The notes: generated by a model from the letters alone, not told the origin. A DNA stretch of 64,000 bases from Scyliorhinus canicula (GCF_902713615.1 NC_052162.1:113920226-113984225), one strand, 5' to 3'. Shown: positions 1 to 64,000, counted from the first letter of the stretch. Translations and numbers: made by a program.

Positions 1-16
1 ACAAGTTCACAAGTGA
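1..16 (+). CDS. 3' end of a C2H2 ZNF gene starting upstream of the window (..QVHK*)
   Basis: CAA GTT CAC AAG TGA matches the end of the other ZNF ORFs and is followed by the same 3' module (17-460) seen after the stops at 9607 and 58860. Confidence 0.8.
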
Positions 17-464
17 TTACGGGGGCTATTGCTGTTATTGTTTCTGCTCTCAGTTACATCCGGGACTGCATTTTATTCATTCTGTCAGTTAATCAATGGG
101 GAGGGCCGTAGGGTTTTGTTCTGCTCAGCTTGACAGTCTCATGGCTTTGCCTCCAGAGGGCTGATGCTCTTTGAGCCTTGTTGCGACTACCTTGGTTCAA
201 ATTTCACAAGGATCACAGAGTGGAGGGGTGTTTGGAAGTGAGAAGATATTCAGTTTGCATTTCTGTTTGGATCCCCCTAAATCCTGCCACATTGCCATGA
301 AGATGGGCATTGGTGGTTATATGTTTTTGTTTAATTTATCTGGGTGAACACCCAATCAGGGTATGAGGGGCAAATTGTCTGGGGTGGACTGGGAAACTGC
401 ATTAAATGGTATGATGGGAGACAGGCAATAGCTAATATTTAATGAATTATTATATCTCTATGGA

Positions 465-645
465 GGGGTCAGTTAGCTCAGTTGGCTGGATGGCTGGTTC
501 ATGATGCAGAGTGACTCCAATAGCCGGGGTTCAACTGTCACTCTGGCTGAGGTTATCCACGAAGGGTCCACCTTCTCAACATTGCCCCTCGCCTGAGGTG
601 TGGTGACCCTCAGGTTAAACCACCAGTCATCTCTCTCACTCTCTC
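465..645 (+). mobile_element. tRNA-derived SINE
   Basis: A-box-like TTAGCTCAGTTGG and B-box-like GGTTCAA; family copies at about 8470-8697 (-) and 13850-14083 (-). Confidence 0.7.
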
Positions 646-2170
646 TCTGATATCTTCAGTCTGGATAGGCCCAGTGGATCAGGCTATTCTGGGTCTGGAT
701 AATTTATCCCAATTGAATTTTCTCTTGAGCTTTGGGAATGGGAAAGTAACATGGTCAATCAGATCCATCAGGAAAGATCAGCTTTATGAATATCCAATGT
801 GGCAATGGATAAGAATGATTGTGGCCTATTACAGATGGAACCAGCATCATTCACTGGTAATGTTCCACCGTGTACCAAACAATACCCATTGACCCGTCCA
901 CAACCGAAGGGATTTTACCCACAGTAGAGCAACTGGAGGAAAGAGGACTGTTAATTAACACGCAGTTCATCAAATAGTCCAGTTTGGCAAATGGTACATG
1001 GCGTCTGACCATTGACTACTGAAAGGCAAACCTATATCAACTGGTATCCACCTGTGTTCTACTGAAAGTCTGGAATGTTTAGATGGGATGAATAAATTGA
1101 TCACTTTCTCCTGGAAATATTTACATCCTGGACCATGAACTTTTTAAAAAGAATTCCACATTTGAAAGCCCGGCCACGACATGAAATGTCAGCACCATAA
1201 CAGGGCAGATAAGACAGACACTCACTTTGATCTTTTCATCAGAGCATCTGAGAGTTATGAATATGTGACATGATTTTGGGATCCCGGTGTGGGTGTGCAG
1301 TTGTGATCTGTTACATGTGAAAAATAACAAGCCTAAATTCATGGTGAAATGGACTGAAGACTGGGTCCCAAACACACACAGCTACTGGAGACACAGCAGG
1401 AGATGAAATGGTTAATCTGGCCAGGGGATTGAGACACCATTGTGACATCATCAAGACACTGACACACACTCCAGAGAGAAACTGACTTTAAAACAATCCG
1501 GATAGAATTAAACACACTGGACATGGGCAAAGTGGGAGTGAAATTAAAGCGATAATGGGACAATGAAGGGCTTGGAAGAAATAATACTGAGTAAGAACTG
1601 TCCACAAATTGGCCATGGTAAAGAGGGAGGTGGAGAATCTTTTACATCCATGCTTGATCTGTTGCTTGAAGCATCTGTCCTTATGTACCAGTAACCTAGA
1701 ATTCACCGCACAGGAAGAAAATATGGAGTAGATGTTACCCCTAGCAGAGCCATGAACAGAACTGGATAATAATGGAGTGAAATTGTGTGCGGATTTGTAG
1801 AGAGAGTTTTGTCAATTCTTAATGGGATGTGGGAGTTGCTGGATCAGAATTTATTGCCCTTGAACTGAGTGGCTTGCTCGGACACTTCATATTTTAACTG
1901 GGTCTCTCCTATTTCTAGTCTCTGCCACAAGGGAAACATTCTCTCAGCATTCTCTCTGTCAATCCCACTAAGGATCTCGCCTGTTTCAATAAGATCATCT
2001 CTCATTCTTCTCAGCTGCAATGGACACGAGCACAACCTGTCAAACCTTTCCCCAGAGGATAACCCCCTCATTCCATGAATCCGGGGAGTCAACCTCCTCT
2101 GAACTGCTTCTGATGCAATTATCTAATTTCTGAAATAAGGAGACCCAAACTGTACACAGTGCTCGAAATA

Positions 2171-2341
2171 TAGGCTGGGATTCTCTGTCCTGCGGTGTGC
2201 CCCTTCCAGCAGTGGAATTCTCCATCCTGCCAGAGGACCACTGGGATTTCCCATTGTTGCCAGCCCCACGTCGTCTGGAAATTCCCAGGCGTGAGTTCGC
2301 TGCCGGTGCAATGGAGAATCCAGTCAGTGGAGATCCAGCCC
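2171..2341. mobile_element. MITE with GGGCTGGATTCTCC-type TIRs
   Basis: Ends ggctgggattctc...gagatccagccc, preceded by TA; related copies at 3333-3502 and 8855-9302. Confidence 0.7.
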
Positions 2342-2457
2342 ATGGTCTCACCACGGCCCTGCACAACTGCAGCAAAACACCCCAACTTTTATATTCCAGT
2401 CTCTTTGCAATAGACAACAATATTCCATTCACCTTCCTAATCACTTGCTGTACCGGC

Positions 2458-3602
2458 TGTAAGGCCTTTCCTTTTCATTCCCTTATTTCCCCTTTCATTT
2501 ATTTTTGCTGTTACATTTTTAATTCATGGATGATTAATGGACATGTCACTTTAAGGCACGCAGCCTGTATCTTTAATTCAAACAGAAGAATCCAGGCGTC
2601 TGTGCTGGTTTTAACTGGAGCTGCAGACCTTTCGGCACCAGTGTGAGAATTGGGGTTGGGACTCGGTTTGATTGATTGGCTGGTGGCCAATGAATTGGCC
2701 CAAAAGGCTGTGCTCCTCGGTAACGGGCGGTGATTGGATCCTGTCCCACTGGGATGCTTTTCAGAGTCCCAAGCTTTCAGTTTGATTCTAGCAGCACAAG
2801 AGGCAGAACTGACTAACTCTGTCTCCAGAAGGACGCTCTGAGTGATATCTCTCTTCCCAGATAGCCTGTGGCTGCTGTATTCCTGAAACCATGGAGACCC
2901 CAATACAAACCACAAACTGAAAGAAAAGTTTGAGCAGAGGTGAGGTGCATCTGCAGAAAAGTGTGAGTACTGCATTTCTAAACTACAGAGAACCCGAACA
3001 AATTAATCTACAGAGAAGATCACTACAGGCTGTAAACTAAAGACTTTAATCTGCAAGCTTGCTGTGAAGAAAAGTGCAGTAAAAAGCATCATCTGAAAAA
3101 ATAATTTCTTTCACTTATGATTTTATCCCTTTCCACCCCTCTGTGTTTGTCTGTCTATGTGTGTGTATAGAGGCTGGGGCAGGTTAAAGTGGGAAATTAG
3201 GAATTGGCTTATAGTTAACCAGTTGTGTTTGCTGCATATTTTATTATTGTTCTTGTTATAAATAAACAGTAATTGTGTTTACATTTACAACTATGGAGAC
3301 TGATTATTGGGCAGCCGAGGGGAAAGACATAGGGGGCTGGATTCGCCGTCCTGCTGTGCCAGATTTTTGGTTCAGTATGCCGTCAGGATTCTCCGTTTCG
3401 CCAGATGGTCAATGGGGTTTCCCATTGTGGGCCAGCAGACCCACGCTGCCGGGAAACACCCAGGCTGCCGGCGTAGCATTCCGGCGGCGGAGAATCCCGC
3501 CCAGGGTATTTTTATGAGAATTATTGGTTAATTCACTTGTGCTGTGACTCCGGGGCACGTGGAGCTGGAATTGACCGCGCACAAGCCCAGAGTGTGGGAA
3601 CA
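2458..3602 (+). mobile_element. Solo LTR (Gypsy-like) containing a MITE
   Basis: TGTAAGG...GGAACA termini, AATAAA near 3261, flanks CGGC/CGAC; both ends homologous to 36885-38453 (-). Confidence 0.75.
3333..3502. mobile_element. MITE, same family as 2171-2341
   Basis: TIR gggctggattcgccg...cggagaatcccgccc. Confidence 0.7.
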
Positions 3603-4340
3603 CGACAAACTAACTTGTGATTCCTGTACCAGGACACTCAGATCCCTCTGTACCTCAGAGTTATGTAATCTCTCTCCATTTAAATAATGTTCTATTTAAT
3701 CCTTCCTGCCAAAGTTGACACATTCACATTTTCCCAAGTTATGCTTCAGCTGTCAATTTGTTCCCACTCACTTAATCTATTTGTTGCTGTTTGCATTTTC
3801 CTGAAGAGCACTTGAAAAATTAATTTTCAACCCCACTTTGTGTTTTCAACCCCGCTTTGTGTCATCAGCAAATTTAACTGCATCCAACTCATTAATATAG
3901 ATTGTAAATAGTTGAGAGCCCAGCACTGATCCTTGTGATATCCACTTGTCACATCTTAGTAACCCAAACATGACCCATTTATACCCACTCTCTGCTTCCT
4001 GTGAGCTAACCAATCCTCTATCCCTGCTGATATGTTGCCCTCTACACCATGAGCTCTTATGTTGTGCAGTGATCTTTGATGTGGCACCTTGGGAAATACC
4101 TTCTAGAAATCTAAATAAACCACATCTGCAGGTTCCTCTTTATTGACATCCCATGTGACTCCCTCAAGGAGCCTTAATAAATGAGTCAATCAAAATTGAC
4201 TTCCTGAACCCCATTTTGTCTGTCAAAAGACAAATCACATCTCCTCTACTCCTCTGGCTCCTTTGCCAATCTTCTTAGCGGGACTCACTTTCTGTTAAAG
4301 ATCCTGCCAACCCCTCTCACCCACTTTCCCTGAACTACAT

Positions 4341-4769
4341 TGAGGAAATGAACAAAAGGGGATGGCACTGAAGCATTGTGGGTAGTCAGGCTAAGTCAGG
4401 AGTATCATGGTGAGGGGGATGGGTGATCACAGGGGCCTCAGGCAAAAGGAATGTGAGGGCAGCCTATTGGGACCAGTAATTGCTAAGATTACCTTATATG
4501 GCTAGGTTAAGGAATGTAAGGGAACCTATGGAAACCCTACAATTGCCAAGTTACCTTATTTGGTCGGGTGTGTAACCTCATTTTTCTATAACCAATGTAT
4601 TTGAGACAAAGTCTTTTGTTCTGTGCCTCACTCACTCTGGGGACTCGACAAGACTCTGGCGGAGTGAGTCAACTTGCAAGACGCGTAAATAAACTAAAGT
4701 GTTTACCCACAATCCGACTTAGTATATTTACTAAGATCAGACTGAGGGCAAAAAGAACTCGAATTCTCA
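4341..4769 (+). mobile_element. Solo LTR, 429 bp
   Basis: TGAG...CTCA termini, perfect ACAT TSD (4337-4340, 4770-4773), AATAAA; empty site in the paralogous module near 35995. Confidence 0.8.
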
Positions 4770-5029
4770 ACATCAATCTAATCATGAAAAATCCAGCAAA
4801 ATCAAATAGTTTTACTGTTAATTGTTTATTAATGATACAACATGGTTAAAAAAACAAACAGAAAATTACTTGAGGATAAATAGCAAGCAGAGTAAAAGGA
4901 TGTTCACAATGTTCAGTACCCAAATGGTTTCTCGGTTCCCATGATGCCCCATTTTGGATACAGGCACTGAATACCGGGGGTCACGTCACTACCAGCCCTG
5001 GTCACCCCCTCCTGTGTCCTAATTGGTTG

Positions 5030-8000
5030 GAGGCAAATGTCACCCCACTGTTCAGGAAGGGAGGGAGAGAGAAGACGGTGAACTACAAACCTGTTAGCCT
5101 GACATCAGTATTGGGAAAATACCAGAATCTATTATAGAGGATGTGATAAATGGAGACCTGGATAAGAATAGTCAACATGGATTTAGGAAGAGGAAATAAT
5201 GTTTGATGAACCATTTGGGGTTTTTGAGGATGTTACTGTCAGAATTGATAAAGGGGCGTCTGTGGATGGAGTACACTTGGATTTTCAGAAAGCTTTTGAT
5301 AAACACCCCACAGGAGCTCAGAGAATCAACAATCCCGACAGTGCAGGAGGCCATTTGGCCCATCAAGTCTGCACCGACCCTGTGAAAGAGCACCGTATCG
5401 AGACACAATTTCCTGCCTGTCCCCGTAACCCCACCAAGGGACAATTTAGAATGGTCAATCCACCAATCCTGCACACCTTGGGACTGTGGGAGGAAACCAA
5501 CGCAGACACGGGAAGAATATGCAAACTCCACACAGACAGTTGCCTGAGGTTGGAATTGAACCCAGGAGTCTGGCGCGGTGAGGCGTTGTGCTAACCACTG
5601 TGTCGCCAGAGGTCAGTTAGCAAAATGAAAACACATGGGAGAGGAGGTAATATACTGGCATGGATTGAGGATTGGCTAACAGGCAGAAAACAGAGAGGAG
5701 GAATAAATGGATGAAAGCAAATTACTGCGGATGCTGGAATCTGAAACCAAAAAGAAAATGCTGGAAAATCTCAGCAGGTCTGGCAGCTTCTGTAGGGAAA
5801 GAAAAGAGCTCAAGTTTCAAGTCCAGATGACCCTTTGTCAAATAAATAAATGGGTCATTCTCACCTTGGCAGGTTGGGACTAGTGGGTACCACAAGGATC
5901 AGTACTTGGGCCCCAGCTGCTCACAGTTTATACAATGATTTGGATGTGGGGCCAATGTAACATTTCCAAGAATGTTGATGACACAAAGCTCGGTGGGAAT
6001 GTGTGTTGTGAGGAAGATGTAAAACGGCTACAGGAGGCTTTGGACTGACTTATTGAGTAGGCAAGGACATGGCAGATGGAATATAATGTGGAAAAATGTA
6101 AGATTATCACTTTGGTAGGAGGAACAGATGAGCAGAAAATTTCTTAAATGGTCAGAGATTAGAAAGTGTAGATGTACAAAGGGACCTGGGTGTCCTGTCA
6201 ATAAGTCACTGAAGGCTAACATACAGGTGCAGCAAGTTATTAGGAAGGCTGATGGGATGTTGGTCTTAATCATAAGAGGATTTGAGTACAGGAGTAGTGA
6301 AGACTTGCTTCAATAGTACAGAACCTTGGTTATACCACAGCTGGAGTACTGTGTGCAGTTTTACTGCCCTTACCTGAGGAAAGGTATTATTGCCACAGAG
6401 GGAGGGTAATGAAGGTTCACCAGACTTGTTCTGGGGATGGGAGGACTGTCCTATGAAGAGAGATTGGGGAAACATGGCCTGTATTCTCTCGAGTTTTAAA
6501 CAATGAGAGGGGATCTCATTGAAACCTACAAAATACTTCAAGGACTTAACAGGGTGGGTGCAGGTGAGATGTTTCCCCTGTTGGAGAGTCTGGAACCAGG
6601 GGACACAATTTCAAAATAAAGGGGAAGTCACTTAGGACCGATCTCAGAGGAGACATTTCTTTACTCAGAGGGTTGTGAATCTTTGGAATTCTCTACCCCA
6701 GGGGGCTGTAGAAGCTCAGTCACTGAGCGTGTTTAAAGCAGAGACTGACAGGTTTCTAAATCCCAATAACACAAAGGGATATGGGGATAGTGTGGGGAAA
6801 AGCATTGAAGTGGGTAATCAGCCATGATCGTATTGAATGGTGGAATAGGCTCGATGGGCTGAATGGCCAACGCCTGCTCCTATATTCCAATGATCAAAGA
6901 CATGTAGGAAACTAAATTGTGAAGGGGATAGAAGGAGGTTACAAAGCGATATAGATAAGTTAACAGAGTGGGAAAAGAGTGCAAACAGTGTATAATGTGG
7001 GAAAATGTGAAATTGTCCATTTTGGCACAAAGAATAAAAAAGCTTATTATCTAAATGGTGAGAAATTGCAGAGCTCTGAGACTCAGAGGGATCTGGGTGT
7101 CCAAGAGCATGAATCACAAAAGGCGAGTATACAGGTACAGCAAGTAATTAGGAAAGCTAATAGAATGTTATTGTTTATTGTGAGGGGAATTGAATACAAA
7201 AGTAGGGAGGTGATGCTTCAGTTATACAGGACATTAGTGAGACCACATCTGGAGCACTGTGTACATTATGGCTCTCATTTCAGGAATGATGTCAATGTGT
7301 TGGAAGCAGTTCAGAGAAGGTTTACTGGACTCATACCTGGAATTGGAGGCTGGTCTTATGAGGAATGATTGGACAGGCTGGGCTTGTGTCCGATGGAGTT
7401 TAGGTGACTTGATTGAACTGTATAAGATCCTGAGGGGTCTTGACAGGGTGGATGTGGAAAGGATGTTTCCTCTTGTGGGAGAAACTAGAAATTGGAGTCA
7501 CTTTAAAAGTAATAACTTGCCCATTTAAGGCAGAGGAGAACTTTTTTCTCTCCGAGGATTGGGAGTCTTTGGAACTCTCTTCCTCAAAGGGCAGTGGAAG
7601 AAGAGTCTTTGAATATTTTGAAGGCAGAGATGGATAGGTTCTTGATAGGCATGGGGGATGAAAGGTTTTCAGGAGGTCAGCTGGAATGTGGAGTTGAGGT
7701 TACAATTAGATCAGTTGTAAACATATTGAATGGTGGAGCAGGCTTGAGGGGCCGAGTGGCCTTCTCCACCTTCTGATGTCAGGCTAATGGGTCTGTGGTT
7801 CCCCCATTTTCTCCCTCCCCCCTTAAATAGTGGGGTTACATTTACCACCTTCCAATCTGCAGGAACCATTCCAGAATCTATAGAATTTTGAAAGATGATC
7901 ACCAATGTATCCACTGTCTCTACAGCCGCCTCTTTCAACACTCTGGGGTGTAGAGCATCAGCTTTTGGGGATTTATAACTTTCAACCACATTAATTTCTT

Positions 8001-8460
8001 CAGAACTACTTTCTCACTAATACTAATCTCTTTCAGTTCCTCGTGCTCACTAATTCCTTGCTTCTCCAGTGTTTTAGGGACAATTTCATCCGTATAGAGA
8101 CACACATTGTTTAGTTTCTCTGTCATTTCCTTATTCCCCATTATAAACTCTCCTGTCTCTGCCTGGAATGGACCCACATTGGTCTTTGCTAATCTTTTCC
8201 TTTTCACATTCCTATAGGAGCTTTTCCAGTCGGTTTTTATGTTTCTCGCCAGATTGCTCTCATATTCTATTTTCTCTTGATCAGTTTATTGATCCTCCTT
8301 TGCTGAATTCTAAAACAAGTTCCCAATCCTCAAGCTTGCTAATAGTTTGGCCACTTTATGAGCCTCTTCCTTTGATCTCATGGAATCATTAATTTTTCTT
8401 GTTAGCCACAGTGGCATCACCATTGGATTTTTGTTCCCTGAAGGAATCTATATTTGTTGT
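5030..8460. mobile_element. Stack of degraded CR1 LINE ORF2 fragments (+ to about 7770, - from about 7770 to 8460), with a SINE (about 5325-5610) and a Penelope tail (about 5715-5845)
   Basis: ORFs with LDFQKAFDK, LYRTLVRPHLEHC, DALHPRVLKE motifs. Confidence 0.85.
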
Positions 8461-8854
8461 ATGTATGTGAAATGAAAGTTGCCAAAGGACCAGAGGACCA
8501 CAGGCTGATCTCCTCTTCGAGAGCGAGAGAGATGACTGGTGGTTAACCTGAGGGTCACCACACCTCAGGCGAGGGGCAATGTTGAGACGGTGGACCCTTC
8601 ATGGATAACCTCAGTCAGTGTGACAGTTGAACCCCGGCTATTGGAGTCATTCCGCATCATGAACCAACCATCCAGCCAACTGAGCTAACTGACCCTCCTG
8701 TAGATATATAATAATTCATTAAATATTAGCTATTGCTTGTCTCCCATCATACCATTTAATGTGGTTTCCCAGTCCCCGTCAGACAACTTGTCCCTCCTAC
8801 CCTGATAGTTTTCTTCTGTGGGAAACACCCAGATAAATTAAACAAAAAAAACAT

Positions 8855-9302
8855 GGGCTGGATTCTCTGATGCTGCGACAACCAAAACGTCAGCCCCCCC
8901 TCCACCGATGCTCTGTCCGGCGGGGGGTTAGCAGCTGCGCCACATAAAGCCCCCGGCATTACCTGCCGATACGGATGCAGAATGGCCGGGTCTGTGGCCT
9001 GCATGTGGCCGCTTCCAGCAGCCGCGCTGCATAACATGGTGCCGGCCACGCATGGACACGGCCTGCCAAAAACAGCCCCCTGTAACCCCCTCCCTCACAA
9101 CCGCCGGACTACCCCCCAACAATCCCCCCAGCCAGTGAAATGGCTCCCCCCCTCCCCCGACAATGGCAGTGCTTGAGTCCGCCATTTGTGAGGGGGCAGA
9201 GCATCAGAAAAATGGCACTGCCACCCAATTTCGGGGTAAAAATGGATTCTGCGCACGATCGCTGAATGCATTTTCGCCGTCGGCAATGGGAGAATCCAGC
9301 CC
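8855..9302. mobile_element. MITE, longer member, inserted in the ZNF 3' module
   Basis: TIR gggctggattctc...gagaatccagccc; absent from the paralogous module near 320. Confidence 0.8.
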
Positions 9303-9606
9303 GAAAGAACTACCAGGGCCCATCTTCATGGCAATGTGGCATGATTTTGGAGGAACCAAACAGAAATGAAAACTGAATACCGTCTCACTTCCAAACACCC
9401 CTTCACCCCTTGTGAAATTTGAAACCAGATATTCGCAACAAGGCTCGAAGAGCTTCAACCCACTGAAGGGAAAGCTATGAAACCAGCCAGTCCGGCAGAA
9501 AGAAACCCATCACCCATCCTCATTGACCAACTGACAGAATGAACAAAATGCAGTCCTGGGTGTAACTGAGAGCAGAAACAATCACAGCAGAATCCAACCC
9601 CTATAA

Positions 9607-10533
9607 TCACTTGTGAACTTGTTGGTGTCTCAGCAGGCGCGATGAATAATGGTTTCCCTTCCCACACTGAGAGCAGATGAACGGCCTCTACCCAGTGTGA
9701 ACTCGCTGATGTGTCTGCAGGTGGGATGGATCACTCAATGCCTTCCCCTACTCAGAGCACGTGATTGCTTTGTCCCCAGTGTGAACTTGCTGGTGTCTCT
9801 TCAGGTTCGATAAGTCAGTGAATGCCTTCCCACACTGAGAGCAGGTGAATGGCCTCTCCCCAGTGTGAACTCGTTGGTGTGACTTCAGTCTGGGTAACCG
9901 AGTAAATCTCTTCCCACACTGAGAGCAGATGAACGGCCTCTCCCCAGTGTGGACTCGCTGGTGTCTCAATAGGTGGGATGAATCTCTGAATCCCTTCCCA
10001 CACTGAGAGCAGGTGAATGGCCTCTCCCCGGTGTGAACTCGCTGGTGAACCCGCAGAGTGGATAACTGACTGAATCCATTCCCGCACTGAGGGCAGGTGA
10101 ACGGCTTCTCCCCAGTGTGAACTCGCTGATGTTTCTTCAGGCTGGATAATTGAGTGAATCCCTTCCCACACTGAGAGCAGGGGAATGGCCTCTCTCCAGT
10201 GTGAACTCGCTGGTGTGACTTCAGGTTAGATAACTGAGTGAATCCCTTCCCACAGTGAGAACAGGTGAACGGCCTCTCTTCAGTGTGAACTCGCTGGTGG
10301 GACTTCAGGCTGGAGATTTGAGTGAATCCTTTCCCACACTGAGGGCAGGTGAACGGCTTCTCCCCAGTGTGAACTCGCTGGTGTTTTTTCAGGCTGGAAC
10401 ACAGAGTAAATCCCTTCTCACACTGAGAGCAGGTGAATGGCCTCTCCCCAGTGTGAATGCGTCGATGAATCTCCAGCTGAGATGGGATTCTGAATCTCTT
10501 CCCACAGTCCCCACATTTCCACCATTTCTCCAG
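9607..10533 (-). pseudogene. C2H2 ZNF gene A: 11 finger units, ATG changed to CTG, premature stops in fingers 10-11
   Basis: 927 nt = 11x84+3; reads [10 protein letters not shown] where paralogs read [10 protein letters not shown]; TAG at 9748-9750 and a second TAG in the last HTGE linker; 9 fingers still in frame. Confidence 0.85.
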
Positions 10534-11299
10534 GGTGGGGGTGTCCTTGTGTCTCTCCAGGTTTGTTGATTAGTTGAAGCCTCGTCCACACACAGAACAC
10601 GTATACGGTCTCTCCCCGCTGTGACTTGTGTGATGTTTTTTCAGGCTTTGTAGCAGGTTAAAGCTCTTTCCACAGTCAGTGCTCTGGAACACTCTCGTCT
10701 TGGTGCTTTTCCAGTCACACTGATGTTTAAAATCTTTTGATGCTGACAGATCCGGCAAACATTTCTCCTTTTAGATTCAAAGGCCGAATACTCAGATCCC
10801 AAGGTATCAAGTGATTCTGTAAGACCGAGACGTGACAATTGAGATTTCAGTCTGTAATTCCTCCTCTTGTAATATCTGTAAAAGGAATTTACAAAAGTCA
10901 GCACTCAGTCCAGGATAGAAATTCAGAACAGATAATTCTAGTTTCTCTGGAACATTCCTTCCTCTCATCCCCCAATCCCTCATCTCCAATACCTATTCCC
11001 CATACCTGTTATAATTTCCACGACATCAGGGATTCTATAATTAGGGGAACTGATAACATCCTTTGGAAGCAGGACGGAGAGTCCCACAGGGTATGTTGCC
11101 TGCCCGGTGCCAGGGTGATGATCATAACTTGCCAGAAGTCCCGACAAAATTAATAGTCGATAGAGGTCAGGGATTTAATACAATTAACATAGCTATACCA
11201 TCACTAACTAGGAAACTAATGGAATTAAAGAGTGACAAATCCCCAGGACCTGAAGGTTTCTAAGCGAGGGGGTTAAAGGAAGTCGGAGAGCACATTGTA

Positions 11300-12725
11300 C
11301 AGGGCAGACCCGGGGGTGAAGAGGGGCACATGGGACGGTTTTTAGATGAACTAGTTTCCACATTTGGAGGAAGAGAAGAGGCAGGCACTAGGGAAGCTCA
11401 TGGGGCTGAGTAAGGTATTGGATAGCAGAAGGGTTATGAAGTCGGGGAACGCCCCAGGGCTCGATGGCTACCCAGCGGAATTTTATAAGGGGTTTGCGAC
11501 AATCCTGGCACCACAGCTCTTAGCGGAGGTCAATGAGGCATTGCTCCAGGTGTCCATGGATGAGAAGGCATTCGACCGGATGGAGTGGCGGTTCCTGTTG
11601 GAGGTTCTGGGAAGGTTCGGGTTTGGGCCAAGGTTTGTGATATGGGTGCCTGTTATATGTGGCACCGCAGGCGAGTGTGCGGACCAATGACATGGGTTCA
11701 TGGAACTTTGAGTGCACAGGGGAACAAGGCAGGAGTTCCCGCTGTCGCCACTGCTATTTGTGCTGGCCGTAGAGCCTCTGGCAATGGCTCTTATGGGATC
11801 GGCTGAGTGGCAAGGGATTCCAGAAGGACGTAGGGAGCATCGGGTGTCGCTATACACCGAAGATCTACTATTGTATGTTTCTGACCTGCTGGAGAGCATG
11901 GAGAGGATCATGGGACTGTTGGGGAAGTTTGGGGTGTTCTCAGGATACAAGTTAAATGTAGGGAAAAGTGAAGTGTTCCCGGTGAACGAGTTGGGTCAGT
12001 GAGGCAATCTAGGGGGCATGCCATTTAAGCTGGCCAGAGACAGATTCAGATACATAGGGATTCAGGTAGTGAGGGAAAGGGTAATGCTACACGCTGCACT
12101 TGACTTTGGCAGGGAAGGTCCAAGTGGTGAACATGAACATTCTGCCGAGATTCATATTCCAGACACTCCTGATCTTTGTACCGAAGGCCTTCTTTCGAAA
12201 ACTGGATATGATTATTTCAGACTTTATATGGGCAGGGAAGGTGACAAGGGTTAAGACCCTGTTGCAGAGACAGAGGCAAGAAGGGAGGGTTGGCATTGCC
12301 AAACCTGCTACATTATTACTGGGCGTGAATGTGGAGAAGGTGAGGCTGTGGTGGGAAGGAGAAGGGGTAGGACAGATGTGGATGGAGGAAGAATCCTGTC
12401 GGGAGTCCAGCTTGAGGACTATGGTGACGGCGGCACAGCCAATGGCGCCAAGGAAACACTCGGAGAGTCCTGTCGTGTAGTCCATGGTGAAGATCTGGAA
12501 CCAGCTGAGGAGGCACTTTAGGATAATGGGGATGTCGGTGTTAAGCCATTGTGAAAAAACCACGGTTTTCAGCTGGGGAGGATAGATGGCATGTACAGGA
12601 AGTGGAGAGAAGTGGGGTTGGTTAAGGTGAGGGATCTGTACCTGGAAGAAGGGTTTGCCAGTATAGAGGAACGAAGGAGAGGTTAGAGCTCCCAAGAGGA
12701 AGTAAGTTTAGGTACCTGCAGGTAC
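11300..12725 (+). mobile_element. Degraded L1/Tx1 ORF2 (RT) fragment with internal deletions, in the ZNF A intron
   Basis: APGLDGYPAEFY, DEKAFDRMEW, RGTRQEFPLSPLLF, SLYTEDLLLY motifs. Confidence 0.85.
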
Positions 12726-12727
12726 CT

Positions 12728-13800
12728 AACTAATGGCAGCCGTTAATCTAAAAGTTTTCTCAGGGAATGTACGGGCATCCATCATCCTATCAGAAGGAAA
12801 AAGATCCTCTCCGTTCTTTAGGAGAGAGTTGACATGGATTTATTACAGGAAACTCATCTGGATGATGAGGAATACTTTAAATTGAGGCGGGATTGGGTGA
12901 GGCAGGTTTTTTTTGCCTCCTTTTCATCAAGTAGCAAGAGTGTGGCAATCGGCTTGTGGATGTTTGGAGAACTTTGCACCCGAGGGGCGGAGATTTAATC
13001 TTCTTTTCAGCCCCACATTAATGTCATACAAGAATCGACAACTTTTTTAATATCAAGGATGATCCTACACCTGGTGTCCTCTTGCACCGTAGTGAACATC
13101 GATTGTGGCCTTTAATGCTCCCCTTTCTGGGGAAGAGGTGTCAAAGCCCATGAAGGAGCTGTAGCCGGGTAAAGCACCAGGACCGGATGGCTGTGGGTGT
13201 GAGTTTAATCGGGGGTTTGAGGGTTTGTTAGACCCGTTGAGGGCATATATTGTCACTCTTTTGACTCGGGGATGCTGCCACTGACTCTTCATGAGGCTAA
13301 TATCTATTTGATTCTTATTGGCTAATCTCTCTTTTTTTTAAAATTTAGATTACCCAATTGTTTTTTCCAATTAAGGGGCAATTTAGCATGACCAATCCAC
13401 CTACTCTGCACATTTTTGAGTTGTGGGGGCGAAACCCACACAGACACAGGGAGAATGTGCAAACTCCACACGGACAGTGACCCAGAGCCGGGATCGAACC
13501 TGGGACCTCAGCGCCGTGAGGCGGTTGTGCTAACCACTAGGCCACCGTGCTGCCTGACTAATCTCGCTTTTGAATGTTGATTTGAAACTGCTGTCTAAAG
13601 TTCTGGGGAGAAGGCTGGAGGACATCCTTCTGACAATCATGTGGGAGGACCAGACTGGGTTTATAAGCGGAAGGTTTTACAGTAACAATGTTGGAAGGTT
13701 GCTGAATATGATTTGGCTTTTCAGAAATATGCATTGGATGGGCTGGTGATCTCCTTCGATGCAGAGAAAGCTTTTGCTCGAGTCAAATCATCTCGTGCAT
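12728..13800 (+). mobile_element. Second L1/Tx1 ORF2 fragment (endonuclease start to RT), heavily deleted, with an HE1-like SINE at about 13335-13555
   Basis: atggcagccgttaatct...caggaaactcatctggat is nearly identical to the ORF2 start at 52564 (-). Confidence 0.8.
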
Positions 13801-14189
13801 ACAGTGCGATGCTTCAGATTGGGCGAGGATTATATCGAGTGGATTCAATTGTTATTAAAGGTAAAGTCGCCAAAGTTCCAGAAGACCATTGGCTATTTTC
13901 CCCTTTTGAGGGGTAGAGCTGACTGGTGGTGATTTAACATGAGGATCACCACACCTCAGGTGAGGGACAAGGTTGAAAAGGCAGGATCTTCAAGGATAAC
14001 CTCAGCCGGGAATTAAACCCACGCTGCTGGCCTTGCTCTGCATCACCAAACAGCTGTCCAGCCAACTGAGCTGAACCGGCCCCTGATATATTACAGGCTG
14101 GCCAGGGGCAGGGCTCATGGATGGTTTATGGTTGTTGTATTTCAGCTTCAGAGAGGGTCAAGACAAACAAATATGTCCGTGTGGGAGCA

Positions 14190-14960
14190 AAGGATGTCAA
14201 TGTCTTAAAGAGAGAGAGACCTGGGCCAAGCTTTCCAGAGTCTGCACCCTCCCTGGATTCACTTCCTTTCCCTTCAGTTGCTGCAAGTGACCAATTGAAG
14301 GTCAGAATGAGAAAAGAAATGGAAAGGGGGAGAAAAGAAAGTGTTTTACTCACAGATGTTGGAGACAGGAGGAAGTTTCAGTCTGGGTGAAACTCACTGT
14401 CCGTTTTATGAGGTCACAATGCAGCCCTCCCTGAATCAACCAATACGAATCACTCTGTACGTGGTGACGTCCCGGGTTCCATCGCGCAGGCACGACTCGC
14501 GGACACGGAAGACCCGCCCCCTGCACCTCCTCGACGGTTTCTCGGCAATCGGCTGACGGATAGAGCCAGAGTGAGAAACCGCTCGGTGATCTTCCTCTGC
14601 CCCGGCCCGCAATTGCGCATGCGCAAGGAAGGGGAGATTGCGCATATGCACGAGATCCCATCCCCTTACCTTCCTGCTGAGTGTTGACCAATGGGACGAC
14701 TTGGAGGACCAGAAGGACTGTGGTCCTCCAGCCAATTAGACCTCGGGCTTTGTGTGACTGCTTGATTGAACTTCACACAGACGGAAACCTCCTCCTGTCT
14801 CCAACAGCTGTGAGTAAAACACTTTCTTTTCTTCCCCTATCCATTTATTTTCTCATTCTCACCTTCAATTGGTCACTTGCAGCAACTGAAGGGAAAGGAA
14901 GTGAATCCAAGGAGGGTGCAGACTCTGCAAAGCTTGGTCCTGGTCTCTCTCTCTCTTAAA
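14190..14960. promoter_or_regulatory. Bidirectional ZNF promoter module A with inverted exon-1 donor arms
   Basis: CpG-rich core; CCAAT at 14440, 14688, 14732; TGACGTC 14465; TGCGCATGCGCA 14614-14625; CT|GTGAGT donors at 14353 (-) and 14810 (+). Confidence 0.75.
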
Positions 14961-14966
14961 GACATT

Positions 14967-15428
14967 ATGTGGAGATGCCGGCGTTGGACTGGGGTGAGCA
15001 CAGTAAGAAGTCTTACAACACCAGGTTAAAGTCCAACAGGTTTGTTTCAAACACGAGCTTTCGGAGCACGGCTCCTTCTTCAGGTGAATGGAAAGGCTTG
15101 TTCCAGAAATGTTTATATAGACACAGTCAGAGATGCCCGGAATGCGAGCACCTGCAGGCAATCAAATCATCAAAGATGCAGAGAGAGAGGTAACTCCAGG
15201 TTAAAGAGGTGTGAATTGTCCCAAGCCAGTTCAGTCGGTAGGCCTCTGCAAGTCCAGGCTTGTTGGTGGGGGCCGAATGTAATGCGACATGAATCCCAGA
15301 TCCCGGTTGAGTCCGCATTCATGCGTGCGGAACTTAGCTATAAGTTTTTGCTCAGCAATTTTGCGTTGTCGCGTCTCCTGAAGGCCTCCTTGTAGAATGC
15401 TGACCCGGAGATCAGAGGCTGAATGTCC
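14967..15428 (-). mobile_element. Penelope-like element 3' fragment (GIY-YIG end plus tail)
   Basis: Same tail as 37082-37781; flanked by aaagacatt duplication; splits the donor-arm module. Confidence 0.75.
15050..15088 (-). ncRNA. Minimal type I hammerhead-ribozyme motif in Penelope tail
   Basis: Minus strand cac-CTGAAGA-a-ggagc-cgt-gctcc-GAAAG-CTC-gtg. Confidence 0.6.
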
Positions 15429-17081
15429 TTAAAAGACATTGACATCCTTTGTTCCCTCAGCTCGACACATTTGTTTGTCTGGCTAAAAGGATGGTCTCTT
15501 TCCAAATGTTCACAATAAATCGGCTGGTTTCCCCAGGAGATAGCTGACATTTAAGGGGACAGTAAATTAATATAGGATGTCTAGTGTTGTTATATGGTAC
15601 AGATTAGATAGATTATTTATGGCTCGGTAATAAAGTACATTTATTATTATTTACAGTGTAATATGTACTGTGGCTGTGTTATATAGTTCCAGTCACGATG
15701 GCACAGAACGAGTGTGTTCAGCAACTACAGTCCATGCCGACTCTCTGTCGGACAACCCAGTCAGTTCCATTTCCCCTGATAGCCCCAATCCATTGCAAGT
15801 TTATTTCCTTAAAATACCAATTTCATATTAAAGTCATAAATCCACTCCACTGCCTTGTATAAAACAAATTCCAGGTCACAACCACTCAAATCTAAATAAA
15901 GTCTTCCTTTGATTCTCCTGTTAACTCTAATTAGTAAATATACTTATCTGTAGATGATGAAGTGAGTTCTCAAAGCAGAGGCACCTTGTGTCATATTTAT
16001 ATTAAATTTATATTATTTGCTATTACACTAAAAAGATATAAATCCTAGCTGCCACGTTCCTGCAGAGGATCAGGTCATGTAGACACACAGTGGATAGTTT
16101 ATTCAGCAGAACTCCGCTTACCGGCCGCCCCCAGGCAGCTGTCTCTGAACAATGGAACCAGCTAACGAAGTCAGGATAAGGAAGTCTCAAGCTTGTGACG
16201 TATTGTGAAGGCCCAAGGACAGCTGATGAGGGTTGTAGAAAACATCATTAAGAGGCCTCTGCCTTTCCATGAGCTGATCATGCAGCCCCATCATGTTGAG
16301 TAACTAATTTCATTGGATTGATACATAATCTAGAATCTATATGATTGGCTCATGTCCAGGCGAGGTGGGCAGAGTGAATGTTCTGATACTGTGTCCCCAG
16401 TGGCTTACTCCCCGCCGGCGTAATCATTAAATGTTTGGAGCAGACCCGAATGCTGAGTGATTCTTTTGGATTCATTCCCGCTAACAGTAGATTTTTAGGT
16501 TTTGAAAGAAAGGGATAAGCAGTAATCTGTCAATCAGTCGGAATCAGCACCTTCAGGAGAATTGGGACGGTGAATATTAGATAGCAGCAGAGTGAGAATG
16601 GAGGAAGAGTGTGTGGGGTGGAGATTTACAGCCTTGGGGAACGAGAGAGCAAAGAATTTTCCATTGAATCTAAAACTGACTGTTCAGAATTTCAATCCTG
16701 TACTGACAGTGATGACTTTTCTAAACTCCTTTTACAGGATATTAGAAGAGGAGGAATTGCAGACTGAAATCTCAAACTGACTGAGTCACTTGATTTCTTT
16801 GGACCTGAACATCATCGGCATTTGAATCTCGAAGGAGAAATATTTGCCAGATCTGTGTGCTTCAAAAGATTTGAAACATCAGTGTGACTGGGAAAGCACC
16901 GAGACACACACACCCTAGTGAGAGTGTTCCAGAGCACTGACTGTGGAAAGAGCTTTAACCAGTTACACTGCCTAAAAAAAATCACACCATTCACAGCGGG
17001 GAGAGACTGTAGACGTGTTCTGTGAGTCGAAGAGTCTTCAACTCATCATCGATCTTCGATGGAAACAAGGACACTTGCACC

Positions 17082-18008
17082 ATGAAGAAACCGTGGAAAT
17101 GTGGTGACTGTGGGAAAGGATTCCAGTCCCCATCTGCACTTGAAACCCATCGACGCAGTCACACTGGGGAGAGGCCGTTCACCTGCTCTGAGTGTTGGAA
17201 GGGATTCAGCGATTCATCCAACCTGCTGTCACACCAGCGAGTTCACACTAGGGAAAGGCTATTCAACTGCTCTGAATGTGGGAAGACATTCACTCGTTCA
17301 TCCTCTCTGCTGCGACACCAGCGAATTCACACTGGGGAGAGGCCGTTCACCTGCTCTCTGTGTAGGAAAGGTTTTACTCAGTTATCCAGCCTGCAAATAC
17401 ACCAGCGGGTCCACACTGGGGAGAGGCCATTCATCTGCTCTGAGTGTCGGCAGGAATTCAGTCAGTTATCCCACCTTGTAACACATCAGCGAGTTCACAC
17501 TGGTGAAAGGCCATTCACCTGCTCGGAGTGTGGCAAGGGATTCAGTCGGTTATCCCAATTGCAGACACACCAGCGAGTTCACTCTGGGGAGAGACCATTC
17601 ACTTGCTCTGTCTGTGAGAAGGGATTCACTGATCCATCCTACCTGTTGATACACCAACGGGTTCACACTGGGGGGAGGCCATTCACCTGTTCTCAATGTG
17701 GGAAGGGTTTTAGTCAGTCATCCCAACTGCTGATACACCAGCGGGTTCACACCGGGGAGAGGCCATTCATCTGCTCCGAATGTGGAAAGGGATTCACTGA
17801 TTCATCCGCCCTGCAGAAGCACCGGCGAGTTCACACTGGGGAGAGGCCGTTCACCTGCTCTGACTGTGGGAAAGGATTCGCTCAGTCTTCCCAACTGCTG
17901 ACTCACCAGCGGGTTCACACAGGGGAGAGACCGTTCTCCTGCTCTGAGTGTGCGAAGGGATTCACTCAGGTGTCCAACCTGCTGAGGCACCAGTGTGTTC
18001 ACAAGTGA
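17082..18008 (+). CDS. C2H2 ZNF protein B, 11 tandem fingers, 308 aa, no effector domain
   Basis: ATG 17082 ([10 protein letters not shown]) to VHK*; TGERPF linkers; acceptor ttttacag at 16737. Confidence 0.9.
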
Positions 18009-18073
18009 TTAAAGGAGTTGGAGTCTGTTGTTATTGCTGCTGTTAATCACATCCACGATTGAATTGTAACATA

Positions 18074-19387
18074 GAATCATAGAACCTGTACAGTGCAGAT
18101 GGAGGCCATTTGACCCATTGAGTCTGCACCGATCCTTGGAAAGAGTACCCCACCTAGGCCCACGCCCCGACCCTTATCCCTGTAACCCAGTAACCTCACC
18201 TAACCTCACTTGATTCTCTCTTGGACACTAAGGGACAATTTAGCACCTAACCTGCACATCTTTGGTCTGTGTGAGGAACCCGGAGCACCCGGAGGAAACC
18301 CACGCAGATATGGGTAGAAAGTGCAAACTCCACACAGTCACCTGTGACCGGAATTTAACCCGGGTCCCTGGCACTGTGAGGCAGGAGTGTGAACCACTGT
18401 GCCACCGAGCCGTCCCTGGGCCAGAGCCGTCCCTGTGCCATCCTGACATCCCTGTGCCACTGAGCCGTCCCTGTGCCATCCTGCCATCCCTGTGCCACTG
18501 AGCCGTCCCTGTGCCATCCTGCCGTCCCTGTGCCACCGAGCCATCCCTGTGCCATTGTGCCATCCCTGTGCCACCAAGCCGTCCCTGTGCCACTGAGCCG
18601 TCCCTGTGCCATCGTCCCATCCCTGTGCCACCGAGCCATCCCTGAGCCACCGAGCTGTCCCTGAGCCACCGAGCTGTCCCTGTGCCACCGAGCTGTCCCT
18701 GTGCCACCGAGCTGTCCCTGTGCCACCGAGCCGTCCCTGTGCCATCGAGCCGTCCCTGTGCCACCGAGCTGTCCCTGAGCCACCGAGCTGTCCCTGAGCC
18801 ACTGAGCCGTCCCTGTGCCATCCTGCCATCCCTGTGCCACCGAGCCGTCCCTGTGCCACTGAGCCATCCCTGTGCCATCCTGCCATCCCTGTGCCACCGT
18901 CCCATCCCTGTGCCACCGAGCTGTCCCTGAGCCACTGAGCCGTCCCTGTGCCATCGTCCCATCCCTGAGCCACCGAGCTGTCCCTGAGCCACCGAGCCAT
19001 CCCTGAGCCACCGAGCCGTCCCTGTGCCACCGAGCTGTCCCTGAGCCACCGAGCCGTCCCTGAGCCACCGAGCCGTCCCTGTGCCACCGAGCCGTCCCTG
19101 TGCTACTGAGCTGTCCCTGAGCCACTGAGCTGTCCCTGTGCCACCGGGCCGTCCCTGTGCCATTGTGCCGTCCCTGTGCCACCGAGCCGTCCCTGTGCTA
19201 CTGAGCTGTCCCTGAGCCACTGAGCTGGGCTGTCCCTGTGCCACCGAGCCGTCCCTGTGCCACCGAGCCGTCACTGTGCCATTGTGCTGTCCCTGTGCCA
19301 TCGTGCCGCCTGTGCCACCGAGCCGCCCCTGTGCCATCGTGCCACCCCTGTGCCATTGTGCCATCCCTGTGCCATCGTGCTGCCCCA
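18074..19387 (-). mobile_element. HE1-like SINE with an expanded head
   Basis: SINE body 18074-18410; aacata duplicated at 18068-18073 and 19388-19393. Confidence 0.8.
18395..19386. repeat. 19-bp minisatellite, about 50 units of ccctgtgccaccgagccgt
   Basis: Directly visible tandem array. Confidence 0.95.
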
Positions 19388-19696
19388 AACATAAAGGATT
19401 AACAGCTGGGATGTGCTAATGTATGAGACGGATGATGATGTCCCCGTGGCATCAGCCAGTTGTATGTTAGACTCAGAGAGTTTGGAATCCTGTCTCTGAG
19501 CAGCATGCCTGCTCTGTAACCTATTCAGATGTTGTTCTAATAAACTATTTTTAAGCAGATATCAGAATATGTCTATAGTTTGTCTCAGAGCCGAGGCCCT
19601 TGCCTATAGTCCAATATAGAAGGACACATCAAAGAACATGGTGGCAGCGTTGAAGATGTTGATGTAAAAAACATTTTGTCCATATCGAAGGAGAAC

Positions 19697-19880
19697 ATTC
19701 ACTGGAGGGAGAGGTAATGATGGCCCTGCTGAGCAGTCCTTGTCCTGGAGGAGGACGTTCACTGGAGGGAGGGGTAATGATGACCCTCCCTGCTGAGCAG
19801 TCCTTGTCCTTGTCTTGGAGGAGGAGGTTCACTGGAGGGAGGGGTAATGATGACCCTCCCTGCTGAGCAGTCCCTGTCCT
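19697..19880. repeat. Three tandem copies of a roughly 60-bp unit
   Basis: ttcactggagggaggggtaatgatgaccctccctgctgagcagtcc x3. Confidence 0.9.
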
Positions 19881-21074
19881 TGCTCCACCCGCAGAGAGGC
19901 CAGCAGTGCGGGTTGTGGAAACACCATTTTCTCTGGTACCGAGCTGCATCAGGTCTTCACGAAATGAAGCAAAAGCTTCAAGTCAGCACCTTGTCTGTTA
20001 CTGGACCGACTGCATCAACTTTCTCAGAGGCCGGTGTGCAGGCGTCACTGCAGACTTTGTGTACATTCGTAAAACTGTTGACACGTATTTTAGACGGCTA
20101 CAGAACCCCTGGAGACTAATTTGGGAGGGGGTGGGGAGAAATGTAGTATAACGGGTTAACAGATGGCACATGCTACTGTATGACGTGAATGCTGATTTAT
20201 TAACATGTGTTAGACTCTCAAGGGAGGGTTGAAATCGCACCGAGGAGTAACAGGCCCACTCTGTAACTTATTTAGATGTAGAACTAATAAACAAGTGTTA
20301 AACAGACACCGGAGTAAGTCTATAGCCTAAGAATCAAGTCCCATGTCTAGTGTCCAATCTAAAAGGACACATCTCAGAATAGGGATGTTTGGTTTGTGTT
20401 TCCTGTCTGCAAAAACCTCTCTACTCATCGCCTGGGAAAGGAGATTACAAAGGACATCGCTGTAAGTAAAGGGCAGAAATCCAGAACTGATAATTCCAGT
20501 CATCAGAGAACATCCTTTTCCTTCTCAAACTATAAATCACTGTTCCCCCGCACACTCCCTATTGATTGTAACCCTAATGTATCCTCCTCTCACACTGCCA
20601 TGGGCACCTCACTAACAGAGACAGGAAGGTGCTGGAGGATGGACTGGGAAATGGGGCCTCCACCAATCAGGGCCTGAGGGGGGTGGGCGTGGTGTTATTG
20701 GGGCTGATGGTGCCGTGCCCACAGGGTTCAGTGCCCGTGTCCAAAGCAGGGAGTCACAGGAACAGGGTACACAGGAACCAAAGAGAAACCATTTGGATCC
20801 TGAGCATTGTGAACATCCTTTACTCTGTTTGTCTTTGATCCTCAAGTCATTTTGTCTTTCTCACCTTGTATGTTTGATTAATAAACGTTTATTATAAAAT
20901 ATTTGATTTTTCTGGACTTTTTATGAATAGATAGATGCACTTTAGGGAAAGTGGGTGAGAGGGGTTGACAGGCTCTTCAACAGAAAGTGCGTCCCTCCAA
21001 GGTAATTGGCAAAGGAGCCAGAGGGGGAGATGAGATTTTATTTTTGACACAGCGATGTTAGAAATGGGGTTCAG

Positions 21075-21262
21075 GGGCGACACGGTGGTGTAGTGATTAG
21101 CACTGCTGCCTACAGTACTGAGGACCCGGGGTCTATCCCGGCCCCAGGTCACTGTCCGTGTGGAGCTGCACATTCTCCCCGTGTCTGCATGGGTCTCACC
21201 CCCACAACCCAAAGATGTGAAGATAGGTGGATTGGCCATGCTAAATTACCCCTTAATTGGAA
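21075..21262 (+). mobile_element. HE1-like SINE
   Basis: ggggcgacacggtggtgtagtg head and gtcactgtccgtgtggag body. Confidence 0.8.
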
Positions 21263-22424
21263 AGTCTAAATTTTAGGGAGTCAATTAGCACTTTTTCTCC
21301 TTTTCCCAAACTCTGAAATGATTCACAGTGATAACCCTTATTGGTGACAGTGGTTAGATGTTATTCAGTATAAATAAGAGCTGACACATGTTAATGTCTG
21401 AGCAGTAATATCAAAGCGCAGCAGCATTCCCATTACACTCTGGGTAGAAGCACCATCTCCAGGTAAATGCTCCCTGCTGTGCCCCAGATGCCATGGTCCC
21501 AGTCAGTGGAATGTGTAAAACCTCAACAAATCTCTGTGCTCGGGGAATCCCTTCTTATACTTTATTACATCACAAAGTCTAGGGGGGCTGATTTAACCCA
21601 ATCATTGCTGAGCTAACATTGAATGGACCAATTACAAAGCCTGTCATTGAACCATCTGTACCCGCCCAAGCCACGTCAAACTCTCAAACAATTGTCTTCC
21701 CCACGCTCCGTCCCCAGTACAGGGAGTCAGCATTCCCATGCCAAGCAGTGGAAACATGGTGGCCTTGACACCCAGGTGTTATCTAGGATTCCAGTTACTC
21801 TTGTTTTCTCTGTCCTCTGGGAGCTGTTTATCTCCCTATTCCCACACAGCAAGTCATCTGTTCTCAGCTCTGCTCAATTTCTGCTGGAGTTTGGTCCCTT
21901 TTACACCTTTCGGATCAATAAAACATTTGGTCAGTGAAGACCCAAACCACAATTTCCCATCCTGTCACCTGTCAACCATCCTTACCCAGAGCGTAATCAC
22001 AACAGGAATAAAAACAGGAGAAGTGTAACAATCAAATTCAAAATAAATCCACAGCCAGTCATAGAATTTAATTTAATGTTTACAAATCAACAAGAAAACC
22101 CCGAAGTACGGGATCCCCCAGGATTCTTACAGTCCACACTTTGAAGACGAGGAAAACTCTCTCTCCGACCCCTCACTCCGTTATTTTCCCATTTCTGTTC
22201 TGGCCCCGCCTGGGCTAACATCTGCGCGATCTTTTCTTCTCCTGAAGCCGTGAGTTGTCGGTCACTGGTACATAAGGACCGGTGCTTCAAGCAACAGATT
22301 AAGAATGGATGTGAAAAATTCTCCAGCATTCTCTTTACCACAATCCAACTAGTGGACAGGTCTTATTCAATAATATTTCTCTCAAACTCTTAATTGGCCC
22401 TATCAAATTCTAATTTAAAATGAT

Positions 22425-23100
22425 TTACAGGATGTGGGCATTGCTGGCTAGAACCAGCATTTATTACCTTTGAGAAGGTAGTGGTGAGCTGCCTTTTTGA
22501 ACGGCCGCAGTCCATGTGGTGTTGGTACATTCACTATGCTATTAGCGGCAGTGAAGGGAGGTGATGTATTTACAAGTCAGGATGGTGTGTGGTTTGGAGG
22601 GGAACTTCCAGGTGATGATGTTCCCATGTGTCTGTTGCCCCTCTATGTTAATGGTCATGGGTTTGGAAGGTGTGTCTAAGGAGCCTTGGTGAGTTCCTGC
22701 TGTGCATCCTATTGATGGTACACACACTGCTGCTAATGTGCCTCAGTGGAAAGGGAGTGCATGTTTGTGGGTGGGATGCCAATGAAGTGAGCTGCATTGT
22801 CCTGGATGGCTGTACTCATCCAGATAACTGGAGAGTGTTCCGTCACACTCCTGACTAATAGATGGTGGACAGGCTTTGGGGAGTCTGAAGGTGAGTTACT
22901 CACTGCAGGATTCCCAGCATCTGACCTACTCTTGTAGCCAAAGTATTTATATGGCTTGTCCAGTTTAGTTTCTGGTCAATGGTAACCCCCAGGATGTTGA
23001 TAGTGGGGGATTCAGCGATGGTGATGTCATTGAATGTCAAGGGGAGGTGGTTAGATTCTCTCTGATGGTCATTGCCTGGCACCTGTGCAGCTCAAATGTT
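22425..23100 (-). mobile_element. Non-LTR retrotransposon RT C-terminus and 3' UTR, degraded
   Basis: INILGVTIDQKLNWTSHI motif; related to 56660-57215 (+). Confidence 0.7.
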
Positions 23101-23752
23101 AGTGGCAGCTTGGATCTAATCGTTTAGCTCTGTCTTATTGCTTGCTGCTTACGAGGTTTGGCATGCAAATAGTCCAGTTTCATTCAGAATAACATTATTA
23201 CCTCACAGCGCCAGGGAATAAAGTTTGATTCTGGTCTTGGGTGGCTGTCTGTGTGGAGTTTGCGCGTTCTCCCTGTATGTGGGTTTCCCCTGGGTGCTCC
23301 AGTTTCCTCCCACAGTCCAAATATGTGCAGATTAGATGGGGTTACGGGGGTAGGACCGGGGAGTGGCCTGAATTAGGGTGCTCTTTTGGAGGGCTGGTGC
23401 AGGCTGGATGGGCTGAATGGCCTCCTTCCGCACCGTAGGGATTCTCTGGATTCTCCCATGAAATGACATCATACCCACACGTTTTAATCTGTGCTATCTG
23501 CCTTTTTGTCAGACTCCTTGCATTAAAATAAATACTATCTAATCTTGACAAACTCTCTTGTGACTTAACTGTCTGTAACTTCGATGTTCCCTGACCCTCT
23601 TTTGAACTCTCGCTCATTTTCCTTTTCTTCATTTATAGGATGTGGGTGTCGCTGGCTGGACCAGCATTTATTACCCATCCCTAACTGCCCTCCATTTCAG
23701 AGGGCATTTGAGAGTCAACCACATTGCTGTGGATTTCCCCCTTTATAAATGG

Positions 23753-25180
23753 TGATGTATTTTCCCAACCCTTAAATTTGGGGTGTTTCAATTCTCTGTG
23801 AATAACTTGCACAGGAAACTCAAGGTAAGGTGAAATAAAGAGGTTGGTTTATTTTTACATACACCGGGGCGAGAGGGCTTTAACAACGTCCACCCCCTTT
23901 TACACCCGCACAACAAACGGGGGATGAGGAAAAAGGCAAGGGTTCCGGGCAAAATAAAATACAAGTTATGGTTTTCCATGTATCCAGAGTCCAGAATCCA
24001 AAGTCTAATGGAATGTTCCTTCAGAGGGAGGTTTACTGTTGCGGGAGATCCGTCTTTCCAGCAGTGAGACTTCCACAATGGGGGAAGACACGGAGAGTGA
24101 GTCAGTCTGGGAGGCACAAGTTCCAACGTTTCAGCCCTTTGCAGTTTTGATGAGGGTTAGACTTCTTACTGCTGCCACGGGCTTGATGGTAAGGTGTGGA
24201 CAGCACAGGCTGCTTGCCTGCAACTACTGTTTCCTTCAGAGATCCAGCAGCGACTGCCTGAGTTCAGTTCCACAGGACAATATTACAAGTGCTGGCAGCT
24301 TGGGGGGAGGTCATGTGACACGGCTCCCACCATTCCTCCGAGACGTTGGACAAAGGGTATATTTTTCCAAGGCTGGAAACTTGAGATGTTCGGTTGTTAT
24401 CCGGGTTCCTTTTTGTTCTTGGAGACACTGGCTGCAGGTTGACTAAATGTGGCCTCTTGTTGAAACCTCTGTGGGCAGGATGGTAGCAGAGTGGTTAGCA
24501 CAATTGCTTTACAGCCCCAGGGTCCCAGGTTCGATTCCCGGCTTGGGTCACTGTCTGTGCGGAATCTGCACTTTCTCCCCGTGTGTGTGTGGATTTCCTC
24601 CGGGTGCTCCGATTTCCTCCCACAGTCCAAAGATGTGCAGGTTAGGTGGATTGGCCATGATAAATTGTCCTTAGTGTCCAAAATTGCCCTTAATGTTGGG
24701 GTTACTAAGTTATGGGGATAGGGTGGAGGTGTGGGCTTGGGTAGGGTGCTCTTTCCAAGAGCCGGTGCAGACTCTATGGGCCAAATGGCCTCCTTTGCAC
24801 TGTAATTCTGAGACTATGCCTCTGTATTGGAACAGTTAATGCTGAGGTCATTGGCAACATTATTGGAGATTAGGACTTGCAACCAGATGCCTTTGTGGGT
24901 AACTGGCTGGGCAGACAGCCCGTCTGCTGGGACTGTGTGTTAGGTCGGCTGGAATGTTCATGTGATGCAATGTGGGTTATATTCCAGGACGTTTAGCCTT
25001 TACACTCCAGGAGCCTTTAGCCTTTGTTCACTTTGAAACTGCTCAGAAACATCCAGAAACCAGCATGTGACCAGCTGGAGCCATCTCATCAGCTCAGCTA
25101 TTGTACATTTTGAAAAACATTTTAAAAATACTTTAGGAAGTAGTCCAGTTAACACAAATATATATACCTTTCCCTTCTTG
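23753..25180 (-). mobile_element. Possible solo LTR carrying an HE1-like SINE (about 24473-24815, +)
   Basis: TG at left end, flanking ATGG duplication, minus-strand AATAAA; right terminus not canonical. Confidence 0.4.
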
Positions 25181-25379
25181 ATGGTGATATACTTTTAATT
25201 AAAACTTTCATTTTTTAAATCTTTTTAACTTGTTACTTTTCAACCTCTTAACAGTTAATGAATCTTTTGAATTTACCATTTGAAGTGTTCATACTGGCTG
25301 GATGGTTAAGTCTTGTAACTTTATTTACAAGATTTGGAGTGGAGATGTATGAAAAACCTGGATCCCATAAATCAACCAA

Positions 25380-26054
25380 TCATTTGTGAACTCGCTGGTG
25401 TCTTTGGAGGTTGGATAACTGAGTGAATCCTTTACCACAGTCAGAGCAGGTGAACGGCCTCTCCCCAGTGTGAACTCTCTCATGCTTTAGCAGGTTAGAT
25501 GACTGACTGAAACTCCTCCCACACTTGGAACAAGTGAACAGCCTCTCCCCTGTGTGAATTCGCTTGTGCTTTCGCAGATTGGATGAGTGACTGAATCCCT
25601 TCCCACACTCTAAGCAGGTGAACGGTTTCTCCCCAGTGTGAACACGTTGGTGTGTCTGCAGGTGGGATAACTGAGTGAATCCCTTCCCACACATAAAGCA
25701 AGGGAAAAGTCTCTTCCCAGTGTGAACTTGCTGGTGTACTTTCAGGTGGGATAACTGAGTGAATCCCTTCCCACACACGGAACAGGGGAAATGTTTCTCC
25801 CCAGTGTGAAATTGCTGGTGTGCCTGCAGGTGGGATAACTGAGTGAATCCCTTCCCACACACAGAACAGATGTATGGCCTCTCCCCAGTGTGAACTTGCT
25901 GGTGTGTCTGCAGGTGGGATAACTGAGTGAATCCCTTCTCACACATGGAGCAGGTGAATGGCCTCTCCCCGGTGTGACTGTGTCGATGTCTTTCCAGATG
26001 GGATGGGCATTTGAATCCTTTCCCACAGTCCTCACATTTCCATGGTGTCTCCAT
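25380..26054 (-). CDS. C2H2 ZNF protein C, 8 tandem fingers, 224 aa
   Basis: ATG at 26054 ([10 protein letters not shown]) to VHK*; 675 nt = 8x84+3. Confidence 0.9.
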
Positions 26055-26869
26055 GATGCGGGCGTCCTTGCATCTCTCAAGATTCCCAAGATGATACAAC
26101 ACCTGTACGTTCTCTCTCCGCTGTGAATGGTGCAATGTTTTTTCAGGCTGTGTAGCTGTTTAAAGCTCTTTCCACAATTCATACAATGGAATACTTTAGG
26201 TTGCGTGTCTGTGCTTTCCGGTGCCTTCCCAGGCACACTGATCTTAAAAATATTTTGAAGCAGACAAAACAGATAAACATTTGTCCTTCTAGAATCAAAG
26301 GCCAATGATATTCAGGTCCTGCTGAATCGATTGACTCTGTCTAATCTTGATGTGACGTTTGAGTTGAGATTTCTGTCTGTAAATCCTCACCTTCTAACAT
26401 CCTGTAAAAGATTACAAAAAGTTATCACTGTCAGTACAGGATAGAGATTCAGCACAGACAATTCTAGTTTATCTGGAACATCCTTTCTTCTCTCGTTAAC
26501 CAAAAGCATCTAAATCTCCATCCCACACTCTCCCTCCATTCTCACTCTGCTGTACCTGATATTCACCCTCCCAATTCTCCTGAAGGTGCTGATTCATGCT
26601 GGTTGACAGATACATGTGTGCCGAATTTCTACATATTTATTGCACCAAAAATGAATGCAATGTACAGAACTGTATTTGCTGAGAATCAGGAATGGGGATT
26701 CTTGGTGTTTGGTATTCTTGCATCTAACCTGATGAGTGAAGATGAAAAGCTTCAACAGCAGGTCCCACATTTCAGCAATGCTCAATTAACAAGTGACGAC
26801 TGATATTACAAAACAGAAAAGAATAATCAATGCAACTTATCGATAACCAACAACACAAAACATATCTCT

Positions 26870-27700
26870 GTCCTGTATTAATTTACTGCCACTTAAATGT
26901 CAGCCATCTCCTGGGGAAACCAGCCCTTTAATTATAACATGAGGAAAGAGACCATCCTTTTCGCCAGACAAATAAATGTGTCAAGCTGAGGAAGCAAAGG
27001 ATGTCAATGTCTTCAAGAGAGAGAGACCTGGGCCAAGCTTTCCAGAGTCTGCACCCTCCCTGGATTCACTTCCGTTCCCTTCAGTTGCTGCAAGTGACCA
27101 ATTGAAGGTGAGAATGAGAAAATAAATGGAAAGGGGGAGAAAAGAAAGTGTTTTACTGACAGATGTTGGCGACAGGAACACGTTTCAGTCTGTGTGAAGC
27201 TCAATCTTCATTCACACAAAGGTCGCGCTCTGATTGGCTGGAGGACAAGAGTCCTTCCGGTTCTTAAGCAGTTTCCATTGTCAATACCTCAACAGAAAGG
27301 TCAGGGGTGTGCTCTTCCCCGCACATGCGCATATTCCCCTTTCCTTTGGACATGCGCAGTCCCGGGACCTGGGGGTGGGGGAGACCACGGAGCGGCTTCT
27401 CGCTCTGGCGGGATTGCCTGCTGGTTGCCTGCAAACCTGGTCTCGAGAAGGTTATGGGGGAGGGGAAGGCGTCACGTAACAGCACACTGGAACCCGGTGA
27501 CGTCACCGCGGAGCAGAGTGATTTCTATTGGCTGATTCATATTGGGTTAACTTGTGATGTCACAATGTGGAGGTTGGACAATGAGTTTCAGACTAAAACT
27601 TCCTCCTCTGGGCAACATCTGGGTGCAAATCAATGTCTCCCCCTTTCCATTTCTTATCTCATTCTGGGGGGACATTGGTGACTTGCAGCAACTGAATCCA
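26870..27700. promoter_or_regulatory. Bidirectional ZNF promoter module B, core inverted relative to A
   Basis: TGACGTCA 27498-27505, ATTGG boxes, GCACATGCGCA motifs; left donor arm GTCAGT on minus strand; right arm degenerate (catctGGgtgc). Confidence 0.7.
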
Positions 27701-27999
27701 GTCTGTATATTACACATTTTAATCCAATAATATAGACGTATATCTGTCTGGCAGCCTGCATGAAGATTTTCAGGTTCTGTGTCCAGGACAGGGAGCAGTG
27801 AGCTTGGATCTGTCAATCAGCCTGAATCAGCACCTTCGGGAGAATTGGGAGGGTGAATATTAGATACAGCAAAGTGAGAATGGAGGGAGAGGGTGTGGGA
27901 TGGAGATTTACAGCTTTTGGGGAATAAGAGAGGAAAGAATGTTCCTGAGAAATTGTTCTGAATTTCTATCCTGGACTGACAGTGCTAACTTTTGTAAAT

Positions 28000-28212
28000 G
28001 GGGGGGGGGGGGGGGGGGGGGGGGTTGGGGGGGGGGGGGTGGTAGGGTTAGGGGAATGTAGTATAGGGGTCAATTAGGCAGATCTGGGTGGGACGGGTTA
28101 CGGCAATTGCACTATGTACTTTGCTTAGTGTACAGTCCTTTTGTTTTCTCGTTCTGTAATTCTACTGTTTACAATGCCAAAAAATACCTCTTTAAAATTG
28201 GTTATCAAAAAA
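28000..28212 (+). mobile_element. 5'-truncated L1 3' UTR (G tract plus A tail)
   Basis: 13-bp TSD aacttttgtaaat at 27987-27999 and 28213-28225. Confidence 0.75.
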
Positions 28213-28572
28213 AACTTTTGTAAATTGTTTTGACAGGATATTAGACAAGGAGGAGTTACAGACAGAAATCTCATAATTCACATCTCAACCTGACAGTCAC
28301 TCAATTCATCGGCGCCTGAATATCATCAGCCTTTGAATCTTGAAGGAGAAATGTTTGTCTGTTCTGTCTACTTCAGAGTTTAAATCAGTGTGACTGTAAA
28401 ATCACCGAGACACATACACCCGAGTGAGACTGTTCCAGGGCACTGACTGTGGAAAGAGCTTTAACCAGTTACATTGCGTGAAAAAATATCACACTATTCA
28501 CAGCGGGAAGAGACCATACACGGTTCTGTGTGTGGACGAGACTTCAACTGATTGTCCGAGGAGACTCAAAAC

Positions 28573-29103
28573 ATGGAGAAACCATGGAAATGTCGGAACT
28601 GTGTGAAGTGATTCAGAGTCCGATCTAAGTTGGAAACTCATCGACGCATTCACAATGGGGAGAGGCCATTCACCTGCTCTGTGTGAGATGGGATTCAGTG
28701 ATTCATCCAGCCTGCAGAGACACCAGCGAGTTCACACTGGGGAGAGGCTGTTCACCTGCTCTCAGTGTGGGAAGGGGTTCTGTGATTCATCCACTCTGCG
28801 GTCACACCAGTGAGTTCACACACGGGAGAGTCCGTTCACCTGCTCTCAGTTTGGGAAGGGATTCAGTCGTTTATCCAACCTGAAGTCACACCAGCAAGTT
28901 CACGCTAGAGAGAATCCATTCACCTACTCTCAGGTGAATGGCCTCTCCCCATTGTGGATAGTGAGATGGGATTCACTCAGTTATCCATCCTGCGGAGACA
29001 TCAGCGAGTTCACACTGGGGAGAAGCCATTCAACTGCTCTCAGTGTGGGAAAGGATTTTGTGATTCATGGCACCTGCTGAGACACCAACAAGTTCACAAT
29101 TGA
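28573..29103 (+). pseudogene. C2H2 ZNF pseudogene D
   Basis: ATG GAG AAA CCA TGG start then in-frame TGA and frameshifts; ends VHN*. Confidence 0.85.
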
Positions 29104-29119
29104 TTTCAGGGTTTTTTTT

Positions 29120-29650
29120 TAGAACATACAGTGCAGAAGGAGGCCATTTCACCCATCGAGTCTGCACCGACCCACTTAAGCCCTCACCCAGTAATCCCTC
29201 CTAACCTTTTTGGTCACTAAGAGCAATTTATCATGGCCAATCCACCTAACCTGCATGTCTTTGGACTGTTGGAAGAAACCGGAGCACCCGGAGGAAACCC
29301 ACGCAGACACGGGGAGAACGTGCAGACTCCGCACAGACAGTGACCCAGCAGGGAATCGAACCTGGGACCCTGGTGCTGTGAAGCCACAGTGCTACCGTGC
29401 TGCCCTCAAGGTTGGATTCTGCTATTATTTATTTATTTGTAAATTTAGAGTAGCCAATTCTGTTTTTTTCCCCAATTAAGGGTCAGTTTAGCATGGCCAA
29501 TTCACCTACCCTGAATATCTTTGGTTTGTGGGGGTGAGACCCACGCGGCACGGGGACCATGTGCAAACTCCACACGGACAGTGACTCAGGGCCAGGATTG
29601 AACCCAAGTCCAGCACTGTGAGGCAGCAGTGCTAACCACTGCACCACCTT
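29120..29650 (-). mobile_element. Two HE1-like SINEs in the 3' module of ZNF D
   Basis: Reverse-complement SINE bodies (cacagacagtgacccag..., cacggacagtgactcag...). Confidence 0.8.
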
Positions 29651-30079
29651 GGATTCTGCTGGTATTTTTTCTGCTCTCAATTACATCCAGGACTGCATTT
29701 CGTTCTTTCTGTCAGTTGGTCAATGCGGGTGGTTGGATGTTTTTTTTTTCCACTAGACTGGCCGGTCTTATGACTTTGTGAGTCTTGTTGCCAACACCTA
29801 CATTCAAATTTCATGAGGATCACAGAGTGAAAGGATGTTTGGAAGTTAAAAGATATTTGGTTACCAATTCTGTTTGGAACCCCCCAGAGCATGCCACATC
29901 ACCATGGAATTGGGCTATGGTGGTTACATGGTTATTTTGTTTAATTTATCTGAGTGTTTGTCACAGAAGGAAACTGTCAAGGTCTGAGGGGTGAATTGTC
30001 TATGTTAGATGGGAATTTACAATCAAACAAATGATGATAGACAGGCAATCACTATCACTTAAGGAATTGTTACATATTT

Positions 30080-33000
30080 ATGTAAACAATGATTCCTTCA
30101 AGGAACAAAAATCCAACAGGAAAAGTGATGCAACTGTGGCTAACAGGAAAAGTTAAAGAATCCATTAGATCAAAGGAAAAGACTCAAAGGGCGGTATGGT
30201 GGCTCATTGGTTAGCACTGTTGCCTCAGCTACAGGGACCCGGGTTCAATTCCGGCCTCGGGTGACTGTGTGGAGTCTGCACTTCCTCCCCGTGTCTGCGT
30301 GGGTTTCACAGTCCAAAGATGTGCAGGTTAGGTGGATTGGCCATCCTAAATTGCCCTTTTGTGTCCAAAAGATTAGGTGGGGTTACTGGGTTACAGGGAT
30401 AGGGTGGAGGTGTGGGCTTAAGTAGGGTGTCCTTTCCAAGGGCTGGTGCAGACTCGATGGGCTGAATGGCCTCCTGCACCGTACTTTCTATGACTCTATG
30501 ATAAAGTGGCCGAAATAGTAGTAAGCCTGAGAATTGGGAACTGAATGAGATTAGTATTAGTGAAAAAGTAGTACTGGAGAAATTATTGGGAGCGGATGCT
30601 CTACAGGTGAAGGAAGGAGCAGTGCTCTGAAAGCTCGTGTTTGAAACAAACCTGTTGGACTTTAACCTGGTGTTGTAAGACTTCTTACTGTGCTCACCCC
30701 AGTCCAACACCGGCATCTCCACATCATCCCAGAGTGTTGAAAGAGGTGGTGATAGTAGATAAATTGGTGATCATCTTTCAAAATTCTATAGATTCTGGAA
30801 TGGTTCCTGCAGATTGGAAGGTGGTAAATGTAACCCCAATATTTAAGCAGGGGGAGAGAAAACAGGGAACCACAGACCCATTAGCCTGACATCACTAGGA
30901 GGGAAAATGCAACACTCTATTATAAAGGATGTGATAACATCCCAATTAGGAGCAGGAGAAGGCCACTCGGCCCCTCGAGCCTGCTCCACCATTCAATAAG
31001 TTCCCGGCTGATCTGATTGATACCTCAACTCCACAGAGGCTCCTTAGAAAATAAATCTGGGAGATAGTTGTAGGGAACAAGGAAATGGCAGAGAAGTTAA
31101 ACAGATATTTTGCATCAGTCTTTATCGTGAAAGAGACTTCAAATATCCCATTAATACTAAAGAATACAGAGGAGGAATTAAATACCATCACTAGAGAAGC
31201 AGCATTAGACAAACTAATGGGGCTAATGACAGATAAGCCCCCTGCCTCTGGTGGCTTGCATCTTCGGATCCTAAAAAGAAATGGCTACAGAGATAGTCGA
31301 TGCATTGATTGTAACTTTCCAAAAATCCTTGGATTCTGGATGAGTGCTGGAGGATTGGAAAACTGCCAATGTGACACACCTACTCAAAAAGGTAGTGAGG
31401 CAAAATGTAAGTAACTATAGGCGGATTAGCCAAACATCTATTGTTTGAAAAATGCTGGAATCAGTTATTCAGGAAGGAATAGCAGCACATTTGGAAAATC
31501 ATAATCTAATCAAGCAGAGTCAGCATGGCTTCATGAAAGGGAAACCGTGTCTGACTCATTTATTGGAGTTCTTCGAGGAAGCATCAGCCTGGGTGGATAG
31601 AGGGGAACCGGTAGATGTGTTGTATTTGGAATTCCAGAAGACGTTCGGCAAGGTACCTCACAACAGATTAAGTCATGAGATAGGAGCCCATGGTGTTGGA
31701 GGTATGGAGGGATTGTCTTCAGGGCAAAGGTTAAACAGGTTGGGACTCTACTCATTGGAATTTAGAACAATGAGAGGTGATCTCATTGAAACAGACAGGA
31801 TTCTTAAGGAGCTTCACAGGGTAAATGCTGAGAGGATGTTTCCCCTCATGGGAGAATCGAGGACCAGAGGGCATCATCTCAGAATAAAGAGATGTCAATT
31901 TAAGACTGAGATGAGGAGGAAATTCTTCTGAGAGTTTTTGGAACAGTGAGAGTTGATGGGACAGAGTCCTTGTGTATATTTAAGGCTGAGATAGATTCTT
32001 GATCAGTGAGGGAATCAAGGTTTACTGGGAAAGGGCAGGAAAGTGGACTTGAGAAATGTCGGATCAGCTGTGATCCAATTGAAAGGTGCAGCAGGCTGGA
32101 AGGGCCGAATGGCCTACTCCTGTTCCTATTTCTTATTGTCTTATTCCCGCCTACCCTCTCAATAAACTTTCACTTCCTTGTTTATCAAGAGTCTATCCAG
32201 TTCTGCCTTCAAAATATTCAAAGACTCTGCTTCCACTGCCCTTTGAGGAAGAGAGTTCCAAAGACTCACAAACCTCTGAGAGAAAAAAGTTCTCTGCCTT
32301 AAATGGGCAAGTTATTACTATTGAAGCAACTCCAATTTCTAGATTCTCTCACAAGAGGAAACATCCTTTCCACATCCACCCTGTCAAGGCCCCTCAGGAT
32401 CTTATACGGTTCAATCAAGTCACCTAAACTCCATCGGACACAAGCCCAGCCTGTCCAATCATTCCTCATAAGACCAGCCTCCAATTCCAGGTATGAGTCC
32501 AGTAAACCTTCTCTGAACTGCTTCCAACACATTGACATCATTCCTTAAATGAGAGCAATACTGTACACAGTGCTCCAGATGTGGTCTCACCAATGTCCTG
32601 TATAACTGAAGCATAACCTCCCTACTTTTGTATTCAATTCCCCTCACAATAAACAATAACATTCTATTAGCTTTCCTAATTACTTGCTGTACCTGTATAC
32701 TCGCTTTTTGTGATTCATGCTCTTGGACACCCAGATCCCTCTGAGTCTCAGAGCTCTGCAATCTCTCACCATTTAGATAATAAGCTTTTTTATTCTTCTG
32801 GCCAACATGGACAATTTCACATTTTCCCACGTTATTCTCCATTTGGCAGATCTTATTCCTTTCATTTAACATGTAACTTTTAACCTCATTATGTCCTCTT
32901 CACAATTTACTTTCCTACCTATCTTTTTATCATTGCAACATAGGAGCAGGAGTTGGCCATTCAGCCCGTCGAGTCTGCTCCACCATTCAATACGATCATG

Positions 33001-33150
33001 GCTGATCATCCACTTCAATGCCTTTTCCCCCCACACTATCCCCATATCCCTTCGTGTTATTGGGATTTAGAAATCTGTCAGTCTCTGCTTTAAACACACT
33101 CAATGACTGAGCTTCCACAGCCTCTGGCGTAGAGAATTCCAGAGATTCAC
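30080..33150. mobile_element. Stack of CR1 fragments (+ to about 32140, - from about 32190) with a SINE (30189-30500) and a Penelope tail (30608-30725)
   Basis: QHGFMKGKPCLTHLLEFFE and LYRTLVRPHLEHC ORFs; paralogous to about 6670-8460. Confidence 0.85.
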
Positions 33151-34322
33151 AACTTGTAGATCTCTGTAGATCAAACCATTGCCCTGTTCTATCCCCGTAT
33201 CCCTATCCGTTTATTTCCCTCAAAAGCCCATCCAATTTCCTTTGGGAAACATTCCATCATCTCTGCTTCTACCCCGCCCTCGTAGGAAGTGGGTTCCAGG
33301 TATTTCCCACTTTCTCCAAATGCAAACGAATCTCAAGAGAGCACAGAAAGAGGCCATTCTGTCTATCGTTCCCATGCCAGCTCTTTGAGTGAACAATCTA
33401 ATTGGTCCCATCGCTCGGCAAGTTTCTTTTTCTGCAGAATCTGTCCAGTTCCCTTCTGAAAGTTACAGTTGAATTTACTTCCTGCACCTTTGTCAGGCAG
33501 TGAATCCCAACAACTTGTTCTGTTTTAAATCTCATAATTTCACAATATACTGTGTTTGGATTTTCACTGGGGATTTGAAATGGAGAGAAAGACATGGTTG
33601 TTGCACAAAATCAAGACTCAGTCTTTATGAATGATCTTAGTGAGTGGGCAGAGTGTGAAATACCCAGGTTGGCGGTGCCAAGGTGTACACGTTCCAGCGG
33701 CTGGGCCAGGGGGGCCACCCTGCCCTATCCCTGACCACTCAGGGGCCTCCAATGGCCCGGGAACCCCTCAGGTACCGTGATGCCTGGCCCTTGTCTGTGT
33801 GGGCCAATACTAATCTGCATCCATGTGACCGACTGGGGAGTCGCTTTCATCAAGGGAGGCCTTTAGATAGGGGATCCTTCCCGTTAATGGGATGGAGATT
33901 GGCCTTAATTGTATCCAGATCTCGCCAATGGGAATAGGCCGGTTAGATTGGAAACCGATTGGTGCTTGGTGCAGTGCCCGATTTCGGACTTTCCTGCGAT
34001 CTAACTGCTGCACTTGGATTCACACCTTGTGCATCGTGGCCATTAGATCGTGCCCTGATTTTCATTTGCTGTAAAAATGTAAAAGCTTAATTGTTGCGGA
34101 GAAAGAAAGTGCAATGAGGATAAATGCACTGGCAAGAGAGACCTTCAAGCTCTGATTAGCCTCAACATTTGAAACTGTATGAATAAGGGATTGTACAGAA
34201 TCAGATAAAGGGATAGTATGAAACAGTTCTGTTGTATTCCTGTCTGAGATAATGAGAGAAGGTGGTGTCAGCAATTGGGGATCCAATTAAATTAATCTAG
34301 TGACCAAATTGACCAATTGTCA

Positions 34323-34736
34323 TGTTACAACAGGCCCAACTCTGACGTGAAGTAATGGTCACTTTGGGGTAGAGGTTCCAAAGGTCTTCCTTGCTGGCCA
34401 AGTACTGAAGATTCCTGAGGCCGAGTTCCAAGGAAATTACTGTCAAAGAAGGAGCCAGACTCCCGAGGCTGAATTCCACAAGAATTACTGTCAAAGGAGC
34501 CAGAGAGGGTTACGCTTCTACAGACTGATCACCCACATGAAGTTGGAAACGTCAATTTCTAAAAGTTGATCAGTAAACCTTTTTCATTTAATAAACTTAT
34601 TTTTAAATTTACTATCCAGAGAATTCTGGTTTTGCCTTAATTGGTTAAAGTCTTGTTGAACCAAAGAGAATTTATTAAATGGTAAGCTGGGTGTGGCTGA
34701 AAACAATTACGATCCAGATAACAAGATCAGATAACA
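34323..34736 (+). mobile_element. LTR-like element, duplicated in inverted orientation at about 61600-63810
   Basis: TGTTA...TAACA termini, AATAAA at about 34590. Confidence 0.5.
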
Positions 34737-34749
34737 TAAATCTTCAGTT

Positions 34750-35215
34750 TAAAAACTTGCATTTGTATAGTGCCTTTCACAACCACAGGACGTCCCAAAG
34801 TGCTTTACAGCCAAAGAAATATTTCTGAAGTGTAGTCACTGTTGTAATGTAGGAAACGCAGCAGCCAATTTACGCACAGCAAGATCCCACACACAACAAT
34901 GTGATAATGAGCAGATGATCTGTTTTTAGTGATGTTGACTGAGGGATAAATATTGACCAGGACACCGGGGATAACTCCCCTGCTCTTCTTCAAAATAGTG
35001 GCTGTGGGAACTTTTACACCCACCTGAGAAGGGGAGACAGGGCCTCAGTTTAACATCTTATTTGAAAGCAGGCTGTTGTGACAGTGCAGCACTCCCTCAG
35101 TGCTGGGACCAGGAATGTTGGATGTGATTTTTGTCCTCGGGTCCCTGGACTGGGATTTTAACCCACAACCTTCTGACTCCGAGGTGAGAGAGCTGCCCAC
35201 TGAGCCACGGCTGAC
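34750..35215 (-). mobile_element. Deu-domain SINE (SacSINE1-like)
   Basis: Minus strand GGGATCTTGCTGTGCGTAAATTGGCTGC core, tRNA-like head; copy at 60940-61590 (+). Confidence 0.75.
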
Positions 35216-36244
35216 ACTATTGACAATACAAAGTTAGAAAGGGAAAGTTACCCGTTAAAACTCCCACCCTTCGTCTCCAGTGCCTAAATCGAAGAATAAA
35301 CACCGCAGTATAAATAACATGGATTTGACTGACAAATGTTGAAGTATTGATTTAGAGATACAAGTTTTTTAACTTCTCATTTGAGCCTCAGGCACCTTTC
35401 TGTCTCTATTGTTCGTGTCAATGACAGCCAGGCGACAGAGCTGAGGCTGAATTTAGCTGAGAATAACGGGGCCTGTGCCCCAGTTGGGAAACTGCCATGG
35501 GCGTCGCACTAATAGAGACAGGAAGGTGCTGGAGGACTGACTGGGAAATGGGCCTCCAACCAATTGTTATATCGGTCACTCAGAGCTAAAGAAAAACCCG
35601 GCTCTTTAAATACATATACAGGGAAGAGGCTGCAATGAAATCTGTCCCTTTTAACCTGCACAAAAGCAGGAGGCTCAGATTCAGGAGGAATTCATTCAGC
35701 CCATCATGTCCCTGCTATCTCTTTGAAAGTCTCTCTGATTCATCTAACTGCCTAATCATCCAAATGATTCATTCAGCCCTTTCCCCGCAGCCCTGCAAAT
35801 TCTTCCATTTCAGGTATTTACCCTTTGGAAAGATACTATTGAATCAGCTATCAGGCAAATCAGAACAACTCACTGTGTCAAAAAATAAACAAAATCTCAT
35901 CTCCCCCTCTGGCTCCTTTGCCAATTACCTTAAGAGGGACTCACTTTCTGTTAAAGAGCCTGCCAGCCCCTCTCGCCCAATGTTCCTAAAGTACATAAAT
36001 CTAATCATGAAAAGTCCAGAAATATCAAATATATTTACTAATAAACGTTTATTAATGAGGCAGAATATGTTTAAAATAAAATGTCTAGAAAAATCAAATA
36101 TTTTTATTGATAAAAGTTTATTAATGAAACCGAACATGATTTAACTAAAACAGAAAAATGACTTGAGAGTCAAAGACAATCAGAGTAAAATATTCTGGAC
36201 CAAAATGGTTTATTTTTAATTCATCTGTAGCCTGTCCCCCGCCC

Positions 36245-36870
36245 TCTTTGTGGAACACCTCCGCTCAGTCCACAAGCCTGACCCTGACCTTCCGCTTGCT
36301 GCCATTAGAATTCACCACCTTGCTCTCAGCCTCACATTTCTGTCCTCGGCCTGCTGCAATGTTCCGGAGAAGCCCAACACAAGCTGGACCAACAGCCCCT
36401 CATCTTCCCATGAGGCACTTTACAGCCTTCTGGGCTCAATATTGAGATCAACAACTTCACACCCTGAACTCTCTCCTCCATTTTGATTTGTTTTTTTGCC
36501 GAGTGCCTGTCTGCATCTTGTTTTCATGTTTTTTTGCTTCCAGACAGAGCTGTCCTTTATTCTGCCATTAACACTTACTCTGGACCAATGCTTTGTTTCT
36601 TTACTACAACCATTACCTCTCCCTTTGCCTTTTGTTCCAGGACATTTTTGTCATTTAATCTCATCCACCCTCTAACCAATCCCTGACTTTCCCTTTTGTT
36701 CTGTCTGACCCTCCCCCTTTCTCACCAGCATCAAACCCATCACATTTCTCCCTCTCTTTAGTTCTGAAGTAGAGTTACATTGGATGTGAAACGTTAACTT
36801 TGCTTCTCTCTCCACAGATCCTGCAGACCCTGCTGTGCTTTTCCAGCCTTATCTGTATTTATTTTAGATT
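36245..36870 (+). mobile_element. Degraded Penelope-like GIY-YIG end and tail
   Basis: EHLRSVHKPDPDLP motif, homologous to 48545-49250 (-). Confidence 0.65.
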
Positions 36871-36884
36871 TGCCTGTACTGGGC

Positions 36885-38453
36885 TGTTATCACACCCTGG
36901 GCTAGTGCACAGTCAATTCCAGCCCCACTTGACCCAGAGTCGCAACACAATTGAAATTAACAAATTAATTCTAAGAAAACATCCAAAATCTTTGGTCTTT
37001 GGCTACCCAATAACTGCAGTCACCAGGTTTGTAAATTTAAACATGATTAATTTTGTTAATAACAACAACTATAATTAAATACATTAAAAAGTCTTACAAC
37101 ACCAGGTTAAAGTCCAACAGGTTTGTTTCAAATCACTAGCTTTCAGAGCACTGCTCCTTCCTCAGGTGAATGAAGAGGTAAAGTCAAAGATGCAAGACAA
37201 TGCTTTGATTGCGAGCATTTGCAGGTAATTAAGTCTTTACAGATCCAGAGAGAGGGGTAATCCCAGGTTAAAGAGGTGTGAATTGTCTCAAGCCAGGACA
37301 GTTGGTAGGATTTCGCAAACCCAGGCCAGATGGTGGGGGGTGAATATAATGCGACATGAATCCAAGGTCCCGGTCAACTTGGCCATAGGTTTCTGCTCGG
37401 CGATTCTGCGTTGTCGCGCATCCTGAAGGCCGCCTTGGAGAACGCTTACCCGGAGATCAGAGGCTGAATGCCCTTGACTGCTGAAGTGTTCCCCGACTGG
37501 AAGGGAACATTCCTGCCTGGCGATTGTCGCGCGATGTCCGTACATCCATTGTCAGAGCGTCTGCATGGTCTCGCCAATGTATCACGCTTTGGGACATCCT
37601 TTCCTGTAGCGTATGAGGTAGACAGCATTGGCTGAGTCGCACAAGTATGTACCATGTTTCTGGAACGGAGGAAGGAGCAGTGCTCCGAAAGCTAGCGTTT
37701 GAAACGAACCTGTTGGACTTTAACCTGGTGTTATAAACTTCTTACTGTGCTCACCCCAGTCCAACGCCAGAATCTCCACATTATAATTAAATAGGCAGAA
37801 AATACAACTGGTTAATTATCTAATTCCCAACCCTTCCTCTTCAACTCGCCGCACTCTATAATATAAATATATATAGCGGAAAGAGGGATGGAAAGATAAA
37901 TAATGCAAAAAGTAAAAAGGAGAAAAGTCTCGGTTTCAGATGGACATCTTTTAGCCTCGGCCTTCAGTCGGAGGTTCTTGCTTTCCGTCTGTAATGGTTT
38001 TCACTGTAGATTCTTCTGGATCTCAAGACTTCCCTGCAGCTTCAGAAACCACAGGAAAGAAACCTTTCTGGAGAGAGAAGCAGAGAAGAGAGAGAGCAAC
38101 TCACAGCTTCTTCTCTTGGCATCCAGGAGAGTTCCGATTCCTGGCTCCTCTGAAAATCTCCCACCTGACTGAAGCCAATCAGTCTGTTGCCGGGCAGAAT
38201 ACGGTCTGTGGCCAATCCATTGGCCACTTGTCAATCAATCAAAACCGAATCCCTCCGATCACTCAAAAAATCTGAGTTCTTCTGTTAAAAGGCTAAACCT
38301 TCAGAGCACAGTGAACTATTTTGCCACTTCTGAATTCCTCACTTCTTCTGCTTAACTTAAAGGTTTATTTTCATTAAATATTCATGGATCAAAATGATAA
38401 TGGCAAAGTAATAGAAATGAGAAATAAAGAAATCAAGAGGAAGGGTCCTTACA
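36885..38453 (-). mobile_element. Solo LTR of the 2458-3602 family, carrying a Penelope insertion
   Basis: Minus-strand TGTAAGG start and TAACA end; flanks GGGC/GGGT. Confidence 0.7.
37082..37781 (-). mobile_element. Penelope-like element 3' part with inverted tail copy
   Basis: 12-bp TSD tataattaaata (37070-37081, 37782-37793); GIY-YIG remnants (LPVGEHFS, RRIAEQK); hammerhead motif 37131-37172. Confidence 0.8.
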
Positions 38454-38701
38454 GGGTGAAAACATTATTTACAATCCAGGATAAAATAAACGTCCTTCAT
38501 CAGCTTTTGTGGATCATTTCGGCGGAAATGTGCTCTCCCAGGCTCAAAGAGCATCAGCCCACTGGAAGCAAAGTTGTGAGATCGGCCAGTCCAGCAGAAA
38601 GAAACCCTCCGACCTCCCACTTCACCAAGTGTCAGAATGAACAAGGTTCAGTCCTGGATGTGATTAACAGCAGCAAAAACAGCAGAATCTAACCACTGTC
38701 A

Positions 38702-39544
38702 TCACTTGTGAACTCGCTGGTGTCTCAACAGGTGGGATGATTGAATGAAGCCCTTATCACACACGGAACATATGAAAGGTCTCTCCCCAGTGTGAACACG
38801 CTGGTGTTTCTGCAGATGGGATGACTGACTGAATCCCTTCCCACACGCGGAGCAAGTGAACGGCTTCTCCCCAGTGTGAATCCGCTTGTGCTTCCGCAGG
38901 CTTGAAGAATGACTGAATCCCATCCCACATTCCGTGCAGGTGAACGGTCTCTCCCCGGTGTGAACTCGCTGGTGTGCCCGCAGGTTGGATGACTTCCGAA
39001 ACCGCTTTGTGCAGTGAGAGCAGCTGTATGGTCGCTCCTCAGTGTGAATGCGCTGGTGAATCATCAGATCTGCAGCACATTTGAAGCCAGTCCCGCAGTC
39101 AGAGCATTTAAAGGGTCTCTCATTGGTGTGAGTGACATTGTGTCTCTGCAGGCTGGAAAACTGAGTGAATCCCTTCCCACACACAGAGCAGGTGAACAAC
39201 CTCTCCCCAGTGTGAACTGGCTGGTGTCTCTGCAGACTTGATGAATAATTGAATCCCTTCCCACACACAGAGCAGATGAATGGCCTCTCCTCAGTGTGAA
39301 TGCGCTGGTGGGACACCAGTTCCACAGCACTTTTGAAGCCACTCTCGCAGTGAGGGCATTTAAAAGGTCTCTCATTGGTGTGAGTGACATTGTGTCTCAG
39401 CAGGCTGAATGACTGAGTGAATCCCTTCCCACACACAGAGCAGGTGAATGGTTTCTCTCCAGTGTGAATGCGCTGATGAATATCCAGTGCAGATGGAGAT
39501 TTGAATGCTTTTCCACAGTCCCCACATAGCCACCGTTTCTCCAT
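38702..39544 (-). CDS. C2H2 ZNF protein E, 10 tandem fingers, 280 aa
   Basis: ATG at 39544 (MEKRWLCGDC) to VHK*; 843 nt = 10x84+3. Confidence 0.9.
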   Translation of the reverse strand: MEKRWLCGDCGKAFKSPSALDIHQRIHTGEKPFTCSVCGKGFTQSFSLLRHNVTHTNERPFKCPHCESGFKSAVELVSHQRIHTEERPFICSVCGKGFNYSSSLQRHQPVHTGERLFTCSVCGKGFTQFSSLQRHNVTHTNERPFKCSDCGTGFKCAADLMIHQRIHTEERPYSCSHCTKRFRKSSNLRAHQRVHTGERPFTCTECGMGFSHSSSLRKHKRIHTGEKPFTCSACGKGFSQSSHLQKHQRVHTGERPFICSVCDKGFIQSSHLLRHQRVHK

Positions 39545-40614
39545 GCTACTGGTGTCCTTGTGACTCTCCAGGTTCAATGATCAGTTGAAGCCTCATCCAC
39601 ACACAGAACACGTGTACGGTCTCTCCCCGCTGTGAATGGTGTGATGTTTTTTCAGGCTGTGTAACTGGTTAAAGCTCTTTCCACAGTCAGTGCTCTGGAA
39701 CACTCTCACTCGGGTGTCTGTGTCTCGGTGCTTTTCCAGTCACACTGATGTTTAAAATCTTTTGAAATAAACAAAACATATAAATATTTATCCGAGATTC
39801 AAAGGGTGATGATATTCTGATGCTGATGAATCGATTGACTATCAGATCTTGACATGACGTTTGGTTTGAGATTTGTGTCTGGAAATCTTCACCTAATAAC
39901 CTGTAAAAAGAATTTACAAAAATTATCATAGTCAGTGTAGTATAGAAATTCAGAACAGCTGAATCCCCAAAAGCTGTAAATCTCCATCCCACACACTCTC
40001 CCTCCATTCTCACTCTGCTGTATCTAATATTCACCCTCCCAATTCTCCTGAAGGTGCTGATTCAGGCTGATTGACAGATCCCTGCTCACTGCTTCCTGTC
40101 CTGGTCACAGAGACCTGAAAAAGTTCATGCAAGTTGTCAGACAGACATTTGTCTGTGTTACTGAACTAAAAATGTGTTTAATGGATAGCATTGTTTCAGT
40201 TGGTTCAGATACAGGGGGCTTGTCATTGATCTGGCTATGAGGGCAGTCAGGCAATGATGATCAATCCTTTCCAAATGAAATTGGATGGACGCTGCAGGGT
40301 TCTGAATGAACCAACCCGAGACTGACAAAATTACTCGACAGAGAGCCAGCAGTTATTCAATGTACTTCTTCTGTACAGTGATTGGGGTTACACCAACCCT
40401 TCAAAAAGACCATCCTACCTAGGCCAGTCGCACACCCTATCACCGTAACCCCACCTTATCTTTGGACACTTTAGTATGGCCTATCTACCTCACCTCCACA
40501 TCTTATATTACAAGATTGTAATAAAGTGTGCTTTATTACAGAACCATAAATAATATTTCTAATCTGTACCATATAACACTGTAAATATCTCTGTCCTCAA
40601 AGAATCAGAGTTTT

Positions 40615-40790
40615 GGGCAGCACGGTGGCGCGGTGGTTAGCATTGCTGCCTCACAGCGCTGAGGTCCCAGGTTCAATCCCGGCTCTGGGTCACTGTCCGT
40701 GTGGAGTTCGCACATTCTCTCCGTGTTTGCGTGGGTTTCACCCCCACAACCCAAAGATGTGCAGGTTAGGTGGATTGGCCACGCTAAAAA
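40615..40790 (+). mobile_element. HE1-like SINE
   Basis: gggcagcacggtggcgcggtggttagc head. Confidence 0.85.
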
Positions 40791-40859
40791 AAGAAATAAA
40801 AAATCAGAGTTTTACAGCAGAGCAAGAGGCCCTTCAGGGAAAAGTTTCTTCCTATTTAC

Positions 40860-42680
40860 TCTAGCTACACTTCATAAATTTGTAGACCTCAAACATATAT
40901 CCCCTCTTCTCTAAGGAAAACAACTTCAAACTAGCCTCTCTTTATAGTTGAAACACCCAGCCAATATGGTGGTTAATCTCCTCTGCTCCCTCTCTCGTGC
41001 AATCACATCCTTCCCCTAGTGTGGTGACCTGAACTGCACTCAGTACTCCAGCTGTGGCCTAACCAAGTGTTTTATGCAGTACCATCATAACCTCCCGCTC
41101 TTATATTCTATTCCTCAGTTGGAAGAAAATATTCTATAACCCTTGTTAACCACCTATCTACCTGTCCTGCTGTCTTCAGGGATGTATGGGCATGCACACC
41201 GAGGCCCCACTGGTTCTCTGTACTCCCTAGGGTCCTACCATTCATTGCATATTCCCTTGCCTTGTTCGTCCTCCAAAAATGCATTACCTCCCACTTTTTA
41301 AGAGTTAAATTCCATTTCCCACTATTGTGCCCATCTCACCAGCCCATCTATATCATTCTGTAACCTCTTCACTATTTACCACACCACCAATTATTGTGTC
41401 ATCACAAACTTACTTATCATACCTCCTACATTCACGTCCAGATCATTCATGCACACTACAAACAGCAAGGGACCAAGCACCAATTCCATCGGAACACCAA
41501 TGGACACAGGCTTCCGTCACAAAGACAACCTTTGACCATCACCTGCCAAAAAATTGCTATTTTTTGATCCAATTTGCCAAATTACCCTGGATCCCAATAC
41601 TTTTTGACTTTCTTGACTAATCTCCCATGCGAGACCTTGTCAAACGCCTTACTGAAGTCCATGTAGAATATATTCACTAAACGACCTTCATCTACACAAC
41701 CAGTCACCCCCTCAAAAAATTGAAATCAAATATGTAAGACATGATCACCCCTTGACAAAAGCAAATTACTGCTGATGCTGGAATCCGAAACAAAAGAGAA
41801 AATGCTGGAAAATCTCAGCAGGTCTGGCAGCATCTGTAGGGAGAGAAAAGAGCTAACGTTTCCAGTCCGATGACTCTTTGTCACAGCTGAGATGCATCCC
41901 AGGCTGTAGAGATAATTCCCTAAAGATGCTGCCAGACCTGCTGAGATTTTCCAGCATTTTCTCTTTTGTTTCAGATTCCAGCATCCGCAGTTATTTGCTT
42001 TTATCCAGTGTTTACTCACTGCTACCCCTCTTCCAGGAATGCTAGCTTTGACAGTCATCGGACTCAAAACGTTAGCTCCTTCCTCTCCCTACAGATGCGG
42101 CCAGACCTGCTGAGATTTTCCGGCACTTTCTCTTTCGTCCCCTTGACAAAGCTATTCTGACAATCCTTGATTAGTCCCTGCCTCCCCAAATGGATTAATT
42201 CTGTCCCTTAGAATTGTTACAAATAGTTTCCACACTACTGAGGTTAGTCTCACTGGCTTGGGTGGCATGGTGGCACAGTGGTTAGCATTACTGCCTCACA
42301 GCACCGAGGACCTGGGTTCAATCCCAGTCCCAGGTCACTGTTCATGTGGAGGTTGCATAATCTCCCCCCGTCTGCATCAGTTTCACCCCCTGAAACCAAA
42401 GATGTGCATGGTAGGTGGATTGGCCAAGCTAAATTGCCCCTTAATTACAAAAAAATAATTGGGTAATCAAAATTTTAAAACAAGAAAAAAGACTCACCGG
42501 CCTATAATTCTATGTTTTTTCCCCTCTCCTTCCCTTTGTGAATAATGGTACCACATTATCTGGAGCCCAGTCCTCTGGCACTGCTCCTGTGACAAAGATA
42601 TTGGAAAATTATTGTCAGAGCCTCTGCAATCCCCTCCCTTGCCTCTCACAGCAGCCTGGGATACATCTCATCTGGGGATT
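40860..42680 (-). mobile_element. Degraded CR1 LINE with a palindromic Penelope-tail insert (41760-42138) and a SINE (about 42260-42480)
   Basis: Reverse-complement CR1 motifs (gaccttgtcaaacgccttactgaagtccat); insert TSD ccccttgacaaa. Confidence 0.75.
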
Positions 42681-42699
42681 TAAACAAATCAAAAATTGC

Positions 42700-43462
42700 A
42701 GCCCAGAATGAGAAAAGACATGGGAAGAGGAGAAAAGAAAGTGTTTTACTCACAGATATTGGAGTCAGGAGGATGTTTTCAGTCTGTGTGAGGCTTTGCC
42801 GGGCAAGACCAAGCTCTGGGCAACCAAGGCCACAAAGCCAAGACTCTGATTGCTGGAGGACCAGCTCCCTTCCGGTCCTCCACGAGTTCCCATTGGTCAA
42901 TCTCCCTCATGGAGACAATGAGGAGCCGGGCTTCGGCTCACGTGGGGGTGGGCGGGGAATTGACCTCCCGACGCTGAGCTGTTGTCCAATCCGGAGTGTT
43001 TTGTTTCTGTGACCGGGGTATTGCCCAAATGGGAAACTGTGTGCTGGAAACGTCACTCGGAGTCGTTGTGACGTCATAACGGAGCCTTGCCTGAATCAAC
43101 TAATAGCACTCTGCCCCGCGGTAACGTCACCGGGTTCCAGTGTGCAGGCCCGGACACGAGAGTCCCGCCCCACCCATTGTTCCCCTCCCCCTACACATCC
43201 TCGACGCAAGGTTTCCCAACAACCGGCTGACTGCTCTGGCCAGAGCGAGAAGCCACTTGGTGACCTTCTCTCCTCCCCTAGACCGGGACTGCGCATGTGC
43301 AGAGGTGGCGCCCTGATCAACACCGCCTGCTGAGGCGTTAACCAATAGGATGAGTTGGTGGATCGGAAGGACTCGGCTCCTCCAGCCAATTAGAGCGCGG
43401 GCTTTGTATGAATGAAGATTGAGCTTTACACAGATTGCAACTTCCTCCTGTCTACAACATCT
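42700..43462. promoter_or_regulatory. ZNF promoter module C
   Basis: Minus donor arm at about 42750, TGACGTCA 43069-43076, TGCGCATGTGCA, CCAAT boxes; right arm stops at caacatct. Confidence 0.7.
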
Positions 43463-44687
43463 GATTGATTTATTATTGTCACATGTATCAGTCTACCGTG
43501 AAAAGTATTGTTTCTTGCATGCTGTACAAACAATGCACACCCTATATAGGGAAAGAAGGGGGGAAATGCAGAATATAATGTTACATTTATTGCAAGGTGT
43601 AGAGAAAAGATCAACTTAATACGAGGTAGTGTCCATTCAAAAGTCTGATGGCAGTAGAGAAGAAGCTGTTCTTGAGTTGGTTGGTACGTGACCGCAAACT
43701 TTGGTATCTTTCTCCTGAAGGAAGAAGGTGAAAGAGAGTATGTCCCGGGTGCGTGGGGTCCTTTATCATGCTGGCTGCCTTTCCGAGGCAGCTGGAATTG
43801 TAGACAGAGTCAATGGATGGGAGGCTGGTTTGCATAATGGATTGGGCAACATTCACAACCTTTTGTAGTTTCCTGCAGTCTTGGGCAGAGTAGGATCCAT
43901 GCCAAGCTGTGATATAACCAGAAAGAATGCTTTCTATGGTGCATCTGTAGAAGTTGGCGAGCGTCATAGCTGATGTGCCAAATTTGCTTAGTCTTCTGAG
44001 AAAGTAGTCATTCGTCGTGTCTAACTATAGTGTCAGCATGGGGGACCAGGACAGGCTGTTGGTGATCTGCACACCTAAAACTTGAAGCTCACAACCCTTT
44101 CTACTTCGTTCCCATTGATGGAGACAGGGGCATGTACTGCACTATGCTTCCTGAAGTCAATGACAATCTCCTTCATTTTGTTGACATTGAGGGAGAGATT
44201 ATTGTCATCGCCAGATACTCTATCTCATTCCTGTACTCTGGCTCGTCACTGTCTGAAATCCGACCCACTATGGTGGTGTCATCAGCAAATTTGAAAATCG
44301 AGTTGGAGGGAATTTGGCCACACCGTCATAAGTGTATAAGGAGTATAGTAGGGGGCTGAGGACACAGCTTTGTGGGGCACCAGTGTTGAGGATGATTGTG
44401 GAGGAGGTGTTGTTGTCTATCTTTACTGATTGTGGCCTGTGGGTTAGAAAGTTCAGGATACAGTCATAGAGGGAGGAGCCGGGCCAAGGCCACAGAATTT
44501 GGAGATGAGTTTCATAGGAATAATGGTGTTGAAGGCTGAGCTGTAGTCGATAAATAGGAGTCTGACATAGGTGTCTTTGTTATCTAGGTGTTCCAGGGTA
44601 GAGTGCAGGGCCATGGAGATGGCGTCCGCTGTGGACCTGTTGTAGCGGTAGGTGAACTGTAGTGGATCAAGGCAATCTGGGAGGCTG
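43463..44687 (-). mobile_element. Rex1/Babar-type LINE 3' part
   Basis: FYRCTIESILSGYITAW...DPTHPGHTLFHLLPSGERY...SFFSTAIRLLN C-terminal domain. Confidence 0.8.
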
Positions 44688-44872
44688 GGGCTGGTTTAGC
44701 ACAGGGCTAAACAGGTAGCTTTTAAAGCAGACCAAGGCAGGCCAGCAGCGCGGTTCAATTCCCGTACTAGCCTCCCCGGATAGGGGCTGGAATGTGGCGA
44801 CTAGTGGCTTATCACAGTAACTTCATTTGAAGCCTACTTGTGACAATAAGTGATTTTCATTTCATTTCATTT
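44688..44872 (+). mobile_element. tRNA-derived SINE with (TTTCA)n tail
   Basis: gggctggtttagcacagggct head, GGTTCAATTCC B box. Confidence 0.7.
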
Positions 44873-44959
44873 AATTGACTCTATACTTTAGAGAGTATAG
44901 GTCTAAACTTCTCAATCTCACTTCATAAGACAAACCCCTCATCTCTGGCGTCAATCTAG

Positions 44960-45370
44960 TGAATGGATGTGGTGGCATTGGAGGAAGTTCAGAGGTGGTT
45001 CACCAGAGTGATTCTGGGGATGAAAGGGATTAACGTATGAGGAGACATTAAACAGTTTGGGCTTATACTCGCTGGAGGTTAGAAGGATGAGAGGGATCTG
45101 ATCCAGGTGTATAAAATACTAAAAGGGATTGACAAAGTAAACATAGACCAATGTTCCTCCTTGTTGGGCAATCTAGAACAAGAGGTCACAGATATAGGTT
45201 GAGAATCGGTAGATTTGCAACTGAGATGAGGAGGAACTACTTCCCACAGAGGATGGAGAATTTGTGGAACTCGCTGCCCCATAGTGCGGTGGAATCTGAA
45301 TCATTAAATGGTTTCAAGAAGCAGATAGATATATTTCTGATTTTAAAAACAGGTTAAAGGGATATGGGGA
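44960..45370 (+). mobile_element. CR1 3' fragment
   Basis: RTRGHRYRL...EMRRNYFPQR..NLWNSLP motif. Confidence 0.8.
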
Positions 45371-45914
45371 ACATATCCCCACTCATTCAGTTCCTATCTG
45401 ATCTACACCTCGACTCCATGCTCCTGTCTTTGCTGTTCTTTGCACAGGGTTGGGTTGATGAGGGAAAGGAAGCTGGTGAGGTGAGACTGGGGGAGGGGAA
45501 CCATAGCCAAATAACCGTGCAGGAGGCAGGTCCTCCCCTGAAACTTACCCACCCAAAGAAGGAGGAGAGCATCCTGAAATGGAACAATAATTCTGTCAGT
45601 TGTTAGCTAACTAGGTAATATGTTGTGATGAGATTTTAGAAATCGACCCTGGGCAGACTAGTTCACTAAAGCTCCCACGTTGAATCTATCCAACAGCCAC
45701 AGCGACCTCCAATGTTGGAAAATGGGTGTAACCCTGTTTGGATGCTACCATCAAAGGATGCTTAATAAGTTGATGCAGAGCTTCTTTACAATAATTATCT
45801 TTATTAATGTCACAAGAAGGCTTACATTAACACTGCAATTAAGTTACTGCCAAAATCCCCTCGTCGCCACACTCTGGCACCTGTTTGGTACATTGAGAGA
45901 AAATTCAGAACCAG

Positions 45915-46448
45915 AGATTATCATAGAATTTACAGTGCAGAAGGAGGCCATTCGGCCCATCGAGTCTGCACCAGCACTTGGAAAGAGCACCCAACCAAAG
46001 GTCAACACTTCCACTCTATCCCCATAACCCAGTAACCCCACCCAACTAAGGGCAATTTATCGTGGCCAATCAACCTAACCTGCACATCTTTGGACTGTGG
46101 GAGGAAACCGGAGCACTTGGGGGAAACCCACGCACACACGGGGAGGATGTGCAGACTCCGCACAGACAGTGACCCAAACCGGAATTGAACCTGGGACCCT
46201 GGAGCTGTCAAGCAATTGTGCTATCCACAATGCTACGGTGCTGCCCTATTCACCTAACAGCATATGTCCAATTCACCTACAGCACATCTTTCAAGACCTG
46301 TGGGAGGAAACCAGCGAACCCGGAGGAAACCTACACTGACATGAGGAGAACATGCAGATGCCTCACAGACAGTGACCCAAGCCAGGAATCAAACCCACGT
46401 CCCTGGCACTGTGAAGCAATGGTGATAACCACTGTTCTACCGTGCCGC
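45915..46448 (-). mobile_element. Two adjacent HE1-like SINEs
   Basis: Reverse-complement SINE bodies. Confidence 0.8.
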
Positions 46449-47779
46449 TTGTAGATGGTAAATGGGGTGCTGATCCAGTGTCTGCGTTGTCTTGTATAAA
46501 ACAAACTCTCTGATTTGAGTAAGACTGATAATTAAGCACTTTTAAGAAATTATTCATACCTATTAAATTTAACTGACCCAGCCCATTTGAAAAAAGATCT
46601 GCTCTTCAAAGATATATTGGTACAAATTACAGGAGATCTTTGTAGTTGAATTGAATACCTTGACTCCTCACACGGACACCTGGCTGACAAGAGGCATTAA
46701 TTGGACAATAGCTGGAAAAAATGAGCTGAAATGTTTTTCTGGGAGTGAAACTGTTTCTCTTTAACGCGTAATCGACTATGTGAGAGTTAAAGGCAATACC
46801 AGGCTAAATTACATTGAATATACAACACAGAAACAGCCCAACCAATTCAAGCCAGTGTTTAGACTTCACTTGAGCCTCCTCTCATGTGACTCTATCGGGG
46901 AATAAATATATTGATGATATTCACCTCCACCAATCCCTGTGGTAGTGAGTTCCACAATCCCACCACTCACTGCGGAAGAAGATTCTCCTGAATTTCTGAT
47001 TAGATTGTCTCACATTGATAGCCTCTCATTTTGCCCTTACCCTTCCAAGTGAAAACATTCTCCACGTGTGTCAAAATCTTTCATAATTTACAGCCCTCCA
47101 TTAGCCCCTCAGCCTTGTATTTTGATGGGAGCAGTGACCCGGCCTATTCATTATCTCCTGATAGGTTTAACCTCTCACACTAAAAATCTGAAGACAAAAA
47201 TGCTTTGTTCACACTTGATCTCAGCGCAGTGAGAGCAGGGATGGAGTCACAAGGGAGCCTGAGAACAGCAAATTCACTGAGAATGGATGGGCTGGGCTGA
47301 TCTGTGTGAATAAGATGGTTAAACAGACTGTTCATGATCGGAGACTTGGTGTTCAGGATAGTGGAGGAGCTCAAGTGTCAGTCTTCAATAACACAGTAAT
47401 TTGCATTGATACAGCACATTTAATGTAATTAAGTTTCCCAAGGTGTTTCACAGGGACATTGTAAAACCAAGTTTCACAAATGATTTGATAAAATTGTCCA
47501 AGCTCGTGATCATGTGACAGAAAATGCCACGTCTCTCTGACTCCACACACTCCTTCCCTATTAATTGTAATACTAATTCATCTCAATATCCTCCTCCTGC
47601 TTTTGCCCAATTCTCCTCCCCTGAAGATGCTGACTCGCGGGTTCAGTTTCACTCTCACCTATTGCCCTCCCCAATTGTCTAAATCTTCACACATGAAGTT
47701 AACAAGAAATTGTGCTAAGGGGCGTCACAATAAAATCTAGTGACTACCCACATGTACATTATGCCCGGAATTGAGGCAT

Positions 47780-48540
47780 TGCCCTCCACCCCCACTTTTC
47801 ATCCCAGTCCAAGGGGTTTGGAGATGGTTAATGGCAGCTGAATCTCCCATAGTCCCCCTCGCCGGAGAAACCGCTCCATCCACCGCGGGGTGGCGGCCAG
47901 GGACTGCGCATGTTCAAAGGAGAGGAGTAGATGCGGGTGCGCAGAAACGGTTCTTCCCAAAGAGGTCAAACGGGCATCCATGACCACGTGACATCCGTTG
48001 CCCATTGTATTCGGCGCCCAGCAGCCAATGGAAAGATTGGAGGACCGGAAGGACTCTGGTCCTCCCGGTTTGTGTGAATGAAATTTGAGGTTCGGACAGA
48101 GTGTGCCGAACATCTGTGAGTAAAACACTTTCTTTTTTCCCCCTTTCCATTTCTTTTCTCATTCTCACCTTCTATTGGTCACTTGCAGCAACTGAAGGGA
48201 AAGGAAGTGAATCCAGGGAGGGTGCAGACTCTGGAAAGCTTGGCCCAGGTCTCTCTCTCTCTCTCTCTCTCTGAAAGACATTGACATCCTTTGCTCCCTC
48301 AGCTTGACACATTTATTTGTCTGGCTAAAAGGATGGTCTCTCTCCTAATGTTCACAATTAAAGGGCAGGTTTACCCATGAGATGGCTGACATTTAAAGGG
48401 ACTGTAAATCAATGTAGGATAGAGATATGTCTGGTGTTTTTGTATGGTGCAGACTAGATATAGTATTAATGGTTCTGTAATAAAGCACATTTATTATTTC
48501 TAGTTGTGTAATATAGGACTGTAGCTACGTTATATATTTC
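47780..48540 (+). promoter_or_regulatory. ZNF promoter module D with plus-strand exon-1 donor arm
   Basis: CCAAT, ggaggacc...ggtcctcc palindrome, catct|GTGAGT at 48116; arm matches 14810-15660. Confidence 0.7.
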
Positions 48541-48544
48541 TAGA

Positions 48545-50300
48545 AGAGAAAATGCTGGAAAATCTCAGGTCGAGCAGCATCTGTAAGGAGAGAAAGGAGG
48601 TGACATTTCGAGTCCAGATGACCCTTTGTCAAAGATAAAGGGCATAGAAAGTGGGAGATATTTATACTGTAGGGTGAGGGAATGAAAGCTGAGTCATAGC
48701 CACAGAAACAAAGGAAAAATAGTGCAAATAGAAGACCCAGAGAGAATAAAAGGTGTGAAAGGTCAAACAGCAGAGAAACTAAAATCAGAGGGTATGGTAT
48801 GACAGATGCAGATGTGGGAGAAGGGGGTCATGTGTGCGAAATAGGTAAAATGAGGGGAAGGGGAAGCAAAGGGGAGAAAAGGCAAGAAAGTGGGGATAAG
48901 ATTGGGGAGGAAAATATATATTAAGAAAGAAAGAAAAATTAAAAGACAGGTAAAATGAAATGTAATGAAAACATAGTAGAGCTAATCATCTGAAGTTGCT
49001 GAATTCGATGTTGAGACCGGAAGGCTGTAGCATCCCTAACTGGAAAATGAGATGCTGTTTCTCCAGGATGCGTTGAGCTTCTCTGGAACATTGCAGCAGG
49101 CCAAGGACAGAAATGTGGGCATGGGAGCAGGGTCTTGTGTTAAAATGGCAAGCTACGGGAAGGTCAGGGTTCTGAATGCGCACAGACCAAAGGTGCTCAG
49201 CAAAGCGATCACACAGTCTACGTTTGGTCTCTTCAGAGGAGACCACATTGGGAACTGCAAAAACAATAGACCAAATTGAAAGGGGTGCAAGTGAAACACT
49301 GCTTAACCTGGAATGAGTGTTTTATGCCTGGGATGTTAAGCATGGAAGAGGTAAAGGAGCAGATGTTACACCTTCTGCAATTGCATGGGAACGTGCCATG
49401 GGTGATGGGAGAGGTGTGGGTATGGTGGAGGAGTGGACTAGATTATCCTAAAGGGAACGGTCTCTGCGGAATGCTGACAGCGGGCGTGAAGGAAAGATGT
49501 GTTTAGTGGTAGCATCATGCTGGAGTTGGCGAAAATGCCAGAGGATTATGCTTTACATACGGAGGCTGGTGGGGTGAAATGTGCCAATGAGGGGCACTCT
49601 ATCCTTGTTCTGGGAGAGAGGGCAGGGGGTGAGGGAAGTGGCACGGGAGATGGGCCGCACACTGTTGAGGTCCCTGTCAACAACTGTAGGTGGGAAATCA
49701 CGGTTGGGGAAGAAGGAACACCTTTTTGAAGCACCACTTTGGAAAGCGGCATCATCGGAACAAATGCGACGGAGGAGAAGGAGCTGAGAGAAAGGGATGG
49801 AGTCCTTACAGGGTATAGGGTGCAAAGAGCTGTAGTCCAGATAGCTGTGGGAGTCAGTGGGCTTGTAATGGATGTTAGTAGATAGTCTATTGCCGGAAAT
49901 GGAGACAGAAAGGTCAAGGAAGGGACGGGAAGTGTCTGAGATGGACCAAAGTGATAGAGGGGTGGAAACTGGAAGCAAAGTTTATGAATTTTTCCAGTTC
50001 CGGACAAGAGCATGAAGTGGCACCAAAATAGTCATCAATGTAACAATAATAGAGTTGTGGGAGGGGACCTGGGTCAGCCTGGAACAATGAATGTCCACAT
50101 ACCCCATAAAAAGGCAAGTGTAGCGAGGACCCATTGCTATCATTTTGATTTGGAGAAAGTGGGATGAATTGAAGAAGAAATTGTTGAGTGATAGAACGAG
50201 TTTAGCCAGGCGGAGAAGAGTGGTGGTGGATGGAAATTATTTTCGAGAAAGAAGTGAAGAGCTCTCTACACCCCCATCCCACACCAGGATGGCCTGAGAG
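48545..50300 (-). mobile_element. Penelope-like element (RT, GIY-YIG, tail), degraded
   Basis: YIDDYF, FLDLSV..HYKPTDSHSYLDYSS.HP..CKDSIPFSQ, ETKRRLCDRFAEHL motifs. Confidence 0.85.
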
Positions 50301-50324
50301 CTCTTTTGGAATCACCCTAAAGTC

Positions 50325-51550
50325 AGCCTTTTTCTTTTTAATAACTTTTATTCAAATTTTCATATTTTCCCAAAAAAGAAAACAATAACAGAAAATTCTA
50401 AGAACAAAAAGAACAGACCCCCCCCTCCCTCAATATATACAAAAGAGAAACAATAAATTAACGCCCGTCGTTGGCAAAAAACAGATATTCAACCCAAAAC
50501 AAAAACAAAGAGACAACCCCCCCTCCCTCCGGGTTGCTGCTGCTGCTGACCTTTTGTTTTTACCGTTCTGCCAGGAGATCTAGGAATGGTTGCCATCTCC
50601 TGAAAAAACCCTGCACTGACCCCCTTAGGGCAAATTTCACCCTCTCCAATTTAATAAGCCCCGCCATATCGTTGACCCAGGCCTCCACGCTTGGGGACCT
50701 CGCATCCTTCCACTGAAGAAGAATCCTCCGGCGGGCTACTAGGACGCAAAGGCCAGAATGCCGGCCTCTTTCGCCTCCTGCACTACCAGCTCCACTGCAA
50801 CCCCAAATATTGCAAGTCCCCAGCCTGGATTAACCCTGGATCCTACCACCCTCGATACTGTCCTTGCTATACCCTTCCAAAATTCCCCCAGCGCTGGACA
50901 TGCCCAGAACATGTGGACATGGTTTGCTGGGCTCCCTGAGCACCTAATACACCTGTCCTCGGTCCCAAAAAACCGGCTCATCCTTGTGACGGTCATATGA
51001 GCCCTATGCAGTACCTTAAACTGTATGAGGCTAAGCCTCGCACACGAAGAGTAGGAGTTCACCCTTTCTAGGGCATCCGCCCACGTCCCCTCCTCAATCT
51101 CCTCACCCAGCTCCTCCTCCCATTTATCTTTCAGCTCCTCCACTGAGGCCTCGTCTACCTCCTGCATCACCTGGTACACTTCCGAGATCCTCCCCTCTCC
51201 AACCCATATCCCCAAGAGCACCCTGTCCTGAACCCCACGCGGCGGCAGCAGGGGGAACCCCGCCACCTGCTGCCTGACAAACGCCCTTACCTGCATGTAC
51301 CTAAAGGTGTTCCCTGGGGGAAGCCCAAACTTACCCTCCAGCTCACCCAGGCTCGCAAACTTCCCGTCTATGAACAGGTCCCCCAGCCTCCTGACACCTG
51401 CCTTGTGCCAACCCAGGAACCTGCCATCAATTCTCCCCGGAACAAACCGGTGGTTCCCCCGTATCGGGGACCCCATCGAGGCCCCCACCTCCCCCCTGTG
51501 CTGCCTTCATTGCCCCCAAATCTTGAGGGTAGCTGCCACCACCGGGCTGT
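50325..51550 (-). mobile_element. 5'-truncated L1/Tx1 ORF2 C-terminus and 3' UTR
   Basis: 249-aa ORF with LIQFKVLHR and CIRC...HMFWAC knuckle; T-rich tail. Confidence 0.85.
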
Positions 51551-53966
51551 CGGCCTTTTTCTTTGTCAAACGGCCCAAGTATTTACTCGGCTTATTCACA
51601 AACTCGTATAACTTCTGCCTCACAAACACTCAACTTTACTGGACCTGCTGAGTCAACAGGGAGTCCAAAGCTGCTCTTGCTGCGTTAACCTCCTTCAGCA
51701 ATAGCTTACTCGGGCCCTCCATATGATTCTCCTCCACCATCGCCGAACAAACCTCCAGGCCCCGCTGGTTCTCCAGCATCCTGCACCTTTTATTAGCAGG
51801 GTAAGAAATGATCAGCCCCCGAGCATAAACTTCACATGTCTCCCACAAAATGGAGGGGGGAGTTCGGGGGTCGAGTTAGCCAAAAGGAAGAACTCACAAT
51901 ACGCAGTGAATGAAGCGTCTCTTATCCGGGAAGCATCAAACCTCCACATTCTCGATCTGGGGGTGAACCCTTGAGCAAAATGTGGGTCTGGAAAGAAGGT
52001 AAAATCTCCGCCCCTTAGATGCAAAGTTCTTTCAAACATCCACATAACCAACCTCCTCACAAGCCGGTGCCAAGCCCTAGTTTGCAGCGTGGAGGGGGGT
52101 TCCTGGTAACCAGGAGTTGATCAGCCAGAGGATTTAAGTGGCAGTTGAAGTTGCCAACCACAAATGAGTTAGTTGAAGCTAATTCTGCAAAATCCACAAA
52201 AGCCTTTGGAATGAACTCCGGGGAGTAATTCGGGGATCCATAAACATTCGTTACTGAAACAACATCTCCATGCACGGAACCTCTAATGATTACATATCTA
52301 CCTCCTTTGGTGCAGGTTTCAACCTTAAAAGTGATATTTTTATTAATAAAGATTGCCACACCCTTGCTACTTGATGAAAAGGTGAAAAACCTGCCTCACC
52401 CAATCCCGCCTCAATTTAAAATGTTCCTCATCATCCAGATGTGTTTCCTGTAATAAAGCCATGTCAACTTTCTCCTTAAGAAAGGAGAGGATCTTTTTCC
52501 TTCTGATAGGGTGATGGATGCCCCGTACATTCCCTGAGAAAATTTGCAGATTAACTGCCGCCATTAGTTAGGCGACAGAGAGAACAGGAACAGATTTTCA
52601 CACCACAATCGGGCGTGTGCCATTACCCCCTCCTCCAACTCACTTTACACTAGAGGCATCAAAGTTTCCCCAAACTGCTCCTTTCACGGATAAAAGCCCC
52701 GTCTGTACCAGAGTAGGATAAAGTCAACAACACATAAACCCTCCCATAATAACAAAAATACAAAAGAATCACCACCACAATAGATCCAAGGGGACATTCC
52801 TCAATAAGACTGAGGACCCGGAGGATTAACCCCATGGCCAGACTGTCGTTACCCTCAGGATACCTTCTCCAAAATGAGGAGAAGAAAAGAAGGGCCAACA
52901 AGGGAATGGGGATCGAATGTCCCTCCCGCATTTTAGACCCACCCGTGAAGACCTGCATCCACCACCACCCACCCTTCGGCAATGGCACCACTCAGTTTTG
53001 CCATGATTAACGCTCTGATAATAGAAGAAAAACGACGGATATTAAGCACACGGCACATATACCATAACTGAGATAAGATAATATGAGATCCTGTAACATG
53101 CGAGGAGAAGAAGAAATTCAATCGGAGCTCACAGAATAACAACTCCCTTCAACGGGTTAAAGATAACAAATTCAGACAACAACACCATGATAGGGAAAGA
53201 GTCCGAATTAGAGCCTGAGTTAGTCGGAGCTGCAAACCATCCCTCCAAATCCTTGCCCTTCATGGATTTAACAATGGCCAAGGCAGTTGTCGGATTATTG
53301 AAAGACTTGACGGGGTTGTCGGATTATTGAAAGACTTGACGGGGTTGTCGGATACAATTTTCAGGATCTCAGGAAAAAGCAACATAATTCACTCCCGCAG
53401 CCTTGAGTTCCCTTCAAACTTCCTTAAAGCCTCGATGCTTTGTTTGTGTGGCTGTCGAAAAGTCCTGGAAAAAGGAAATCCTCACTCCCTCATGGAGCCA
53501 GGTCCCACCTCACCTTTCCCGTCTCCAGGAATCTCTGGCAAACTTTCAAGTTGTGGAAGGGAATGATTACAGGCCTGGGATGAAAACTATCCCTTGGCCT
53601 CAAAGACAGGATCCGATGCCCTTTCTGATTGGAAACACCCAGGCTTCACATCCAGCTGGAGAAAACGTGGCAGCCAGTCCTCGAAGAACCTAACGGGAGC
53701 CTCACCCTCCACACCTTCTGGCAGGCCGACGACTCGGATGTTCTTTCTCTGACCCTCGGTTCTCCAAGTTCTCCAGGAATCCGTCACCCCACTCGGCCGG
53801 TTTTCCAAAGATTGAATTCTTGCCTCCGCCGAGGAGGCATCTTGCTCAACGTTCAGGATTCTCTCCTCCAGATCATTGAGCCTCTTCATGGTGTTTTGCA
53901 GCTTGGCCTCATGAGCTCACAGATATTGAGTCAGCTCACTCAGCCTCTGGTCAATAACACAGAGAA

Positions 53967-55755
53967 TAAGACCATAAGACATAGGAGTGAAAGTAAGGCT
54001 ATTCGGCCCATCGAGTCCACTCCGCCATTCAATCATGGCTGATGGGCATTTCAACTCCACCTACCAGCATTCTCCCCGTAGCCCTTAATTCCTCGCGACA
54101 TCAAGAATTTATCTATCTCTGCCTTGAAGCCATTTAGCGTCCTGGCCTCCACTGCACTCCGCGGCAATGAATTCCACAGGCCCACCACTCTCTGGCTGAA
54201 GAAATGTCTCCGCATTTCTGTTCTGAATTTACCCCCTCTAATTCTAAGGCTGTGCCCACGGGTCCTTGTCTCCTCGCCTAACGGAAACAGTTTATTTGCG
54301 TCCACCCTTTCTAAGCCATGTATTATCTTGTAAGTTTCTATTAGATCTCCCCTTAACCTTCTAAACTCCAATGAATACAATCCCAGGATCCTCAGCCGTT
54401 CCTCATATGTTAGAGCCGCCATTCCAGGGATCATCCGTGTGAATCTCCGCTGGACACGCCCCAGTGCCAGTATGTCCTTCCTGAGATGTGGGGCCCAAAA
54501 CTGGACACAGTACTCCAAATGGGGCCTAACCAGAGCCTTATAAAGGCTCAGTAGCACATCGCTGCTTTTATATCCCAACCCTCTTGAGATAAATGACAAC
54601 ATTGCATTCGCTTTCTTAATCACGGATTCAACCTGCATGTTTACCTTTAGGGAATCCTCAACTAGCACTCCCAGATCCCTTTGTACTTTGGCATTATGAA
54701 TTTTCTCACCGTTTAGAAAGTAGTCTACGCTTGGATTCTTTTTTCCAAAGTGCAAGACCTCACATTTTCTCACATTGAATTGCATCAGCCATTTCCTGCA
54801 CCACTCTCCCAAACTGTCTAGATCCTTCTGCAGCCTCCCCACTTCCTCAGCACTACCTGCCTGACCACCTAACTTCGTATCATCGGCAAACTTCGCTAGA
54901 ATGCCCCCAGTCCCTTCATCCAGATCATTAATATATATGGTGAACAGCTGCGGCCCCAACACTGAACCCTGTGGGACACCGCTGGTCACCGGCTGCCATT
55001 CCGAAAAAGAACCTTTTACCCCAACTCTCTGCCTTCTGTCAGACAGCCAATCCTCAACCCATGCCAGTAGCTCACCTCGAACACCATGGGCCCTCACCTT
55101 ACTCAGCAGCCTCCTGTGTGGCACCTTATCAAAGGCCTTTTGGAAATCCAGATAGATCACATCCACTGGGTTTCCCTGGTCTAACCTACTTGTCACCTCC
55201 TCAAAGAATTCTAACAGGTTCGTCAGGCACGACCTCCACTTACTAAATCCATGTTGACTTGTTCTAATCCGACCCTGCTCTTCCAAGAATTTAGAAATCT
55301 CATCCTTAACGATCAATTCTAGAATTTTACCAACAACCGAGGTTAGGCTAATTGGCCTATAATTTTCCATCTTTTGTCTTGATCCTTTCTTAAACAAGGG
55401 GGTTACAACAGCGATCTTCCAATCGTCCGGGACTTTCCCTGACTCCAGTGATTTTTAAAGATCTCAACCAACGCTTCCGCTATTTCTTCAGCCACCTCCC
55501 TCAGAACTCTAGGGTGTAGCCCATCGGGGCCAGGAGATTTGTCAATTTTAAGACCTTTTAGCTTTTTTAGCACCATCTCTTTTGTAATGGCAACCATACT
55601 CAACTCAGCCCCCTGACCCTTTATCATTTTTGGGATATTACTCATGTCTTCCACTGTGAAGACAGACGCAAAGTACTTATTAAGTTCTCCAGCCATTTCC
55701 TCGTCTCCCATCACTAGCCTTCCAGAATCAGTTTGAATTGGCCCAATGTCTACTT
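53967..55755 (-). mobile_element. Young 5'-truncated CR1/HER1 LINE
   Basis: Microsatellite-like tail tcttatggtcttat; one frameshift near 55400-55460. Confidence 0.9.
54051..55397 (-). CDS. CR1 ORF2 reverse transcriptase domain, 448 aa uninterrupted
   Basis: YRPISLTS, QHGF, LDFQKAFDKV, GVPQGSVLGP, FADD motifs. Confidence 0.85.
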   Translation of the reverse strand: MFKKGSRQKMENYRPISLTSVVGKILELIVKDEISKFLEEQGRIRTSQHGFSKWRSCLTNLLEFFEEVTSRLDQGNPVDVIYLDFQKAFDKVPHRRLLSKVRAHGVRGELLAWVEDWLSDRRQRVGVKGSFSEWQPVTSGVPQGSVLGPQLFTIYINDLDEGTGGILAKFADDTKLGGQAGSAEEVGRLQKDLDSLGEWCRKWLMQFNVRKCEVLHFGKKNPSVDYFLNGEKIHNAKVQRDLGVLVEDSLKVNMQVESVIKKANAMLSFISRGLGYKSSDVLLSLYKALVRPHLEYCVQFWAPHLRKDILALGRVQRRFTRMIPGMAALTYEERLRILGLYSLEFRRLRGDLIETYKIIHGLERVDANKLFPLGEETRTRGHSLRIRGGKFRTEMRRHFFSQRVVGLWNSLPRSAVEARTLNGFKAEIDKFLMSRGIKGYGENAGRWS

Positions 55756-56041
55756 TGTCGGCAGTCATCATTTTCACCGCCTCCGAGAGAGTCCCGGAGA
55801 GCGTGGGGTTGAGAGACATCCTGAGGGTCAGGCTGTCATGTTGAAAAGGTGGCTCAAGCCCTACTGAATCCGCCTGCACTCTTTTATCGACTGATTTCTT
55901 GACGTTTTACGACATAATCTTACCAAACACAGTTCTGATGAATTCCAGGGACAGGGGAAACAACAACAAATATTAATTCAAGGATTAGGTAGACAAGTGG
56001 CGGGCAATCAGGATAACTCGCCATATTATTACCGTGGCTAC

Positions 56042-56646
56042 TATCATGGGAGTGTCCCTTTGAGAAAGGCTTTTGTCTTATCACATGACTTCAGTGATGT
56101 CATTGTGTGGGCGGAGCTGGGCTGTGGCTCTGTGAACTGATTTTGGCTTTCGCATTTGGCTGCTGTGGACACAGACAGAAACAGATGTGTTTTGGCCTGT
56201 CTCTCTATTTTCGTTTTAAATATCTGTTCCAGTAAAAATCACCTTGGTGATGGTTTTAGATATAGTTTAAGGGTTTAAACCGGCTGGTGAGAAGGGGACA
56301 GCTGGTGAGAAGGGGTCAGACTCTCAGGAAAAGCCAGTCTTATTCAAGTGAGAATTCAGAGTGCTGGGCCACGCCCTTGCAAAAAGAGTGTTTTGGTTTA
56401 TGGGATTTTGGTTCTGAATTGGAACAGTTAAGGGGGAATTTATGTTTGGAATTGATAAACATTCTTGCTGTATGTTTATATAAATGTTAACTAAGTTCTT
56501 AGAGTAAAGCTTTGTGTTGAGGAAGACTATTGAATCACACCTGAAGAGAAGACTCTTGTGCTCATCCTAGCCAAATTCAACAAAATGTTATAAGTCAAGT
56601 GAATTCTATAAAATACTTTGGAGTTTCTAAACCCTGTCCTATCACA
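56042..56646 (+). mobile_element. Solo LTR, 605 bp
   Basis: CTAC TSD at 56038-56041 and 56647-56650; ends in CA, start TA instead of TG. Confidence 0.7.
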
Positions 56647-56659
56647 CTACCAGGTCAGG

Positions 56660-57215
56660 TAAAAGGTTGGGAATCCTACAGCGAGCAACTCAGCTCCTGA
56701 TCTCCCAAAGCCTGTCCACCAGCTACAGGGCACAAGTAAGAAGTGTAATGGAATACTCTCCACTTGCTTGGATGAGTGCAGCTCCAACAACATTCGAGAA
56801 GCTCAACACCATCCAGGACAAAATAGCCCGTTTGATTGCTTCCCCCTTCCACAAACAACAAACCCTCCACCACTGACGAACAGTGGCAGCCGTGTGTACC
56901 ATCTATTCACTGCAGTCACTCACCAAAGTTCTTTAGACAGCAGCTTCCAAACCCATGGCCACTGCCATCTAGAAGGACAAGAGCAGCAGTTTCCTGGGAA
57001 CCCCACACCCTGGAGTTTCCCTTCCAAGTCACTCACCAGACAGACTTGGAAATATATCGCCGTTCCTTCACTGTCCCTGGGTCAACATCCTGGAACTCCC
57101 TCCCTGATAGCACGATGGGTGTGCAAGAAGGCAACTCACCACCATCTTCTGGAGGCCAACGAGGGATGGGCAACAAATACTGGCCTCACCGGTGAAGCCA
57201 AAATCCTGTCAATGA
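56660..57215 (+). mobile_element. Non-LTR retrotransposon C-terminal fragment
   Basis: YRAQVRSVMEYSPLAW..LNTIQDKIARLI motif. Confidence 0.7.
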
Positions 57216-57693
57216 ATAAAAAAAAATGTAGAGTACCCAGTTCTTTTCTTTTCCAATTAAGGGGCAATTTAGCGTGGCCAATTCACATACCCTGCACGTC
57301 TTTTGGGTTGTAGGGGTGAGATCCACGCAGATATGGGGAGAATGTGCAGAATCCACATGGACAGTTACGTCGGGGCTGACATCAAACCCGGGTCCTTGGC
57401 GCTAAGAGGCAGCAATGCTAACCACTGTGCCACCATGCTGTTCCCGTCAAATGTGAAGACAATGTGATGAAGCTTTGGAATTCTCTACCCCAGAGGATTG
57501 AGGAGCCTCAGTTATCAAGTATTTTCCAGACCGAGATTGATAGGCTTCTAGGTAGTGAAGATATCGAGGGATATGGGGAATAGTGTGGGAAAATGCTGCT
57601 GAGGTAGATCGGCCAATTATCCCATTGAATGGTTGGGCAGGCTCGATGGGCTGAATGGCTGACTGCAGCTCCTATTATGATCTCTGTGTCCAG

Positions 57694-57759
57694 GACAGGA
57701 AGCAGTGAGCAGGGATCTGTCAATCAGCCTGAATCAGCACCTTCAGGAGAATTGGGAGG
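57694..57759 (+). other. Predicted 66-nt non-coding exon 2 of ZNF F
   Basis: tgtccAG acceptor and GG|GTGAAT donor; module conserved near 16530, 26580 (-), 27790, 40040 (-). Confidence 0.55.
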
Positions 57760-58269
57760 GTGAATATTAGATACAGCAGGGTGAGAATGGAGGGAGAGTG
57801 TGTGGGATGGAGATTTACACCTTTTGGGGAATGAGAGAGAAAAGAATGTTCCAGCGAAACTAGAATTGTCTGTTCTGAATTTCTATCCTGCACTGACAGT
57901 TATGTCTTTTCTAAACTCCTTTTACAGGATGTGAAAAGGATAGGATTTACAGACAGAAATCTCAAACATCACGTCTGGATCTGATAGAGTCACTCAGTTC
58001 AGCGGCCATTAAATCTAGAAGAAAAATGTTTGCCCGACCTGTTGGCTTCAAAAGATTTTAAACGTCAGTGTGACTGGAAAAGCACCGAGACACACACACC
58101 CCGAGTGAGAGTGTTCCAGAGCACTGACTGTGGAAAGAGTTAGAACCAGTTACACCGCCTGAAAAAACATCGCACCATTCACAGCGGGGAGGGACCGTAT
58201 ACGTGTTCTGTGTGTGGACGAGGCTTCAACTGATCGTCCGACCTGGAGAGACACAAGGAGACCCAAAAC

Positions 58270-58860
58270 ATGGAGAAACCGTGGAAATGTGGGGACTGTG
58301 GAAAGGGATTCAGAGTCCCATCTGTGCTGGAAGCTCATCGACGCAGTCACACTGGGGAGAGGCCGTTCATCTGCTCTCAGTGTGGGAAGAGATTCACTTG
58401 GTTACACAACCTGCAGTCACACCAGCGATTTCACACTGGGGAGAGGCCATTCACCTGCTCTGTGTGTGAGAAGGGATTCACTCGGTTACAGAACCTGCAG
58501 ACACACCAGCGAGTTCACACTGGGGAGAGGCCATACTCCTGCTCTCAATGTGGGAAGGAATTCAGTGAGTTAGCCAGCCTGATGAAACACCAGCGAGTTC
58601 ACACTGGGGAGAGGCCGTTCACCTGCTCTCAGTGTGGGAAGGGATTCACTCAATTATCCAGCCTGAAGTCACACCAGCGAATTCACACAGGGGAGAGGCC
58701 ATTCACCTGCTCTCAATGTGGGAAGGCATTCACTCAGTCATCCAACCTGCAGATACACCAGCGAGTTCACACTGAGGAGAAGCCATTTACCTGCTCTCAG
58801 TGTGGGAAGGGATTTTGTGTTTCATCGCGCCTGCTGACACACCAAAAGGTTCACAAGTGA
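58270..58860 (+). CDS. C2H2 ZNF protein F, 7 tandem fingers, 196 aa
   Basis: [10 protein letters not shown] to VHK*; acceptor ttttacag at 57927; 591 nt = 7x84+3. Confidence 0.9.
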
Positions 58861-59469
58861 TTACAGGGGTTGGATTCTGCTGTTACTGTTTCTGCCTCAA
58901 TTACATCCAGGACTCCATTTAATTCATTCCGAAAGTTGCTTAATGATGGTTGGAGGGTAGGGCCGCACAGTGGTGCAATGGTTAGCACAGCTGCCTCGGC
59001 TCGGAGGTCCCAGGTTCGATCCCGGCCCTGGGTCACTGACCGAGTTAAGTTTGCACATTATTCCCGTGTCTGTGTGGGTTTCGCCCCCACAATCGAAAGA
59101 TATGCAGGGTAGGTGGATTTTATTTTTTGTTTTTTATAAATTGAGGGTACTCAATTCATTTTTCCAATTCACAGGCAATTTAGCGTGGACAAGTCACCTA
59201 CCCTACACATTTTTGGGTTGTGGGGGCGAAACCCACAATTTAGAAATTTTTAGAAATCTAATTTTAGAAATCTGTCAGTCTCAGCTTTAAACACACTCAG
59301 TGACTGAGCTTCCACAGCCCTCTGGGGTAGAGAATTCTAAAGATTCACAACCCTCTGAGTAAAGAAATGTCTCCTCCGAGACCCGTCCTAAGTGACTTAT
59401 TTTGAAATTGTGTCCCCTGGTTCCAGACTCCCCAACCAGGGGAAACATCTCATCTGCATCTGTTTCCAA

Positions 59470-60580
59470 TTATTTTTGGCTCTCCTCAACAGACACAGAA
59501 TACAAAGCAGCTGAGAAATGTGAAGAACAGATGGTGAATGTTGCAGCATCGATAGTAACCTGTCTTACCATCAAGTGAAGAATTCTGCTGTCAGAGCCAG
59601 GCAACTACATATCACTGAATTGTTGAAACTTTTCTTGTGTAACCTTGGAGGCTGCCCCGGTCTTTAGAAATCTAGGAGTGGGTAAATTTATGCTCACGAC
59701 TGTGACATGAGAGACTAAAATGGACTATACTCAAGTTTGCCTGTTGAAAAATCTAAAATTATATTATAGAGTATAAAGTTGCATGTAATCATAAATGTTT
59801 AAAATTCAAAAAGTTTGTAGACAAACAAAGCCACCTGCGTACATAGCTGGTTCATTTATTTTAAAGGGGGAGGTGTGACGATTGGAAGATTGCAGGAAAA
59901 TTCAATTTTCAATGTATTGGGCAGTTAAGGGTTAAAAGGGTTAAAAGGGTTAAAAGCGTGGGGTTAGAGTGTGATTCACTGCAGTGGTCCTGTTTTTATT
60001 TTACAGAAGGATCCTGTTTTGCAGGACCTGGGTGTGTTTAATAGCCAGAAGGTGAAATTGTTAAAGGAATGTGTTTTTCAGTCTGGGCTAATGGACTGTG
60101 GTTTGACTGGGAAAGTACTTGTGGAATTAATGTTCTTTGCAGCCGGCAGAGATAATTTGTTTTCCAGCTTGGGGCGATGAGGTCATTGCTGGGTGGAACC
60201 AAGGAAGGCAGAAAGACATATTAAAAATGTTTAGAGAGCAGTTTTTGGAGAAAGATTTGGAGGGAGGAGTTGAATTCTGGATCCACGATTCTCCCACAGT
60301 AAGATAGATTGAGAGCTGTATCTTTCTTTTCCTGTTTAATGGGAGATTGAGTAGTCGTGTTTAAGTGGGTGACTGTAAGTTGTTTTTGGGTGTGAAGTTA
60401 AAATGTTTAATATTGGAGCCATAATAAAGTTTTATTTGAAAAATAACCAAGCCCTATTTCTTCATGCGATCACTCCTGGAGCGAATCATTCTTTCTGCAC
60501 AGTCTGACAAATAAACTGAAATATTGGGGTTTTGGTCCAGTATCCCAGCCACTGTTGGGGTCTGGTCTGCGATCGGAATA
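59470..60580 (+). mobile_element. 3' end of an LTR retrotransposon (internal remnant, PPT, 3' LTR from 59874)
   Basis: PPT aaagggggagg directly before TGTGACG; AATAAA at about 60423. Confidence 0.6.
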
Positions 60581-60939
60581 GTGACCGATGTAACAATTGG
60601 TTGGAGGCCCATTTCCCAGTCAGTCCTCCAGAACCTTCCTGTCTCTCTATTAGTGCGACACCCATGGCAGTTTCCCAACTGGGGCACAGGCCCCGTTATT
60701 CTGAGCTAAATTCAGTCTCAGCTCTGTCTCCTGCCTGGCATTGACATGAGCAATAGAGACAGAAAGGTGCCCGAGGAGCAAGTGGGAAGTTCAAACTTGT
60801 GGCTCCAAATCAACACTTCAACATTTGTCAGTTAAATCCATGTTATTTATACTGGGTTTTTAGTTATTGGATTTAGGCATCGGAGGCAAAAGGTGGAGGG
60901 TTTTAAAGTATAACTTTTCCTTTCCAGCTAGTGTCCGCC

Positions 60940-61590
60940 ATGGCTCAGTGGGCAGCACTGTCACCTCTGAGTCAGAAGGTTAAGACCCAATCAGGGACCT
61001 GTGGACAAAAAACCAGTTCCAACATTCCTGGTCCCAGCACTGAGGGAGTGCTGCACTGTCAGAACAGCCTTCTTTCAAATAAGATGTTAAACTGAGGCCC
61101 TGTCTGCCCCTCTCAGGTGGGTATAAAAGTTCCCACAGCCACTATTTTGAAGAAGAGCAGGGAAGTTATCCCCGGTGTCCTGGTCAATATTTATCCCTCA
61201 ATCATAATGTGGAGATGCCGGCATTGGACGGGTGAGCACAGTAAGAAGTCTTGCAACACTAGGTTAAAGTCCAACAGGTTTGTTTCAAACACTAGCCTTC
61301 GGAGCGCAGCTCCTTCCTCAACAGTGCTCTGAAAGCTGGTGTTTTAAACAAACCTGTTGGACTTTAACCTGGTGTTGTAACACTTCTTACTGTAACCCTT
61401 AATCCACATCACTAAAAACACATCATCTGCTCATTATCACATTGTTGTGTGTGGGATCTTGCTGTGTGTAAATTGGCTGCTGCGTTCATACATTATAACA
61501 GTGATCACACTTCAAAAGTACTTTATTGGCTGGAAAGCACTTTGGGACGCCCTGTGGTTTTGAAGGCGCTACAGAAATGCAAGTTTTTTA
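60940..61590 (+). mobile_element. Deu-domain SINE with a palindromic Penelope-tail insert (about 61207-61393)
   Basis: Reverse complement of 34750-35215, which lacks the insert. Confidence 0.75.
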
Positions 61591-61678
61591 ATTGAAGACT
61601 TCTGTTATCTGATCTTGTTATCTGGAACTTAATTGATTTCAGCCACCCACAAATTACCATTTAATAAATTCACTTTTG

Positions 61679-63492
61679 ACGGACTTCCAGCGAGTGGGAG
61701 GCAGCTGCACATTGCAGGGCTCCCGTTCGGGAATGGCATTTTCAGGGATTAACGCCCAGTCCCAGGAGCTACAGAGGCGGCAAAAGCAGGGAGACGGCAC
61801 AGCGAAGAGAAATGTCAAAATCAAGTAAAATAATGGCTGTGAAAAAAGCGGCTGAAAGTCCGTCGGGGAGTGGAAAGGTCACCGTGGGGACGGCAAGGAA
61901 AGTGGAGGCTGGGGCACCAGGGGAGGCCACATTGCTCACGGCTGAAGAAATAACTAAAGCGATGGCCGCGGAACTCGAAAGGCAGTTTACAAAGCACATG
62001 GAGGCGATGAGGAAGGAGATGGTATTGAAAGTGCTGGTGGAGGAGGCGATTGCCCCGGTGAGGGCGGTGCTATTGAGTGCAGTGGCAGAGGTGCAGGAGC
62101 AAGGCGAGGCGCTGAAGGACGTGAAAGAGACATTATTGCAGCACGGTGATCAAATTACCGCGATGGGGAAGGAGATGCGGAAGGTGCTGGAGAGCAACAA
62201 GGATCTGCGAGCCAAAATGGACGACTTGGAAAACCGATCCAGGCGACAGAATCTGAGGGTTGTGGGTCTTCCCGAAGGAGCGGAAGGCCCGAGGCCGGCT
62301 GAGTATTTTGCCACAATGTTGGCGAAGCTATTGGGGGAGGGAGATGATCCCTCCTGATATGAACTGGATCGGGCTCACCGGTCCTGAAGGCCCGTACCAA
62401 AGGAGAGTGAGCCGCCAAGAGTAGCAACTTTGTGTTTTCGAAGGTACCGCGTGAAGGAGAAGGTCCTGTGCTGGGCAAAACAGAAGCGGGTGATGCAGTG
62501 GGCTGGAGCTGGTATACGCATATATCAGGACTACACGGTGGAGCTGGAGAGGAGGCGGGCTGCCTTCAGCTGGGTGAAGACGGCATTGTACATCAGTAGG
62601 GTGCAGTGCGGCATAGTATACCCAGCTAAGTTGAGGGTGACCATTGATGCAAGGACTTTTATTTTGGGACAGCAGAAGCAGCGGAGGAGTTTGCGAAGGC
62701 AGAAGGACTGTGGCTGAATTGAGAAGTGGACATGTATCGATGTAGCCTCATGTAGCTGTATTTTTTCACTGCGGTTGGTGTATGTGCTAAATGAGCTAAC
62801 GTTGTATATACTTGGATAAGGGAAGAGATGGGACTTTTGTTTGCAATGATGGTTCTTTGGGGCTTGGGTGTGTATGTGGGGTCTGTGCTAAAGGGGAGTT
62901 CTTGGTTTTCCTGGGACTGGGCAAGGGGAAAGACACCTGGGTGGGTGCCGCCATGACCGGCCAATGAACAGAGTGAGGTGGGGGGAGGGGCTGCGGCCAT
63001 CGGAGCCCGGCAGAGCAGGTCCCAATGAGTCAAGCCGGGGTGGAAAGTAGGGGGAGGAAAGGAACAGAGGTTGGGGGGAGGGGTTTTGTGAAAGGAAGTG
63101 GAGAGGGGGAGTCGGGAAGGGGGAGTCTGGATGGGGGGAGGGCTCGCAATGCGTGGGTGTCATGTACGGTACTCTTTCGGGGATTGGATGGCATTCAATG
63201 TTTTGGGGGGGGGGGGGGGGGGTGGACTCTATGGGCCAACGGTGTCCATAGGCGATTCCTGATTCTTTTTTTTGTTTGTTTTTTTTCCTCCTTGGATTAT
63301 CCCGCTGTGGGTGGGTTTGTTCTATTTGATGCTTATATTGCCAGGAGGGTCATTGTTTGGGGTGGTGGGAGGATGGGATCGTTGTTGTTGATAAGGGAAC
63401 TGACTTTGTATTTGTTACCGTTTACTGTCTGTGGGTGGGGTGTAAATTCTGAACAAAATGTGAAAATGGAGAATAAAAATATTTCACAGAAA
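61679..63492 (+). mobile_element. ORF1-only L1/Tx1 derivative (HAL1-like)
   Basis: 5' UTR, ORF1 61812 to about 62720 (DLENRSRRQNLRVVGLPEG, IRIYQD), no ORF2 motifs, 3' UTR with AATAAA and A-rich end, imperfect TSD. Confidence 0.75.
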
Positions 63493-64000
63493 AATATATT
63501 CATTTTGGTTCGGACAAGACTGTAACCAATTACGGCAAATTCCGAATCCTCGGGATAGTCAATTTAAAAAGTTTATTAAATGAAAAAGGTTTATTGAACA
63601 ACTTTAAGACATTGACTTTTACAATTTCATGTGGGTGATCAGTCTGTAGCAGCGTAACCCTCTCTGGCTCCTTCTTTGACAGTAATTTCCTTGGAACTCG
63701 GCCTCAGGAATCTTCAGTACTTGACCAGCAAGGAAGACCTTCGAAACCTCTACTTTTATCCCCAAAGTGACCGTTACCTCACGTCAGAGTTGGGCCTGTT
63801 GTAACATGACCATTGGTCAATTTGGTCACTAGATTAATTGAATTGGTGGACAGGTAGGGCCACGGCGTCTGCGGTGGCAGAATGGACCATGGCGGTATGC
63901 GAATTGCAGTGGATCAAGGCACCCTGGGAGTCTGGAGTTAAAGTGTCTCATGGCCAACCTCTCGAAGCACAACATAATGATCGATGCCAAGGCCACTGGA

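Follow-up and report, generated by a model that had tools for sequence, protein, structure and literature searches.

In the human genome, KRAB-ZNF clusters are mostly head-to-tail arrays. A head-to-head two-gene unit that recurs around a shared promoter is known from the H2A-H2B histone pairs, in which the partners are different, co-required genes that are kept intact. Here a promoter was treated as bidirectional where it lies between genes on opposite strands whose 5′ ends fall within 1 kb. ETS/GABP, NRF-1 and CCAAT are among the motifs discussed for human promoters of this type (PMC2077898, PMC3082894). The KRAB-box families of tetrapods form a TE-recognition system that has been reported to be lacking in cartilaginous fishes (PMC8455134). 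The FiNZ-ZNF genes have a conserved 28-aa glutamate-rich N-terminal domain and are restricted to cyprinids (Wells et al. 2023, PMC10547256). The catshark genome paper (PMC11979771) makes no mention of zinc fingers, and our literature search found no description of a head-to-head ZNF arrangement on a copied promoter. We analysed a 64-kb stretch of the Scyliorhinus canicula genome, hereafter the window, to which all positions refer. The window is repeat-rich.

Results

Organisation of the locus

Six C2H2 ZNF exons are ordered A<-pA->B, C<-pB->D, E<-pC, pD->F, where pA to pD are candidate promoter modules (Table 1). The ZNF arrays, with a period of 84 nt, lie at 9.5-10.7 kb (-), 17.0-18.0 kb (+), 25.3-26.1 kb (-), 28.6-29.0 kb (+), 38.6-39.7 kb (-) and 58.1-58.9 kb (+). 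Together with the positions of the donor-arm motif (see below), these arrays confirm the head-to-head layout of the original prediction. The ORFs are of the Krueppel poly-C2H2 type, with 28-aa fingers and TGEKP-like linkers, and 44 fingers were extracted from the arrays. Those of B, C, E and F match the Pfam families zf-C2H2 and zf-H2C2_2 (E values 1e-43 to 1e-75). Assembly GCA_902713615.2, which also includes a protein assigned by NCBI to Scyliorhinus canicula, contains records of ORFs B and E, in agreement with the shark-lineage origin that had been proposed. The window opens with the tail of a seventh ZNF gene, with GTTCACAAGTGA at 5-16; positions 1-318 correspond to 9622-9308, inverted, at 82%.

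Genes B, C, E and F are intact, with 7-11 fingers, and all lie on the class-1 side of a module, as defined below. Their class-2 partners A and D are both pseudogenes. Gene A has CTG at 10533 where its paralogues have ATG, and in-frame TAG codons at 9750-9748 and 9690-9688, and intron 2 of gene D carries an insertion of ~240 nt with a poly-G run. With A and D dead, no module in the window drives two live genes, and the co-expressed two-gene cassette that had been envisaged is not found: none of the modules has two intact genes.

Table 1. Features of the catshark window, in order of position.
Feature	Position	Strand	Remarks
Tail of seventh ZNF gene and 3′ flank	1..318	+	last codons, stop 14-16; tail-to-tail with gene A
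Gene A exon 3, pseudogene	9607..10875	-	acceptor 10877-10876; family stop 9609-9607
pA left arm: putative exon 1 of A and 5′ intron 1	14161..14396	-	last base 14354, donor GTGAGT; class-2 side
pA core	14397..14766		short CpG island, o/e 0.88; class-2 left, class-1 right
pA right arm: putative exon 1 of B and 5′ intron 1	14767..14966	+	exon end 14809, donor GTGAGT
Gene B exon 2, non-coding	16505..16569	+	donor GG/GTGAAT after 16569; 5′ boundary predicted
Gene B exon 3	16738..18008	+	344-nt decayed-finger leader, ATG 17082, 308 aa, 11 fingers, stop 18006-18008
Gene C exon 3	25380..26401	-	leader, ATG 26054, 224 aa, 8 fingers (four near-identical), stop 25382-25380
Gene C exon 2, non-coding	26567..26632	-	5′ boundary predicted
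pB left arm: putative exon 1 of C and 5′ intron 1	26966..27203	-	last base 27161, donor GTCAGT; class-1 side
pB core	27204..27575		inverted homologue of pA core; CpG o/e 0.64
pB right arm: degenerate exon 1 of D	27576..27700	+	nominal end 27620, decayed donor GGTGCA; class-2 side
Gene D exon 2, non-coding	27787..27852	+	66 nt
Gene D exon 3, pseudogene	28237..29110	+	ATG 28573 kept; stop in first finger; array frameshifted, truncated
Gene E exon 3	38702..39900	-	leader, ATG 39544, 280 aa, 10 fingers, stop 38704-38702
Gene E exon 2, non-coding	40035..40100	-	66 nt; surrounding 150-nt block 98% identical to that of F
pC left: putative exon 1 of E	42694..42900	-	last base 42754, donor GTGAGT
pC core	42901..43463	+	pA orientation: class-2 remnant, NRF1-like site, class-1 side; ends in orphan exon 1
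pD half-module	47860..48540	+	GCGCATG, CACGTG, CCAAT, intact ETS palindrome; F exon 1 ends 48115, donor GTGAGT; conserved 5′ intron 1 reaches ~48540
Gene F exon 2, non-coding	57694..57759	+	66 nt
Gene F exon 3	57928..58860	+	leader with TGA 13 codons before ATG, ATG 58270, 196 aa, 7 fingers, stop 58858-58860

Candidate promoter modules and first exons

Local alignments between the pA, pB and pC cores gave z scores of 51-72, and these three share a full core of ~370 nt. The fourth predicted copy is only partial: pD has a 42-nt block with CCAAT and the ETS palindrome (z 11-17), together with exon 1 and its arm. From left to right, the pA core holds a CRE half-site and a CCAAT box, the NRF1 site GCGCATGCGC, and then a CCAAT box, the palindrome GGAGGACC-N11-GGTCCTCC and a further CCAAT box; the pB core contains TGACGTCA, two copies of CATGCGC, CTTCCGG and CCAAT boxes. 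On the class-1 side the palindrome, which includes the ETS motif CCGGAAG, stands between two CCAAT boxes, and a CRE together with an inverted CCAAT is found on the class-2 side. This asymmetry is common to pA, pB (inverted) and pC over their alignments, extending for ~300 nt in pA and pB. Since pA and pB have the same asymmetry, a two-sided promoter appears to have been copied as a unit.

The cores have CpG o/e values of 0.64-0.90, the window as a whole 0.38. However, comparable values occur in other stretches of the window, and CpG richness alone is therefore not diagnostic of the cores. The four cores account for all six GCGCATG half-sites in the 64-kb window and for both TGACGTCA sites, and no TATA match was listed in the cores by the motif scan. 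The cores are more diverged (K2P 0.34-0.43) than the presumably neutral leaders of the ZNF exons (0.17-0.33), so that only the motif islands look constrained. The ETS/GABP, NRF-1 and NF-Y motifs of these TATA-less CpG islands are conserved in the core alignments. Moreover, the opposite exons 1 end at 14354/14809 (pA), 27161/27620 (pB) and 42754/43463 (pC), placing each pair within 1 kb when judged by these last bases, TSS positions being predicted. Divergent transcription from the cores would be expected from this arrangement.

A 25-nt donor-arm motif occurs five times with at most 3 mismatches, against none expected (14338-, 14801+, 27145-, 42738-, 48107+), and the GT donors of exon 1 are intact in five of seven copies. 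Two inverted donor arms had been predicted for both pA and pB. Those of pA (14209-14396 and 14767-14954) are 93% complementary, forming a 188-nt inverted repeat around the 370-nt core, but the right arm of pB is degenerate. At pC, the class-1 proximal promoter (CCAAT and the palindrome with CTTCCGG) is present in an additional, inverted copy, which precedes the left exon 1. The right-facing exon 1 of pC is an orphan, with unrelated sequence from the exact donor position and no gene behind it, contrary to the expectation that every arm leads to a ZNF exon. The first ~300 nt of intron 1 are the best-conserved part of the unit (84-98%, against 64-82% for exon 1), and arm homology continues for a further 250-400 nt into intron 1 in B, C and F; in B it is interrupted by a repeat insertion (14967-15431) and resumes at 15432-15689. 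The 5′ ends of exon 1 are class-specific, A resembling D and B resembling C.

The exon-2 motif is found five times, against none expected, and gene A lacks exon 2. Its donor is intact in all five copies. Each of the six genes has an exon-3 acceptor module, in which the branch point ACTGAC is invariant. Thus the predicted path from the arms to the ZNF exons holds throughout for the acceptor, but gene A has no exon 2 on the way. The 5′ boundary of exon 2 is not uniform, differing between B/C and D/E/F. The exon-2/intron-2 block is conserved throughout, intron included, and its exon-2 region has no CpG island and no promoter motifs. The conserved donors, branch point and acceptors suggest that exons 1, 2 and 3 are spliced together, with a putative intron 1 of 9.6 kb, filled with repeats, in gene F.

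Open reading frames and selection

Only zinc-finger Pfam families match the ORFs: KRAB (PF01352) is absent from all of them, as are SCAN (PF02023) and BTB. Between exon 1 and the ATG there is no conserved coding block, and in gene C the exon-1 donor and the ATG are only ~1.1 kb apart with no meaningful ORF between them, too little for an effector exon to fit in. The genes are therefore KRAB-less, as predicted. Each ORF starts at a Met within a finger linker (MEKPWKC...), behind the remains of an earlier finger array; this leader has decayed in each of the six genes, with extra stops that differ from copy to copy. In A (TAA) and in E and F (TGA), the start is preceded by a stop at a distance of 13 codons. 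Genes B to F all retain the Met start, and the 14-residue start of the window ORFs is also annotated in proteins of Pristiophorus and Chiloscyllium, which belong to two other shark orders. Translation would thus begin at MEKPWKC, and the products would be expected to bind DNA in a sequence-specific manner. The genes had been described as effector-less. This is true of the ORFs, which contain no effector domain, but an open pre-finger leader of ~45 aa, with no Pfam match, is retained by catshark and other shark paralogues, indicating that the fingers-only state is derived and N-terminally truncated.

The four ORFs (196-308 codons) are open despite terminal-branch divergences of 8-19% in the leader; under neutral substitution with the branch lengths of the leader tree, all four would remain open with a probability of ~1e-7. 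In six finger pairs picked by similarity, omega was 0.29 for scaffold codons and 1.6 for contact codons. These patterns indicate that the ORFs are under purifying selection and that their DNA-contact residues are diversifying.

Discussion

The catshark genes resemble tetrapod KRAB-ZNF clusters, such as those of human chromosome 19, in being tandem-amplified Krueppel C2H2 genes with TGEKP-like linkers, in having short 5′ exons followed by a single large 3′ exon that holds the whole finger array, and in their high pseudogene turnover and conserved scaffold with diversified DNA-contact residues. Unlike those clusters, they have no KRAB, SCAN or BTB domain or exon, their ORFs start in a linker, and they stand head-to-head on a common duplicated two-sided promoter. 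Cyprinid FiNZ-ZNF is likewise a lineage-specific, KRAB-independent and massively duplicated fish family whose copies have a common promoter architecture. However, the catshark ORFs begin directly with a finger, with zero N-terminal sequence, and their host is a shark; judged by the published description of FiNZ, they would fall outside that family. With opposite exon-1 donors 455-709 nt apart, and TATA-less, CpG-rich sequence containing CCGGAAG, GCGCATGCGC, TGACGTCA and CCAAT, the modules are similar to vertebrate CpG-island bidirectional promoters (GABP/NRF-1/NF-Y). In contrast to these, the catshark promoter is itself repeated, has inverted copies of one first exon and intron start on either side, and serves genes that are mutual paralogues. 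A recurring head-to-head two-gene unit with one promoter also recalls the H2A-H2B pairs, but the catshark partners are paralogous and one per complete pair has decayed.

We consider it likely that the window is part of a lineage-specific, KRAB-less Krueppel-type C2H2 ZNF cluster of the catshark, built on duplicated two-sided promoter modules. A gene of this cluster would have two short, non-coding exons and a large exon 3 with a ~340-nt leader of dead fingers. Its translation would start at a Met in place of Gly in a TGEKP-type linker, so that the protein would consist only of 7-11 fingers. The promoters would be short, TATA-less CpG islands with NRF1, CRE/ATF, NF-Y (CCAAT) and ETS/GABP-type sites, each an asymmetric two-sided module capped on both sides by inverted copies of exon 1 and 5′ intron 1. 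Module and flanking genes would have spread by segmental duplication with at least one inversion, later gene conversion having blurred this history. Decay would then have hit the class-2 partners A and D and one class-1 half (the right of pC), with class-1 sides still driving B, C, E and F. For the conservation peak in intron 1, this model has no explanation other than gene conversion or an intronic element of unknown kind. The segment trees disagree, the leader tree grouping A with B (90/89) and the exon-2/intron-2 tree grouping B with C (84/88) and A with D (72/73). Hence, of the proposal that the cassette is copied whole, duplication of the two-sided promoter as a unit is upheld by the asymmetry of pA and pB in opposite orientation, but the gene trees do not settle between copying of whole cassettes and of single genes. 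On present evidence, the window appears to reflect ordinary segmental duplication and decay.

Each pair could instead stem from a separate, local event in which one gene was duplicated in inverted orientation together with its promoter, with conversion between neighbouring inverted copies keeping them alike. The sister position of A and B in the leader tree fits such a history, as do E and F as the second-closest pair (K2P 0.178), their near-identical exon-2 blocks, and arms that are 3-5 times less diverged than adjacent cores and leaders (A-C arm 0.068, leader 0.33), the expected product of gene conversion. We nevertheless find it rather unlikely, because one-sided promoters duplicated independently should give symmetric modules and not one asymmetric module twice; pA and pB have a common asymmetric core in opposite orientation, exon-1 5′ ends follow class, and the exon-2/intron-2 tree pairs genes across modules. 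It is quite improbable that the cores and arms are not ZNF promoters and first exons at all, the ZNF genes being transcribed from the exon-2/intron-2 block and the cores making unrelated divergent non-coding transcripts. Conservation of that block with its intron would suit this arrangement, and some shark gene models run through the exon-3 acceptor (LLIQ/GIRRGG); the length and repeat content of the putative intron 1 of gene F also speak for it. However, the arms all aim at the next same-strand ZNF exon with nothing else between, splice donors, branch point and acceptors are conserved at the right places, and the exon-2 region is devoid of promoter features. Decay is also joint: exon 2 is missing from pseudogene A, pseudogene D has a decayed exon-1 donor, and no gene remains at the orphan half of pC.

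Superficially, the inverted repeat around the pA core is TIR-like and the window is rich in repeats. That the core and arms are a promoter-carrying, MITE-like mobile element with ~190-nt TIRs, landed beside ZNF genes, is nonetheless extremely improbable. Homology passes the arm ends into intron 1, the extent of the copies varies, there are no Rfam matches, and all four copies in the 64 kb lie upstream of ZNF exons in the correct orientation, whereas true repeats may lie anywhere in the window and reach as many as 10 copies. Classification as a TIR transposon or MITE was rejected, since within the 64-kb window the core and arms have no defined ends, no visible target-site duplication and are all ZNF-linked. 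We also hold it very improbable that the cluster is a graveyard, inactivated on loss of the N-terminal leader and first fingers, with the ORFs as leftovers. The shared stop upstream of the start, the universally decayed leader, two clearly dead genes out of six and the open leader of relatives would accord with this, but four intact ORFs at such leader divergence, the low scaffold omega, and a Met start kept in five genes and annotated in two other orders argue against it.

Going beyond the preferred duplication of two-sided modules, the promoter with its inverted arms might be the unit by which a large effector-less ZNF family is amplified across the catshark genome, with recombination between arms flipping the core and reassigning the strong class-1 side. 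This would yield a KRAB-independent DNA-recognition repertoire, possibly directed at TEs, with birth and death built in. We regard this as clearly unlikely; core flipping would explain why the pA and pB cores are inverted while their left arms are mutually nearest relatives, why the start of intron 1 is the best-conserved part of the unit, and why the class-2-side partner dies. If sharks do have a large fingers-only ZNF family amplified head-to-head on a copied bidirectional promoter, it would be an independent case of ZNF expansion, and would raise the questions of how proteins that lack a repressor domain exert an effect and whether promoter architecture shapes the birth and death of genes.

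Gene map and gene model of the cluster

Six C2H2 finger arrays, on alternating strands, were found across the whole window. A 25-nt donor motif (at up to three mismatches) and a 34-nt exon-2 motif each occur there five times against an expectation of zero, and one acceptor module, whose branch point is always ACTGAC and which also has a pyrimidine tract and AG, is common to all six genes. Therefore, the gene map of the original prediction, in which CpG-rich promoter modules (pA to pD) face zinc-finger (ZNF) genes A to F in the layout A<-pA->B, C<-pB->D, E<-pC, pD->F, is correct; the limits given for it, 9607 and 58860, coincide with the A and F stop codons. A seventh ZNF gene (+) is cut by the window start, leaving at 1-318 its last four codons, a stop at 14-16 and then its 3′ flank. 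This flank matches the 3′ flank of gene A in inverted orientation (82%), so the two genes lie tail-to-tail. Assembly GCA_902713615.2 contains the exact ORFs of B and E, as well as a protein named Scyliorhinus canicula by NCBI; the exact ORF of F had no record.

Coordinates of the ZNF genes and associated features (gene locations are those of the finger arrays, all with 84-nt periodicity)
Feature	Strand	Location	Exon 1 last base	Exon 2 last base	Exon 3 first base	Start	Stop	ORF	Conserved intron-1 start
Gene A	-	9.5-10.7 kb	14354	none	10875	10533 (CTG, not ATG)	9609-9607		
Gene B	+	17.0-18.0 kb	14809	16569	16738	17082	18006-18008	308 aa, 11 fingers, intact	14810-15100
Gene C	-	25.4-26.1 kb	27161	26567	26401	26054	25382-25380	224 aa, 8 fingers, intact	26860-27160
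Gene D	+	28.6-29.0 kb	27620 (donor decayed)	27852	28237	28573		array broken	
Gene E	-	38.7-39.6 kb	42754	40035	39900	39544	38704-38702	280 aa, 10 fingers, intact	
Gene F	+	58.3-58.9 kb	48115	57759	57928	58270	58858-58860	196 aa, 7 fingers, intact	48116-48540
LINE-type insertion ORFs, F intron 1	-	54051-55397, 50739-51488							

Read off the sequence, each ZNF gene would have three exons. The non-coding exon 1 finishes in CATCT before a GTGAGT donor, whilst exon 2, ~66 nt long and lacking an ATG, finishes in GGGAGG before a GTGAAT donor. Intron 2 spans ~170 nt, and a ~340-nt leader of decayed fingers at the 5′ end of exon 3 precedes the ORF. No match to the exon-2 motif came from a metagenome scan. 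A separate promoter adjoining exon 3 could instead transcribe the ZNF exons, but the conserved splice signals, and the fact that exon 1, exon 2 and gene have decayed together, speak against it.

Several repeats lie amongst these genes. Intron 1 of F is 9.6 kb long and carries a 448-aa reverse-transcriptase ORF (RVT_1, E 2e-31) and a second ORF with a weak zf-RVT match; both are LINE-type insertions. A ~1-kb repeat is present in two inverted copies (6672-7647 and 32183-33153, 92-96% identity), both of which contain an RT-like C-terminal ORF, and a ~200-nt SINE-like repeat occurs at no fewer than 10 sites in the window (e.g. 13332-13554, 40613-40788 and 57223-57440). A GC-rich 19-nt minisatellite (18397-19374; about 51 copies, 83% matches) begins ~390 nt past the stop codon of B and gives spurious minus-strand ORFs of 250-380 aa with no Pfam match.

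Architecture of the promoter modules

The cores, i.e. the centres of the modules, are short CpG islands with an observed/expected CpG ratio of 0.64-0.90 against 0.38 window-wide. They are thus CpG-rich as originally described but not unique in this, as comparable ratios occur in several other parts of the window. All six GCGCATG half-sites in the 64-kb window fall within the four cores, one of them as the full GCGCATGCGC, as do both TGACGTCA sites. CCGGAAG and CCAAT boxes are also present, and no TATA match was listed in the cores. ETS/GABP, NRF-1 and CCAAT sites are the motifs taken up in papers on human bidirectional promoters (PMC2077898, PMC3082894).

Alignment separates two kinds of promoter side within the asymmetric core. 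The class-1 side consists of a CCAAT box, the palindrome GGAGGACC-N11-GGTCCTCC holding CCGGAAG, a second CCAAT box and then exon 1; the class-2 side consists of a CRE and an inverted CCAAT box, followed by exon 1. From this arrangement, class-1 sides would drive B, C, E, F and the orphan right-facing exon 1 of pC, and class-2 sides would drive A and D. The palindrome around the ETS core is intact at 14703-14729 (B), 42850-42882 (E) and 48039-48065 (F), and is partly decayed in the C promoter and in the orphan right half of pC; six of the eight palindrome half-sites of the window lie within cores.

The claim that all four modules are copies of one core stands for pA, pB and pC, which have the entire asymmetric core in common (local-alignment z 51-72), with that of pB inverted relative to the other two. 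It does not extend to pD, which shares with the other modules only a 42-nt class-1 block (z 11-17), exon 1 and the arm (exon 1 and the 5′ part of intron 1). An additional inverted class-1 copy in pC precedes exon 1 of E. The right-facing exon 1 of pC stops precisely at the donor position, where unrelated sequence takes over, and has no gene downstream.

Duplication history of the modules

The modules were also weighed as an unrelated, MITE-like transposable element. This is unlikely and was rejected, since homology passes the ends of the arms, target-site duplications are absent and every copy within the 64-kb window is ZNF-linked, in keeping with the original reading of the module as tied to ZNF exons.

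Whether a whole cassette was copied, promoter and flanking genes together, is a question on which the segments disagree. In favour of such copying, pA and pB have an identical asymmetric two-sided arrangement in opposite orientation, the 5′ end of exon 1 carries class-specific differences (A like D, B like C), an unbroken tract of homology in B, C and F takes in the class-1 promoter, exon 1 and ~400 nt of intron 1, and the exon-2/intron-2 tree groups (B,C) at 84/88 and (A,D) at 72/73. Against it, the leader tree places pair partners as sisters, (A,B) at 90/89, with E and F also close, and the divergence is a mosaic: K2P distances are 0.07-0.16 amongst the arms of A, B, C and F, up to 0.19-0.37 for the short D and E arms, 0.17-0.33 for leaders and 0.34-0.43 for cores. 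The arms tree is unresolved, and no strongly supported branch separates cassette copying from pairwise inverted duplication. We conclude that the two-sided promoter module was probably duplicated as a unit, given the same asymmetric core in pA and inverted pB, and that gene conversion probably later overwrote much of its history. Of the proposed copying of the cassette whole, the promoter part is thus retained; the flanking genes may not always have travelled with it.

The best-conserved part of the unit is the first ~300 nt of intron 1 (84-98% in B, C and F), with a peak 50-100 nt past the donor; by comparison, exon 1 reaches 64-82% and the distal core 50-60% in these genes. Gene conversion could account for this, as could an unknown intronic element. 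A hidden RNA structure was rejected (fold z -0.34 to +0.55), and Rfam gave no match in the window, this segment included.

Truncation of the N-terminal region

In every copy the leader (16738-17081 in B, 57928-58269 in F and the equivalents elsewhere) consists of the remains of about three fingers. Genes A (TAA), E and F (both TGA) carry a stop 13 codons 5′ of the start. In D this finger position is also occupied by a TGA, which a deletion has moved nearer the ATG, whilst B reads TCA there and C has a deletion. Each leader has its own additional stops and frameshifts. Some leaders hold a short upstream ATG (MFA-stop type) whose frame and length are not conserved. The predicted start Met (MEKPWKC) occupies the linker-Gly position, and the same start is annotated in one sawshark and one bamboo-shark protein.

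RefSeq proteins of S. canicula (two named), S. torazame (two), Cetorhinus (one) and Stegostoma (one) have an open pre-finger segment of ~45 aa, G[IV]RRGGF..KLKP.ITSGSD..PEY..LNMEGKS, to which the decayed leader is homologous. The six copies of the window all have this segment in a dead state. An exhaustive search with the leader returned nine proteins, and those whose source was checked were all from sharks; a word-based search returned the query itself only. A protein search with the B fingers was swamped by tetrapod ZNFs, with one sawshark match besides. A Pfam search of the open segment gave no match, and it could be a shark-specific N-terminal module.

ORFs B, C, E and F matched only zinc-finger Pfam families, with no match to KRAB, SCAN or BTB. 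When the window was compared with itself, the stretch from exon 1 to the ATG showed no other block that was conserved and not a repeat, and in the most compact gene, C, this interval (~1.1 kb) holds no meaningful ORF. The idea of an effector exon within the introns was therefore rejected, there being no conserved non-repeat block with an ORF and no Pfam domain in the open leader of the relatives. The description of these genes as effector-less consequently holds for the present ORFs but not as an original state: their fingers-only state is derived, by truncation.

Gene integrity and selection

Genes B, C, E and F are intact, and A and D are dead. Gene A lacks exon 2, has CTG for ATG and no Met anywhere in frame, and contains in-frame TAGs at 9750-9748 and 9690-9688; a 272-aa automatic call over it begins at the non-start codon ACA and was not counted as evidence. 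In gene D the exon-1 donor is decayed, the first finger contains a stop and there are several frameshifts. Its intron 2 (~28000-28236) contains a ~240-nt insertion with a long poly-G run at its beginning. All four intact genes lie on class-1 sides and both dead genes on class-2 sides, which with six genes is a pattern and not a statistic.

For a neutral test, each ORF was mutated to the extent given by the terminal branches of the leader tree (lengths 0.077-0.19). The chance of staying open was 0.002-0.07 for each of B, C, E and F and ~1e-7 jointly; therefore these ORFs are under purifying selection. A wholly dead cluster is rejected by the integrity of the ORFs. Variability amongst 44 fingers is highest at the helix contact positions (mean entropy 2.3 bits vs 1.1), and omega is ~1.6 for contact codons and 0.29 for scaffold codons in six reciprocal-best finger pairs, a small sample chosen by similarity. 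Gene C contains four consecutive near-identical fingers (25560-25940; helix TQLSHLQ/K.HQQ), pointing to recent finger duplication within the array.

Relation to known ZNF expansions

A literature search turned up no account of head-to-head ZNF cassettes from sharks, and the paper on the catshark genome (GCF_902713615.1, sScyCan1.1), which includes transcriptomic data, does not mention zinc fingers (PMC11979771). KRAB families are reported absent in cartilaginous fishes (PMC8455134). The catshark cluster resembles the KRAB-independent FiNZ expansion of cyprinids (PMC10547256) in being a ZNF expansion without KRAB. Divergent-promoter function of the modules is predicted. The finding is real in sequence and would be a combination of two known kinds of feature, a lineage-specific ZNF cluster and a putative bidirectional CpG promoter.
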